DNA from: a virus
Lineage: Duplodnaviria > Heunggongvirae > Uroviricota > Caudoviricetes
DNA length: 43,395 nucleotides
Virus record (IMG/VR): IMGVR_UViG_3300028832_002797
Reading direction: 5' to 3' (one strand)
Position numbers and translations under genes: made by a program. The notes beneath the pieces are model-generated. The model was not told the DNA's origin. It saw only the letters and a program-made list of their open reading frames with translations, and did not search any database. Shown here piece after piece: positions 1 to 43,395 of this stretch. How positions within the stretch are numbered: position 1 is the first letter of the stretch; each line of letters starts with the position of its first letter.

Positions 1-674
1 CAGGTTTCTTCGGAATCGATAACGCAGTTAAACAAACCTTCGATTTTGTTAAGATAATCGACAATACCGGTACTAAATGTCCATTCGAGATACTGTTCCA
101 AATATTTTTTAATAGCATCGATTTTCTTGTTGACCAATTCACGGTTAACAAGAAGTTGCTTTTTCAAGCCGAGCAAAATCTGTTTAATTGTTTCAACACC
201 AAAACTAAATGTAAAACCATAATTACAGATAGTTTTTTGGAATGTCTGAACATCTGAAAGAATTTCACGAATATTGTTAAATAAGTCCGCATTTACAAAA
301 CTATCTTTACATTGTTTTGTAAACCATTTATTAAGCTGTTTAAAAAGCAACGAACTTGGGTCAAGAAGTTCATTAACGAATGTCAAACAGTCAAACAAAC
401 GATGACACCAGATACTTTGCTTATTTCCGTCCTTATCTGTTTTTGTCGGGTCATATATCATATCAGCCAGTTTTTTCTGATATAATCGCACTGCATCCAC
501 CGTAGTTTCAATCAACTTTGCAACTGTATAATTCCATAAGGTAATAAGAGACTGAGCTAGTGCCTCAATCTTTTCGAGCAATCCCTTCGCCATTTCTTGG
601 TACGCTTCGATAGCACCGCAAATAACCTGGAAGGTTCCGTAAATATATGTACATATTAGAGATGTTACGCTCAT
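1..674 (-). CDS. Hypothetical protein, partial (runs off the window), probably virion-associated
   Basis: ATG at 674 opens an uninterrupted frame (MSVTSLICTYIYGTFQVICG...) to position 1; it lies directly downstream of the gp3-like gene. Not in the ORF track because it is truncated. Confidence 0.7.
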   Translation of the reverse strand, partial: MSVTSLICTYIYGTFQVICGAIEAYQEMAKGLLEKIEALAQSLITLWNYTVAKLIETTVDAVRLYQKKLADMIYDPTKTDKDGNKQSIWCHRLFDCLTFVNELLDPSSLLFKQLNKWFTKQCKDSFVNADLFNNIREILSDVQTFQKTICNYGFTFSFGVETIKQILLGLKKQLLVNRELVNKKIDAIKKYLEQYLEWTFSTGIVDYLNKIEGLFNCVIDSEET

Positions 675-697
675 TATTATCCTTGTAGTATATATAG

Positions 698-1249
698 TTA
701 TTTATCTTCTAAGTTCTGTAACTGTAATTCGATAGTTTCGTAATCGAATGTGCAAGTAAATGTACAGATTTCAGAAGTACCGTATTCAAGATTAACGTTT
801 TGAAGATTAGTCAAAATAGCGTGTTTGAATTTCATTTTTGACTGGATCTTGTTGTCGTTATTCAACGATACAATTTCAATAGCGTCGATACAGTCCATAC
901 GCAAAAGTTCTTCACCTTTAAGGCTCTTCTTTCCGCAAGTTTCACCATGACGCATAGCATCAATCCAGCAATAGAAGTAATAGAAATTCTTCATCTCTTC
1001 ATCAAGTTTGAATTCAATAGTTATGGACTGGAGGTCACGAGCACCAATCGGATTCGGGTGCAACTGACGTTCATGCATATACATGGAAGTAAGCATAGGA
1101 ATAGACAAATCCGGGATGCTGGCGGAACGAACATAGTTGTCAAGTATATGGGTATCTAAGTCGATTCCCGTAAAGTTAACAAGATTCGAGAAACGTACCA
1201 CGAATTTGTTTTTATTAAAATCATTAATACTGGTTGTAATACCTGCCAT
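698..1249 (-). CDS. gp3: T4 gp3-like tail completion / sheath stabiliser (tube terminator)
   Basis: The segments SASIPDLSIP and ITIEFKLDEEMKNFYYFYCWI resemble T4 gp3 (SVPIPGIRIP, LIVRFIVDEELKSWIGMYEWM); GAGG SD and TATAAATA upstream. Confidence 0.7.
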   Translation of the reverse strand: MAGITTSINDFNKNKFVVRFSNLVNFTGIDLDTHILDNYVRSASIPDLSIPMLTSMYMHERQLHPNPIGARDLQSITIEFKLDEEMKNFYYFYCWIDAMRHGETCGKKSLKGEELLRMDCIDAIEIVSLNNDNKIQSKMKFKHAILTNLQNVNLEYGTSEICTFTCTFDYETIELQLQNLEDK

Positions 1250-1264
1250 AATATCCTCTGCATA

Positions 1265-1272
1265 TATTTATA
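1265..1272 (-). promoter_or_regulatory. T4-type late promoter TATAAATA
   Basis: Exact TATAAATA on the minus strand just upstream of the gp3-like gene. Confidence 0.7.
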
Positions 1273-1278
1273 AACGGA

Positions 1279-1307
1279 AAAATCACCCCTCCAGGAAGGG
1301 TGATTTT
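1279..1307 (-). terminator. Intrinsic terminator
   Basis: AAAATCACCC-N9-GGGTGATTTT hairpin just after the stop of 1324..3024. Confidence 0.7.
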
Positions 1308-1323
1308 AAAATCAAAAATTCAA

Positions 1324-3024
1324 TTATTTGTTTCTGACGGTATTATCGATTTCTCGTTCCGTACCAAAGGCTGTAAGATAACCATTTGGAGAATGATCTT
1401 CAATAAGCTTTTTCAATCGTGCGCCAAATACCTTAATGAATTTTTCACCGGCACCAGCAAACTGGATTCTAATGAAGTGCATATTTTCTTTTTTACTTGC
1501 CGTAATTTGAACACTAACAAGTTTAACCGGATTATCAGTTTTATCAAGCTTAGAAATATACTCTTCTATGATTTTCTTAACGGAGTCACGAAGATTCGTT
1601 TCAATAGTATCTGCAATATTATTGAGCTTTTCCGGATTAGAAAAATCATACAAAAGTGTTCCTTCAGCTTCGCTAAGGACAATTTTACCGATTAATTTAC
1701 CGAATGCTACATAGCTATCTTCCATCTTATTATTAAGAAGTGTTAAGCCACCAAAGTTTTTAACAGCATCCAGGATCTTCTTCTTATATTCAATATTTGC
1801 TTTTGTCTTATCAAACTTTCCATCAGCGTCTGTAATCTTACCGAGTTCAGCCAAATCATCTAAAATCTTTTTACGATTAATGGTAATGGTAATAACATTA
1901 TCGTACTTATTCATATTGGCACGTTTTTCTTGCTCGGCTTTTTCTGCATCCTCTTCAGCCTGTTTAGCAAGTTTCTGAACGGCTTCATCCTCGCTCTTAA
2001 GAGCAAGTTCCTGAATACGATTCTTCAATGCTGTCGGGAACTTATCATCAGCGAAAGCGGTAGTATATTTATCAAGTATGATTTGTTCCACTTCAACAGG
2101 CTTTACTTTGGTTTCGAAAGAACCGACAACATCTAAATCACTTGTTTTAATGAATGCACCGGCATCTTCGCTAGTCTTAAATCCAAGAGTGAATTCCAAC
2201 TCCTTAGGATTAATCAAAAAACAACAAAGATTCTGGTCTTTAGCAGCATCAAGCGCCGGTTTAAAATAAGTTTGATACCATGCATTCAAAGCATCATCGG
2301 CTTTAACTTCCTTACCTTCGCGACTAAATTGCTTAATTACCTTTTCAAAGGAATCGGTAATTTCCTTAACCTTCAAAGTCCACTTGACGCCGTAAACCGT
2401 TACACGCTTTGCAGCGTCTGCCTGTTCTTTTTCAGCAGTTTCAATGTCGTTAATACGGTCCTTATGTGTTTTTTCAGCAACGCTCAAAACAACCTTGTTC
2501 ATTGCCGGACTTTCAAAAGAAGCAAATGTTGCAGCCTTAAAACGTTCGATATTCTTTGAATTCACCTTGTCAGTAGTAAGTTTACCTTTCGAAATAATAC
2601 TATTCGTATTATCCAGATTATCGTAAACATACTTTGCCATGGTTTTATCTTCATAACAAACCTTGAATCCACTATCATTGTAAGCAATATATGAAATGTC
2701 ATTCTTATTCAAATGGTCAAAGACTTGTTCGTTTAATTCCTTATTCCACAATTTCAAAAGGTCATCAGCGCTAATAGTTCTAGCGTCAGAAACCTTCTTG
2801 AGGGCATTGTCGATAAAGGTTGCAATTTCTTTGGTATTATATGTAAAACTGATTACACCGACTTCGACTTCAGTACCATTCTTGAGAAGTTCTGCTTCTT
2901 CAGCTGCCTTTTTATTCTTGATTTCAACATCCATGTTGAACTTATCTTTTGCAATTTTAGAAACACGGTCAGCGAGCTTCTGTGCCTTAAAAAATAGTGT
3001 TTCGGCTTCAAATAACTTTTTCAT
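1324..3024 (-). CDS. Hypothetical protein (566 aa), candidate virion/internal protein
   Basis: Long, K/E/A-rich ORF; N-terminus MKKLFEA; located in the late block. Confidence 0.75.
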   Translation of the reverse strand: MKKLFEAETLFFKAQKLADRVSKIAKDKFNMDVEIKNKKAAEEAELLKNGTEVEVGVISFTYNTKEIATFIDNALKKVSDARTISADDLLKLWNKELNEQVFDHLNKNDISYIAYNDSGFKVCYEDKTMAKYVYDNLDNTNSIISKGKLTTDKVNSKNIERFKAATFASFESPAMNKVVLSVAEKTHKDRINDIETAEKEQADAAKRVTVYGVKWTLKVKEITDSFEKVIKQFSREGKEVKADDALNAWYQTYFKPALDAAKDQNLCCFLINPKELEFTLGFKTSEDAGAFIKTSDLDVVGSFETKVKPVEVEQIILDKYTTAFADDKFPTALKNRIQELALKSEDEAVQKLAKQAEEDAEKAEQEKRANMNKYDNVITITINRKKILDDLAELGKITDADGKFDKTKANIEYKKKILDAVKNFGGLTLLNNKMEDSYVAFGKLIGKIVLSEAEGTLLYDFSNPEKLNNIADTIETNLRDSVKKIIEEYISKLDKTDNPVKLVSVQITASKKENMHFIRIQFAGAGEKFIKVFGARLKKLIEDHSPNGYLTAFGTEREIDNTVRNK

Positions 3025-3040
3025 TATACGGTTTCCTCAT

Positions 3041-4129
3041 TTATTTCGATTTGTTTAACTCAATGGACTTGCTATTTATCTTTACCTGAGTCGGTTCTTT
3101 GAAGCTACCGATAAATTGGCCTTCGGCTTCTTCACGGAATGCCTTAGCGCTTGTAAGAGACTCAAAGTTCAAGAAAATATTTCCTTTCTGAGAACCACGT
3201 CCATATAAGAAATTAAAGTTATCAGCAAGGTCCTTAACCTTTTTAAACTGGTCGTTAATCTTCTTGGTAATTTCGTCAGATATGACTTCACTGTCACCGC
3301 CGGTAATACCAGAAAGAAGTTCTTCAATATCCTTGTCTGTAATTTCCCAAACTACTCGACCGCAGGTTTTTTCCTTACCAAAACGATTTTCCTTGACAGC
3401 AGCTTCAATTTCATCTTTGATTTTATCATAGATGACCTTGGAGTTATCATTTGTGAATTTTGCTTTAGCAAGTGTTTTATTGCTCTTCCAACTACGTTTT
3501 TCGTTTTCAACCTTTTCATAGGTCTTATCTTTACGGCGGGTACATTTTTCGATTTTAACCATACCCTTGATAACATCTTCGGCAACTTCCAAGATTTTCT
3601 GTTCCGAAAGTCTTTCATTCAAGAAGTCTTCAACATGTTCCTTAGAGTCATAGTACATGAACAAATGACCATCCTGTACCCAAGAATACTTATATCCTTC
3701 GATAGGATCGTCATAAAGAAGTTCATCTTCATCATTTCCCGGATTGTCAGAAGGATTATCATATTTCGTATTTGTGCCACGAGCAAGACCAACGAGCTTG
3801 TCAATAGTACCATTTATTGTTTCGGTAATAGCATTCAAAATGGTTTCTTGAAGTCCGTCAACATCATTACCAGACTTACTGTCTTTAACAACAACCATAG
3901 TACACTTTTCAATAAGGCCCTGGCGGAAGCTACGATTAGTAAAATCGAAATTTAAACGCCAAAGTTCAATCTTATCTGCCTTAAGATTACCGCTAAGGTG
4001 CTTTTTTGTATTATGCCAGCTCTTTTTGAATATATCACCAAGGCCTTCGTCGAGCTGAACGTCATAGGTATAGTTACCTTTCAGCTTTTCCTTGGCTACA
4101 TACTGTGAAAATGTTGTTTCTTTCTTCAT
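3041..4129 (-). CDS. Hypothetical protein (362 aa), candidate virion/internal protein
   Basis: Long ORF with TATAAATA upstream; N-terminus MKKETTFSQYVAKE...QLDEG. Confidence 0.75.
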   Translation of the reverse strand: MKKETTFSQYVAKEKLKGNYTYDVQLDEGLGDIFKKSWHNTKKHLSGNLKADKIELWRLNFDFTNRSFRQGLIEKCTMVVVKDSKSGNDVDGLQETILNAITETINGTIDKLVGLARGTNTKYDNPSDNPGNDEDELLYDDPIEGYKYSWVQDGHLFMYYDSKEHVEDFLNERLSEQKILEVAEDVIKGMVKIEKCTRRKDKTYEKVENEKRSWKSNKTLAKAKFTNDNSKVIYDKIKDEIEAAVKENRFGKEKTCGRVVWEITDKDIEELLSGITGGDSEVISDEITKKINDQFKKVKDLADNFNFLYGRGSQKGNIFLNFESLTSAKAFREEAEGQFIGSFKEPTQVKINSKSIELNKSK

Positions 4130-4158
4130 TCCGGAATTCCTTTTAAAATCTTTTATAT

Positions 4159-4166
4159 TATTTATA
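4159..4166 (-). promoter_or_regulatory. T4-type late promoter TATAAATA
   Basis: Exact motif overlapping the stop of 4162..4524, upstream of 3041..4129. Confidence 0.65.
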
Positions 4167-4524
4167 GAGTTTCAAAAGTTTCCAGATCTCGGGCGAAATG
4201 CTTACGGTTTGCCTTAATCCAGGATTTTATCTCCTGAAGAGCCCTGTGCATGTCATTCCAGTCGATAGTTGTACCCTTCGGAACGTCCTCTTCACGAATA
4301 TCCATAGCCCAATTACCGGAATTGAACTTAAATGTATGATTGTCAAGACTATCGGAAATACGGTCACATTCTTCGAGGGCCCAATCTGGGTATCGCTTGA
4401 CAGTATCAACGCAAAGTTTCAGAAGTGGGTTGAATGTCGGCATTTGAAGGATGTTTTCCATGGATCTATAGCCAGTGAACTTTGCAATAGTGTAAAATCT
4501 CAGAATTTGTACAATCGGTCTCAT
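4162..4524 (-). CDS. Hypothetical protein
   Basis: AAGGAG SD before the ATG; fits the gene tiling. Confidence 0.7.
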   Translation of the reverse strand: MRPIVQILRFYTIAKFTGYRSMENILQMPTFNPLLKLCVDTVKRYPDWALEECDRISDSLDNHTFKFNSGNWAMDIREEDVPKGTTIDWNDMHRALQEIKSWIKANRKHFARDLETFETL

Positions 4525-4551
4525 TTTAATTCTCCTTATAAAAATAAATGA

Positions 4552-4574
4552 AAGCCTAATGTAAAATTAGGCTT
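4552..4574 (-). terminator. Intrinsic terminator
   Basis: AAGCCTAAT-N5-ATTAGGCTT hairpin downstream of 4607..5287. Confidence 0.55.
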
Positions 4575-4606
4575 CTTGAACTTTATGTCTTATTATATAT
4601 GAAAAA

Positions 4607-5287
4607 CTAAACTGAATTTTTCGTAGCACTGAAATTATGCTTTTTCAGAACCAAAAGGGCTTCTTCGAGATTCTGGTCGATTTCTTCCTCGGGTTCAGGT
4701 TGTTCCTTAGTTTCATCTTCTTCATCAGCTACTGGACTATCTACCGGCATGACATAGGTAATAGCGTCATCCCAAGACATACCCTTGTATTTCGAATTCG
4801 GTTCAAAATAAGTAGACTGGTTTTCCTTACCAAGGTCAGCACGATAAACGAGCTTAGCACCGTCGGCATATTCAAGGAAGTTGTTTCCGTCAACGAGCTT
4901 TCCTTTACCGATAACACCATTCTTAACCTTTGCACTGGCAACGTCTTCGACATCCGCTTTCATACCTGTAGCGAAAGACTTGAACCTTCCGAGAATTTCT
5001 TCAGCCTTTTCGATACCGGTAGTGATACGGGAATTGATAGCCGAAATATTCGGAGATTCCTTTGCATTTCCAGAAGTATTAAGGAAAAGAACTGCGGCGA
5101 CAATAGTGCTCAAAAGAATCTGAGTAAGATTGTTGTCAACGTTTGAATTCTGGATTTCTTTCTTAATATCTCCAGCGTCAGACATGAGCTGTTCTTTTTC
5201 GTTTTCTGTTTTTGCGTTTTTTGCGAAATTTACAAAGGTTTTAACCTTGTTAAAAATACTGTCTAGTTTTTCTGCTTCGTTAATCAT
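4607..5287 (-). CDS. Hypothetical protein (226 aa), candidate virion/internal protein
   Basis: TATAAATA upstream; N-terminus MINEA; acidic C-terminal linker. Confidence 0.75.
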   Translation of the reverse strand: MINEAEKLDSIFNKVKTFVNFAKNAKTENEKEQLMSDAGDIKKEIQNSNVDNNLTQILLSTIVAAVLFLNTSGNAKESPNISAINSRITTGIEKAEEILGRFKSFATGMKADVEDVASAKVKNGVIGKGKLVDGNNFLEYADGAKLVYRADLGKENQSTYFEPNSKYKGMSWDDAITYVMPVDSPVADEEDETKEQPEPEEEIDQNLEEALLVLKKHNFSATKNSV

Positions 5288-5291
5288 ATCT

Positions 5292-5303
5292 TATTTATAA
5301 ATA
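5292..5303. promoter_or_regulatory. Palindromic TATTTATAAATA, containing the late-promoter motif on both strands
   Basis: Perfect 12-bp palindrome between the divergent genes 4607..5287 (-) and 5308..5589 (+). Confidence 0.55.
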
Positions 5304-5307
5304 TCAC

Positions 5308-5589
5308 ATGAACATTTTACTGCTCAATAAAAAATATGGTTATGAAACGGTAATTCCTTTTCCATTAGTTTCTCCATTAAGAATGTGGGAAGAAACTGCA
5401 CTTGTATTTAATGGCGGTAAAAAGAATTATAGTTTATGGAAGTCAGATTTTGAAGATACTGACATGATATTGCCAAATAATACAAAATTAGTTCTTACGA
5501 ATTTTAAAAACGTAAAGGAGCTATATGATTATATAGCTCCGATTCTAAACAATGAAGAAAACAAATTCGTAATAGAAAACTATCTTTAA
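5308..5589 (+). CDS. Array paralog (degenerate)
   Basis: Ends ...LNNEENKFVIENYL. Confidence 0.7.
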   Translation: MNILLLNKKYGYETVIPFPLVSPLRMWEETALVFNGGKKNYSLWKSDFEDTDMILPNNTKLVLTNFKNVKELYDYIAPILNNEENKFVIENYL

Positions 5590-5999
5590 AGGTCGTCAAT
5601 CTTTCCAAGAGTTTTCGCAAATTCCAAATAACTTAGTACATTTTCACGAAGTCCAGCCAATTCACCATTAAACGAGATTTCAGTAGCTCCATGTTTTAAT
5701 ACAATATTTTTATAATCGTTCAGCCGCTGCTCATTTATCATAAGTACACAAAAATCGGTAGTCAAATAATAGCGATTATTCAGATGAATAATTTCACGTC
5801 CGCTTATACGTACATCTTCTCCATCAGCATAATATGATTTCTTATCAACTGCTAAAACCTGTAAAAGCGAAGGTTCTTTATTATCCTTGTAGTTATACTG
5901 GATATAAAAAACCTCGGGCAATACTTTCGTAATATCATAAGCGGTTTTTCCGTTAATAACCGCCCGTTTGATTTGATTATTTGCTTTAATTCTTTTCAT
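5586..5999 (-). CDS. Array-like small protein (inverted orientation)
   Basis: Start revised to MKRIKAN (ATG 5999) to avoid overlap with the upstream gene; ends ...KTLGKIDDL. Confidence 0.6.
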   Translation of the reverse strand: MKRIKANNQIKRAVINGKTAYDITKVLPEVFYIQYNYKDNKEPSLLQVLAVDKKSYYADGEDVRISGREIIHLNNRYYLTTDFCVLMINEQRLNDYKNIVLKHGATEISFNGELAGLRENVLSYLEFAKTLGKIDDL

Positions 6000-6021
6000 T
6001 TTGCTGAATAATATAATCGGT

Positions 6022-6306
6022 TCAGAGTTTTTCGATTGCCCTAAGATTCCTGTATTTTTCAATAGCCGTAGAGAGACGGTCGAGGTTTTTCCTGTCGGCG
6101 TAAAGATTCTCATATTTAGTACCTTCGAGCATTACATAATCACCTGGACGCTGAGTAATATAATACCAATAGCCACCAGCATAATCGTTAGGCTCTACAA
6201 CTTGTATTCCAATTTGTCCATTCTGTGTACTAAAATCCAAAATATCGACAAACTCGATATTTTTCTTTGCCGTAGCACTCAGACTTACACACAGTTTATT
6301 CTTCAT
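6022..6306 (-). CDS. Array paralog (inverted orientation)
   Basis: Start revised to ATG 6306, 7 nt after the minus-strand -10 box; ends YVMLEGTKY...RNLRAIEKL. Confidence 0.75.
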   Translation of the reverse strand: MKNKLCVSLSATAKKNIEFVDILDFSTQNGQIGIQVVEPNDYAGGYWYYITQRPGDYVMLEGTKYENLYADRKNLDRLSTAIEKYRNLRAIEKL

Positions 6307-6313
6307 GCCATAG

Positions 6314-6342
6314 AATATAGTAAACCAGCTGTTATTTGTAAA
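6314..6342 (-). promoter_or_regulatory. Sigma70-type promoter TTTACA-N17-TATATT
   Basis: -35 at 6337-6342 and -10 at 6314-6319; ATG 7 nt downstream. Confidence 0.75.
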
Positions 6343-6346
6343 CCTG

Positions 6347-6375
6347 TTTACATAAAGAAAATTTTTTGCTATATT
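6347..6375 (+). promoter_or_regulatory. Sigma70-type promoter TTTACA-N17-TATATT
   Basis: -35 at 6347-6352 and -10 at 6370-6375; ATG at 6383. Confidence 0.75.
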
Positions 6376-6382
6376 ATAAGGC

Positions 6383-6724
6383 ATGAAGTCTAAGCCCAAA
6401 ATTCTTTTTCGTCATTTTACTGTCCAGCCAGAAGAATTCGACATTGACAGGTTTGAAGTATTTGAGCTTAGGGATAATGTTAATATCTGCGACGGTAATC
6501 CTTCATTAGCAGTTCCATTGGCTCCGTATGGTCATTATAAAAATCGAACTGAAATAGTTCCCATATCGCATTTTATATATCCAGACTGTTATTTCATAAT
6601 AGACGATGTAGAATATCGTTTTCCTAATAAAAAACCACAAGAGATATATAAAACACTTTGCGATGTAATTTATGAAAAGATTGTAGAATATCAACTTTCG
6701 AGCTTGAATGATGATAGCGTTTAA
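6383..6724 (+). CDS. Array paralog (degenerate)
   Basis: Contains CYFIIDDVEYRF; promoter directly upstream. Confidence 0.75.
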   Translation: MKSKPKILFRHFTVQPEEFDIDRFEVFELRDNVNICDGNPSLAVPLAPYGHYKNRTEIVPISHFIYPDCYFIIDDVEYRFPNKKPQEIYKTLCDVIYEKIVEYQLSSLNDDSV

Positions 6725-7043
6725 ATATACAGAGTTATATAAAACACTTTTGGATAAGCAAATTCCAATTAAATACATGAACATCAAAGATGAAGTTCAT
6801 GCTTATTCTCATTTATATAAAGGTCATACGTCTGTTCTGTTTTGCGGAATGAAGAAATGGGATGAAGACGATTTTACCATTTATTACTACATGAGAAATA
6901 ATGTTACAGAAGATTTGAGACTTAGCTGGGACAATAACTGCTATGTAGTTTATGAAGGCGTCAGGTATGACAATATTGATAAGCTTTACGCTTCGCTAGA
7001 AAATAAAAAGACTCTTGCAATAATAGATAGCTATTTACAATAA
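6708..7043 (+). CDS. Array paralog (degenerate)
   Basis: Ends YVVYEGVRYDNI...KKTLAIIDSYLQ. Confidence 0.75.
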   Translation: MMIAFKYTELYKTLLDKQIPIKYMNIKDEVHAYSHLYKGHTSVLFCGMKKWDEDDFTIYYYMRNNVTEDLRLSWDNNCYVVYEGVRYDNIDKLYASLENKKTLAIIDSYLQ

Positions 7044-7120
7044 AAATGACGGACCGCCAGATCCGTCATGAATTATCATATTGTTGAAACGTGTTCGACA
7101 AAGAACCAATATGATAAACT
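7042..7120 (-). ncRNA. Candidate structured small RNA (about 80 nt)
   Basis: TATAAATA at 7126-7133 (-), an 11-bp stem (7073-7083/7107-7117), then a terminator hairpin (7046-7069) and T-tract on the minus strand; no credible ORF. Confidence 0.45.
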
Positions 7121-7136
7121 TATATTATTTATAGCG

Positions 7137-7165
7137 TTGACAAAAAGGAACTCTCTTGCTATATT
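7137..7165 (+). promoter_or_regulatory. Sigma70-type promoter TTGACA-N17-TATATT
   Basis: Consensus -35 and 17-nt spacer; ATG at 7175. Confidence 0.8.
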
Positions 7166-7174
7166 TAAGGTACT

Positions 7175-7444
7175 ATGTCTCAAAAAACACAAAATATCAT
7201 ATTTTATTGCTGTATGTTAATGGCCATAGCTGGTGCAGCTTGGATTGTTCAAGCGGTTTACCAACAATCACCAAATATCGATTATGAAAAAAGCTACAGT
7301 GTAGCAGAAGTTCAGAAGTTGGTAGATGAAAAAGTTAAAGATGTCAGCTGCGGTGTCATCAATAACGAAATTATCTGCATCCATAAAAACCACAAAACTT
7401 CGCGTCAACCTGTCTTTTGTACAGTTAAATGGAACGGTAAATAA
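7175..7444 (+). CDS. Small protein with an N-terminal membrane anchor/signal
   Basis: Hydrophobic stretch IIFYCCMLMAIAGAAWIVQAV; lacks the array motif. Confidence 0.7.
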   Translation: MSQKTQNIIFYCCMLMAIAGAAWIVQAVYQQSPNIDYEKSYSVAEVQKLVDEKVKDVSCGVINNEIICIHKNHKTSRQPVFCTVKWNGK

Positions 7445-7737
7445 TGTCACCAGTACCCTTCAAACTCACATGTACGATTTTGGTAATTTATATTGCCTTG
7501 TTCGTAATTCTCGGATTCTTCAGTCTGTCTATCTTACTCTGGCTTCTAGGCATAATGTTCGCCGTGGCAACATTGTGTTATATTGTCATTCTTATCGAAG
7601 AAAAGCCATGGAAGTATTGTAATTCGGCGGAAAACTGGCTTGGATATGCACTCATGGCATACGGTATTGTTTTCTTCTTCCTTCCGATTATTTTACTCAA
7701 TATTATTGCCGACAAGATGGAACGTAATGAAAAATGA
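7444..7737 (+). CDS. Small integral membrane protein (about 3 TM segments)
   Basis: Three hydrophobic stretches; TAATG overlap upstream and ATGA overlap downstream. Confidence 0.75.
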   Translation: MSPVPFKLTCTILVIYIALFVILGFFSLSILLWLLGIMFAVATLCYIVILIEEKPWKYCNSAENWLGYALMAYGIVFFFLPIILLNIIADKMERNEK

Positions 7738-8072
7738 TTAACGTCGTTTTTACACAGTATAATTGTGATGAACATCCGGTCAAAAGGGCTGTTACTGAAG
7801 TAGTCGCATTTTATAAGTGTAAAGCCGAAAATTTTGTAGATTCACATGACCAAAAAGATATTATAGATGAATCGATAATTGTTATACAATGGAAATCTCC
7901 GGATTATCATGGCATTTATATGCTTCGTCTTGGTACTTTTAATCTTTATGAGGCGTATCTTGAAATCGATGGTAAAATATACAAATATCCGGAAATAATA
8001 AAAAACTTTGACAGAATAAACGGTATTATAGAAAACGAAAAAACCAAACTCGCTTTGGAGAAACTGGCATGA
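7734..8072 (+). CDS. Array paralog
   Basis: Ends YLEIDGKIYKYPEIIKNFDRINGIIENEKTKLALEKLA. Confidence 0.85.
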   Translation: MINVVFTQYNCDEHPVKRAVTEVVAFYKCKAENFVDSHDQKDIIDESIIVIQWKSPDYHGIYMLRLGTFNLYEAYLEIDGKIYKYPEIIKNFDRINGIIENEKTKLALEKLA

Positions 8073-8353
8073 TTCAAATCAGACACCGTTCTTGCTTATA
8101 TGACATCGAAACAATAGATAATTTTGTGCATTTGTTGCATTATAATTCTGATCTTGAAACACATGAGCATTATATAAAAGTATGCATTAAACCTGTTGGT
8201 TGGAATTATTCTCACGAGGTTCGTTTAAACGGTGATGATTATATTAAGCTAAATGACAAAATTTATACTGTAACAGATATTGGTGAACAATTTGACAAAG
8301 TTAAAGCATTAGTCATGCACGAACTTGAAATTCAGGCTATAGACGCATTATGA
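8069..8353 (+). CDS. Array paralog
   Basis: Ends YIKLNDKIY...IQAIDAL; ATGA overlap. Confidence 0.85.
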   Translation: MIQIRHRSCLYDIETIDNFVHLLHYNSDLETHEHYIKVCIKPVGWNYSHEVRLNGDDYIKLNDKIYTVTDIGEQFDKVKALVMHELEIQAIDAL

Positions 8354-8643
8354 GCAATATTGTAATTGAAAGACGATACAGTTATCCCAGGTCGGATGAC
8401 ATTTACAATGTATATAAGTTATATGGTTTTGAAGAGACAAAAAGAGGTTTTTATATTTTCTTTACCGATAAGAGAGATGGTTATCCACACACCATCGATA
8501 CGGCTCCTACCGAAAAATCTAAGACGTTTCTTATAATTAACGGACAAAGATTTACAAACGATGACATTCTTAAAAATCCTTCCAGAATCGGTGCATTATT
8601 GAATAATGCATGGAATATGAACGCAATAGAACACCTTCCGTAG
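8350..8643 (+). CDS. Array paralog
   Basis: Ends FLIINGQRF...ILKNP...NAIEHLP. Confidence 0.85.
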   Translation: MSNIVIERRYSYPRSDDIYNVYKLYGFEETKRGFYIFFTDKRDGYPHTIDTAPTEKSKTFLIINGQRFTNDDILKNPSRIGALLNNAWNMNAIEHLP

Positions 8644-8652
8644 ATTACCAAT

Positions 8653-9042
8653 ATGACAAAAGACGATTTTAAAGTTTTTCAAGATTATCATATAGATTAC
8701 ATTCTAAGAGATAAGCATCAGCCTTATATCTTTAGGGAAATGTATATCAATGAAAACAATGTTACAGAACCGGATCTTTTGATTCCTATTGTTAGCCCAG
8801 AGACTTATACACAAACTATAGAATGTCTTGTATTTAGGTCAAATGAAAACAAAACTTATATGTACAGAGGTTATCTTTATATAAACCCGAAAGGCGAAAA
8901 TGTAAAGAAAATGACCTTATATTCCAGAAACGGAAAAGAAGTCGCATTTGACCCAAAGATAGATGACGCTTCTATATTTACTGAAAAAGTTAAGATGTAT
9001 GTAGATAACTATGATAATTTCAGAAGTATTGACAAGCTATGA
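8653..9042 (+). CDS. Array paralog (divergent)
   Basis: Ends ...NFRSIDKL; ATGA overlap downstream. Confidence 0.75.
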   Translation: MTKDDFKVFQDYHIDYILRDKHQPYIFREMYINENNVTEPDLLIPIVSPETYTQTIECLVFRSNENKTYMYRGYLYINPKGENVKKMTLYSRNGKEVAFDPKIDDASIFTEKVKMYVDNYDNFRSIDKL

Positions 9043-9413
9043 CAAAAGTAATCTGTGAAAAATATAAAGACGGAAATTTACTCTATACGAATGAATATAT
9101 CGTTGGAGAGTTAAATTTTATTTACGAATGTAGTCCAAACACAGCTTATGAAGCCATGCAATCTGATTTACGTAATCATAAAACAGTACGTATGTGTTTT
9201 ATCGCAAAGTCGTTAAATAATAAAAAAATAAGCATGGAATACTATAAGTATATTGGTTCGTTTCCGATATATAACTTTGGTCCTTTGGATGAACGAACAT
9301 ATCTCGTTATTGGCGATAAGACCTTTTACTATTCCGATGTTGTTGATAATACCGAAAAGATAGTTGCCTTGATTAAACAGGAAGAAACCCTTTCAGCCAT
9401 CGAGGAGTTATGA
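9039..9413 (+). CDS. Array paralog
   Basis: Ends YLVIGDKTFYY...LIKQEETLSAIEEL. Confidence 0.85.
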   Translation: MTKVICEKYKDGNLLYTNEYIVGELNFIYECSPNTAYEAMQSDLRNHKTVRMCFIAKSLNNKKISMEYYKYIGSFPIYNFGPLDERTYLVIGDKTFYYSDVVDNTEKIVALIKQEETLSAIEEL

Positions 9414-9763
9414 TTAAAGTAATTATTACAATAGGTGGAAATATCGTTGTTGAATATGTTGTAACTGAACTTATCAGTGTAATTATAGATTTTGTTAGAG
9501 CTACCCGAATTACACAAAGTCAGACTGATGGTATAGGTAACAACGTTTTGTATATAGAATTCAACTATAAAAGTAAGAATAGCCGTGAAAACTATGGTAA
9601 CATAACTTTACCTTTCGGACACTTTGCCGAGAAAGACCAAGAAGTCTATTTAACTGATGGCCACAAAAATTATTATTATAAAGACATTATGGAAAATCCC
9701 GAAAAGTTCAAAGCCATAATAACCAATAAACTTATGGTTGAAACCATCGATAGCGTATTATGA
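9410..9763 (+). CDS. Array paralog
   Basis: Ends YYYKDIMENPEKFKAII...ETIDSVL. Confidence 0.85.
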   Translation: MIKVIITIGGNIVVEYVVTELISVIIDFVRATRITQSQTDGIGNNVLYIEFNYKSKNSRENYGNITLPFGHFAEKDQEVYLTDGHKNYYYKDIMENPEKFKAIITNKLMVETIDSVL

Positions 9764-10029
9764 CCGTTATATTAAAGCTTAATAAAAAAATTCACAGAAA
9801 AGACTACAAAATAACGAAAATTATTAAGTTTTTTGCAGCCGGTATACATTCGTATATTCATTTTATTGATGATGCCGGAAAAGATTTACAGTTCAATTTT
9901 GATGTATATTGTAGTATTGAAGTCGATGGTATAAAACACGATTATATTGAATATAGGGAAAATCCTGCAAAGTTCGCAGCCATGATTGAGAATATTCAAA
10001 ATATATTTGTATTAGAGGCCTTACCGTGA
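9760..10029 (+). CDS. Array paralog
   Basis: Ends SIEVDGIKHDY...ENPAKF...VLEALP. Confidence 0.85.
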   Translation: MTVILKLNKKIHRKDYKITKIIKFFAAGIHSYIHFIDDAGKDLQFNFDVYCSIEVDGIKHDYIEYRENPAKFAAMIENIQNIFVLEALP

Positions 10030-10361
10030 TTCTTGTACATGATCTTGATTGCCCGACTCGTGTTCTTAGAGTAAAGAAAATTTTAACCTTTACTGTTTTT
10101 GAAAATCCGGTACCTTATCCAATTAATGAACTTTCAGAACCGCCGACAATGGTTGTAAATTTTGAATTTGTTGGAAATGCTGATACATATTATGACGCTA
10201 CGTATTATTTTTCAATGAGCGAAGATTCTGTAAAAAATCTTTTTATGATTACTATAAATGGCAGAACGTTTGAACTGAAAGATATTATAGAAAATCGAGA
10301 ACTGGTAATATCACTTATTGAACATGAAAAAGACCTTCAGGAAATTGAGGCTTTACCATGA
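10026..10361 (+). CDS. Array paralog (GTG start)
   Basis: GTGA overlap; ends ITINGRTF...EIEALP. Confidence 0.85.
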   Translation: MILVHDLDCPTRVLRVKKILTFTVFENPVPYPINELSEPPTMVVNFEFVGNADTYYDATYYFSMSEDSVKNLFMITINGRTFELKDIIENRELVISLIEHEKDLQEIEALP

Positions 10362-10654
10362 TATTGTATCTTTTACAGAATAAACATCACTATGGTACCA
10401 AGGTAGAGTTTACTCATTTGAGCAGCATTGAAACACTCAATTTCCACGGCGATGATTTTACGGTTATTACTCTTGTCGATAAATACGGAAAAACTCATAG
10501 ACTGCCTATCGGAAAAGAATCGGTAATCAGGGTTGATTCCGGTCCTATTGATTTACCAGCAGAATATGAATTTAGAGAGATGACTGAAAACCCGGATGCA
10601 TTCGTAGCAATGATTAATAACATAGAAAATGAAATTGCTCTCGACCGTCTTTAA
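10358..10654 (+). CDS. Array paralog
   Basis: Ends ...ENPDAFVAMINNIENEIALDRL. Confidence 0.85.
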   Translation: MILYLLQNKHHYGTKVEFTHLSSIETLNFHGDDFTVITLVDKYGKTHRLPIGKESVIRVDSGPIDLPAEYEFREMTENPDAFVAMINNIENEIALDRL

Positions 10655-10679
10655 CCCGTTGACAAACGGGTTATTTTTT
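10652..10679 (+). terminator. Terminator hairpin overlapping a -35 box
   Basis: AACCCGTT-GACA-AACGGGTT followed by ATTTTTT. Confidence 0.6.
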
Positions 10680-10687
10680 ACTATATT
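10659..10687 (+). promoter_or_regulatory. Sigma70-type promoter TTGACA-N17-TATATT
   Basis: ATG at 10695, 7 nt after the -10 box. Confidence 0.8.
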
Positions 10688-10694
10688 AAGATTG

Positions 10695-11015
10695 ATGATT
10701 CGGATTATTCAAGAAGAGAATATACATGGGAATTGGACTCAGCGTCGTCAGTTCAAAGTAAAATCAGCAAAGCTGGTCACACAAACTGTACGTAGCACAT
10801 ATGATACCGATCTTATTGTTCAGTTTGAATCCTACAATAACAGTCGTCGAGATACCTATGGATTTGAATCTGCTGAAACATGCTTACAATATAGGTTGTT
10901 AATAGAAATAGGCGGAGAAGTCTATGGACGTAAAGAACTTATTGAAAATGTCGATAAATTCAACGCCATGCTAGAAAACGAGTCAGTAAAATGCGCCATT
11001 GAGAGATTGTCATGA
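10695..11015 (+). CDS. Array paralog
   Basis: Start revised to MIRIIQEE; ends LIEIGGEVY...CAIERLS. Confidence 0.85.
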   Translation: MIRIIQEENIHGNWTQRRQFKVKSAKLVTQTVRSTYDTDLIVQFESYNNSRRDTYGFESAETCLQYRLLIEIGGEVYGRKELIENVDKFNAMLENESVKCAIERLS

Positions 11016-11335
11016 TTAGAGTTAAGTGTTATCATAAATCTAGTATTAATGGGCGTTGGGAACAAATCAGAGCTTATCCAGTATATCAGCCTGTACTTAA
11101 ATATAGTGAACTTAGTAAAGATTATTTAACAATCACTTATGTAGATTTTTATAAAAATCCAAATAGTTTAATGTTGTTCGATAGAGAAGACATTCGTATG
11201 CAAGTAGCTCTGGATATTGACGAATTAAATATTCATAAAGAATATACTATAGAGGAATTAAAAACTGATTTTGACAGAGTTAGTGCGTTATTTGATAATG
11301 AATATATGAAAGATATTTTGGAAGCCTTACCATGA
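11012..11335 (+). CDS. Array paralog
   Basis: Ends ...DFDRVSALFDNEYMKDILEALP. Confidence 0.85.
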   Translation: MIRVKCYHKSSINGRWEQIRAYPVYQPVLKYSELSKDYLTITYVDFYKNPNSLMLFDREDIRMQVALDIDELNIHKEYTIEELKTDFDRVSALFDNEYMKDILEALP

Positions 11336-11673
11336 TTAAACTTGTACGTGAAGCATATTATAAAGATGGACAGCACTCGACGCGAATTTATTATTTACTC
11401 GAATCGTATGTTTTTCAAACTGTGACCAATAGGCACAAATATCTTTGTATAGCATTTACATATTTTAAATCAGAACTTGATGATGACTATAAGGAAAAAC
11501 CGGACTATTGTTTTTTGGGTAATGTGTCTAATCCTAGCGGCAACAGCTATAATACTTGGATTGAAATCGACAATGTAAAATATACAGATAAAGACATTGA
11601 AAAGAATATGGAAAAGTTCAATACTCTCTTAACACAGAAAACAAACGAAGAAGTTTTGAATAGATTGGACTGA
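11332..11673 (+). CDS. Array paralog
   Basis: Ends WIEIDNVKY...EVLNRLD. Confidence 0.85.
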   Translation: MIKLVREAYYKDGQHSTRIYYLLESYVFQTVTNRHKYLCIAFTYFKSELDDDYKEKPDYCFLGNVSNPSGNSYNTWIEIDNVKYTDKDIEKNMEKFNTLLTQKTNEEVLNRLD

Positions 11674-11674
11674 T

Positions 11675-11956
11675 ATGGTTATAGTTAAGATAGTTGAACC
11701 TAACATGAATACCAAATATTTGGAAGCAACTAATGTTAGATTAGATGCCGTTACTAAAGCTGACATTTATCTTCATTATAGAATTCCAGATTATCTTGGT
11801 GAACAGGCTATTTACTTAACCTTAAATACCAAAGATGTTTCTTTGATTATAAACAATGTTGAATATCTTCACAATACGCTTATAAACGATTATGATAAAA
11901 TTAACGCTCTATTGGAAGAACAACGGATAGAAGAAGCTATCGACTCTTTACCTTAA
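11675..11956 (+). CDS. Array paralog
   Basis: Ends LIINNVEY...EEAIDSLP. Confidence 0.85.
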   Translation: MVIVKIVEPNMNTKYLEATNVRLDAVTKADIYLHYRIPDYLGEQAIYLTLNTKDVSLIINNVEYLHNTLINDYDKINALLEEQRIEEAIDSLP

Positions 11957-11963
11957 TTCTCGG

Positions 11964-11992
11964 TTGACAAATGTTTCATACTTTGCTATATT
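11964..11992 (+). promoter_or_regulatory. Sigma70-type promoter TTGACA-N17-TATATT
   Basis: ATG at 11999, 6 nt after the -10 box. Confidence 0.8.
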
Positions 11993-11998
11993 GTGTAT

Positions 11999-12358
11999 AT
12001 GAGCAAGGTTATTCTTTATAATGTCTTTAAAATTATGAATAATAGCATTGTAGGCAGTGTAGATTACAAATGGACTCCAAAATACGAAGTAAAGAACGCA
12101 AAACTTGTACTGTACGAGAATAACGGTTATTATATAGAGTACGAAAAATACAAACTAATAGGTGATAATAATTCATTTAATCAGTTATCAACACCCAGAT
12201 ATTTTAGACTTGGGGATGTATATGGTACTAATATGGTAGGCGCAGTCGAAGTCGATGGTGAAATGTATAATATTAATCGTATTGCGGAAAATCCGGAAGC
12301 CTTCTCAGCAAAATTAGAAAACCTAGAACTTGAAGATTGCATAGACCAACTACCATGA
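11999..12358 (+). CDS. Array paralog
   Basis: Ends VEVDGEMY...ENPEAF...DCIDQLP. Confidence 0.85.
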   Translation: MSKVILYNVFKIMNNSIVGSVDYKWTPKYEVKNAKLVLYENNGYYIEYEKYKLIGDNNSFNQLSTPRYFRLGDVYGTNMVGAVEVDGEMYNINRIAENPEAFSAKLENLELEDCIDQLP

Positions 12359-12696
12359 TTAAATTATTGTTTAAAGATTATACTGTTAATAGCGGTTATA
12401 ATGATTTGCCTATTATAAATCTCAAGGTGGAACTTGAGAGAAATATACCGAATGATTTTTTCCAGCTAAATCAAAAAGAGAGAACTGCTGTTTTGGCGAC
12501 ATTCAATTTTATTGGTGAGTCAGCACGTCAGGCTAGAAATATAGGTCGTTTCCGATATAATTCTTTTGACTATGAAAATTTTATCCAAATCGGTGAAACC
12601 ATTTATAACTATGAAGCACTTCTGGAAAATATAGACAGAATAAGCGCAATTATTGAAAAAGAAAACTTGAAGAATTCCATTGAGGCATTACCATGA
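12355..12696 (+). CDS. Array paralog
   Basis: Start revised to the ATGA overlap (MIKLLF); ends FIQIGETIY...NSIEALP. Confidence 0.85.
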   Translation: MIKLLFKDYTVNSGYNDLPIINLKVELERNIPNDFFQLNQKERTAVLATFNFIGESARQARNIGRFRYNSFDYENFIQIGETIYNYEALLENIDRISAIIEKENLKNSIEALP

Positions 12697-12941
12697 TAAT
12701 AGTAAGTCATAAAGGTAACAACTATCATCGATATATTAAAGCAGCAAGTATTCGTAAAATAGATGAATCTTTTTATACTCTTGAAATTCCAAATTATAAA
12801 AGCAATGTTTATATTCTTAAATATAATGTCATTACTATTGATGATAAAGAGTATGATATTAAATTTATCAATGAAAATTTTGAACGTATGAAAGCAATTA
12901 TTGAAAATGAATCTAACAAATATCTTTTGGACCAACTATAA
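12693..12941 (+). CDS. Array paralog
   Basis: Ends ITIDDKEY...YLLDQL. Confidence 0.85.
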   Translation: MIIVSHKGNNYHRYIKAASIRKIDESFYTLEIPNYKSNVYILKYNVITIDDKEYDIKFINENFERMKAIIENESNKYLLDQL

Positions 12942-13309
12942 TGTTATACGTCGTCATTAGAAAAAGAACTAATAAAGAACGTCCTATTGAATATATCAAA
13001 TTTCCGATTCTTGAACTTATTTGGATAACAAAAGTTGTTCGCCTTACAAGTACATGTCAAACGGATATTTTCGGACAAGACGGTATCGATATTAGAATAA
13101 AAACAAAGGCTCATGGTGAAATTACAGAAGCAACATTTTCCTTAGGGAAGTTTCATACTCCGATTAACTGGTTTGGATGGCAAAGAACTTGCTTTATTGC
13201 CAAAGGTAGAAAACATTTTAATTATCCGGAAATTTATAAAGATTTTGAAAAATTTGAATTAAGGCTTAAACAGATGTTATTAGAAGACAAGATTGAGGAA
13301 TTACCATGA
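12941..13309 (+). CDS. Array paralog
   Basis: Ends ...FNYPEIYKDFEKF...DKIEELP. Confidence 0.85.
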   Translation: MLYVVIRKRTNKERPIEYIKFPILELIWITKVVRLTSTCQTDIFGQDGIDIRIKTKAHGEITEATFSLGKFHTPINWFGWQRTCFIAKGRKHFNYPEIYKDFEKFELRLKQMLLEDKIEELP

Positions 13310-13575
13310 TTGAAGTATTTGATGGACTTTTTAATAGACGTGTACGGAATGTTAGTCTTATAAAACTAGAAGATAAAGATGGCTATTTGTTTAAAGCCAA
13401 CTATTTTGATTGTGGTAACTTATATAATACCTGTTCATATTTTCTTGCGTTCAATCATAGTTATATTAAAATTAACAACACCAAATATGATTATACCTCA
13501 ATGCGTGAGAATTTTGACAAAATCCAAGTTATATTAGAAAAAGAAAATATTAAAATGGCCCTTGAGAAACTATGA
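13306..13575 (+). CDS. Array paralog
   Basis: Ends YIKINNTKYDY...MALEKL. Confidence 0.85.
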   Translation: MIEVFDGLFNRRVRNVSLIKLEDKDGYLFKANYFDCGNLYNTCSYFLAFNHSYIKINNTKYDYTSMRENFDKIQVILEKENIKMALEKL

Positions 13576-13850
13576 TTAAGATTTTTAATAAACCTAAAAA
13601 AGAAACAGTTATAAGTATTATCAGCTTTAATAAACGCGTTTTTGAAAACGGCGCAGAATATTTTATTGCTGAATATATTCCTGAAATGGAGTATTATTCA
13701 GTTCATTGTTATTTTTCAAATCTTCAACCGTACAACTATATTGAAATAAACAACAGAAGATTCAACTTTCGAAAAATGCTTAGGCATTACGAAAAACTTC
13801 AGGCGTTGATAGAACAAGAAGAAACTCTTAGGGTAATCAACAACCTCTAA
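13572..13850 (+). CDS. Array paralog
   Basis: Ends YIEINNRRF...ALIEQEETLRVINNL. Confidence 0.85.
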   Translation: MIKIFNKPKKETVISIISFNKRVFENGAEYFIAEYIPEMEYYSVHCYFSNLQPYNYIEINNRRFNFRKMLRHYEKLQALIEQEETLRVINNL

Positions 13851-13882
13851 AAACTGACACACAAAACTACGGAGTAAACTTT

Positions 13883-14149
13883 ATGCCCAAATCTACAAAT
13901 ACTGACTTAATTGTGTTTTCTATCTGCTCTGTCCTTGTCATTGCAGTTATATGTATGTTCGCTGCTGACCGTATCATATATGGACCTGCTCCAGATAAAG
14001 CACCGACTACCTATACTACTTCTGACGGATTGCATCATGGATGCAAATTGGCCGTATATGATGGACTAATCCATAGAACTACATGGACATTGACCTGTCC
14101 TGACGGATATATCCAGCATAATGGTAACTATACCATAGAACGTCCGTAG
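13883..14149 (+). CDS. Small protein with an N-terminal membrane anchor
   Basis: GGAG SD; hydrophobic LIVFSICSVLVIAVICMFAA; lacks the array motif. Confidence 0.75.
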   Translation: MPKSTNTDLIVFSICSVLVIAVICMFAADRIIYGPAPDKAPTTYTTSDGLHHGCKLAVYDGLIHRTTWTLTCPDGYIQHNGNYTIERP

Positions 14150-14164
14150 CGTGCATTTATATGG

Positions 14165-14193
14165 TTGACATCGGCCCTATATTTTGCTATATT
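14165..14193 (+). promoter_or_regulatory. Sigma70-type promoter TTGACA-N17-TATATT
   Basis: ATG at 14201, 7 nt after the -10 box. Confidence 0.8.
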
Positions 14194-14200
14194 GCATAGC

Positions 14201-14551
14201 ATGGTAGAAGTTATCCATAAAGTTAAATATAATTACGGTAAAACCGAATTTTCTTCGAATATTCTTACCGAACTTCGTTTTTTGATAGTTCATGAGGATA
14301 GTTTATCAGCATACATAGTAAATCCCACACCCGAAAAACATTATGTTGATATTGGATTTTCTACTAAGAACGGTTTAATAAATTTAGCCATTGGTAAGTT
14401 CGATATTACAGGTGTCAAATCATGGGAAGTCTATGTTCTCATTGACGGTGTTAAATACGAATATGAATATATAGCCTACAACCCTGAACGTTTTAAGGCT
14501 TTGGTAAACCAGTCGTTGTTAACTTCCATGCTGGAGAAAAACTTATGCTAG
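14201..14551 (+). CDS. Array paralog
   Basis: Start revised to MVEVIH; ends VLIDGVKYEY...NPERFKALV...MLEKNLC. Confidence 0.85.
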   Translation: MVEVIHKVKYNYGKTEFSSNILTELRFLIVHEDSLSAYIVNPTPEKHYVDIGFSTKNGLINLAIGKFDITGVKSWEVYVLIDGVKYEYEYIAYNPERFKALVNQSLLTSMLEKNLC

Positions 14552-14865
14552 AAGTATGGCAAGCAACATATAATTTCGGATATTTAAAATATCCGCTGGC
14601 TAAGCTTATCGACTTGGAACCCGATGACGATTACGGTATTACAGATACTGGCAAATGTCTGTTAAGACAGCGTTTTCGTATAAGGTTCTATGATAATCTG
14701 GATAAAAAACATACGATCCATTTTGATGGAGTCCGTCAGCAAGAAAACATTATCGTAAATGGCAGAAAGAAATACGACTATTTCTCTATAAAGAAAGATC
14801 CTATCAAATTCAGACTGTTTCTGGAACAGGAAATTACACGCTCTGCAATCGAGGCACTTCCATGA
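14545..14865 (+). CDS. Array paralog
   Basis: Ends IIVNGRKKY...SAIEALP. Confidence 0.85.
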   Translation: MLEVWQATYNFGYLKYPLAKLIDLEPDDDYGITDTGKCLLRQRFRIRFYDNLDKKHTIHFDGVRQQENIIVNGRKKYDYFSIKKDPIKFRLFLEQEITRSAIEALP

Positions 14866-15167
14866 TTAAAGTTATCGACGGATTTGGACTTAAACATCAA
14901 GTAGCAAGTGGCTCATTACACAAGATGTATTCTATATACAACACAAATGAAGTAGTTGGCTACAAATTCGTATATGTTGTGGAAGGTCGAGCGATACGAC
15001 AAGAATGCCTCTTCAATACAAAAACTTGGGCACACGAGTTTCAAAATGCCATCGATATTAACGGTAAGGTTTTTCATTACGAAGACATCGATAAGAACTA
15101 CGGAAGTATTAAGGTCATGATTGAACAGGATTTTATGGCCAGTATGATTGATAGGAATTTGCCATGA
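14862..15167 (+). CDS. Array paralog
   Basis: Ends IDINGKVFHYEDI...MIDRNLP. Confidence 0.85.
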   Translation: MIKVIDGFGLKHQVASGSLHKMYSIYNTNEVVGYKFVYVVEGRAIRQECLFNTKTWAHEFQNAIDINGKVFHYEDIDKNYGSIKVMIEQDFMASMIDRNLP

Positions 15168-15472
15168 TTAATATTTGTAGAAATGGAATAATTGAAACCG
15201 TACAGCCAATGACGCTCGTCGTGACCACGACACGTTATGAAAAAGGCTTGGTATTAAAGTGCAGGCCTTCTTATACATTGTATTATCGTAACAAGGATAA
15301 TCTTATAAGGTATATAGACTTTTCAGTATATGACAAAAATGCTCGAAAAGAGAATTATCTGGAAATAAAAAATATAAGGTACAAATATCCAGGCATTAAT
15401 AGAAATCCTGAAAAAATCAGAATGCTTATTGAAGAAGATCGGCTCAACGATTCTATTGAGGCTTTACCATGA
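15164..15472 (+). CDS. Array paralog
   Basis: Ends YLEIKNIRYKY...DSIEALP. Confidence 0.85.
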   Translation: MINICRNGIIETVQPMTLVVTTTRYEKGLVLKCRPSYTLYYRNKDNLIRYIDFSVYDKNARKENYLEIKNIRYKYPGINRNPEKIRMLIEEDRLNDSIEALP

Positions 15473-16245
15473 CAAAGTTTAGACCTTGCATAGACATACA
15501 TGACGGTTGTGTTAAGCAAATCGTCGGTAGTTCCCTAGGTTCAAATTTAGTAACAAATTTCGAATCAGACCGTTCTCCGGCCTGGTTCGCTGAACTGTAT
15601 AAGAAAGACGGAATTACTGGTGGTCATGTTATCATGCTCGGTAAAGAAAATCCCGAACTTGCAAAAGAAGCGTTGAGAGCATATCCTGGCGGACTTCAAG
15701 TCGGCGGCGGAATAACTTCCAAGAACGCACAGGAATATCTGGATGCTGGCGCTTCGCATGTTATCGTTACCAGTTGGGTTTTCCCTGACGGTAAACTGAA
15801 CATAGACAGACTCGAAACCCTTTCGAGAATTGTTGGCAAGGAACATCTCGTACTCGATTTGAGCTGCAAGAGAATAACGGAACCTGAAGATATTCCCGCA
15901 TGGAAAGTCGCAATCAATCACTGGCAGACACTTTCAGATACAGAAGTATTACCGGAAACACTTGAGCTTCTTTCTGATTACTGTTCTGAGTTTCTTATAC
16001 ATGCAGCGGATTACGAAGGTAAGCAAAACGGCATGGATGAAGAACTTATAATGCTCATGGCCGAATATAGTCCGATTCAATGTACCTATGCGGGAGGTGC
16101 AAAGTCTATTAAGGACCTAGAACGCTGCCAGAGGCTCTCAAACGGAGCCGTGGACCTCTCTATCGGTTCAGCCCTAGACTTATTTGGGGGCAAGGGAATT
16201 AAGTACACAGAGTGTGTTCGGTTCAATAAAGGAGCAGGGCGATGA
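15469..16245 (+). CDS. hisA: ProFAR isomerase, His6/eukaryotic-type HisA
   Basis: Motifs MTKFRPCIDIHDGCVKQIVG, LQVGGGI, VIVTSW, LDLSC, FLIHAADYEG, YAGGAKS and IGSALDLFGG match the yeast His6-type family. Confidence 0.93.
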   Translation: MTKFRPCIDIHDGCVKQIVGSSLGSNLVTNFESDRSPAWFAELYKKDGITGGHVIMLGKENPELAKEALRAYPGGLQVGGGITSKNAQEYLDAGASHVIVTSWVFPDGKLNIDRLETLSRIVGKEHLVLDLSCKRITEPEDIPAWKVAINHWQTLSDTEVLPETLELLSDYCSEFLIHAADYEGKQNGMDEELIMLMAEYSPIQCTYAGGAKSIKDLERCQRLSNGAVDLSIGSALDLFGGKGIKYTECVRFNKGAGR

Positions 16246-16544
16246 TTAAAGTATTTAATTCAAAGAAGCTCTACACTTTAAGTAATCCGGAATTCCACAT
16301 AGTTAAGCAGGACTATCTGGATACGAAAAATTATTTTGAATTTTACAGAATTGCATTCTATTATGACTGTATGCAAGTATTAGTCGATTTTTCTGACCGT
16401 TCTTCGATTGAAGAGTTTATCAACTATGTCGAAGTGAACGGGAAAATTTTTAAGTATAAAGATATTCATAAAAATCCGGAAAGATTTAGAATGTTATTGG
16501 AGCAGGACAAACTTATTGATACTATTGATAGGAACTTGCCATGA
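16242..16544 (+). CDS. Array paralog
   Basis: Ends YVEVNGKIFKYKDIHKNPERF...TIDRNLP. Confidence 0.85.
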   Translation: MIKVFNSKKLYTLSNPEFHIVKQDYLDTKNYFEFYRIAFYYDCMQVLVDFSDRSSIEEFINYVEVNGKIFKYKDIHKNPERFRMLLEQDKLIDTIDRNLP

Positions 16545-16834
16545 TTCAGGTTTATTTGTCTGCACTCAATAATTTTATCCCGGTAAGAAATCCGGAGTTA
16601 TGTAAAGCAATAGATAGTTTTACCAATAGCGAATATTTTCGTTTAACTGCCATTGACCCAACCGGACGTAAGTTTTATATCGATTTTTCCCCGTCATTAT
16701 GGAATAATGACAACTTCATCGATATTGATGGTAAAAAATTTAGATATTGTGAGATTGAAAAGAATCCCGATTACGTTATTGCGTTAGTGGAACAAGAAGC
16801 GAACCGTTGTGCAATAGAAGATCTTTCAGGTTAA
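16541..16834 (+). CDS. Array paralog
   Basis: Ends FIDIDGKKFRY...CAIEDLSG. Confidence 0.85.
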   Translation: MIQVYLSALNNFIPVRNPELCKAIDSFTNSEYFRLTAIDPTGRKFYIDFSPSLWNNDNFIDIDGKKFRYCEIEKNPDYVIALVEQEANRCAIEDLSG

Positions 16835-16859
16835 CATTTGACTTAAATTAATTTATATT
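16831..16859 (+). promoter_or_regulatory. Sigma70-type promoter TTAACA-N17-TATATT
   Basis: The -35 box contains the upstream TAA stop; ATG at 16870. Confidence 0.65.
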
Positions 16860-16869
16860 TAGAGGTACT

Positions 16870-17196
16870 ATGATTACATTATATGACCATGAAGACAATA
16901 AACTGTATGAAGTCAAGAAACTTACTGGTTTTTTGATTGACGATGACTTTTTCGCTAGACTCGCGGATGGCGATAGACAATGTGTAACAAAAAATTATGA
17001 AGAAATAATTTTGGATTTTGTTGACCAGTACAATAAGGAACGAAAGTTCTATATAACCGATTCCAACAAAGATAGAGTTACTATCAAAATAGATGATGTC
17101 GAATATTCCTATGATTATATCACGAAGAACCAAGATTGGGCAAATTCCGTATTTAACCATCAAATGGGTCTTATAGCAGTTGAGCAACTTCCATGA
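16870..17196 (+). CDS. Array paralog
   Basis: Ends IKIDDVEYSY...IAVEQLP. Confidence 0.85.
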   Translation: MITLYDHEDNKLYEVKKLTGFLIDDDFFARLADGDRQCVTKNYEEIILDFVDQYNKERKFYITDSNKDRVTIKIDDVEYSYDYITKNQDWANSVFNHQMGLIAVEQLP

Positions 17197-17480
17197 TTAA
17201 CGCATACAATGCCTGTCTTGATAAATTACATAAAGATATAAAACAACCGAAACTTGAAAGTTTCCCAGTTGATAATTATGCGGAACCTATCAGCTTTGCT
17301 ATTTATTTCGATGAGGACAAAGAACATAAGACTTTGGTTTTTTCGGGTAAGCGTTCACAAAATTATCTGGAAATAAATGGAAATAAATACTGGTATACAG
17401 ATATGTTGACCCGTTGGGACCTTATACAAGCGCTTATTGTCCAAGAAAACAACATAAAAGCTATCGATGCCCTTCCATAA
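17193..17480 (+). CDS. Array paralog
   Basis: Ends YLEINGNKYWY...KAIDALP. Confidence 0.85.
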   Translation: MINAYNACLDKLHKDIKQPKLESFPVDNYAEPISFAIYFDEDKEHKTLVFSGKRSQNYLEINGNKYWYTDMLTRWDLIQALIVQENNIKAIDALP

Positions 17481-17484
17481 AGGG

Positions 17485-17513
17485 CTGACATATACACCCC
17501 AATTTACTATATT
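17485..17513 (+). promoter_or_regulatory. Sigma70-type promoter CTGACA-N17-TATATT
   Basis: ATG at 17521, 7 nt after the -10 box. Confidence 0.7.
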
Positions 17514-17520
17514 GGGGTAT

Positions 17521-17805
17521 ATGGTAAAGTTTATTCAATATAACAAACTACACGATGAATATATCACATGGCCTTCTAATTATGTAGAATTGGCCGGACA
17601 CAACAATTCCGGCGAAATTCTCGTTGACGTTTATTATGGTGATAAACATACCTACCAGAAAGACCGTTTCATTTTGAAACCTAAGTGCTATTTTGAAATT
17701 GATGGAAAGAAGTATACCAGTTCCTACGTAAAAGCCCACGAACAAGAAATGAAAATTTTTCTCAAACAGGTCCGAGAAGCCTCTGTACTCAATATCCTAG
17801 ACTAA
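17521..17805 (+). CDS. Array paralog
   Basis: Start revised to MVKFIQ; ends YFEIDGKKY...VLNILD. Confidence 0.85.
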   Translation: MVKFIQYNKLHDEYITWPSNYVELAGHNNSGEILVDVYYGDKHTYQKDRFILKPKCYFEIDGKKYTSSYVKAHEQEMKIFLKQVREASVLNILD

Positions 17806-17806
17806 C

Positions 17807-18085
17807 ATGATTCGTTTCAGATATACAAATTGGGAAGGCGTAGTTACGGAATATACGCTGAAAGAACCGGTAATAGGGCATAATCATTATGACGATTTGT
17901 CTCTATATTGCTATGCTGAAGATACTATGGGATATACACGACATGCCTGGTTGATAGATTCGACTTCTGAACTTTTTATTAATGATAAGAAATATGATGG
18001 GGACTATATTCTGGAAAACTGGAAAGAAATTAACATTCTGATAAAACAATCCGAAGAAATCGAATGCTTAGAGGTACTTGACTGA
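17807..18085 (+). CDS. Array paralog
   Basis: Ends LFINDKKY...ECLEVLD. Confidence 0.85.
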   Translation: MIRFRYTNWEGVVTEYTLKEPVIGHNHYDDLSLYCYAEDTMGYTRHAWLIDSTSELFINDKKYDGDYILENWKEINILIKQSEEIECLEVLD

Positions 18086-18375
18086 TGATTAAAGTTTATG
18101 ACCATAGATGTGGAACACTGTGTGAGGTTAGGAGCTGTTCTCTTGTAAAAGCCGGCGAATGTTTTGACTTAACCTATTCTTACTGGGTAAGTCCGAAGAA
18201 TTTCCAGGTTAAACATCTTACGTTTTCGCCTTACATTTACGAGGAACGAAACTCTAATTATATCGAAATAAACGACATTAAGTACAAATACGATAATATC
18301 CGTAAAAGATTCGGACTTATCCAAGCCCTTATCGAAAAAGAAAGTATCATATCTGCAATAGAGGAACTTCCATGA
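18085..18375 (+). CDS. Array paralog
   Basis: Ends YIEINDIKYKY...SAIEELP. Confidence 0.85.
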   Translation: MIKVYDHRCGTLCEVRSCSLVKAGECFDLTYSYWVSPKNFQVKHLTFSPYIYEERNSNYIEINDIKYKYDNIRKRFGLIQALIEKESIISAIEELP

Positions 18376-18644
18376 TTAAGTATACTTTCAAACGTATTTC
18401 TGACAATAAATTTCAAACTATCGAGATTTGTAATGCCTTAAAATTAGCACAATATAATGGCAGTGTTTTTATTACGATTTCTGAAACTAGCTTTCTTCAA
18501 TTCGACAAATATGACGATGATGGGAGTTTCCTTGACATTGGCGGGAAAATCTATACGAAAGACCAAATTATGGAAAATCCAGAAAAAGTCTTCGTAGCCA
18601 TGAAAAATGACATTCTCAGTACCGAAATCGAGGCCCTTCCATGA
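18372..18644 (+). CDS. Array paralog
   Basis: Ends FLDIGGKIY...ENPEKV...EIEALP. Confidence 0.85.
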   Translation: MIKYTFKRISDNKFQTIEICNALKLAQYNGSVFITISETSFLQFDKYDDDGSFLDIGGKIYTKDQIMENPEKVFVAMKNDILSTEIEALP

Positions 18645-18964
18645 TTAAAGCATACAACTCCCAAACGCTTACACATTATGACAAAATCATAGAGGCAAAG
18701 CTGTACCCAAATCCCAAATACAAAAATGACAAGTTTGATACCTATACCTATATAGACCAGTTTACCCTGGAATTCAAGACAGACATTAACGAAAGGTCCG
18801 ATTTTATTAATTTTTCCAAATATAGTATGGGCGAATGCTATATCAGCAATATCGTAATCAACGATAAAGAATATACCTACATGGAAATCCGTAAGGAATA
18901 CGAACACCTCCAGGCCCTTATCGAAAGGGAAATAAACCTGACCAATATTGCCCTCCTACCCTAA
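18641..18964 (+). CDS. Array paralog
   Basis: Ends IVINDKEYTY...ALIERE...NIALLP. Confidence 0.85.
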   Translation: MIKAYNSQTLTHYDKIIEAKLYPNPKYKNDKFDTYTYIDQFTLEFKTDINERSDFINFSKYSMGECYISNIVINDKEYTYMEIRKEYEHLQALIEREINLTNIALLP

Positions 18965-18970
18965 AAAGGG

Positions 18971-18999
18971 CTTACATACCCCCTTAAATTTGCTATATT
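18971..18999 (+). promoter_or_regulatory. Sigma70-type promoter CTTACA-N17-TATATT
   Basis: ATG at 19006, 6 nt after the -10 box. Confidence 0.7.
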
Positions 19000-19005
19000 A
19001 GGGGT

Positions 19006-19290
19006 ATGGTCTTCCTTAAAACTATAACTTCATTTGATCATCCGTTCATGGACGTAATCAAGGATATTGTCAATATAGCCTATTCGCCATATTCTTTTAG
19101 ATTAGATTACAAAAATGCTGCGGGACATCAAATCCGGTCCACCTTCACCAAGGGTATGGACCCTGAAACACATAATATAAGGATAAATGACGATACCTTT
19201 TCCCCTAAGGAAATGGTAGATAACCCTGAAAAGATGGCAGCTTTGATAAGACAGGATTTGACAAATTCGGCAATAGAGGCCCTTCCATGA
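19006..19290 (+). CDS. Array paralog
   Basis: Ends IRINDDTF...DNPEKM...SAIEALP. Confidence 0.85.
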   Translation: MVFLKTITSFDHPFMDVIKDIVNIAYSPYSFRLDYKNAAGHQIRSTFTKGMDPETHNIRINDDTFSPKEMVDNPEKMAALIRQDLTNSAIEALP

Positions 19291-19574
19291 TTACCATAAT
19301 ATATGACAAAAAGAAAAACATTAAAGAGAATGTTCTGGAACCGGTCAAATTCGTCGAGGATGCCGTATATCTGAATTTATTCTATCATAAGCTTAACTAC
19401 CAGCAACGTGAAATTTCAGATTATATAGGTTTTAACAAGTATACTAAAAACGGCTATCTTCTAAAAATAGGAGATAAAGTATTTAAACCTGCGCAAATCA
19501 TAGAAAATCCAGAACATATCCTGGCCCTGATGAAACAAGACTTCTTAAAACAAGCCCTCGAGGAACTTCCATGA
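19287..19574 (+). CDS. Array paralog
   Basis: Ends LKIGDKVF...ENPEH...QALEELP. Confidence 0.85.
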   Translation: MITIIYDKKKNIKENVLEPVKFVEDAVYLNLFYHKLNYQQREISDYIGFNKYTKNGYLLKIGDKVFKPAQIIENPEHILALMKQDFLKQALEELP

Positions 19575-19900
19575 TTACATTCCATAATTCCGGTTATTCT
19601 TTTCGGATGTACGGGAAGCATATGGACTCGCCCGCCCTTATCTATGCCAAGGGTACTATTTTTGTCCCGTATTTTGATAAGTCAGATCCTATCGGCTGTC
19701 TCGCGATGTACCAAATGTTTAGTAGCATATTCTATACAGGCTATTACATATATTCGAATGAACCCGAAAACTATCTGCAAATAACCAACAAGGAGATTGA
19801 CCAGAAGTTTTACTATGAGGATATTGTCAAAGACATAGACAAGCTGAACATCCTAATCGAAAAGGAAAAGCTCGGAGATGCCATCGAGGAACTGCCATGA
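19571..19900 (+). CDS. Array paralog
   Basis: Ends ...FYYEDIVKDIDKL...DAIEELP. Confidence 0.85.
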   Translation: MITFHNSGYSFRMYGKHMDSPALIYAKGTIFVPYFDKSDPIGCLAMYQMFSSIFYTGYYIYSNEPENYLQITNKEIDQKFYYEDIVKDIDKLNILIEKEKLGDAIEELP

Positions 19901-20178
19901 TTTCAGTATTTAACGGATTTACATATATTAAACACGCGAATATCATCGTTTCGTATTTTATTCGATATAGGGACGGTTTTAAGTTGACCTATACCATCCC
20001 CGGACGCTCTGAACATTTTGCCCAGTATTTCGAAAGCACAGACCCCTATGACAGCGTGTCCTATATGACGATAAACGGGAAGAAATACGACAGCGACAAC
20101 ATGGAAAAGAACTTTGACAGAATCCAAACGCTCTTAACCCAGGAAAGCAATTTAAGAGCAATCGAGGCCCTCCCATGA
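19897..20178 (+). CDS. Array paralog
   Basis: Ends YMTINGKKY...RAIEALP. Confidence 0.85.
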   Translation: MISVFNGFTYIKHANIIVSYFIRYRDGFKLTYTIPGRSEHFAQYFESTDPYDSVSYMTINGKKYDSDNMEKNFDRIQTLLTQESNLRAIEALP

Positions 20179-20459
20179 TTAAATTCATCCAGCAAAGCTC
20201 TATCATCCGTTCCGAAACGACGGTAAAGGACGTCTACGGCTACAGGTCCATGTACAACGGCGTCTATTTCTATTACCATACCCAACACGACAACGAGGCC
20301 TGGGAACTCTTCTCGAACACCCCCGCACACGACAACCATTTTATCCAGATAGGAAATAATGCCTACCAGGCCAAAGATATAATAAAAAATCCAGAACGTA
20401 TCTTCGCCCTCATGCAGCAGGATTCAATCGACGAAGCACTCGATAAACTTCCGGGTTGA
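20175..20459 (+). CDS. Array paralog
   Basis: Ends FIQIGNNAY...KNPER...EALDKLPG. Confidence 0.85.
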   Translation: MIKFIQQSSIIRSETTVKDVYGYRSMYNGVYFYYHTQHDNEAWELFSNTPAHDNHFIQIGNNAYQAKDIIKNPERIFALMQQDSIDEALDKLPG

Positions 20460-20484
20460 CATATACCCTACATTTTACTATATT
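20456..20484 (+). promoter_or_regulatory. Sigma70-type promoter TTGACA-N17-TATATT
   Basis: The -35 box contains the upstream TGA stop; ATG at 20492. Confidence 0.8.
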
Positions 20485-20491
20485 ATTGACC

Positions 20492-20815
20492 ATGATGATA
20501 CTTCTCCTCACGGTCTTTATATCCTATGCCCTCTACCTCGGTTTCAAGGACGTCATGAAATTAAAGAAAGACGCCTTCATGATGGCCATGCAGGATCTCC
20601 CCTATACCCGCCCAGAAATCAAGAAAAGCCTCTTCGAATACCTGGAAGTAGCAAACCTTAACTCCCTCAGGCAGGAAAGGAAACAACTCTTGTTCCCCGG
20701 AAACCTCTGGGAACAAGGCTACAGGACAGCAAACCAGGTCATAGACGACCTCCCCAGGCTCATAGCCCGCGAACGCAATATCGAAACCGAATATATCATC
20801 GAGAAACTTCCATGA
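20492..20815 (+). CDS. Membrane-anchored protein with an array-type C-terminal tail
   Basis: N-terminal TM segment MMILLLTVFISYALYLGF; ends YIIEKLP with an ATGA overlap. Confidence 0.8.
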   Translation: MMILLLTVFISYALYLGFKDVMKLKKDAFMMAMQDLPYTRPEIKKSLFEYLEVANLNSLRQERKQLLFPGNLWEQGYRTANQVIDDLPRLIARERNIETEYIIEKLP

Positions 20816-21108
20816 TTCATGTATATAACGGTAAACTATATACCAATGTTGTAAATCCAAAGCTGGAATATGTTACAGATAGTATCTTCCCACCTTATAA
20901 TCCATATTACTGGATAACTTTCTGGGAAGGCCCTAAAGCACAATTTACGAGGGTAGACTTCCGAGATTTCTCCGAGGAAATAAATAACAATTATATCGAA
21001 ATCAATCACCAGCAATTCAAATATAAAGATATAAAAGAAAACCTGGAATATATCCAGGCCCTAATCGAAAACGATGTTAACCAGGAAGCTATCGAGACCC
21101 TCCCATGA
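20812..21108 (+). CDS. Array paralog
   Basis: Ends YIEINHQQFKY...EAIETLP. Confidence 0.85.
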   Translation: MIHVYNGKLYTNVVNPKLEYVTDSIFPPYNPYYWITFWEGPKAQFTRVDFRDFSEEINNNYIEINHQQFKYKDIKENLEYIQALIENDVNQEAIETLP

Positions 21109-21410
21109 TTACCATGGACTACATATCCTCCAACAATAAACCGCAATCTATTAACGTTATAGACCTACATTCCCTATATCATAAAAAAGCCCTGTTCAGG
21201 GACGGTTCCGACTGTGTAATCTTTGGTATTAAAAGCGACCATAACTATAACATCCTATATACCAATTCGAAATTCTATCCCGAAAATACCCAGTATATAC
21301 ATATCAATAAGACAGTATTCAATATCAAAGAAATCATGGAAAACCCGGATAGAATATACTCTTTAATGCAACAAGAACTATTAAGAGATTCTATAGACAA
21401 TTTACCCTAA
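21105..21410 (+). CDS. Array paralog (last member)
   Basis: Ends YIHINKTVF...ENPDR...DSIDNLP. Confidence 0.85.
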   Translation: MITMDYISSNNKPQSINVIDLHSLYHKKALFRDGSDCVIFGIKSDHNYNILYTNSKFYPENTQYIHINKTVFNIKEIMENPDRIYSLMQQELLRDSIDNLP

Positions 21411-21956
21411 TATTTCCAGAATAATATATACTTATTCACCCTTTATTGACATAAATCAATTAAGCTAAAAATAGGCCAGAAATAAGTATAATTTCATAGG
21501 GTAAAAATCTATTAAGCAAAATCCCCCAAATCCTTTATTTTTCAAGCATTCTGAGCATTTTCATATCTATTAAGAATATCCAGAATTATACCCAAAATCT
21601 ATTAAGATTTTTACGAGAAATTTTTATACAATTTACTAACATTTTATTCACAGGCCCGCCCGTCTCCGTGTAAGCATATTTTAGCCCGCCCGAATCTATT
21701 AAGACCGTTTCAGGCTCGCCAAATCTATTAATCAGAAAATAGGCTCGCTAAAATCTATTAAGATAAATACCTTACTAGAAATCTGGCTCGCCGGAATACT
21801 TAGATCTTAATTGTAAAAAATTTTTTACGCAAAAAATTTTTTTTCGTAAAATTTTTCGGCGATCCAATTCCGACTACAGATTTCCACCATATAAGAAAAA
21901 TCCAGAATTAACTTCTGGATTTTCTATTAAGCCCGGCGGGCCGAATTCAATTAAGG
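21411..21956. repeat. Repeat-rich non-coding region, putative replication origin
   Basis: Seven TCTATTAA copies, five GGC(T/C)CGC-like copies, and A/T palindromes such as GTAAAAAATTTTTTAC; lies where transcription converges. Confidence 0.5.
21897..21923. terminator. Intrinsic terminator, possibly bidirectional
   Basis: AAAATCCAGAA-N5-TTCTGGATTTT. Confidence 0.65.
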
Positions 21957-22394
21957 TTATTCCTTGGGGATCGCTGTGAATTTGAAATAGTCTTTCCATT
22001 TATTCACGATGTGGGATTTCTGTTCCTTGGTCAGGATTCCGAGGTAGAACTTGGCTTCGCGGTCCGTCAGGTCATATTCCTTCTTGACGGAATCGATTTC
22101 GACCGGATCATATTCCTGGGTTCCCTTGAAGTAGTCGTATTTGAAATAGTGCTTGGTATGCTTTACGTACCCGATGAGGATATTGTAGTGCATATCGTCG
22201 GTCAGTTTCTGTGTGGCGAGCTGGTCCGCCACCGGAATCAAATAGTCGTAGGAGCAGATGAACCTGTTGATCATGAACTGGGAATAGCCATTCTGGAGTT
22301 CTTCCGGAAGGTCTTTCCATTCCGGGTACTGTTTGGTACAGAGTGCTGTCAGGATGTCCCAGAGAGGATTACGCTTTTTCGGTTTTGTTTCCAT
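21957..22394 (-). CDS. gp62: Clamp loader small subunit, T4 gp62-like
   Basis: Patterns YSQFMINRF and VKKEYDLTDREAKFYLGILTKEQ, the size, and the position downstream of gp45/gp44. Confidence 0.7.
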   Translation of the reverse strand: METKPKKRNPLWDILTALCTKQYPEWKDLPEELQNGYSQFMINRFICSYDYLIPVADQLATQKLTDDMHYNILIGYVKHTKHYFKYDYFKGTQEYDPVEIDSVKKEYDLTDREAKFYLGILTKEQKSHIVNKWKDYFKFTAIPKE

Positions 22395-23181
22395 CGTCTA
22401 CCTTCTTGGTTGGTATTGTCTTGATTTTGGACATATCGAACTTCGAGAGTCTTGAAATCGGCCAGTTGCCGTTGACCGCGGAAGTCCACTTGTTGAAGAA
22501 ATTCAACCTGAGCTGTTCCCAGTTCTTAGGGAGTTCGCCTTGGGATTCATGTTTGACCGAGACCGCCACCGTGGCTACCCGATAGCCCGCGGCGAGCGCC
22601 TGAAGACAGATGTCGGCATCGTAGAAGTGAAAATCCGGAAGTAATTCGTCGAATCTGAAACCTTTTTCGAAGAACCACTTGGGGAAGAACATGCAGCATC
22701 CGTCCACCGTGGCCATGAACTTATGGTTACCAGGGAGATCGTTCATCGGGTATTCATAGTGTTCCATTACGGGTTTACCGTCCTTGTCGAGAATCGGATT
22801 CTTGTTCTCGTCGAGTTTCGGCCTCATTCCGCCCTGGATGATGGAACCTGCACCGTAGTTGGCTCGACCGCCAGCGGATGGGACTCCATGCCACCATGCA
22901 CAGCCCTGGTCCAAGGCGATCGTACCGATGACTCCCATGACCGCCGCGTTGAATTCTTGGCAGACCTTATCGACTTTGAATTCGATAACGTCCAGGGGAG
23001 TTCTCAGTTCTGTATCTTCATGGCGGAAACAGATATATTTCTCGTCCGAATTCAAAACGAACTGTTCGATGGCCCTGTTGTATTTCTTGGCCATGGAGTC
23101 ATGAGGGATGTTTTCGATATACTTGACCTTATCGGAATCGACCTGGTTAGTTCTGTTGCTGATCGGGATTATCTGAAGCAT
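22369..23181 (-). CDS. GT-A fold glycosyltransferase-like protein
   Basis: Motifs CFRHED, ATVDGCCMF, RFDE..FHFYDADICLQ and VKHES. Confidence 0.7.
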   Translation of the reverse strand: MLQIIPISNRTNQVDSDKVKYIENIPHDSMAKKYNRAIEQFVLNSDEKYICFRHEDTELRTPLDVIEFKVDKVCQEFNAAVMGVIGTIALDQGCAWWHGVPSAGGRANYGAGSIIQGGMRPKLDENKNPILDKDGKPVMEHYEYPMNDLPGNHKFMATVDGCCMFFPKWFFEKGFRFDELLPDFHFYDADICLQALAAGYRVATVAVSVKHESQGELPKNWEQLRLNFFNKWTSAVNGNWPISRLSKFDMSKIKTIPTKKVDDGNKTEKA

Positions 23182-23848
23182 TCAATGTGTCCTTTATATT
23201 TCTGATAACGAAGCTCGCGTCCTTAACCTTGGACATGTAGCCTGTCATGAGTCTCTGTGCGAAATCGCTGTAGATATTGGTATTTTCGTCCTTGAAGATA
23301 ACGAGTTTGGCGAGCCTGAAGCTGCCTTCGAAGAGTTTATATCTCTTGTCTTCCTCGAGATTAGGGCAGATCCGTTCGACATCTATGGGCAGTTCCGCAA
23401 AATTTATAGCCTTATAGGTTAATTTTTCGCGGTCTTGCTCTGAAATATCAGGCGGGAAAATGTAGTATGCGGGCTCGCATTTAGATTTCAAAGCCTGCAT
23501 TCTTCTACGTTTTTCCAGCTCAGTTAACGGTTTCGGGCCGAATTTTTCGAGGGATTTATAGATTTCTTTCAGTTGCAGTTCGAATAACTGGCCGATACGG
23601 ACGTATTCCAGTTCATTATCCCAGTAACAGCAGGTCATAGGGAAGGCTGCGCGCTGGGTCATCTTGTAGACCAGATCGCGATCTCGCTGCGTAGTTACCT
23701 CTACGAAATAGAGGTTTCCGTTATTGATATGTTCAATGGACTGTCTGTACTTATGGCATATTTCGCAGGAATCCTGTGATAACACATAGATTCCGTGCTT
23801 ATAGCCTATGGCGAAGTCCTGAAATGATATTTTCTGTGAGTCTAACAT
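23147..23848 (-). CDS. Thioredoxin-like domain protein
   Basis: N-terminal CEIC (CxxC) and AAFPMT cis-Pro-like motif; TATAAATA at 23856-23863. Confidence 0.55.
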   Translation of the reverse strand: MLDSQKISFQDFAIGYKHGIYVLSQDSCEICHKYRQSIEHINNGNLYFVEVTTQRDRDLVYKMTQRAAFPMTCCYWDNELEYVRIGQLFELQLKEIYKSLEKFGPKPLTELEKRRRMQALKSKCEPAYYIFPPDISEQDREKLTYKAINFAELPIDVERICPNLEEDKRYKLFEGSFRLAKLVIFKDENTNIYSDFAQRLMTGYMSKVKDASFVIRNIKDTLNASDNPDQQQN

Positions 23849-23855
23849 AGTACCG

Positions 23856-23863
23856 TATTTATA
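23856..23863 (-). promoter_or_regulatory. T4-type late promoter TATAAATA
   Basis: Exact motif overlapping the gp44 stop codon. Confidence 0.55.
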
Positions 23864-24803
23864 CGCATTGGAACATCTGAATCAGACAGGCCAGGATATG
23901 GATTTCCGGGTCATTCGAAATCGAAGCTCTGGCGTCGTATTCGGAGAGCTGGAGATATGCATCGCCTTTCTTTTTCATCTTCGGGATTACTTCTGTCTTG
24001 AGGAATCCGAATACGTCAGTATAGTTGAGGCAGTGTTCGTTGATATAGTTCATGGAATCTGTCAGTTTCTTTTCGAGAATCATCTGGCAGAGAGCATCGC
24101 CGATATTGACATAATCCATTAAACCCGAATCGATCTTGCCCTTCATCATGGAATAGCACTGGAGCCTGGCCAGGATGGTTCTGATTGACGGGAACTTCTT
24201 GTTAATCAACTGGGTGACTGCTTCTTCCTCGTATGGAATCTTAAGATATTTCAGAATTCCGGTAATTCTCTTATAAACCTGTGGGATTAACTCTGCGCGG
24301 TATTCCGGTTTCTGCATATCGAATTTGAGAGTCATGGTACGACCGCCTTCGTCATCTCGGATGGCCGGGATGATCTTGTTGGCATAGTTACATGTCAGGA
24401 TGAATCGGCAGTTGTCAGAGAGATCGTCGAGGATTTCTCTTAAGGCCTTTTGAGCTTCAGGAGTGAGACCGTCAGCTTCGTCCAGGAGAACGAGTTTGGG
24501 AGTATCGTTGAAACTCATGGTCTTGGCGAACTCTTCTACGGTGTTACGGATTGTATTAATGCCGTTGGAGTTGGAAGCATTGAGCTTCATGAACTGTGCG
24601 CCGAGGTCATTGGCGAGCGCCTGTGCGACGGTGGTCTTACCGGTACCGCCGTGACGGGATTCGAGAAGAATGTTTACGCCAGCGTTGTCCTGAACGATCT
24701 TGTTGAAGAAATTCCGATAATCTTGCGGAAGGATAACGTCTTTGAGAGTCTTAGGGCGGAACTTATGTTCCCAGATATATTGTTCAGTAGTAGAATCACT
24801 CAT
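23859..24803 (-). CDS. gp44: Clamp loader large subunit (AAA+), T4 gp44/RFC-like
   Basis: IWEHKFRP, Walker A GGTGKTT, Walker B LLDEAD and CRFILTCNY; start revised to ATG 24803 (AAGG SD). Confidence 0.93.
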   Translation of the reverse strand: MSDSTTEQYIWEHKFRPKTLKDVILPQDYRNFFNKIVQDNAGVNILLESRHGGTGKTTVAQALANDLGAQFMKLNASNSNGINTIRNTVEEFAKTMSFNDTPKLVLLDEADGLTPEAQKALREILDDLSDNCRFILTCNYANKIIPAIRDDEGGRTMTLKFDMQKPEYRAELIPQVYKRITGILKYLKIPYEEEAVTQLINKKFPSIRTILARLQCYSMMKGKIDSGLMDYVNIGDALCQMILEKKLTDSMNYINEHCLNYTDVFGFLKTEVIPKMKKKGDAYLQLSEYDARASISNDPEIHILACLIQMFQCV

Positions 24804-24927
24804 GTTTGTACCTTTAGATAGTTTTACAGGATAAAGATAGAAAAAATCTATTAAGATAAAAAAGAAAGAGGGAAAATCATTTAGATTTTCCCTGGAAAGA
24901 TGCACTGTGGAAAAGGAGGTAAGACAA

Positions 24928-25221
24928 TTAGTGCTTCTTTGCTCTTCGTTCGGCTCTGTTCCTTGGTCGAAGCTGAACTTCGCCAACCTCTCTATCGGGC
25001 TTGGGGAACAGGCACGGGCACGGAACCGGTTCACCTGATTCTGCGTGCCTACCGAGGTAACCCCGGCCATGACACTTTTTACAGTTTGGCTTGGGGTCAT
25101 TTAAGATAATGCCCATCGCTTCGGCTGCACGGCGAATCACAGTCATGGCATTGACGCCATGGAGATCTTCTTCCGGTGCACGCTTATCAGGAGGTACAAG
25201 AGACTGATAATCGATAGACAT
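24928..25221 (-). CDS. Small protein with a DnaJ-like zinc finger
   Basis: CKKCHGRG...PCPC and a basic C-terminus. Confidence 0.65.
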   Translation of the reverse strand: MSIDYQSLVPPDKRAPEEDLHGVNAMTVIRRAAEAMGIILNDPKPNCKKCHGRGYLGRHAESGEPVPCPCLFPKPDREVGEVQLRPRNRAERRAKKH

Positions 25222-25961
25222 TATGCTTTCTTCCTCGACCAGTAGATGTTAAGTTTAATATCGTCTTCACGGAGCTGTTCGAATCTCATGAGACCGCGCT
25301 TGGCGACCTGGATGTTGTAAGCAGCAGACGGAAGAGTATTGATACCACGGATAGGAACCATGAAATCGAACGGGATTTCCACATTGTTCTTGAGGTCGTA
25401 CTGGGCGGAGTAGGTATCGCCGCTGAACATACTTGTCAGGTTGGCAGTACAGGTCTTGCCTTCGAAGTGGAACTGAATGGTGTCAGCCTTGATGAGGGAA
25501 ACCATTGAATTAAGATCGTTTACGTCCGATTCTGAGAAATAGAGTTCAGCATCCGGTGTCGGCATGTTAATCTGATTAAACTGCGGTTTCGAGAGTACTT
25601 CAGGCATACCGAGCTTATTGACGAAATGACGGGCATCAATACTGGAAGAAATATTCAGAATATACGGCTCGCCAGATTCATTAAGTTCGATGTCGAGCTT
25701 CGGCGTATTCGAGATTGCAGGATCCTTGGACGGTTTATCGAAGATGTCGAAATACTTCTTGAAAGTGGAGAAGTTGAAGAAACCAATCTTTTCACCTGGG
25801 AAATCGAAATAGGCCAGCGGAGCCGTAAGGGTGAAGCATACATTAAGCTTGTCATCGTTGGCACGCATATTGAACACTTCACCGTTCTTTTCCATAACCA
25901 GCTGTTGCTGGATATTTGAAAGCTGTGAAATCAAGTTGATAAGGTCTTTATTATAATTCAT
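25221..25961 (-). CDS. gp45: Sliding clamp, T4 gp45-like
   Basis: The N-terminus MNYNKDLINLISQLSNIQ resembles gp45; 246 aa; upstream of gp44. Confidence 0.75.
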   Translation of the reverse strand: MNYNKDLINLISQLSNIQQQLVMEKNGEVFNMRANDDKLNVCFTLTAPLAYFDFPGEKIGFFNFSTFKKYFDIFDKPSKDPAISNTPKLDIELNESGEPYILNISSSIDARHFVNKLGMPEVLSKPQFNQINMPTPDAELYFSESDVNDLNSMVSLIKADTIQFHFEGKTCTANLTSMFSGDTYSAQYDLKNNVEIPFDFMVPIRGINTLPSAAYNIQVAKRGLMRFEQLREDDIKLNIYWSRKKA

Positions 25962-26006
25962 GTAAACATTTCCTTAACGTTTACATAAAATATAGTAAAA
26001 TTTCTA

Positions 26007-26792
26007 TTAAGCCTTTTTCTTCTTGTCAAAATATTCCAGGAATTTCTGAGAGTAATCCTTGCAGAGATAAATCTCAGACTTACTGGTTTCCTTATTCGGA
26101 ATCTGTACCAGCATCATCTCGCCGATTTTGATAGATGGACAGTGTTTCTCGAGGATCGCCTTGTACATCGACAGCTGCATGCTATAATGTACGCAGTTAC
26201 AGTCATCTTCGGTTTCGAACGGAGGTTTCATCTTCTGGAATCTATTATTGTGATCGAACTTCTTGGATGTCTTCCAGTCTAGGATGGAGTAACAGTTCTT
26301 CACAGTGTTGTAGCAGAGGAAGTCGATAGTACCAACCAGACCCCAATCGCGATCATACACGATGAATTCGTTTTTCAACGGGATATAACGTTCCTTCAGC
26401 GTAGTGATCAAAGCTTTCGCCTTCTTCTTACGCCATTCAAAGTCTTCAGGCATGCCTTCATACTGTTCCAGGAGCGCCTTGTCAGGATAGAATTCCTTAT
26501 TCTGCCATTCGTATTCAGCTACGCTATGGACTGCAGTACCCAGTGTACAAGCGTAATCGCCAGCAGCAGCCCATTCGGCGCGGATGTCCTTTACGTCCTT
26601 ACCGAAATACTTTCCGCCTTGCTTCTTGCTCGCCTTCTCGGCGATCAGGTCCCAATCCTTGTCAGGTTCGAAGTTATGAATGAACGTGGTGACAGAGGTA
26701 TACTTGGTGCCGAATGAATCGGTGTACTTATGACCGACTTCTTCGAAATGAATATCGTTAAATGCAGTCCACAATTCTTTAAAGAGTTCCAT
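26007..26792 (-). CDS. PD-(D/E)XK nuclease (RecB-like exonuclease)
   Basis: SVTTFI, GTAVHSVAE, GTIDFL, ILDWKTS and YSMQLSMY motifs. Confidence 0.85.
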   Translation of the reverse strand: MELFKELWTAFNDIHFEEVGHKYTDSFGTKYTSVTTFIHNFEPDKDWDLIAEKASKKQGGKYFGKDVKDIRAEWAAAGDYACTLGTAVHSVAEYEWQNKEFYPDKALLEQYEGMPEDFEWRKKKAKALITTLKERYIPLKNEFIVYDRDWGLVGTIDFLCYNTVKNCYSILDWKTSKKFDHNNRFQKMKPPFETEDDCNCVHYSMQLSMYKAILEKHCPSIKIGEMMLVQIPNKETSKSEIYLCKDYSQKFLEYFDKKKKA

Positions 26793-26799
26793 ATATTAC

Positions 26800-27660
26800 C
26801 TATTTTAAATTTATCCATTCTCTTTCGAGGCGATCCAGCTGATGATTATAAGACGAGTCAGCCCATGTCGGCATAATCTGTTTGAAATCCGCATAGGTTC
26901 CGCCGATATGTTTCCACCAGCAGGCAAGGGCGAAGATTTGGTTATGTCTTGTTCCTTCTGGTGCAGATTCGATTGTTTTGGCCACATACTCTTTGGCCTT
27001 TGTGAGATCGCCGTTCTTATTTCCTTTACGGGATTTCATATAGGAAGCTTCGAGTTCTCTCAGGTAGTTCTGTTGACGCCATTCGCATTCGTTGTACGCC
27101 TGTTCGAAGAATTCTATTTCATCAAAAGGATTAAACTTCTTTCCGTTGTTGATCTTATAATAATACGGCGAGCCTTTGGATTTGACCGCCGGACACTTGA
27201 AGAACTGTGCGCGGACGAAACTGGCCGGGTCAACATGGTCGAAGAAATCAATTAAGAAGAAATACGGACTCCACTGTTTCTGTGATCCCTTAAAGAAGAA
27301 TTTATTAATCTCGTATTCTTTGTCAAGAAATAGGAGTACACGAAACTTTTGGTTCACGCCATCGTAAGAATAGCTGGTGTGCAGGATGTATCTGTAGTCC
27401 CTGAATCGATTCTCGAATTCCTGTATGGTATATTCCGTAGAGTCATAGTCCAACATGAGAATATCGGTAGAACCCATATTCTCCGTGCAACGCTTTTCGC
27501 CTTTCATCGAACAGAACTTCCACTGTGGTATCTTAGTCTTATCTTCGACTACCATAGGATTCATGATCGCCTTGACTGTATTCTCGGCGACCTGTTTGTT
27601 CCATTCGATAGGCTTGCACTTGTTGTCGAACTGATTTTTAATCGTTTGAATATACCGCAT
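26800..27660 (-). CDS. AEP-type primase/primpol with a PriCT-like C-terminus
   Basis: LMLDYD, HTSYS..KFRV, VDPAS and EGTRHNQIFALACW. Confidence 0.65.
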   Translation of the reverse strand: MRYIQTIKNQFDNKCKPIEWNKQVAENTVKAIMNPMVVEDKTKIPQWKFCSMKGEKRCTENMGSTDILMLDYDSTEYTIQEFENRFRDYRYILHTSYSYDGVNQKFRVLLFLDKEYEINKFFFKGSQKQWSPYFFLIDFFDHVDPASFVRAQFFKCPAVKSKGSPYYYKINNGKKFNPFDEIEFFEQAYNECEWRQQNYLRELEASYMKSRKGNKNGDLTKAKEYVAKTIESAPEGTRHNQIFALACWWKHIGGTYADFKQIMPTWADSSYNHQLDRLEREWINLK

Positions 27661-28507
27661 CTACAGCCAACTGTAATCTGTTAAGTACAATCATGATGTC
27701 GTCATTATACTTGAGCGGAATTCCACCAGCATGGGCGTGACCGCCGCCGACATTCATAATCTTGAACACCTTCGTAAGATCAATCTCGTCGCAACGGATG
27801 GATAGTGCGTTCTTGTTCTTAATGGCGAACCATTTGTAACCTTCCTTCTTGAGTTCCTCGACACATTCGTTCATGAATCGATCTGTCTCGAAGAATACGC
27901 CGTTATTCGAGAGGTCAGATATTTCCAGGTTAGCATAGAGTTTCTTGAATTCGACCTGGGCATCAATTAAGTATTTTTGTTCTTCTGGGTAGAGCTTGGT
28001 ATTGCCGTTGAGGAATCTGCGGGTAAACCACTTAGGGCCCATTTCCCAGTAGATGTTGTTGAAGAACCTGGATCGCTTGTCGGCCAGGATAAACATATCC
28101 CAATCGTTTGTGATGTTGACGAGGTCTTCGAGGTAAGAAATATCTTTAAAGCACTTGACGAACTTATAGGTAAGCATCGTGCCGCAGACAGAAGTATTAA
28201 TTATAACTGTCTTGTTGTCGTGGTATTTCTGAGCAGTCTCGTGGTGATCCAGGACCAATACGTTAGGGAAAGCTTCGCGAACCTGCGACATTGTAAGGGA
28301 AGGATAGAAATCCGTAAAGATAACCAAATCAACCTTATCCTTGTACTTGGCGATCGCGTTGCTGATAACACGTTCTTCTGACTGGTATGTGATATATTCA
28401 GTTTCGATGTCCTTATAGAAATTACGAAGAACGATATTGGCCGATACACCGTCGAGGTCAGAATGTGTAAAGTTTAAAATTTTTAATTCGGAATTATTAT
28501 AGTTCAT
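27638..28507 (-). CDS. DHH-family phosphoesterase
   Basis: HSDLDG, FTD, LDHH and GGGHAHAGG. Confidence 0.88.
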   Translation of the reverse strand: MNYNNSELKILNFTHSDLDGVSANIVLRNFYKDIETEYITYQSEERVISNAIAKYKDKVDLVIFTDFYPSLTMSQVREAFPNVLVLDHHETAQKYHDNKTVIINTSVCGTMLTYKFVKCFKDISYLEDLVNITNDWDMFILADKRSRFFNNIYWEMGPKWFTRRFLNGNTKLYPEEQKYLIDAQVEFKKLYANLEISDLSNNGVFFETDRFMNECVEELKKEGYKWFAIKNKNALSIRCDEIDLTKVFKIMNVGGGHAHAGGIPLKYNDDIMIVLNRLQLAVDAVYSND

Positions 28508-28516
28508 ACTGTATTA

Positions 28517-28545
28517 AATATAGCAATTTTTATTAAGATTGTCAA
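28517..28545 (-). promoter_or_regulatory. Sigma70-type promoter TTGACA-N17-TATATT
   Basis: Same architecture as the array promoters; ATG at 28507. Confidence 0.75.
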
Positions 28546-28570
28546 GTCATACTGTAATATAATCTGAAAA

Positions 28571-28598
28571 AGGGATAACACCTTTCGATGTTATCCCT
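28571..28598 (-). terminator. Intrinsic terminator after gp32
   Basis: AGGGATAACA/TGTTATCCCT stem with a GAAA loop and T-tract on the minus strand. Confidence 0.75.
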
Positions 28599-28640
28599 CC
28601 CCATATAAACAGCGAACTAACTTAAGAGGTAATCTGAACT

Positions 28641-29822
28641 TTACTGACCGTTCGCGAGTCTAGTAAAGAAATCGTCTTGATCTTCAGCTTCTTCGAACGG
28701 ACCGTTGGAACCGAGCGGAGCAGAAGTCTGAACTGGAGCTGTGGTCTTGACAGGCTCTGTGAGCGGAGCACTGAACATGCCAGTATCGTCAGCCTCGACA
28801 GTCTTGGCCGGAGCCGGAGTTGCAGGCTTGGATTCGAGAACAGTACCAGTGAACATTTCGTCATCTTCAGTCTGGACCTTGGAAGCCGGAGCAGACTTGG
28901 CCGGAGCAGCACTGGAGATTTCCATGTCGTCAAGTTCAGAAGCGAGGTCGATACCGCACTTGCTCTGGACGCGTTCAACAATCTGCTGGTATGTCGGGAG
29001 CTTTTCAACCTTACGCGGGAGACCAGCCAAAGTATAAAGCTTGGATTCGATAACGCTGATTTCTTCTGCAGTCAAACCAACCTTCTTGTTGAACGGAATA
29101 CCCTGAGCATTGACAGCTGGTTCCACACGGCAGATACGGATCGGCTTGGTGAAAGAAGAGCTGGAGTAGTCAGGACCGTTAGAACCCGGTTCAGCTTCCC
29201 AGATGAAGTTAGCACCCGGACGAGCTTCGCCAGAAATAACTTCTGGATCGGTCGGTCCGTAGTAGGAATACGGGTTAATCGGCGGAATCGGTTCACCAGT
29301 ATCGTTATCGAATGCATCAGTAGTATTGACGCACTTATCAATTAAGTCCTTAATGGCCTTGCCGTACTTGAAGCGGAATACCTGGCCCTGAGTTTCAGGA
29401 GCATTTTCGTTTTCGACAATCAAGATGTTACAGATGTACTGAGGACGTGCTGTAGCAAGCTTGTGGTTGGAATAACCCTTGTCGACGTTCTTGTACTTTT
29501 CGTACATCTTCTGGTTGTATTCGCAAATCGGGCAACGGAGAGACTTACCTTCTGCATCCTTGAACTGCTTGCGACACGGAACAGAATAAGCCTTACCATT
29601 GGTTTGCTTGAGCCAGTGATCGCGGGATTCTTCTACGAAAGCCACGTCTTCAGCTTCGACCGGCGGAAGGAAACGGAGGGTAATCTTGAACTTACCTTCC
29701 TTATTGTATGTAGGCTTGAAAAGTCCTTCGATTTCGTTAAAGCTCTGCTTTTCACCTGTACCGAAGTTATCGCTCTTCTGATATGACGCGATGAGACTAT
29801 CAAGATTCTTTCTAATTGGCAT
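28641..29822 (-). CDS. gp32: Single-stranded DNA-binding protein, T4 gp32-like
   Basis: LRFLPP, CPICE, YICNILIVE..PETQGQVFRFKYGKAI and an acidic tail ending DDFFTRL. Confidence 0.92.
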   Translation of the reverse strand: MPIRKNLDSLIASYQKSDNFGTGEKQSFNEIEGLFKPTYNKEGKFKITLRFLPPVEAEDVAFVEESRDHWLKQTNGKAYSVPCRKQFKDAEGKSLRCPICEYNQKMYEKYKNVDKGYSNHKLATARPQYICNILIVENENAPETQGQVFRFKYGKAIKDLIDKCVNTTDAFDNDTGEPIPPINPYSYYGPTDPEVISGEARPGANFIWEAEPGSNGPDYSSSSFTKPIRICRVEPAVNAQGIPFNKKVGLTAEEISVIESKLYTLAGLPRKVEKLPTYQQIVERVQSKCGIDLASELDDMEISSAAPAKSAPASKVQTEDDEMFTGTVLESKPATPAPAKTVEADDTGMFSAPLTEPVKTTAPVQTSAPLGSNGPFEEAEDQDDFFTRLANGQ

Positions 29823-30438
29823 TGTTTACCTCATTCTTAAATTTTAAAATCAGCCTGGACACAGTTATAAATCTCTTATACTCAATGTCCTTGACTTTCT
29901 GGATGTCGACTTCGAACTTCTTGGCCTCTAGGCCTTTGATAAAGAACACCGGACTAATCTTATGTTCTTGGCACAGATAGTACGCGTTGTTCTTGTATTC
30001 GTTATCTAATCCAAACAGTGTAAAATGTTTATCTGAAAATTCATTAAGACCAGAATTCTTTTCTTTAACAAGGTTGTTAATGAAGTTAGTCTGCTCTATA
30101 ATTTCATTTCTATTGTTAAATATAGCAAATTTTTGTAGACACGATGCCCTATTACAGTCCTTTAATTCTGGAAATTTTCCTTCTATTAAGGCTTTTGCAA
30201 GAACTTCCATGGCCCAAGTCTGTATGGTCATAACGCCACAACGGAATTCGTTGGCCAGGTTGATCGCGTAATTAGACATATATTGGACATGGTTATTGTC
30301 CGATATGAATTCGGCAATGAGGAGGTCTTCCGTGTTCGTCTCGAGTAGATCACGTACAGTGGAAGTATTAAACCTCTTCATGCCCCAGATTTTCTTAAGT
30401 CGCTTATAAAGCGAATAAATTTGGAATTTGTCGTACAT
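29812..30438 (-). CDS. Hypothetical protein, possibly gp59-like helicase loader
   Basis: Directly upstream of gp32, as T4 gene 59 is; similar size; N-terminal IYSLYKRLK weakly resembles gp59. Confidence 0.4.
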   Translation of the reverse strand: MYDKFQIYSLYKRLKKIWGMKRFNTSTVRDLLETNTEDLLIAEFISDNNHVQYMSNYAINLANEFRCGVMTIQTWAMEVLAKALIEGKFPELKDCNRASCLQKFAIFNNRNEIIEQTNFINNLVKEKNSGLNEFSDKHFTLFGLDNEYKNNAYYLCQEHKISPVFFIKGLEAKKFEVDIQKVKDIEYKRFITVSRLILKFKNEVNNAN

Positions 30439-30836
30439 TAGCTAAAGAACTCGCTGAGATCGTTTCTGCTATTAAGTTTATATTTTTCCTTGAGACCATT
30501 CATCAAAGAATAGTAATTCATTTCGTCCAGGCACTTGATGGCTGGAGTAGGTTCAAGCCAGTCTTCGACGAGGAAACCAACGCTGTCAATAATCTTGATC
30601 TTGTTTTCCTTGTGGAGCTTATATAATATGTTGTTGAACTTATTATATTCAGCCGATTCGTTCTTGAGAACTTTATTAAGGAATTTTGGCAAACGCGATT
30701 CTTCATCGATGTCGTCGAAATCGATTCCCTGAGTCTTGAAGAATTTATATAGCTGTTCCTTCGTTTCAAATGCGTCGGTACCGTCATTGCATTCCAATGA
30801 ACCGTCGCATGCTTTGTATTCTACATCTTCATCCAT
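30438..30836 (-). CDS. Hypothetical protein, possibly gp33-like late co-activator
   Basis: Start revised to MDEDVEY (GGAG SD). The ORF is clear, but the gp33 idea rests on synteny (33-59-32) and a weak helical pattern only. Confidence 0.35.
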   Translation of the reverse strand: MDEDVEYKACDGSLECNDGTDAFETKEQLYKFFKTQGIDFDDIDEESRLPKFLNKVLKNESAEYNKFNNILYKLHKENKIKIIDSVGFLVEDWLEPTPAIKCLDEMNYYSLMNGLKEKYKLNSRNDLSEFFS

Positions 30837-30846
30837 GAAAACTCCA

Positions 30847-32199
30847 TTAAGTAAAATCGTTATAGTTAACTTCATCTGTTGCAGACGTATCAGGTATGTC
30901 TGCAGTCGGCTGTATGATCTGCTGGGCGTCTTGCTGTGCACCGTAACTGAGATCCTGTAGTCTCTGCTTTTCGATGTCAACGCCGATAGTTGTTACGGTA
31001 GGACCATTGATACCATAACGTGTCTTGACCAACGCAACCTTGTACATTCCACCCTGCTTAAGCTCTGGCGGCTGCGTAATGGCGAAAATAGCATCAGCCT
31101 TAGTTACCTGGTCAAACGAGCTTGCAACGTCGTCAAGCCCAATCTCTGCGGAACCGTAACCACCGCGGTTTACCTGTGCACCAGTAAGTAACGGGAAATG
31201 ATACGTAGTTGCAATGGCACGCATCTGCATGGCAACAAGCATGAGTCGCGTGTTATCGTTCATGTCCTTACCGGGTTTACCGTTGGGAACCATACAGCCG
31301 ATATAGTCAACGATAACAACTTCAGGTTCAAACTTGTACTTCTCCTTGAGCTCCTTGATATATGCGTTAATCATCATAGGATTCGTGGAGAATTCAGGGT
31401 AATGACGAATCATCAACTTACCATTGGTGCAGCGTTGCTTCATGAGATTGAATCTCTTCATGTAAGCTTCTTTCGTCATTGTCTTAAGTTCTGTCTGCGT
31501 AAGATCCATTAAGTTCTGGGCGATACGCTGGAAGATTTTAAGTTCAGCATCTTCCATGGTTATATAAAGAACGCGCTTGTTCATCAACAACAGGCTCGCA
31601 GCTACTGAACAGAACGAAAGAGTCTTACCAACGTTTGTCGGTGCAAGGAAGATCGTCATAGAGTCTTCATGTAGACCACCGCCGATCATGTCATCCATGG
31701 TCTTAACACCCATAGGATAAATCTTTTCGTTGGCGACGATACCTTCATATAGGAATTCGGGATTCTCCAAGAAGTCAATGCCCAAGTTAGTATCGAATGA
31801 AAAAGACTCTGCTGAGGCCATGTCATCAGCAAAGCTTGTATTCTTTAATCCAGTCCTTGTATATTCCTGTGCATTATCGGTAACGACTTTTACGAGTCTA
31901 CGTCTTACGAATTCTTCGATAACGTTGATACTGAAATCTGTATTAACCTGTTCATCAGGGATATTCATACAGTTTTCGAATTCCGCGACGCTACGCGGAT
32001 CTGTTAAGAGCATTTTCATCTCTATCGCATTAGGGCATTCACCGTAATCCCCGCGGTACTTCATGATAGCGCGAGCGATATACTTGTGGTCAGGATCGAA
32101 GAACCACGTATCGTTTAATAACGGAATGACCTTTGATGAGATGCTTTTATTAGCGTAAATTGCTTTGATAATTACTTGTTCAAATTCTCTATCTGTCAT
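30847..32199 (-). CDS. gp41: Replicative helicase, T4 gp41/DnaB-like
   Basis: Walker A APTNVGKT, IVDYIG, LTGAQVNR, ADAIF and KTRYG. Confidence 0.93.
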   Translation of the reverse strand: MTDREFEQVIIKAIYANKSISSKVIPLLNDTWFFDPDHKYIARAIMKYRGDYGECPNAIEMKMLLTDPRSVAEFENCMNIPDEQVNTDFSINVIEEFVRRRLVKVVTDNAQEYTRTGLKNTSFADDMASAESFSFDTNLGIDFLENPEFLYEGIVANEKIYPMGVKTMDDMIGGGLHEDSMTIFLAPTNVGKTLSFCSVAASLLLMNKRVLYITMEDAELKIFQRIAQNLMDLTQTELKTMTKEAYMKRFNLMKQRCTNGKLMIRHYPEFSTNPMMINAYIKELKEKYKFEPEVVIVDYIGCMVPNGKPGKDMNDNTRLMLVAMQMRAIATTYHFPLLTGAQVNRGGYGSAEIGLDDVASSFDQVTKADAIFAITQPPELKQGGMYKVALVKTRYGINGPTVTTIGVDIEKQRLQDLSYGAQQDAQQIIQPTADIPDTSATDEVNYNDFT

Positions 32200-32220
32200 T
32201 GTAGCTTAAAATATAGAAAA

Positions 32221-32241
32221 AGAGCATCGTGGTGATGCTCT
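32221..32241 (-). terminator. Intrinsic terminator
   Basis: AGAGCATC-N5-GATGCTCT with an A-tract on the plus-strand left side. Confidence 0.65.
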
Positions 32242-32274
32242 TTATATATAGAAAAATCTGAACTTTAGTAAATT

Positions 32275-33849
32275 TTAGCAAGCGCCAAATGCGAGTTCCT
32301 TCCAGTTCGGAAGATTTGCATAGCGAAGCTTGTAGACGTTCTGGAAAAGACGGAATGAAATCTTCTTTCCCTTCATACGAGGATCATTGAGGAAGGTATC
32401 GGAGCTGATGTAGTTGAATACTTCCTGCTTGGTCTCAGGATTGCTGATGTCATGACCCTTAGCATCGAACACTTCAATCTTCGGAAGCAAAGTCTGAATT
32501 CGAAGGATTACGTCCTTGGCGAGCATGTTGATGTCTACGTTGTTGCAGCGGGTGATCATGGCTGCATCCTTAGAAGCAATCTCTTCCGGGGTAAGGTTGG
32601 AGATGAAGATACATGCGCCTCTGAACTGGAAGTAGTTCGGAGTTCCAACTTTTCCTTTATGCTGAGCAGACCATGCAGCAAGACGTTCTTCGATTTCTTC
32701 ATGAGATTCGCAACCGAAGGTATCAACCATGTCAGCACCCTTGGTGTTCCAACTGATTTCACGAACCTTACCGGAATCGAGAGCGCCCTTGAGGATGTTC
32801 AAACCGTCAGCACTGTCGAACACAGAGTCACAGTCATCGAACACAACAATCTTGTCATAGTTGTCGTAGAGGAACTTGTACATTGCAGAAATGCTGGACT
32901 TACCCTTCATAACAACATAATCCTTGTTCTTGGTACCGTAGGCAGAAAGAATTCGGGTAACGTTGTAAGACTTACCAACACCGCCCTGGCCAGTAATCAA
33001 TAAAGCCTGGTGAATACCACGGGCAACAGCGACGACATAAGAATTAAGTGTTTCGAACACCGGGAACGGATCGGCAATAAGAGTCTGGGCGAGCTGGTCG
33101 TCATTCTTAACTGCAGAAGGATCCGGTGCAATAGTTTCTTCAGAGCCCGGGATTTCAACAGTGTCAGGAGTGACGCCTTCGACTTCTTCACATTCATCCG
33201 GGAATTTGTCTTCAAGTGCAGAGCGGGTTTCCTTAGCAGCAACACCAGGAAGCTTGTCAGCCTTCATCTTCTTAAAGATAGATTCGAAAGACGCAGTAAT
33301 GAATTCGATATTCGGATCAGTGAGCTGGCCGGTGATAAAATCGATAACAGTATCAACGGATTTATAACCCCAGTTATAAACCAACTTCTTGATAACTTCG
33401 ATCATATCATATTCCATCGTTTCGTCCGGCATCATAACTGCCGTACGTTGTTCCTCAGGAACACGTGCATTAACCGGTGCATCATCAAAATCGTTCATAA
33501 ACTTTAATATTCCACTGATTGTTTTACGTTCTCGTTTTACCCGGTTCGTAATTACCAGTTCTTTATCTGGTGTCTTACCGAATCCGAATGTTTCCCACTT
33601 GCTGAACGATACGGGCTTATTGTCCTTAAAGTTCATTCGCAAGCCTGAAGTACCAGAGATAAACAAGGGACCAACAAATGTGCCGAACTTGTTTCTGAAT
33701 TTTTGGGTATCTACGTAGACATATGTTTTATCGTTAGTCTTATCGTAGAGATCCATGAAACTCTTCGCAAAGGCAATCGGTTCAATCGGAGTGTCTTTCT
33801 CTTTCGTAGCTTCAGTTAATAATGTAGCAAATAGTCCCATCTTTGTCAA
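32275..33849 (-). CDS. AAA+/P-loop ATPase with an unknown N-terminal domain
   Basis: Walker A GQGGVGKS, Walker B VVFDDCD, LKGALDS and CIFISN. Confidence 0.8.
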   Translation of the reverse strand: MTKMGLFATLLTEATKEKDTPIEPIAFAKSFMDLYDKTNDKTYVYVDTQKFRNKFGTFVGPLFISGTSGLRMNFKDNKPVSFSKWETFGFGKTPDKELVITNRVKRERKTISGILKFMNDFDDAPVNARVPEEQRTAVMMPDETMEYDMIEVIKKLVYNWGYKSVDTVIDFITGQLTDPNIEFITASFESIFKKMKADKLPGVAAKETRSALEDKFPDECEEVEGVTPDTVEIPGSEETIAPDPSAVKNDDQLAQTLIADPFPVFETLNSYVVAVARGIHQALLITGQGGVGKSYNVTRILSAYGTKNKDYVVMKGKSSISAMYKFLYDNYDKIVVFDDCDSVFDSADGLNILKGALDSGKVREISWNTKGADMVDTFGCESHEEIEERLAAWSAQHKGKVGTPNYFQFRGACIFISNLTPEEIASKDAAMITRCNNVDINMLAKDVILRIQTLLPKIEVFDAKGHDISNPETKQEVFNYISSDTFLNDPRMKGKKISFRLFQNVYKLRYANLPNWKELAFGAC

Positions 33850-33853
33850 CCTC

Positions 33854-34375
33854 TTAAAAGTGCATTTTATGTAATTCCATATATTTTGTTATGTACAGTC
33901 TTGCCATACGCTTGATAAAATTCTGCATCTGTACACAGTTAATCCTGCTGTTACCGCAGTAATCCTTGGGGTTTTCTTTTATATATTCAAGAAATGCGTC
34001 AGCGCCGCGATCCTTAACCTGATTAAGGAACACAGTCTTGCATGCACGAGTATTCGGAGTGGAGAAGATCTTCACCCTGCTGTAACGCTCAGGATTAAAC
34101 AATGCATCGTATGTGATGCTGAATGCAGTATCTAAGTCTTCGGCATAATCCTTTTTCCTCTTCTCTATATAAGAAGCCGGAGCAACACTGTCGCGCTGCT
34201 TCTTATCGTTGAATTCCTTAACGATGTCTGGTCTATACCATTCGCAGTTCCGGATAATCTCATTATAGTATTCGTAGGCCGGTAACGTATTGTAATGTTC
34301 CGGATCTACTTCAAGTTCGCTGAACATGCGATCGCCAAGTTTAGACTGTATAAAAGATACTAATTCGTCGTTCAT
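33854..34375 (-). CDS. Hypothetical protein (late)
   Basis: TATAAATA at 34386-34393 upstream. Confidence 0.7.
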   Translation of the reverse strand: MNDELVSFIQSKLGDRMFSELEVDPEHYNTLPAYEYYNEIIRNCEWYRPDIVKEFNDKKQRDSVAPASYIEKRKKDYAEDLDTAFSITYDALFNPERYSRVKIFSTPNTRACKTVFLNQVKDRGADAFLEYIKENPKDYCGNSRINCVQMQNFIKRMARLYITKYMELHKMHF

Positions 34376-34385
34376 AATGTTATTA

Positions 34386-34393
34386 TATTTATA
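34386..34393 (-). promoter_or_regulatory. T4-type late promoter TATAAATA
   Basis: Exact motif about 10 nt upstream of the ATG at 34375. Confidence 0.65.
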
Positions 34394-34402
34394 AAATAAA
34401 AA

Positions 34403-34421
34403 CCCTCGGTTTTCCCGAGGG
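34403..34421 (-). terminator. Intrinsic terminator after the sigma gene
   Basis: CCCTCGG-N5-CCGAGGG with a T-tract on the minus strand. Confidence 0.7.
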
Positions 34422-34434
34422 CCCTTAAATTCCG

Positions 34435-35262
34435 TTAATCCAGAGGGAATTCATCCCGTGGAAGTTTCTTCTTCAAACGTCTTAGCGCCTTGTTCTTTAT
34501 CTGTCGTACACGTTCTCTCGAATAGCCTGTCAGTTCGCCGACATCATTCAACGTGTAATCCCTACCGCCTGTACCGAAGAACATATTCAGAATATCATTT
34601 TCCTTCGTTGTGGTATTGGTCATCACATATTTCTTTAACTGCTTGTTCCTGTTGGAAATCAAAAACTTTTGCTGTGCATTCTGCTTGGGGTCAGGTACAG
34701 TATCATTCAATGTATGATCTGCTTCAACTGTCATTCCGTGGTCACGCAGACTAACGGGCGTATCAAGTGACATAGGTTCGAAGACTCGCTGTACCAGCTG
34801 CATCGTATCTAATTCGGATTTGTTTGTAACAAGTTCTTCAAGCGGAAGGCCGGTCTCATTCATCTTACGCTGGAGTTCGAAGTAACGGTACTGTTGGTTA
34901 GCCGGGACATGAATCATTCTGGATTTTCCGATAATGAAAGCCAGCATGCTCTGTCGAATCCACCAGACTGCGTATGAAATGAATCTAATGTTACGGGAGG
35001 AATCGTATGTATTGATAGCATGGTACATACCAGCCATGCCTTCGTTAATAAGATCTGCTACGCTGTAATTCTTTCCGACATATTTCTTAGCACATGATAC
35101 GACAAATAATATATGGCTTTTGGCTATCTTTTCGACCGCGGCCTGTCTAATACGTTTATCCTTAGTCGTTTTGATAATGGAGAAACACGCTTCTTCCTCC
35201 TTATCTGACATACGACGCAATGGCCTTACGTCCTTCATGAACTGTTCAAACAAATATTCCAT
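34435..35262 (-). CDS. Phage-encoded sigma70-family RNA polymerase sigma factor (regions 2-4)
   Basis: FVVSCAKKY, DLINEG, RFISYAVWWIRQ, SLDTP and TLNDVG..GYSRERVRQI..KALRRL. Confidence 0.92.
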   Translation of the reverse strand: MEYLFEQFMKDVRPLRRMSDKEEEACFSIIKTTKDKRIRQAAVEKIAKSHILFVVSCAKKYVGKNYSVADLINEGMAGMYHAINTYDSSRNIRFISYAVWWIRQSMLAFIIGKSRMIHVPANQQYRYFELQRKMNETGLPLEELVTNKSELDTMQLVQRVFEPMSLDTPVSLRDHGMTVEADHTLNDTVPDPKQNAQQKFLISNRNKQLKKYVMTNTTTKENDILNMFFGTGGRDYTLNDVGELTGYSRERVRQIKNKALRRLKKKLPRDEFPLD

Positions 35263-35263
35263 A

Positions 35264-35404
35264 CTATTTCTCCGGCTTTCGCTTCTTCTTTATCTGAAGC
35301 TTTTTACGGACAGAAAGCGAACAGCTGTTACTGTTCTTCAAGTGTGTCACAAACATGTTTAATATTGTTGTGCTGTTCGCTTCTGTCCATAAACTTTTAA
35401 TCAT
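35264..35404 (-). CDS. Small basic hypothetical protein (46 aa)
   Basis: ATG 7 nt after a TTTACA-N17-TATATT promoter; the longer TTG start in the ORF track crosses a terminator. Confidence 0.5.
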   Translation of the reverse strand: MIKSLWTEANSTTILNMFVTHLKNSNSCSLSVRKKLQIKKKRKPEK

Positions 35405-35411
35405 AATTCTC

Positions 35412-35440
35412 AATATAGCATAAGGTTTTCGTTTTGTAAA
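35412..35440 (-). promoter_or_regulatory. Sigma70-type promoter TTTACA-N17-TATATT
   Basis: Drives the small ORF and the sigma gene. Confidence 0.75.
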
Positions 35441-35455
35441 CCCCTTTGGGCATAT

Positions 35456-35546
35456 AAAAAACCCCATGTGACCGAAATCACATGGGGCCAAACCAACTAC
35501 TTTCGTAGCAAAGGAGTCGTAACAATATGGCAAACAATCACGACAT
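35456..35546 (-). ncRNA. Candidate structured small RNA (about 90 nt)
   Basis: Own promoter (35552-35580), a 5' stem, a CUAC-GAAA-GUAG hairpin, and a strong terminator CCCCATGTGA/TCACATGGGG with a T-tract. Confidence 0.5.
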
Positions 35547-35551
35547 ATTAT

Positions 35552-35580
35552 AATATAGTAAATTGTTTTGCCTTTGTAAA
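35552..35580 (-). promoter_or_regulatory. Sigma70-type promoter TTTACA-N17-TATATT
   Basis: Same GGGGTTTACAAA context as the promoter at 35412-35440. Confidence 0.7.
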
Positions 35581-35600
35581 CCCCTTAGACGAAAAAATTT

Positions 35601-36449
35601 TTATACTGCCACGGGGAACTTAATTGTAGGATGACTCTGATAATCCTTCAATTCGAAATCGGTATATTTCCAATCCCAGATAGTCCAGTTAGGATCATCA
35701 GCATTGAGGATTTCGACTGACGGAGGTGTCATAGGCTCGCGCTGTAACTGCTCCTTCACACCATCGATCTGATTGACATAGATGTGGGAATCCGCAAAGA
35801 AACCAATAACCTTACCAGGCTTCATCTTCACCTGCTTGCAGATTAGAGTAAGAAGCATTGCATAAGAGGCCAAATCGTATGGCACACCGAGAGGGAAATC
35901 AGAGCTGCGCTGGTTCCACAACAGATCGACGTATCCTTCATTCGACAACAGCTGGAAACAGTAATGACACGGAGGCAAGGCCATCTGGTCTAACTGCTGT
36001 GGGTTCCATGCAGAAACAAGCATACGACGATCGTTCGGGTTGGTCTGTAACGTATGAATCACGTTTTTCAACTGGTTAATCCCTGAATCGTTAAAGTTGT
36101 TCCACTGGTAACCGTAGATTTTACCCAGGTCGTTTTCCGCAGCCATCTTGGCCTTGGTAGCTTCGTCGTTGCCGTAAGGAACCTTGGCGGGATTAGCCCA
36201 CTCATCCCAGATGTGACAATTACGTTCCTTAAGGAATTCTTTGTTGGCGATGCCCTTGATGAACATCTCGAGTTCGGCGCAGATGTTCTTGAGGCCCATC
36301 TTCTTGGTGGTAAGCAACGGGAACTTACCCGTAGACATGTCGAATTCAATCATTGAGCCGGAAATGGAAAGCGTGTCTACACCAGTACGGTTATGCTTGA
36401 GCTTGCCTTCCTTGAGAATCCTGCCGAGTATGTCAAGATACTGTTTCAT
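35601..36449 (-). CDS. thyA: Thymidylate synthase-family enzyme with an N177D-type substitution (possible dCMP methylase/hydroxymethylase)
   Basis: FPLLTTKK, IWDEWA, MALPPCH, QRSSDFPLGVPYD and DSHIY; Asp192 aligns with E. coli Asn177. Confidence 0.9.
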   Translation of the reverse strand: MKQYLDILGRILKEGKLKHNRTGVDTLSISGSMIEFDMSTGKFPLLTTKKMGLKNICAELEMFIKGIANKEFLKERNCHIWDEWANPAKVPYGNDEATKAKMAAENDLGKIYGYQWNNFNDSGINQLKNVIHTLQTNPNDRRMLVSAWNPQQLDQMALPPCHYCFQLLSNEGYVDLLWNQRSSDFPLGVPYDLASYAMLLTLICKQVKMKPGKVIGFFADSHIYVNQIDGVKEQLQREPMTPPSVEILNADDPNWTIWDWKYTDFELKDYQSHPTIKFPVAV

Positions 36450-36450
36450 A

Positions 36451-36966
36451 TTATTTCTCCATATTCTTAATCAGAGCTTCAATGAATCTCTGGTTGATGG
36501 TTTCATGGGATGCATAGTGATCGCCTTCGTTGACTTGAATCATCATCTTGTTCAGTTTCGATTCCTGGAACTTCTTGATAAAGTCTTCTTGTTCTTCCTG
36601 TCTACGATTGAAGTCATGGGACAATCCGTCATCCTGCATGATGCTAAAGTCTGTGGTGTATAAAAGAATAAAGATCGTGTTCTTCAGTTCGTCACGGTAT
36701 TCATCTTCCATGATGCGAACATAGCTTGGGTTGTAATCCCTGTAACGCGGTGCATAGATTAACTCATCCCAGTGTCCACGGTTAAATACTACATGGTCCT
36801 GGTATGCAAGTGTCATAAAGTAATCCAGGTACTGCGACTTAGACCATAACAGTGGATCCTTATCCTTTGGCGGTTTATTAAGGTGTATCTGCTTATAGCC
36901 GTTAAGTACACGTTCAATAAAGGTATTCTTGCCGATGCGATCGATGCCAGTAACTACGAAATTCAT
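36451..36966 (-). CDS. P-loop nucleoside monophosphate kinase-like protein
   Basis: VVTGIDRIGKNT and VFNRG.WDELIY; directly upstream of the ThyA-like gene. Confidence 0.7.
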   Translation of the reverse strand: MNFVVTGIDRIGKNTFIERVLNGYKQIHLNKPPKDKDPLLWSKSQYLDYFMTLAYQDHVVFNRGHWDELIYAPRYRDYNPSYVRIMEDEYRDELKNTIFILLYTTDFSIMQDDGLSHDFNRRQEEQEDFIKKFQESKLNKMMIQVNEGDHYASHETINQRFIEALIKNMEK

Positions 36967-38006
36967 TAAGACTGCTCCTTATAACTGTTATAGAGTTCAG
37001 TAAAGCTGTTATACAGTTCATCCTTGTTCAACGGTGTTTCCAGTTGGTCAAGGTATGTCTTGAACAGCGACATAATATTATTAAGTGTTTCACCCGCCAG
37101 TTCGACATCATCTGTCATGTCCTCAGAAGGAAGGATATTGATATTGACTGGGTAAGCTGGTTTCATCTTCTCCAGCTTATCAACCAGCGCGTAGATCTTC
37201 TTGGTCTGGTCAGATAGTTCGAACGGTATTTCCAAGTCGACAACATTACCCGTAATAACATTCATATCCACGTCAGGATATGTATGCTTAGTAAACTTGA
37301 TTGACTGTGTGTTCTCGTGAAGAACGTCTTCGTTGGTGTCCAGGTCTAATATGTGATAGCCCTTGGTGTCACCACGGTCTATACGAGTAAGCTGGTATGG
37401 CGAGCCGAGATACGTAATAGACTTTCCTTTCTCGTACTTCCTGGTATAGCCGTTATGGTAATGGCCTGAATAGACATGATCTATATGGTCAAGCAACGTG
37501 GAAGCCATGAGACCGGAATCCGAAAGTCGACCGCCCATGTTAAAGCCGATGATGTCTGCATGGCAGAAACAGTACTCGTGGTGGCCAGGTACAATCTCCT
37601 CGAACTTTGAGTAGTCAGTAATCCACGGCAACATGAGTATATTATGTCCGTCAAGATTAATCTCTGTCGGCTTCTCATACACGGTGACGTGTGGCATCAG
37701 GTCTAAAACCTTGAGGCTGTTGATCTCTGTCGTCGTGGTCATGTACATGTCGTGGTTACCGACTATGACATGTATGTCAAAATCCTTCAGCGTATTCTTA
37801 AACAGATCGATGACCACGTTGTCTGTCTGGACGTTGACAGCCTGTCGAGTATCGAAGACGTCACCCAATATGAACAGCTTAGTAATCCCTGAAGCCTTGA
37901 GTTCGGGAACCAGCTGGTCAGTAAAAAACTTAAGTTGTGAACGCTGGAACACTGAATCTGATTTTTTAATTCCGGCGTGCAAGTCTGCGATCAATGCTAT
38001 TTTCAT
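36966..38006 (-). CDS. gp47: Recombination nuclease subunit, T4 gp47/Mre11/SbcD-like
   Basis: ADLHAG, GDVFD, GNHD, CHAD and SGHYH. Confidence 0.92.
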   Translation of the reverse strand: MKIALIADLHAGIKKSDSVFQRSQLKFFTDQLVPELKASGITKLFILGDVFDTRQAVNVQTDNVVIDLFKNTLKDFDIHVIVGNHDMYMTTTTEINSLKVLDLMPHVTVYEKPTEINLDGHNILMLPWITDYSKFEEIVPGHHEYCFCHADIIGFNMGGRLSDSGLMASTLLDHIDHVYSGHYHNGYTRKYEKGKSITYLGSPYQLTRIDRGDTKGYHILDLDTNEDVLHENTQSIKFTKHTYPDVDMNVITGNVVDLEIPFELSDQTKKIYALVDKLEKMKPAYPVNINILPSEDMTDDVELAGETLNNIMSLFKTYLDQLETPLNKDELYNSFTELYNSYKEQS

Positions 38007-38100
38007 ATATGCTGTAAATGTAGTAAAATATTTGCGATAGTCTTATATAGTATATGTTATTATTCTGAGTTTTTAATCTATTAACAATCTATTCACATGT

Positions 38101-38274
38101 CTACTAACAATGCTAACATTTTATTCACACTGTTAGTATCTTGTTAGTAGATTATATTATATCAATTATATCAATCATATCAATTAGTATGATTACCAAC
38201 ACAATTTATTCGTAAAACAATAAACTGTCCGAAGGGAAATGCCTTTATAATTTTACGAATAAATTGTGTTGGTA
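38101..38274. repeat. Cluster of inverted and tandem repeats in an AT-rich intergenic region
   Basis: Perfect 24-bp inverted repeat at 38194-38217/38251-38274; hairpin at 38101-38150; ATATCAAT(T/C) x3 at 38159-38185. Confidence 0.75.
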
Positions 38275-38277
38275 TAG

Positions 38278-39573
38278 CTAAATTTTTTGATATTTTTTCT
38301 TTTTTCTATAAAGATACTGTGTTAAAGCATTAGTTAAGAGATTTTTCGGAATTAAATAAACACCGTTTTTAACCTCTAAACTGTTAACAAGTGCTTCGTT
38401 AGTAAGTGTATTTTTACGTGTTTTATAAACATGCTGCTTGCCCGTATCACTACGTTTCTTACGTATCTCCTTATGGTCTCTTTTATAGTAATCAAAGATT
38501 GTTCTCATCAACTGATCATTGCCTTCGGCTATATAACCTATCCTGTCATATACTTCGTCTAACGGTAAAGAATTAAGTTCATCCTTTACCATACGATAAA
38601 GGGCTGCGCCAGAATAATCCCTCGGAGTATATGTATATTTCTCAGGTTTATTAAGCTTCTTACATAAGTGTTTATAGAGATTGTCTAAGTCTTCAGTTAC
38701 CTGGTTATGCCATTCGTTATAGCATGCACGATAAATATTGTTACGGTTCTGCTTGAGGAATTCACCTGCGGCTTCATATTGCAGGGCCACGACAGAACAT
38801 ACCTTATTATAGACTTCAACATGCGTATATGCCCTGCGGTATAGTTTATTAAGCATAAGTGCATTGAATGTGGAAATCTTAACAATAAGATATAATATCT
38901 TTTGGCGTTGGCCCTGTTTGATGACAATACGGTCTCTAATCCATTGATTATTACGATATAAGAACTTATAGTAGTTCCATTCAAGTCGTGGATCATTGTA
39001 TGCGTGTTTACCCAACAGACGATTCTTTTCCTGTTGATTGATAGGCAGGAACGTTTCCTTGCTTATCTTGGTTGTTCTAGCCGACGGAATGTCTGCTGCG
39101 AATACGTCCTTGTTAATCCTGTACTTGGGGTCATCCAGCATGATACCAAAGTTGAGTTGGTACGGGGACTTAGTGCATTTGTCTACTGCAACGTCACAGT
39201 ATATTTCGAAATCAGTTAAGACTGACTCCATTTCTTTAATGGGTACAGGAACAAACAGTTCAAGGAATACCTTGCACTTCTTCGGATTACGCGAGCTTGA
39301 ATCGAACACATGACATGACTTGACGTCTAACGCATTGGTGATCTCTACTGTATGAGTATTAAGCCATTCACGTTTACCTTCTGGCAGGTCGTCAATATCG
39401 ACAATAATGAAATCCATCAACTCGTTATCGCCGATGTCCATTATGTGACCGGTCTGCCACAGATAGATATAGTCATAAAACCCGCCCTGGTGTAGTTTCC
39501 AGTGCAGGCGTTTACATTCAGACACCCAGTCAGGCTTATGTGTAAAGCTTTCCTTGGTATACTTGATGTTCAT
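38278..39573 (-). CDS. Hypothetical protein (431 aa), possible AEP/Rep-like N-terminal domain
   Basis: IIVDIDD, DSSSRNPKKCKVF and VDKC...YQLNFG resemble the AEP motif layout; basic C-terminus. Confidence 0.5.
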   Translation of the reverse strand: MNIKYTKESFTHKPDWVSECKRLHWKLHQGGFYDYIYLWQTGHIMDIGDNELMDFIIVDIDDLPEGKREWLNTHTVEITNALDVKSCHVFDSSSRNPKKCKVFLELFVPVPIKEMESVLTDFEIYCDVAVDKCTKSPYQLNFGIMLDDPKYRINKDVFAADIPSARTTKISKETFLPINQQEKNRLLGKHAYNDPRLEWNYYKFLYRNNQWIRDRIVIKQGQRQKILYLIVKISTFNALMLNKLYRRAYTHVEVYNKVCSVVALQYEAAGEFLKQNRNNIYRACYNEWHNQVTEDLDNLYKHLCKKLNKPEKYTYTPRDYSGAALYRMVKDELNSLPLDEVYDRIGYIAEGNDQLMRTIFDYYKRDHKEIRKKRSDTGKQHVYKTRKNTLTNEALVNSLEVKNGVYLIPKNLLTNALTQYLYRKKKKYQKI

Positions 39574-39815
39574 TATCTATTAAGCTGTTCGATGAATTCC
39601 TTTACAGATACGGGCTTGTCATCGATTCGGGGATCAACCCAGAACGAGACCGGATCACCAAAGCTGGTACGGTACTTGAACTTGAATCCTGTTCCCTTCT
39701 TGATGAATTCATCAGAACCTGATTCGTCAAATAAGTCTATTTCCTGATGTATAAAGTCCGATTGTTCAGTTAAGAGTCTGGCTTCCGCCATGGTCACCTG
39801 TTGCCAATTATTCAT
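39573..39815 (-). CDS. Hypothetical protein
   Basis: ATGA overlap with the gp46 stop. Confidence 0.7.
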   Translation of the reverse strand: MNNWQQVTMAEARLLTEQSDFIHQEIDLFDESGSDEFIKKGTGFKFKYRTSFGDPVSFWVDPRIDDKPVSVKEFIEQLNR

Positions 39816-41569
39816 TTTACCTCCAGGGTGCTAAATCCACCCGGCTTCTTGTCAATCTTGATTACGCTGTTAATCGCAATCTTCGGTTCAGTAAGTTTAT
39901 GCGATACAATATATATGCCAAGTTTCTTCTTCTTGTTTTCGTTCACGATATTGTATAAAGTCGAAAGGAACTGGTCAATGCCCGACTGGTCCACGCCGTT
40001 GTCGATCAGCTCATCAATAAAGATGATGTTGCAGCTCCAGTTGGAGATGATACGTGACGTGTTGAAGAAGCTGAGTAGGATGGACATATCGATTCGGCTA
40101 CGCTCGCCACCAGAGAACTGGTTATAGATTCGAGGATAACGACCCTTCATGATTAACACCTTCATCTGGTCGTCGAACGTAATCTTCACGGGTAGTTCAA
40201 ACTTCGTCAGGTAGTCATTGACGTTCTTGTTAAGGATTAAGATAAGCTTCTTGAAGAAATACTGTTTGATTCCTGTATCGCCGAGGATGTTCACGAGTTC
40301 AGTGTCAATATCAATCTTATGCTGATAGTCGCTGATCTCTTGCTCGACAGTCTCAAGCTGGGCAGAAAGAGTCTTAAGGTTCTCGTAGTATTCATCTAAG
40401 GTGATACTGCATTCCTTGTTCTCCTCAGTGGCCAAGCTTTCCTGCAACGTGGCGATCCTGCCAGTTAAATCCGTTACAAGATTCGATTCCTCGCGGAGTT
40501 TGGTCCTGATAGTCTCGACGAATTCCGACTTGCGTTTATAGTCTGCGTACTGTGTCTGATAGTCATTAATCCCTGCTGCTAACTGTGGGATTAACGATTC
40601 AGTAATATTCTTCAGCTCTACATTAAGCTGTTCGATATGTGCCTTGGCATGTCCTTCGTTCAGAGGAGAACCGCATATCGGGCATTCGTTCTTCGTAGAT
40701 AATCCTTTAAGAGTTTTCTCTATACGAGTTTTATCTGCATTGGCACCGCCGAGTTTCGTACTTAGCTGACCGTACACAGATGCGTCAGGTGCACTACCCA
40801 GTTCGTCCACGTGTTTCTCAAGCGCTTTCTGGCCTGTGGTCACGTTTTTCATGGCCTTAGTAAGTTTACCCTCTGCTTCCTCGATCTGCTGCTTGATGCG
40901 ATTTACCGCGGCTTCCTTTGTCTCATTGAAATTCGCGATGTACTTCTGCATATTCTCTATATAACGGTTATTGTCTTCGATGCGTCCGTTAATATGATTC
41001 ATCTCGTTGATTTTGAGCTGCTGGTTAGTCGCGTTGACCGTCTTGCGCTTCTTGACGTCCTTGCACATGAGTCCGAGGATGTCGATATTGAAAATGTTTT
41101 CGATTAACGCACGCTGATCGCCGATAGACATAGAGAGGAACGGCGTATTGTTGGTGACGTTCGTGGCCACAATGTTCTTGAAGAGTCTTATGTTGATGCC
41201 GAGGAGCTTATCAATCTCGTCCTGGTTAAGCTTCTTGGATGACAGTAGATCTAACTGCTGCCCGTTCTTCGTAATCTCCAGGAGGGTTGGCTTCAAGCCT
41301 CTCGCTATAGTATAGGAATCCTTTCCGAGGTTAAATGTCACTTCGGTATAAAGATCTTTTTCGTTAATCTCATTTATTAAGTTATTAAGCTTAATATCTC
41401 GGTATGGTTTGCCGAACAGACAGAACGTCAATGCGTCGAGGATGGTAGACTTACCTGAACCGTTGGCGGCAGTGACGATGTTAATCCCGTTATTAAAATC
41501 CAATTCGGTCATTTGGTTTCCATATGACAGGATGTTCTTAAATCTGATTTTCTTGAATTCTATGTACAT
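39812..41569 (-). CDS. gp46: Recombination ATPase subunit, T4 gp46/Rad50/SbcC-like
   Basis: FKNILSYGN, ANGSGKSTI, coiled coil with a CPIC hook, FSGGE and IFIDE; start revised to MYIEF. Confidence 0.93.
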   Translation of the reverse strand: MYIEFKKIRFKNILSYGNQMTELDFNNGINIVTAANGSGKSTILDALTFCLFGKPYRDIKLNNLINEINEKDLYTEVTFNLGKDSYTIARGLKPTLLEITKNGQQLDLLSSKKLNQDEIDKLLGINIRLFKNIVATNVTNNTPFLSMSIGDQRALIENIFNIDILGLMCKDVKKRKTVNATNQQLKINEMNHINGRIEDNNRYIENMQKYIANFNETKEAAVNRIKQQIEEAEGKLTKAMKNVTTGQKALEKHVDELGSAPDASVYGQLSTKLGGANADKTRIEKTLKGLSTKNECPICGSPLNEGHAKAHIEQLNVELKNITESLIPQLAAGINDYQTQYADYKRKSEFVETIRTKLREESNLVTDLTGRIATLQESLATEENKECSITLDEYYENLKTLSAQLETVEQEISDYQHKIDIDTELVNILGDTGIKQYFFKKLILILNKNVNDYLTKFELPVKITFDDQMKVLIMKGRYPRIYNQFSGGERSRIDMSILLSFFNTSRIISNWSCNIIFIDELIDNGVDQSGIDQFLSTLYNIVNENKKKKLGIYIVSHKLTEPKIAINSVIKIDKKPGGFSTLEVK

Positions 41570-41640
41570 ATGTGTTAAATATAGTAATTCCAGAAAATAA
41601 GTATTAAGTATTAAGACCATTTAATCTGGTAAAATAAAAA

Positions 41641-41664
41641 ACCCGGAACAATTAAGTTCCGGGT
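41641..41664 (-). terminator. Intrinsic terminator
   Basis: ACCCGGAAC-N6-GTTCCGGGT with a T-tract on the minus strand. Confidence 0.7.
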
Positions 41665-41689
41665 TTCTTTAGCGAGGTATGACAGAATT

Positions 41690-42439
41690 CTATTTGACCT
41701 GGCCGAGCTGACGGATGGCCTCAATCCTTTCGGTCTCGTTACGACGGAGCATCGTGGCGTACGTGCACTGAGGACGGAGACTATGGGATTCTTCCCAGGT
41801 GAGCCATGTCTTCGATACTTCATCGAAGTATTTCATGATCTCATCCTTCAACCATTTGTCTTTGAACTGGTTGCACGGGAATGCCGCGAGCTGGTAGCAT
41901 TTGCTGGAGTAGTAAGACGGAATACCCGGGTGACGTCCACTGGTTTTCCCGCCGAACTCAGCCCACCATTGAAGACGGAGTTCCTTCTTTTTCTTGATGA
42001 GACAGCCGTAGGGCTTGAAGAGTTCCTTGATTTCATTAAAGGTCATCTGTTCCTGGTCGAAGCGATCCAGACTCTTTTCAAGGTCGTCCTTGTTGGCAGC
42101 GACCATGAGTTTCGCAGTTGCAGCCTCCCAGAGTTCGGTAACACGGGGATCACAGTAGTCCACGAAGAATTGCCAGAAGTGCTTGGATTCAACGGTTTTG
42201 TACTTGTGATAGGCTTGACCGATGGTTCGAGCACCATACCCGAGGGAAGATTGCATCCAGTTGACAATCACGCGGCACATCTGATCCATCGTGTTGTAGC
42301 GTCGAATCATGAAGCGGCGCTTCTTATAGATGTACGTCTTTTCAACGTTATAGTCGTAGTGGTCCCACATCTGTCTCATGAACGCTTTCGTGTTTTCAGA
42401 GAAGCTGTTCCAGAGTTCTTTGAATTGTTTTTCTGTCAT
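41690..42439 (-). CDS. Hypothetical protein (249 aa)
   Basis: GAGG SD and an upstream promoter; Trp-rich. Confidence 0.75.
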   Translation of the reverse strand: MTEKQFKELWNSFSENTKAFMRQMWDHYDYNVEKTYIYKKRRFMIRRYNTMDQMCRVIVNWMQSSLGYGARTIGQAYHKYKTVESKHFWQFFVDYCDPRVTELWEAATAKLMVAANKDDLEKSLDRFDQEQMTFNEIKELFKPYGCLIKKKKELRLQWWAEFGGKTSGRHPGIPSYYSSKCYQLAAFPCNQFKDKWLKDEIMKYFDEVSKTWLTWEESHSLRPQCTYATMLRRNETERIEAIRQLGQVK

Positions 42440-42466
42440 GTGTCATTACCTCTTGCTTATATCTTT

Positions 42467-42495
42467 AATATAGAAAAATGCTTATCGCTTGTAAG
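42467..42495 (-). promoter_or_regulatory. Sigma70-type promoter CTTACA-N17-TATATT
   Basis: Matches the window-wide promoter consensus. Confidence 0.7.
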
Positions 42496-42507
42496 TCTTT
42501 TTTCTTA

Positions 42508-42684
42508 TTAAATTATTTTCAGCATACCACTGAGTTCGTCGTTGAGGATGTGGAGTCGGTCTTGCACTCGTTCCAGCTGCTGACGTGCCCTCGGCGTAGG
42601 ATTCGAGCGAAATTCGGTTTCAACGTCCGCCATGTCGTTCATGATCGTCTCCACGTTACGGTAGAGCTTTGTGCTGTTCTTCAT
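42508..42684 (-). CDS. Small coiled-coil hypothetical protein (58 aa)
   Basis: GGAGG SD and ATGA overlap; MKNSTKLYRNVETIM...MLKII; not in the ORF track. Confidence 0.65.
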   Translation of the reverse strand: MKNSTKLYRNVETIMNDMADVETEFRSNPTPRARQQLERVQDRLHILNDELSGMLKII

Positions 42685-42986
42685 AGTACCTCCAGTGTGT
42701 CTTCGGTTTGTTGGTTTACCATAAGGTTGCGGAAATGCAAGAGCATGGCTTCTGTTTCCATTGTACGTTCAACCCCGTCGTTGATACGGTATGCAAGGTT
42801 ATCATAACCGGTGCTGATGATAAGCGATCCTCCACCGGCTTGGTTAACACAGAACGCCAATGATTTGCCATTGGGATGTTCGGCATCACATACGCCACAT
42901 TGCACAGGTTCCGATATGGGCATATCCGGGTTTACCGTATATACCCTCGTGAACCCGCGCTTCTTATCTCTTTCGTAGATCTTCAT
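42681..42986 (-). CDS. Hypothetical protein with a CxxC motif
   Basis: GAGG SD; QCGVCD. Confidence 0.7.
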   Translation of the reverse strand: MKIYERDKKRGFTRVYTVNPDMPISEPVQCGVCDAEHPNGKSLAFCVNQAGGGSLIISTGYDNLAYRINDGVERTMETEAMLLHFRNLMVNQQTEDTLEVL

Positions 42987-42992
42987 GCTACC

Positions 42993-43271
42993 TCAGCTAT
43001 TCATTCGTTTTCTGAATTCCTTAAAGTCTTCAGATACTGGCATGAATTCACCATGAATGTAGACAGTTTTATCGTCGTCGCCGTAATAGAATCGCACGGT
43101 TTCTTGATACATATCAGATGACGTGACTCTTGCTTCGAGAGTGTTGTTCTCATTCCACTGGTCACTCAGCCAGTAGATATACATATCCGGTAAACGGCGT
43201 TCAATAAGTTTTTTAGTCTTATTGACATCATGTTTTTCAGACCAGGGTTTGCGACATTCGTAATAGGGCAT
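42993..43271 (-). CDS. Hypothetical protein
   Basis: GGAGG SD. Confidence 0.7.
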   Translation of the reverse strand: MPYYECRKPWSEKHDVNKTKKLIERRLPDMYIYWLSDQWNENNTLEARVTSSDMYQETVRFYYGDDDKTVYIHGEFMPVSEDFKEFRKRMNS

Positions 43272-43324
43272 AATTGCCTCCTTTTAGTTAGGGGTTATTA
43301 CGTTATCATCGCTCTCCGTATTAT

Positions 43325-43353
43325 AATATAGAAAGAGATATGGTCTTTGTAAG
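43325..43353 (-). promoter_or_regulatory. Sigma70-type promoter CTTACA-N17-TATATT with an overlapping hairpin
   Basis: -35 sits in the loop of the AGAGATATGG/CCATATCTCT stem (43334-43363). Confidence 0.7.
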
Positions 43354-43395
43354 CCATATCTCTTTTTTATTTCTTTTCGGTATTACAGAATCATT

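Follow-up and report, generated by a model that had tools for sequence, protein, structure and literature searches.

The array and its members

Which protein fills the long run of small genes in this viral DNA, and what might so many copies of it do? The window, the whole 43,395-nt stretch that was analysed (IMG/VR record IMGVR_UViG_3300028832_002797), comes from an uncultured giant phage related to T4, and the original prediction had placed about 45 paralogs with an unalignable N-terminus and a constant C-terminal segment between positions 5308 and 21410. The plus strand of this span indeed carries a chain of 47 ORFs almost without gaps, but the array proper begins only at 7734. A C-terminal profile built from the final 48 aa recovers 38 members, all within 7734-21410 on the plus strand, and an iterated full-length profile likewise yields 38 plus-strand members with E-values of 1e-10 to 2e-23 (Z = 10,000). 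With one further member on the minus strand, 39 copies are demonstrable; the rest of the predicted number comes down to up to five doubtful ORFs. The 38 plus-strand members span 13.7 kb, and the family as a whole takes up ~14 kb of an early-type gene region. The proteins are 82-124 aa long and lack signal peptides and membrane segments.

The array is made up of two blocks on the plus strand. The left block (7734..13850, GC ~30-33%, iterated HMM E 1e-10 to 8e-18) has 18 members (7734-8072, 8069-8353, 8350-8643, 9039-9413, 9410-9763, 9760-10029, 10026-10361, 10358-10654, 10695-11015, 11012-11335, 11332-11673, 11675-11956, 11999-12358, 12355-12696, 12693-12941, 12941-13309, 13306-13575, and 13572-13850), and the right block (14201..21410, GC ~36-39%, iterated HMM E 8e-13 to 2e-23) has 20 (14201-14551, 14545-14865, 14862-15167, 15164-15472, 16242-16544, 16541-16834, 16870-17196, 17193-17480, 17521-17805, 17807-18085, 18085-18375, 18372-18644, 18641-18964, 19006-19290, 19287-19574, 19571-19900, 19897-20178, 20175-20459, 20812-21108, and 21105-21410). 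Six ORF starts (10695, 11999, 12355, 14201, 17521, and 20492) were shifted downstream because the longest ORF read through a promoter. The predicted dense packing is borne out, as an ATGA overlap follows 24 of the 38 members and the remaining junctions range from -26 to +42 nt, with promoters occupying the longer gaps. The divergently transcribed member (6022..6306, minus strand, HMM E 2e-6) encodes 94 aa when read from an in-frame ATG past its own promoter, and its reciprocal best match in the 411-kb relative G002 (L020 17019-17339) is 41% identical.

Several plus-strand ORFs in and before the array fall outside the demonstrable family. Two are doubtful degenerate relatives, 6383-6724 (HMM E 10) and the borderline 6708-7043 (HMM E 0.033), whose G002 orthologues are 53% and 60% identical, respectively. 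The first ORF of the predicted span (5308-5589, HMM E 4.7) is 76% identical to its G002 orthologue and is not a demonstrable member. An in-array ORF (8653-9042, HMM E 63; G002 orthologue 36% identical) is not significantly related, and ORF 20492-20815 (107 aa, hydrophobic near its N-terminus, HMM E 160) has only the terminal I-I-E-K-L-P in common with the family. In four of these ORFs (5308-5589, 6383-6724, 8653-9042, and 20492-20815), the family likeness is confined to the last few residues and is not significant. Non-members are 7175-7444 (HMM E 98), 7444-7737 (hydrophobic C-terminal segment, HMM E above 1000), and an unrelated 88-aa ORF at the block boundary (13883-14149, HMM E above 1000), which is missing in the close relative L001, where the alignment skips from 13852 to 14163. 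The right block also encloses a hisA-type gene (15469-16245, plus strand; His_biosynth, PF00977, E 1.4e-28) that is not a family member and has ATGA overlaps at both ends. It occupies the same position in L001 and in another relative, L026, and is 79% identical to the L026 gene (dN 0.13, dS saturated).

The contrast between the two ends of the proteins holds at the residue level. In cross-validation, the C-terminal 45 aa beat every shuffled decoy in 38/38 members, whereas the N-terminal part exceeded the 99th percentile of the decoys in only seven of the 38 (median score 3.5 bits vs. 1.4 for decoys). Even the best-matching paralog inside the window shares only 21-46% identity. Most members have a negative or neutral net charge (median -3), and the pI varies from 4.5 to 9.3, a heterogeneity that argues against a uniform DNA-mimic character.

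The family had not been recognised from the sequence, and no Pfam, PHROG, NCBIfam, PADLOC, or PDB-sequence family matches it. With 91 members in hmmscan (E ≤ 1), no PH or bPH family was among the 25 matches listed, and no family among them fits more than five members; the PHROG matches were five different single-member chance matches. A tblastn search of 50,697 phage records, with one member as the query, gave no match. Among 1.84 billion representatives, the profile picked up only 95 clusters, all metagenomic and none named, with matches covering the full length from end to end; longer or fused forms were not found in this large database, which is weak evidence. In short, the family consists of 39 very old and highly diverged versions of a single small protein that is undescribed.

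Predicted fold

The original prediction had divided each protein into a variable domain and a constant docking tail. AlphaFold2 models of two members (pLDDT 83 and 76, pTM 0.72 and 0.67) instead show one domain each, with the same order of strands and helices although the lengths of the N-terminal parts differ. DSSP assigns seven consecutive strands, a short helix, and a long C-terminal helix to both, so that each member is best modelled as a single small seven-stranded domain capped by C-terminal helices. In these two models, the conserved 45 aa correspond to strands 6-7 and the capping helices, and the constant segment belongs to the same domain as the variable part rather than being independent of it. 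The N-terminal part keeps a conserved hydrophobic strand skeleton (profile columns 2, 4, 5, 16, 22, 40, 42, 44, 54, and 57), and the profile matches proteins over their full length; strands 1-5 and their loops retain this skeleton only, and conservation of the sequence itself is found in the last hairpin and in the helices. One shared fold among singly modelled members was part of what the prediction itself had named as speaking against it.

For the most part, the conserved positions hold hydrophobic core-type residues or belong to a beta-turn and an N-P-E helix cap. Conserved polar positions in the helix region are N87 (N in 67%), E/D89 (78%), Q/N97 (74%), E/D98 (71%), and E/D105 (92%), computed over 135 unique sequences that come from five or more genomes. 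These positions may mark a shared functional surface; the reading favoured below treats them as structural. No profile column holds a conserved Cys or His, and no nucleic-acid-binding motif was found in the family.

The modelled fold has a weak PH-like resemblance. PH-like chains dominate both VIA-align lists, the best match being 1h10_A (Z 4.6, rmsd 4.0, 80 aligned residues), in a range that the tool rates as a "common arrangement", and the best of the second list 1zc4_B (Z 3.8). A bPH_4 protein cluster in the Atlas reaches a weak TM of 0.51, and Foldseek, with the PDB included, found nothing at E ≤ 0.001. Seven antiparallel strands with a C-terminal capping helix are what the models have in common with the PH-like superfold (PH, PTB, FERM-F3, Tfb1, FACT PH, and bacterial bPH_4), from which the family differs in matching no Pfam PH or bPH model. 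Neither a ligand nor a function follows from a resemblance of this kind.

Promoters and gene junctions

Nine sigma-70-type promoters on the plus strand match 9-11 of 12 consensus positions and divide the locus into about nine short operons, with almost no leaders and with ATGA overlaps chaining the genes. They lie at 6347..6375 (TTTACA-17-TATATT, -10 box 7 nt from the ATG), 7137..7165 (TTGACA-17-TATATT with TG), 10659-10687, 11964..11992 (TTGACA-17-TATATT), 14165..14193 (start of the right block), 16831..16859 (TTAACA-17-TATATT), 17485..17513 (CTGACA-17-TATATT), 18991..18999 (extended -10 box TGCTATATT, 6 nt upstream of the ATG of 19006-19290), and 20456..20484 (TTGACA-17-TATATT, upstream of 20492-20815). 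The third of these forms a composite element (10652..10687) with a terminator-like hairpin (10652-10673) whose loop bears the -35 box TTGACA; a T-run and the -10 box TATATT come next. The minus-strand member has its own promoter (6342-6314, minus strand). Promoters of the same type (TTGACA-17-TATATT) stand upstream of the replication genes. The late-type promoter TATAAATA lies at 5296-5303, upstream of 5308-5589, and also precedes the tail-tube gene and its neighbours; it was not found on the plus strand of 7734-21410. These motifs support an early-type region, probably driven by sigma-70-type promoters. As the phage encodes a sigma-70-family factor of its own (34435-35262), the promoters could be middle rather than immediate-early.

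The conserved protein tail has a second role. GAGG occurs in the tail codons of 16 of the 24 members with an overlapping downstream gene, compared to 2 of the 14 without (p = 0.0025). The E-x-L-P-stop ending is thus tied to the overlapping gene and is partly an RNA-level signal, its codons also providing the next gene with its GAGG ribosome site and ATGA start. This junction of ~20 nt likewise borders cassettes gained or lost in register, for which ATGA/GAGG serves as microhomology.

Conservation, selection, and turnover

Relatives in this phage clade measure 291-431 kb, and two of them, contigs of 291 and 411 kb, carry a gp32 that is 84% identical to that of the window. Colinear reciprocal-best orthologues of the left block are found in G002 (12 members) and L026 (13 members), at 26-58% identity. 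L001 and L026 both have orthologues of the right block, and G002 has reciprocal-best matches for 17193-17480, 19897-20178, and 20812-21108 only. The phylogenetic tree contains at least 17 window-L026 sister pairs. Orthologues are colinear in three relatives, and the paralogs predate the split of the known relatives.

The variable part had been expected to show diversifying selection. Between the window and L001, family dN/dS is 0.33 for the N-terminal part (2108 concatenated codons) and 0.17 for the C-terminal part (dS 0.12-0.16), compared to 0.06 for six flanking replication genes (dS 0.13). Against L026, the values are ~0.39 (952 codons) and ~0.15. Gene-wide, neither half reaches a dN/dS of 1, so diversifying selection is not at work across the board; the value lies above 1 in four single genes, resting on very few substitutions. 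Both halves are under purifying selection that is relaxed 3- to 5-fold relative to the neighbouring replication genes.

Array content, by contrast, does differ between close relatives, as the original prediction had anticipated. In L001, two cassettes are added and one is replaced, and the junction sequence flanks each of the three. A 6.7-kb block of ~20 genes is present in L026 and missing in G002, although these two are ~96% identical to each other on both sides of it. Copy number differs two-fold between relatives with the same core genes.

Candidate functions

We somewhat favour an old, lineage-specific multigene family that forms an early-expressed repertoire of host-directed binders, the most reasonable function that can be inferred from the sequences. 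The proteins would be made early in infection, and the variable sheet and loop surfaces would each engage a different target of the host or of a competing element, in the service of takeover or counter-defence, while the conserved half would mainly form the core of the fold. Several points count against this reading: the gene-wide dN/dS below 1 is without the arms-race signature expected of counter-defence genes, the promoters could be middle ones, the pI is heterogeneous, the conserved polar helix positions may form a shared functional surface, and the weak PH-like resemblance says nothing on function. The two-part adaptors of the original prediction, with a variable part for binding targets and a constant C-terminal module by which all members dock onto a common partner or hetero-oligomerise, are unlikely. 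Conservation of the C-terminal 45 aa in every plus-strand member agrees with them, as do the conserved polar helix positions and a 174-aa protein elsewhere in G002 (L021 1033-1557) that bears the same module behind a longer N-terminal part. Against this stand the models, which place the module within a single domain, the mostly structural character of its conserved positions, the extreme tail, for which the next gene's ribosome site and start codon are part of the explanation, and, as weak evidence, the lack of longer or fused forms in the large database. Immunity-type or exclusion proteins are a rather improbable alternative, in which every paralog would neutralise a toxin of its own, whether an abortive-infection or toxin-antitoxin effector of the host or a weapon of a competing phage, as in polymorphic-toxin immunity-gene arrays. 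Small, cytoplasmic, single-domain proteins in tandem, each conserved and subject to cassette turnover, would suit this role, and the structure searches contain a toxin-immunity protein (9v8i_A, Z 3.2) and an Imm32 cluster in the Atlas (TM 0.34), both at noise level. Yet no immunity family gives a sequence match or a convincing structural one, and no toxin genes adjoin the array within the window.

We regard it as very unlikely that the proteins regulate or assist transcription, replication, or DNA organisation in the phage itself. The array's position next to the replication module and a non-coding region (21411-21956) can be cited in favour of such a role, as can the expansion proposed for ~35 zinc-ribbon copies in Bacillus phage G (PMC7824862). 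Such regulators sit poorly with the lack of nucleic-acid-binding motifs and of conserved Cys or His, the mostly negative or neutral charge, and a two-fold difference in copy number at constant core genes. Functionless filler, that is, duplicated ORFs tolerated in a hyperplastic region with spare capsid capacity, is already disfavoured and has very little probability: growth of jumbo-phage genomes through tandem duplication has been proposed (PMC5646251) and relatives dispense with whole blocks, but the frames are open, dN/dS is 0.15-0.39 at saturated dS, and orthologues are colinear across relatives. Least credible are internal proteins that enter the virion by means of a common capsid-targeting signal, an analogy that a constant segment with a variable remainder at a polymorphic locus of a T4-related phage might invite. 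T4-type phages have polymorphic internal-protein loci. The constant part of the array proteins, however, is C-terminal and lies within the fold, and the plus strand of the array carries early-type promoters and no late TATAAATA.

Comparison with known systems

Large eukaryotic DNA viruses carry multigene families such as MGF360/505 of African swine fever virus and the ankyrin/F-box families of poxviruses. Like the array, these consist of paralogs that diverged long ago and lie in tandem where the genome is variable, with copy numbers that differ between strains by block gain and loss. The window proteins have no homology to them and are far smaller and single-domain, and the likeness is one of arrangement. 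A second parallel is with the promoter-early stem-loop (PeSL) cassettes of T4-type hyperplastic early regions, where small early genes are likewise swapped as cassettes between relatives and an early-type promoter is fused to the preceding terminator hairpin, as at 10652-10687. The window differs in that most cassette borders are a coding ATGA junction rather than a promoter stem-loop, and in that all cassettes come from one family.

Closest in layout are the jumbo phages G and 121Q, in which tandem arrays of >30 similar genes have been described (Hua et al. 2017, PMC5646251), together with the zinc-ribbon expansion of phage G (~35 copies; Iyer et al. 2021, PMC7824862). With its 38 plus-strand members in a phage whose relatives measure 291 and 411 kb, the window matches a pattern of >30 head-to-tail copies in a genome of >200 kb, and in both cases dozens of copies of one small protein are read as tandem duplication. 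The protein family is a different one, without homology to the 121Q-type and phage G families and, unlike the zinc ribbons, without conserved Cys or His; the copies are far from "very similar" (21-46% to the nearest paralog), and the phage belongs to a different, uncultured clade. The layout of the array therefore resembles those reported in other giant phages, with host-directed binding as a candidate function only.

Genomic setting and membership of the array

The window belongs to a phage distantly related to T4, whose gp32 has at most 30% identity to that of any of 50,697 deposited phages and 84% identity to an IMG/VR contig of 291 kb and another of 411 kb, which is rated 98% complete. Rightward of the array, the − strand encodes clamp-loader subunits, a sliding-clamp-like gene, a PD-(D/E)XK nuclease, a primase-like gene, a DHH protein, gp32, a DnaB-type helicase, a sigma-70-family factor, a thymidylate-synthase homologue, and Mre11/Rad50-like genes. 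The genes to its left, also on the − strand, include the tail-tube protein.

Between positions 5308 and 21410, 47 + strand ORFs are chained with almost no gaps. The same 38 of them, all within 7734–21410, were recovered by two profiles, one built on the last 48 residues and the other full-length and iterated, and an additional member (6022–6306) lies on the − strand, transcribed divergently by one of two back-to-back promoters. Under four-fold cross-validation, the C-terminal 45 residues of all 38 members scored higher than any shuffled decoy, and just seven of the variable N-terminal portions (37–79 aa) passed the 99th percentile of the decoys. The layout, constant C-terminal end, and variable N-terminal end described in the original prediction thus stand, but its count of about 45 paralogs falls to 39 demonstrable copies.

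Of the other ORFs in the chain, 6708–7043 is a borderline family match, and in 5308–5589, 6383–6724, 8653–9042, and 20492–20815 the family likeness is confined to the last residues. ORFs 7175–7737 and 13883–14149 are unrelated to the family, as is an intact hisA-type gene (15469–16245) with ATGA overlaps on both sides. Two non-members in or beside the array (20492–20815 and 7444–7737) each contain a hydrophobic, membrane-like segment. ORF 13883–14149, encoding a Cys-containing protein of 88 aa, sits exactly between the AT-richer left block (7734–13850) and the GC-richer right block, where G+C (14201–20459) is 5–6% higher, and is absent from a 94%-identical relative (L001).

Relation to known protein families

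No recurrent match to family members was found in Pfam, PHROGs, NCBIfam, PADLOC, or the PDB sequences, in keeping with the original prediction, which had not recognised the family; the family profile produced chance-level rows alone against the PDB sequences (best E 0.05). Neither megablast with the array nor tblastn with one member gave a match in the 50,697 phage records, and an ESM Atlas feature search with two members returned no usable match. A profile search of a whole library of 1.84 billion proteins yielded just 95 clusters at 50% identity, all from metagenome assemblies and none named, of which approximately half are orthologues of window members at 66–98% identity and the remainder share 25–57%. 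Longer or fused forms were not seen in this large library, which is weak evidence. A uniform acidic DNA-mimic character can be ruled out, as the pI of the members spans 4.5–9.3.

A 174-aa protein of the 411-kb relative G002 (locus L021, 1033–1557, ~190.5 kb into the contig and far from the array) combines the family C-terminal half with a longer, unrelated N-terminal portion, and the 291-kb relative encodes an orthologue of it. In a locus of a more distant lineage (L022, 112–5173), at least 15 small tandem genes lie beside an unsplit family B DNA polymerase of 1075 aa; three of them match the family profile with a different tail (..L-K-E-I-T-E).

Predicted fold

AlphaFold2 models were obtained for member 7734–8072 (pLDDT 83, pTM 0.72, 38-row alignment) and for member 9039–9413, which has the longest N-terminal portion (pLDDT 76, pTM 0.67, 91-row alignment). 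The order of elements is identical in both: seven strands are followed by a short helix and then by a C-terminal helix of 20 residues. The additional length of 9039–9413 is modelled as two low-confidence loops. The original prediction had envisaged two modules, a variable part and a constant docking tail; in both models, however, the constant segment lies within a single domain, of which it forms strands 6 and 7 with their N/D-G turn and the two helices. The N-terminal portions keep hydrophobic residues at fixed profile columns (an M-I-x-[VIL]-[YIV] start, then 16, 22, 40/42/44, and 54/57; profile built on 135 unique sequences of five or more genomes), and the family-profile matches in the 1.84-billion-protein library extend over the whole length.

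Foldseek searches of PDB, BFVD, and the AFDB clusters returned nothing at E ≤ 0.001. Exhaustive VIA-align comparisons of both models gave lists full of PH, PTB, FERM-F3, and Tfb1-type PH domains, with Z of at most 4.6, and one Atlas cluster of bacterial PH proteins reached a TM of 0.51. Because these fold matches are weak, we describe the predicted topology as PH-like and do not assign the family to the PH-like superfold.

Age, selection, and turnover

A close relative, Logan contig L001 (~94% nucleotide identity), has 37 reciprocal-best orthologues at 72–100% identity, two added in-register cassettes, and one replaced member. In concatenated pairwise Nei-Gojobori estimates between the window and L001, dN/dS is 0.33 for the N-terminal portions and 0.17 for the C-terminal 45 codons (dS 0.12–0.16), compared to 0.06 for six flanking replication genes (dS 0.13). 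The 129-kb contig L026 carries at least 30 family members and hisA. Its flanking genes are 90–94% identical to those of the window (dS 0.63), and the colinear family orthologues share 27–57% identity with a saturated dS of 1.6–2.8; the resulting long-term dN/dS of ~0.39 and ~0.15 for the N- and C-terminal parts agrees with the short-term values. Diversifying selection, which the original prediction had anticipated, is therefore not indicated at the level of whole N- or C-terminal parts, dN/dS being below 1 in both parts in both comparisons.

A tree of the family contains at least 17 window–L026 sister pairs with very long terminal branches, and the nearest paralog within the window is 21–46% identical, so the duplications are old and a recent duplication burst can be dismissed. 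Few deep branches are supported in the grouping of left- and right-block members (99 columns). Member 20812–21108 is 85% identical to its orthologues in L026 and G002, and its dS of ~0.15 to L026 is below that of the flanking core genes (0.63) and far below that of the rest of the array (>1.6). This member, which may have been recently exchanged or have a special role, is also among the top family-profile scores, and seven other ORFs of the chain have it as their nearest paralog. Since dS to L026 differs between the flanks, the array, and this member, the locus is a mosaic of segments differing in coalescence time.

Array content also varies between relatives, as the original prediction had proposed to check, with cassettes and a larger block differing among L001, L026, and G002. 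Identity between G002 and L026 is ~96% across the left block and 93% across the two final members; G002 lacks 6.7 kb (L026 5584–12259) comprising ~20 genes including hisA, with breakpoints at gene junctions. Where present, hisA occupies the same position in L001 and L026 as in the window; between the window and L026, it is 79% identical and under strong purifying selection (dN 0.13, saturated dS 2.7). Its best bacterial match in a pattern-limited scan was a rumen Lachnospiraceae MAG (46% identity), which may be taken as a hint, but only a hint, of the host.

Promoters and coding junctions

Nine + strand promoters match TTGACA-17-TATATT at 9–11 of 12 positions; an extended TG is frequent, and their −10 boxes end 6–10 nt before the ATG. 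Promoters of this type also precede the replication genes on the opposite strand. TATAAATA occurs upstream of the tail-tube gene and its neighbours and is absent from the + strand within the array. From these signals, the array would be transcribed early or, as the phage encodes its own sigma factor, perhaps in the middle of infection. At 10652–10687 (+ strand, with TTGACA as the loop of a terminator-like hairpin) and 14163–14193, the −35 box lies in a hairpin loop or arm, with a T-run and then the −10 box downstream. At 6314–6375, two near-identical back-to-back promoters face the − strand member 6022–6306 and the + strand ORF 6383–6724.

The tails of the members depend on what follows them. 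Among the 24 members with a downstream ATGA overlap, 17 have Glu four before the stop and 16 a GAGG or similar Shine-Dalgarno word in the last codons, versus two of 14 for each feature in members without an overlapping gene (p = 0.002 and 0.0025, respectively). The final Pro, whose CCA codon gives the A of the ATG, is found in 18/24 versus 5/14 (p = 0.04). The overlap also sets the first base of the second codon to A, and 87% of the members start with Met-Ile. The tail is under protein-level constraint as well, since Leu and a nearby acidic residue persist without a downstream gene. The non-member 20492–20815 ends in a family-like I-I-E-K-L-P, as expected if the tail serves translation of the next gene. 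Both extra cassettes of L001 are flanked by the same ~20-nt junction, which serves simultaneously as protein tail, as ribosome site and start codon, and as microhomology for recombination.

Possible functions and comparison with known arrays

The array thus consists of a single undescribed family with early-type promoters and 39 old copies, each under purifying selection, which are translationally coupled and are gained and lost as cassettes and blocks at the coding junction; one fold is predicted to be common to the family. We infer, with slight preference over all other readings combined, that it is a repertoire of early cytoplasmic binders that use their variable sheet and loops to bind different targets of the host or of competitors. 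That the members are instead adaptors docking through their constant end is unlikely, but this reading retains some weight because several polar positions of the C-terminal helices, which may be exposed, are conserved. Immunity-type, regulatory, filler, and virion-internal roles are weaker explanations.

An extended version joining binding and docking is more improbable still. The locus would be a hard-wired library of ~40 binders sharing a PH-like scaffold, in which every paralog addresses a different host defence or housekeeping protein with its variable sheet and loops, and a conserved polar stripe on the C-terminal helices brings them all to a common hub (for example a protease, RNA polymerase, or a phage factor). 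In-register reshuffling via its own coding junctions would then let a single locus set host range and counter-defence for a giant gut/rumen phage clade.

Should the members turn out to inhibit specific targets, the array would supply new anti-defence or host-takeover proteins built on a compact scaffold. The colinear orthologues in at least four relatives, the natural 6.7-kb deletion, and the in-register gain and loss of cassettes provide material for such studies.

Giant phages contain large blocks of genes without names, and in several, one small early protein occurs in tandem arrays of 30–50 copies that have diverged. Arrays of >30 genes in phages G and 121Q were interpreted as tandem duplication (PMC5646251), and the ~35 zinc-ribbon copies of phage G were termed an unprecedented lineage-specific expansion (PMC7824862). 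The layout described here is alike, whereas the protein family is new and unrelated; finding it in an uncultured clade suggests that jumbo phages have repeatedly adopted such arrays as a strategy. Given these earlier reports, the locus represents a new family of an already known kind of feature, set apart by how old its copies are, by junctions with three uses, and by the naturally polymorphic 6.7-kb block.

Follow-up and report, generated by a model that had tools for sequence, protein, structure and literature searches.

In dUMP-specific thymidylate synthase, Asn177 (E. coli numbering) hydrogen bonds to O4/N3 of dUMP. The stretch of viral DNA analysed here, 43,395 nucleotides of the IMG/VR record IMGVR_UViG_3300028832_002797 (Caudoviricetes; hereafter the window), encodes a ThyA homolog that carries Asp in place of this Asn, and the locus raises the question of which nucleotide the enzyme acts on, which product it makes, and what becomes of that product in the phage.

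A ThyA-family gene in an uncultured megaphage clade

The gene lies at 35601..36449 on the minus strand, where an intact open reading frame encodes a product of 282 residues that we annotate as a predicted dCMP C5-methylase (5-methyl-dCMP synthase). The Pfam profile Thymidylat_synt (PF00303) matches residues 2–282 along profile positions 1–266 (E-value 9.8e-92; 307 bits, cut-off 24.3), which places the protein in the ThyA superfamily over its full length. It also matches phrog_160, a thymidylate synthase family (E-value 3e-98), and passes the NCBIfam thymidylate synthase model TIGR03284 (271.7 bits, cut-off 108); its closest solved structures are bacterial and protozoan thymidylate synthases (E-value about 1e-64). 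The protein shares 42% identity with E. coli ThyA, 27% with the enzyme of phage XP12, and 23% with T4 gp42.

The surrounding genes form a T4-like replication and recombination module that includes SbcC/SbcD-like gp46/gp47, a gp32-type SSB, a DnaB-type helicase, a primase, a clamp, a clamp loader, a RecJ-like DHH phosphoesterase, and a sigma-70-type factor. A megablast search with positions 30–42 kb of the window returned no match among 50,697 phage records, suggesting that this phage has no cultured close relative. The closest relative loci share 85% nucleotide identity with the window over 12.5 kb. The ThyA of the window sits on a contig of 162 kb, while members of its 90% cluster are found on contigs of 415–431 kb, and the relatives in IMG/VR include two genomes of 415,750 and 424,163 bp, both estimated to be 100% complete and bearing direct terminal repeats, together with a third of 411,059 bp (98%). 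The similarity of the nearest loci and the 411–424 kb size of the relatives together indicate that the window derives from an uncultured clade of T4-like megaphages with genomes of ~420 kb. Across relatives ThyA is conserved well above its neighbours (77–90% identity, compared to 49–62%).

Aspartate at the pyrimidine-specificity position

The catalytic cysteine, equivalent to E. coli Cys146, is Cys161 (codon at 35967..35969, minus strand), located in an ALPPCH motif in which PPCH begins at residue 159, and it is invariant in all aligned homologs. The motif QRSSDFPLGVPYDLASY, whose first residue is residue 180, aligns without gaps to ThyA of E. coli K-12 (from NC_000913) and brings Asp192 (codon GAT at 35874..35876, minus strand) to the position of Asn177, the pyrimidine-specificity position. 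The spacing between Cys161 and Asp192 is 31 residues, equal to that between Cys146 and Asn177 in E. coli. A first-pass annotation made from the sequence alone had proposed this gap-free placement of Asp192, the distance from the catalytic cysteine, and an overall resemblance to canonical ThyA rather than to T4 gp42; the alignment and the residue positions bear out the first two, and the identities given above (42% and 23%) the third. The Asn expected of a canonical dUMP-specific thymidylate synthase (EC 2.1.1.45) is therefore replaced by Asp.

We then evaluated this position in the best 120 homologous protein clusters drawn from a collection of 5.8 billion proteins. Asp occupies the 177 column in 116 of these clusters, reaching down to about 65% identity, and Asn in the remaining four (P0112, P0115, P0116, and P0117; 60–63% identity); when comparison groups are set side by side, Asn is found in 135/135 Asn-group sequences and Asp in all 116 members of the clade. 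At the codon level Asp is encoded by GAC in eight IMG/VR relatives (L001–L008) and by GAT in the window and a ninth (L009), and the nearest Asn-type relatives have AAT or AAC at the same position. This synonymous variation around a fixed amino acid demonstrates selection on Asp. The first-pass annotation had considered that the GAT codon could be an error missing from relatives, a concern that the 116 clusters and their GAC or GAT codons remove; conservation across the clade and the synonymous codons rule out both a sequencing error and a pseudogene as the source of Asp192. Beyond the first shell, further substitutions are characteristic of the clade, among them those at E. coli positions 61, 149, 159, 183, and 210; these may tune the enzyme.

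Diagnostic residues of the active site

To place the protein among characterized members of the superfamily, we tabulated E. coli positions 21, 58, 80, 94, 143, 146, 147, 166, 169, 177, 207, 209, and 264, at which the protein of the window reads R E W Y L C H R D D H Y V and E. coli ThyA R E W Y L C H R D N H Y I. Among these 13 positions the only non-conservative, first-shell change is at 177; I264V is conservative, and R21, E58, W80, Y94, L143, C146, H147, R166, D169, H207, and Y209 are the same in both. The phosphate-binding arginines R21, R126′, R127′, and R166 are present, with the columns of R126, R127, C146, and R166 invariant in the alignment, and the set of folate-binding and hydride-transfer elements is likewise complete (E58, W80, Y94, D169, H147, H207, Y209, and the C-terminal tail, which ends in FPVAV compared to APVAI in E. 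coli). Truncation of the C-terminus abolishes the hydride-transfer step in L. casei thymidylate synthase; if this holds here, the intact tail would be a further argument for a methyl rather than a hydroxymethyl product.

The consequence of this substitution has been examined in several settings. N177D shifts the substrate preference to dCMP, and position 177 is the one most strongly tied to cytosine modification in metaviromes, where MetaGPA found Asp177 enriched in modification-positive contigs (PMC8670742). Asn-to-Asp mutants of the E. coli and L. casei enzymes became dCMP methylases, according to the studies that PMC8670742 cites for this point (Hardy & Nalivaika 1992, Liu & Santi 1992). 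These mutants (E. coli N177D and L. casei N229D) resemble the protein of the window in that Asn-to-Asp is the sole first-shell difference in a canonical background, but they are laboratory constructs, whereas the phage protein is a natural, clade-wide, selected variant with additional outer-shell substitutions. For natural N177D enzymes, the XP12 enzyme and five of seven from metaviromes made 5mdCMP, and an in vivo assay detected no 5mdC for the remaining two of these seven predicted methylases (bioRxiv 10.1101/2024.12.05.627091). In the MetaGPA analysis position 147 ranks second in its association with modification (PMC8670742); the protein of the window keeps His147 despite this ranking.

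Two further positions separate the possible products. An acidic residue at 143 is a mark of the hydroxymethylases T4 gp42 and MilA, and D169N a mark of flavin-dependent 5-hydroxy-dCMP synthases (PMC13326640). At the first of these the protein keeps a hydrophobic residue, Leu158 (codon at 35976..35978, minus strand; Leu143 equivalent), so that ALPPCH stands where gp42 has the D of SDFMC. At the second it keeps Asp184 of QRSSD (codon at 35898..35900, minus strand; Asp169 equivalent) where an enzyme of the RB69 gp48 type would have Asn. The 5-hydroxy-dCMP synthases of RB69, DLP3, and RL38JI (PMC13326640) are similar in their ThyA fold, N177D, phage origin, and dNMP kinase partner, but carry D169N and L143E, whereas Asp169 and Leu143 are retained here; the retained Asp184 rules out this identity. 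The protein thus shows the residues of an XP12-type 5-methyl-dCMP synthase, with Asp at 177, a non-acidic residue at 143, and a residue other than Asn at 169, and the combination of Asp177, Leu143, and Asp169 equivalents is what would be predicted of a dCMP methylase. Product prediction from positions 143 and 147 is imperfect, since the proven methylase of XP12 has Asn143 and Pro147 in our residue table, and Leu143 is only ‘thought to’ exclude water (PMC13326640).

Phylogeny of the Asp-type enzymes

We searched 1.84 billion representatives exhaustively with HMMER, which returned 13,360 hits, and reconstructed a FastTree phylogeny of 118 sequences, a quick tree with local supports only and weak rooting on gp42. 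The protein of the window falls within a clade with 98% support that is nearly all Asp-type and is nested among canonical ThyAs with the Leu-His-Asp-Asn combination; its successive sister branches (P0116, P0112, and P0162) are Asn-type. The XP12 enzyme and T4 gp42 form long, distant branches. The tree requires eight changes between Asn and Asp, at least six of them forced by well-supported branches, so that the dCMP-type switch arose several times. Asp is found at 177 in 16 of 149 representatives, 11 of which share Leu143 and His147 with the window, and the remaining Asp-type representatives have Ile143 or a residue other than His at 147, like XP12.

Fixation of Asp throughout the clade, together with Asn in its sister lineages, indicates a maintained functional switch rather than drift. 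Judging from the tree and the residues, the lineage of the window is a td-like ThyA converted in place, independently of the XP12 enzyme. Membership in the clade of the XP12 enzyme itself is ruled out by the 27% identity and the distant placement in the tree. The XP12 enzyme (QNN97214.1 in MT664984) shares the ThyA fold, the catalytic Cys, Asp at 177, and Asp169, and the predicted product is 5mdCMP in both cases, but it carries Asn143 and Pro147 and has no PVAI/V tail, whereas the protein of the window has Leu143 and His147 and keeps the tail. The genomic settings are also distinct: XP12 is a 64 kb Xanthomonas siphovirus, compared to a clade of ~420 kb T4-like megaphages here.

A small kinase gene adjoining thyA

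Immediately upstream of thyA, at 36451..36966 on the minus strand, lies a gene for a 171-residue P-loop kinase with a thymidylate-kinase/deoxynucleoside-kinase-like fold. The start of its open reading frame overlaps the SbcD-like gene's stop, and its end falls 1 bp ahead of the thyA start; the kinase gene is translationally coupled to thyA. The match to the Pfam Thymidylate_kin profile is below threshold (E-value 0.003; 17.5 bits against a cut-off of 27), and homologs were recovered in 22 clusters, all confined to the present phage group. The P-loop (G7-x-D9-R10-x-G12-K13) is invariant across their alignment. An AlphaFold2 model (pLDDT 94, pTM 0.89) matched B. subtilis YorR of the SPbeta prophage (3kb2, 2axp) and thymidylate kinases in Foldseek with probability 1.00 and TM scores of about 0.6–0.7, and the model and the P-loop together identify a TMPK-like kinase. 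The order sbcD-kinase-thyA(Asp) is kept in all eight relatives L001–L008, in which kinase identity falls to 49% and ThyA identity stays at or above 77%.

XP12 has been reported to induce a 5-methyl-dCMP kinase activity. Considering its fold, the sub-threshold profile match, and the conserved gene order, the adjoining gene product is a good candidate for the dNMP kinase that would convert 5-methyl-dCMP to the diphosphate; it could also be an ordinary thymidylate kinase.

Companion genes in complete relatives

The gene content of the wider genome was read solely from IMG/VR relatives, three of them complete genomes (G001–G003; 415–424 kb, with terminal repeats). Each of these encodes a single PF00303 gene, of the Asp form, one DHFR (E-value about 1e-56), and one dCMP-deaminase-family gene, whose closest solved relatives are the dCMP deaminases of cyanophage S-TIM5 and T4; ThyX was not found in any of the three. 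The genes for the deaminase and DHFR share a 4 nt overlap in G001. Neither of these two genes is present within the window itself; both are seen in the relatives. The relatives also encode a 262-residue dUTPase_2 protein with phrog_173 as its best PHROG, the same best match as T4 gp56, the dCTPase/dUTPase, to which it aligns by BLASTP with an E-value of 2e-7; like the deaminase and DHFR genes, its gene is seen in the relatives and lies outside the window. The search for a second ThyA or ThyX and for a dCTPase that the first-pass annotation had suggested thus yields, in the relatives, a sole ThyA, no ThyX, and a gp56-family d(C/U)TPase. MazG, PRA-PH, trimeric dUTPase, and DNA C5-methyltransferase were not found in the complete relatives; a Tet_JBP search of these genomes gave no match, and neither did its controls.

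The relatives, which lack a second ThyA or ThyX, share with XP12, the textbook example of a 5mC phage, the trio of a ThyA homolog, a dCMP-deaminase homolog, and DHFR. The arrangement differs, as the thymidylate synthase homolog, deaminase, and DHFR genes are contiguous in XP12, whereas in the megaphage relatives thyA is paired with the kinase gene, at a distance of tens of kb from the genes for the deaminase and DHFR. A set of deaminase, ThyA, DHFR, and kinase also makes up the classical dTMP pathway.

A DHFR is needed where a ThyA-type enzyme oxidises THF to DHF, which occurs in reductive methylation and not in hydroxymethylation. As the relatives encode no ThyA homolog besides the Asp-type enzyme, their DHFR argues for a methylase. 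If the deaminase produced dUMP, that dUMP would have no phage-encoded consumer, and 5-methyl-dC nucleotides are therefore the more plausible substrate of the deaminase; deamination of these to thymidine nucleotides has been proposed for XP12-type phages (bioRxiv 10.1101/2024.12.05.627091).

We also examined oligonucleotide statistics in the window. The palindromes CCGG, GGCC, GCGC, and CGCG occur near expectation; GATC has an observed/expected ratio of 0.66, GATATC is observed 0 times against 14.9 expected, and the CpG ratio is 1.14. These statistics are compatible with cytosine modification but are not diagnostic, and neither support nor refute it.

Discussion

We consider it likely that the Asp192 enzyme is a dCMP methylase that feeds 5mC into phage DNA, a reading that draws on residue comparison, phylogeny, and the gene content of close relatives. 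The first-pass annotation had left the product as methyl or hydroxymethyl. Its prediction of dCMP specificity is supported, and of its two products the methyl group is now clearly favoured by Leu143, Asp169, the C-terminal tail, and the presence of DHFR beside a sole ThyA; the hydroxymethyl option is the less well supported of the two. In the proposed mechanism, dCMP would be bound in place of dUMP owing to the Asp that replaces the pyrimidine-selecting Asn, and the full thymidylate synthase reaction would then proceed on this substrate, with attack of Cys161 at C6, transfer of the methylene from 5,10-CH2-THF, and hydride transfer, giving 5-methyl-dCMP and dihydrofolate. The coupled upstream kinase would phosphorylate 5-methyl-dCMP towards 5-methyl-dCTP for entry into phage DNA, the gp56-family d(C/U)TPase of close relatives would supply dCMP and deplete dCTP, and DHFR would recycle dihydrofolate. 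Some of the 5-methyl-dC nucleotides would be diverted by the dCMP-deaminase homolog into thymidine nucleotides, following the proposal made for XP12. The resulting 5mC in virion DNA would defeat restriction or CRISPR.

The alternative that survives best, though we regard it as unlikely, is a dCMP hydroxymethylase in the manner of T4 gp42, in which water captures the exocyclic methylene to give 5-hydroxymethyl-dCMP and THF, and 5hmC is possibly decorated later. The two proteins belong to the same superfamily, share Asp at the specificity position, and stand in T4-like genomic backgrounds; gp42 also acts on a mononucleotide before replication and depends on a kinase together with a d(C/U)TPase, and a gp56-family pyrophosphatase is present in the megaphage relatives. 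Residue 143 is moreover not fully reliable for the product, given the Asn of XP12. The protein of the window nevertheless has Leu where the T4-like hydroxymethylases and MilA have Asp or Glu (Asp in gp42), and it retains a full C-terminal tail, compared to a gp42 C-terminus that is truncated in the alignment; with 23% identity to gp42, it is far closer to E. coli ThyA at 42%. T4 encodes a separate canonical td alongside gp42, whereas the megaphage relatives have a single ThyA homolog with a DHFR beside it, and a hydroxymethylase, whose products are 5hmdCMP and THF, does not oxidise THF.

A dTMP route that leaves the DNA unmodified is slightly less probable still. All 5-methyl-dCMP would here be deaminated to dTMP, the adjoining kinase would be a thymidylate kinase, and virion cytosine would be ordinary. 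Such a route would draw on the deaminase homolog of the relatives, which encode no other ThyA or ThyX, on the thymidylate kinases among the closest folds of the kinase, and on the deamination of 5-methyl-dC nucleotides proposed for XP12-type phages. Against this, a natural N177D accompanies modified DNA cytosine in every studied case (XP12, PaMx74), and the enrichment of Asp177 in modification-positive MetaGPA contigs points the same way. The gp56-family d(C/U)TPase suggests that dCTP is actively removed, and a detour through 5mdCMP would have no obvious advantage over methylation of dUMP unless 5mdCTP were wanted. Least probable by a further step is a retained thymidylate synthase that methylates dUMP usefully despite Asp192, alone or together with dCMP, and mainly supplies dTMP: its canonical residues at all tabulated positions but 177, including a His147 that contacts O4 of dUMP through water, its score of 271.7 bits on TIGR03284 against 108, and the presence in the relatives of its usual partners, dCMP deaminase and DHFR, would fit, but the same Asn-to-Asp change turns the enzymes of E. 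coli and L. casei into dCMP methylases in the work cited in PMC8670742, and Asp is fixed across the clade with Asn in its sister lineages.

Returning to a dCMP methylase, we tentatively put forward a stronger form of this reading, which is possible but which we hold at somewhat below even chances. Independently of XP12, the clade may have made a dCMP methylase out of the one td-type thymidylate synthase it possesses, with all C replaced by 5mC before replication and thymidine nucleotides made solely through deamination of 5-methyl-dC nucleotides, a complete rewiring of pyrimidine metabolism in which no step from dUMP to dTMP would remain; these would then be the largest genomes known with a non-canonical base.

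The enzyme class itself is already known, as the N177D enzymes of XP12, PaMx74, and five from metaviromes have been assayed and make 5mdCMP, and we do not describe a new class. What is new is the lineage, with an independent origin on a canonical scaffold that keeps His147, Leu143, and the tail, in a T4-like genome of ~420 kb, and the presence of a small, putatively dedicated kinase in the thyA operon. We found no description of cytosine replacement for the present megaphage group in the open-access texts searched. If confirmed, these results would show that a single Asn-to-Asp switch known from mutagenesis is used repeatedly in nature on an otherwise unchanged ThyA scaffold, and that pre-replicative 5mC substitution reaches T4-like megaphages of about 420 kb. 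They would also provide, for the enzymatic making of 5mC-DNA, a natural dCMP methylase with a canonical backbone and its compact cognate kinase. The abundant uncultured phages of this group would then likely be resistant to many restriction enzymes, and would likely be misread by methylation-aware metagenomic analyses.

Conservation and insertions of the Asp-type ThyA

We calculated amino-acid identities within the same loci between window 35601-38006 and the eight IMG/VR relatives that share the gene order sbcD-kinase-thyA (L001-L008). ThyA, which carries Asp at the position of E. coli Asn177, was 77-90% identical to the window's protein, compared to 49-55% for the adjacent kinase and 54-62% for the SbcD-like gene. 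ThyA is thus far more conserved than these two neighbours, a sign that the Asp-type enzyme is under unusually strong constraint.

Many Asp-type relatives have an insert of ~150-270 aa after about residue 122 (window ThyA numbering), where the 'small domain' is located in L. casei. The insert-bearing homologues include P0119, P0077, and P0073 (428-444 aa) and P0159 (550 aa); Pfam searches matched only the two ThyA halves and found no domain in the insert. Members of the 428-aa subclade have Met in place of Gln165 (FNMRSVD).

Gene neighbourhoods and restriction-site statistics

In the complete 415 kb relative G001, a dCMP-deaminase homologue (164 aa) and a DHFR (168 aa) are encoded on the minus strand at 926-1923 of locus L024, and the two are probably translationally coupled, given that their genes overlap by 4 nt; a 269-aa ORF comes after the pair. 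In the window, a sigma-70-type factor of 275 aa lies just downstream of thyA (34435-35262, minus strand), with both region 2 and region 4 present (Pfam E 2.7e-14 and 1.6e-11, respectively), and is retained in L001-L005 at ~81% identity.

On the plus strand, a tandem array at 7734-21410 comprises ~46 short ORFs, all in one direction and each encoding some 90-130 aa; in many cases the stop codon of one overlaps the start codon of the next. All-against-all BLASTP placed 32 of them in one paralogous family (24-49% identity, E <= 1e-5), which makes this a multigene family of very large size arranged in tandem.

Across the whole window, the EcoRV site GATATC is absent (0 observed, 14.9 expected under a maximal-order Markov model) and GATC is depleted (O/E 0.66); the C-rich 4-mer palindromes CCGG, GGCC, GCGC, and CGCG match expectation. 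This pattern may be a trace of host restriction systems that are insensitive to cytosine methylation.
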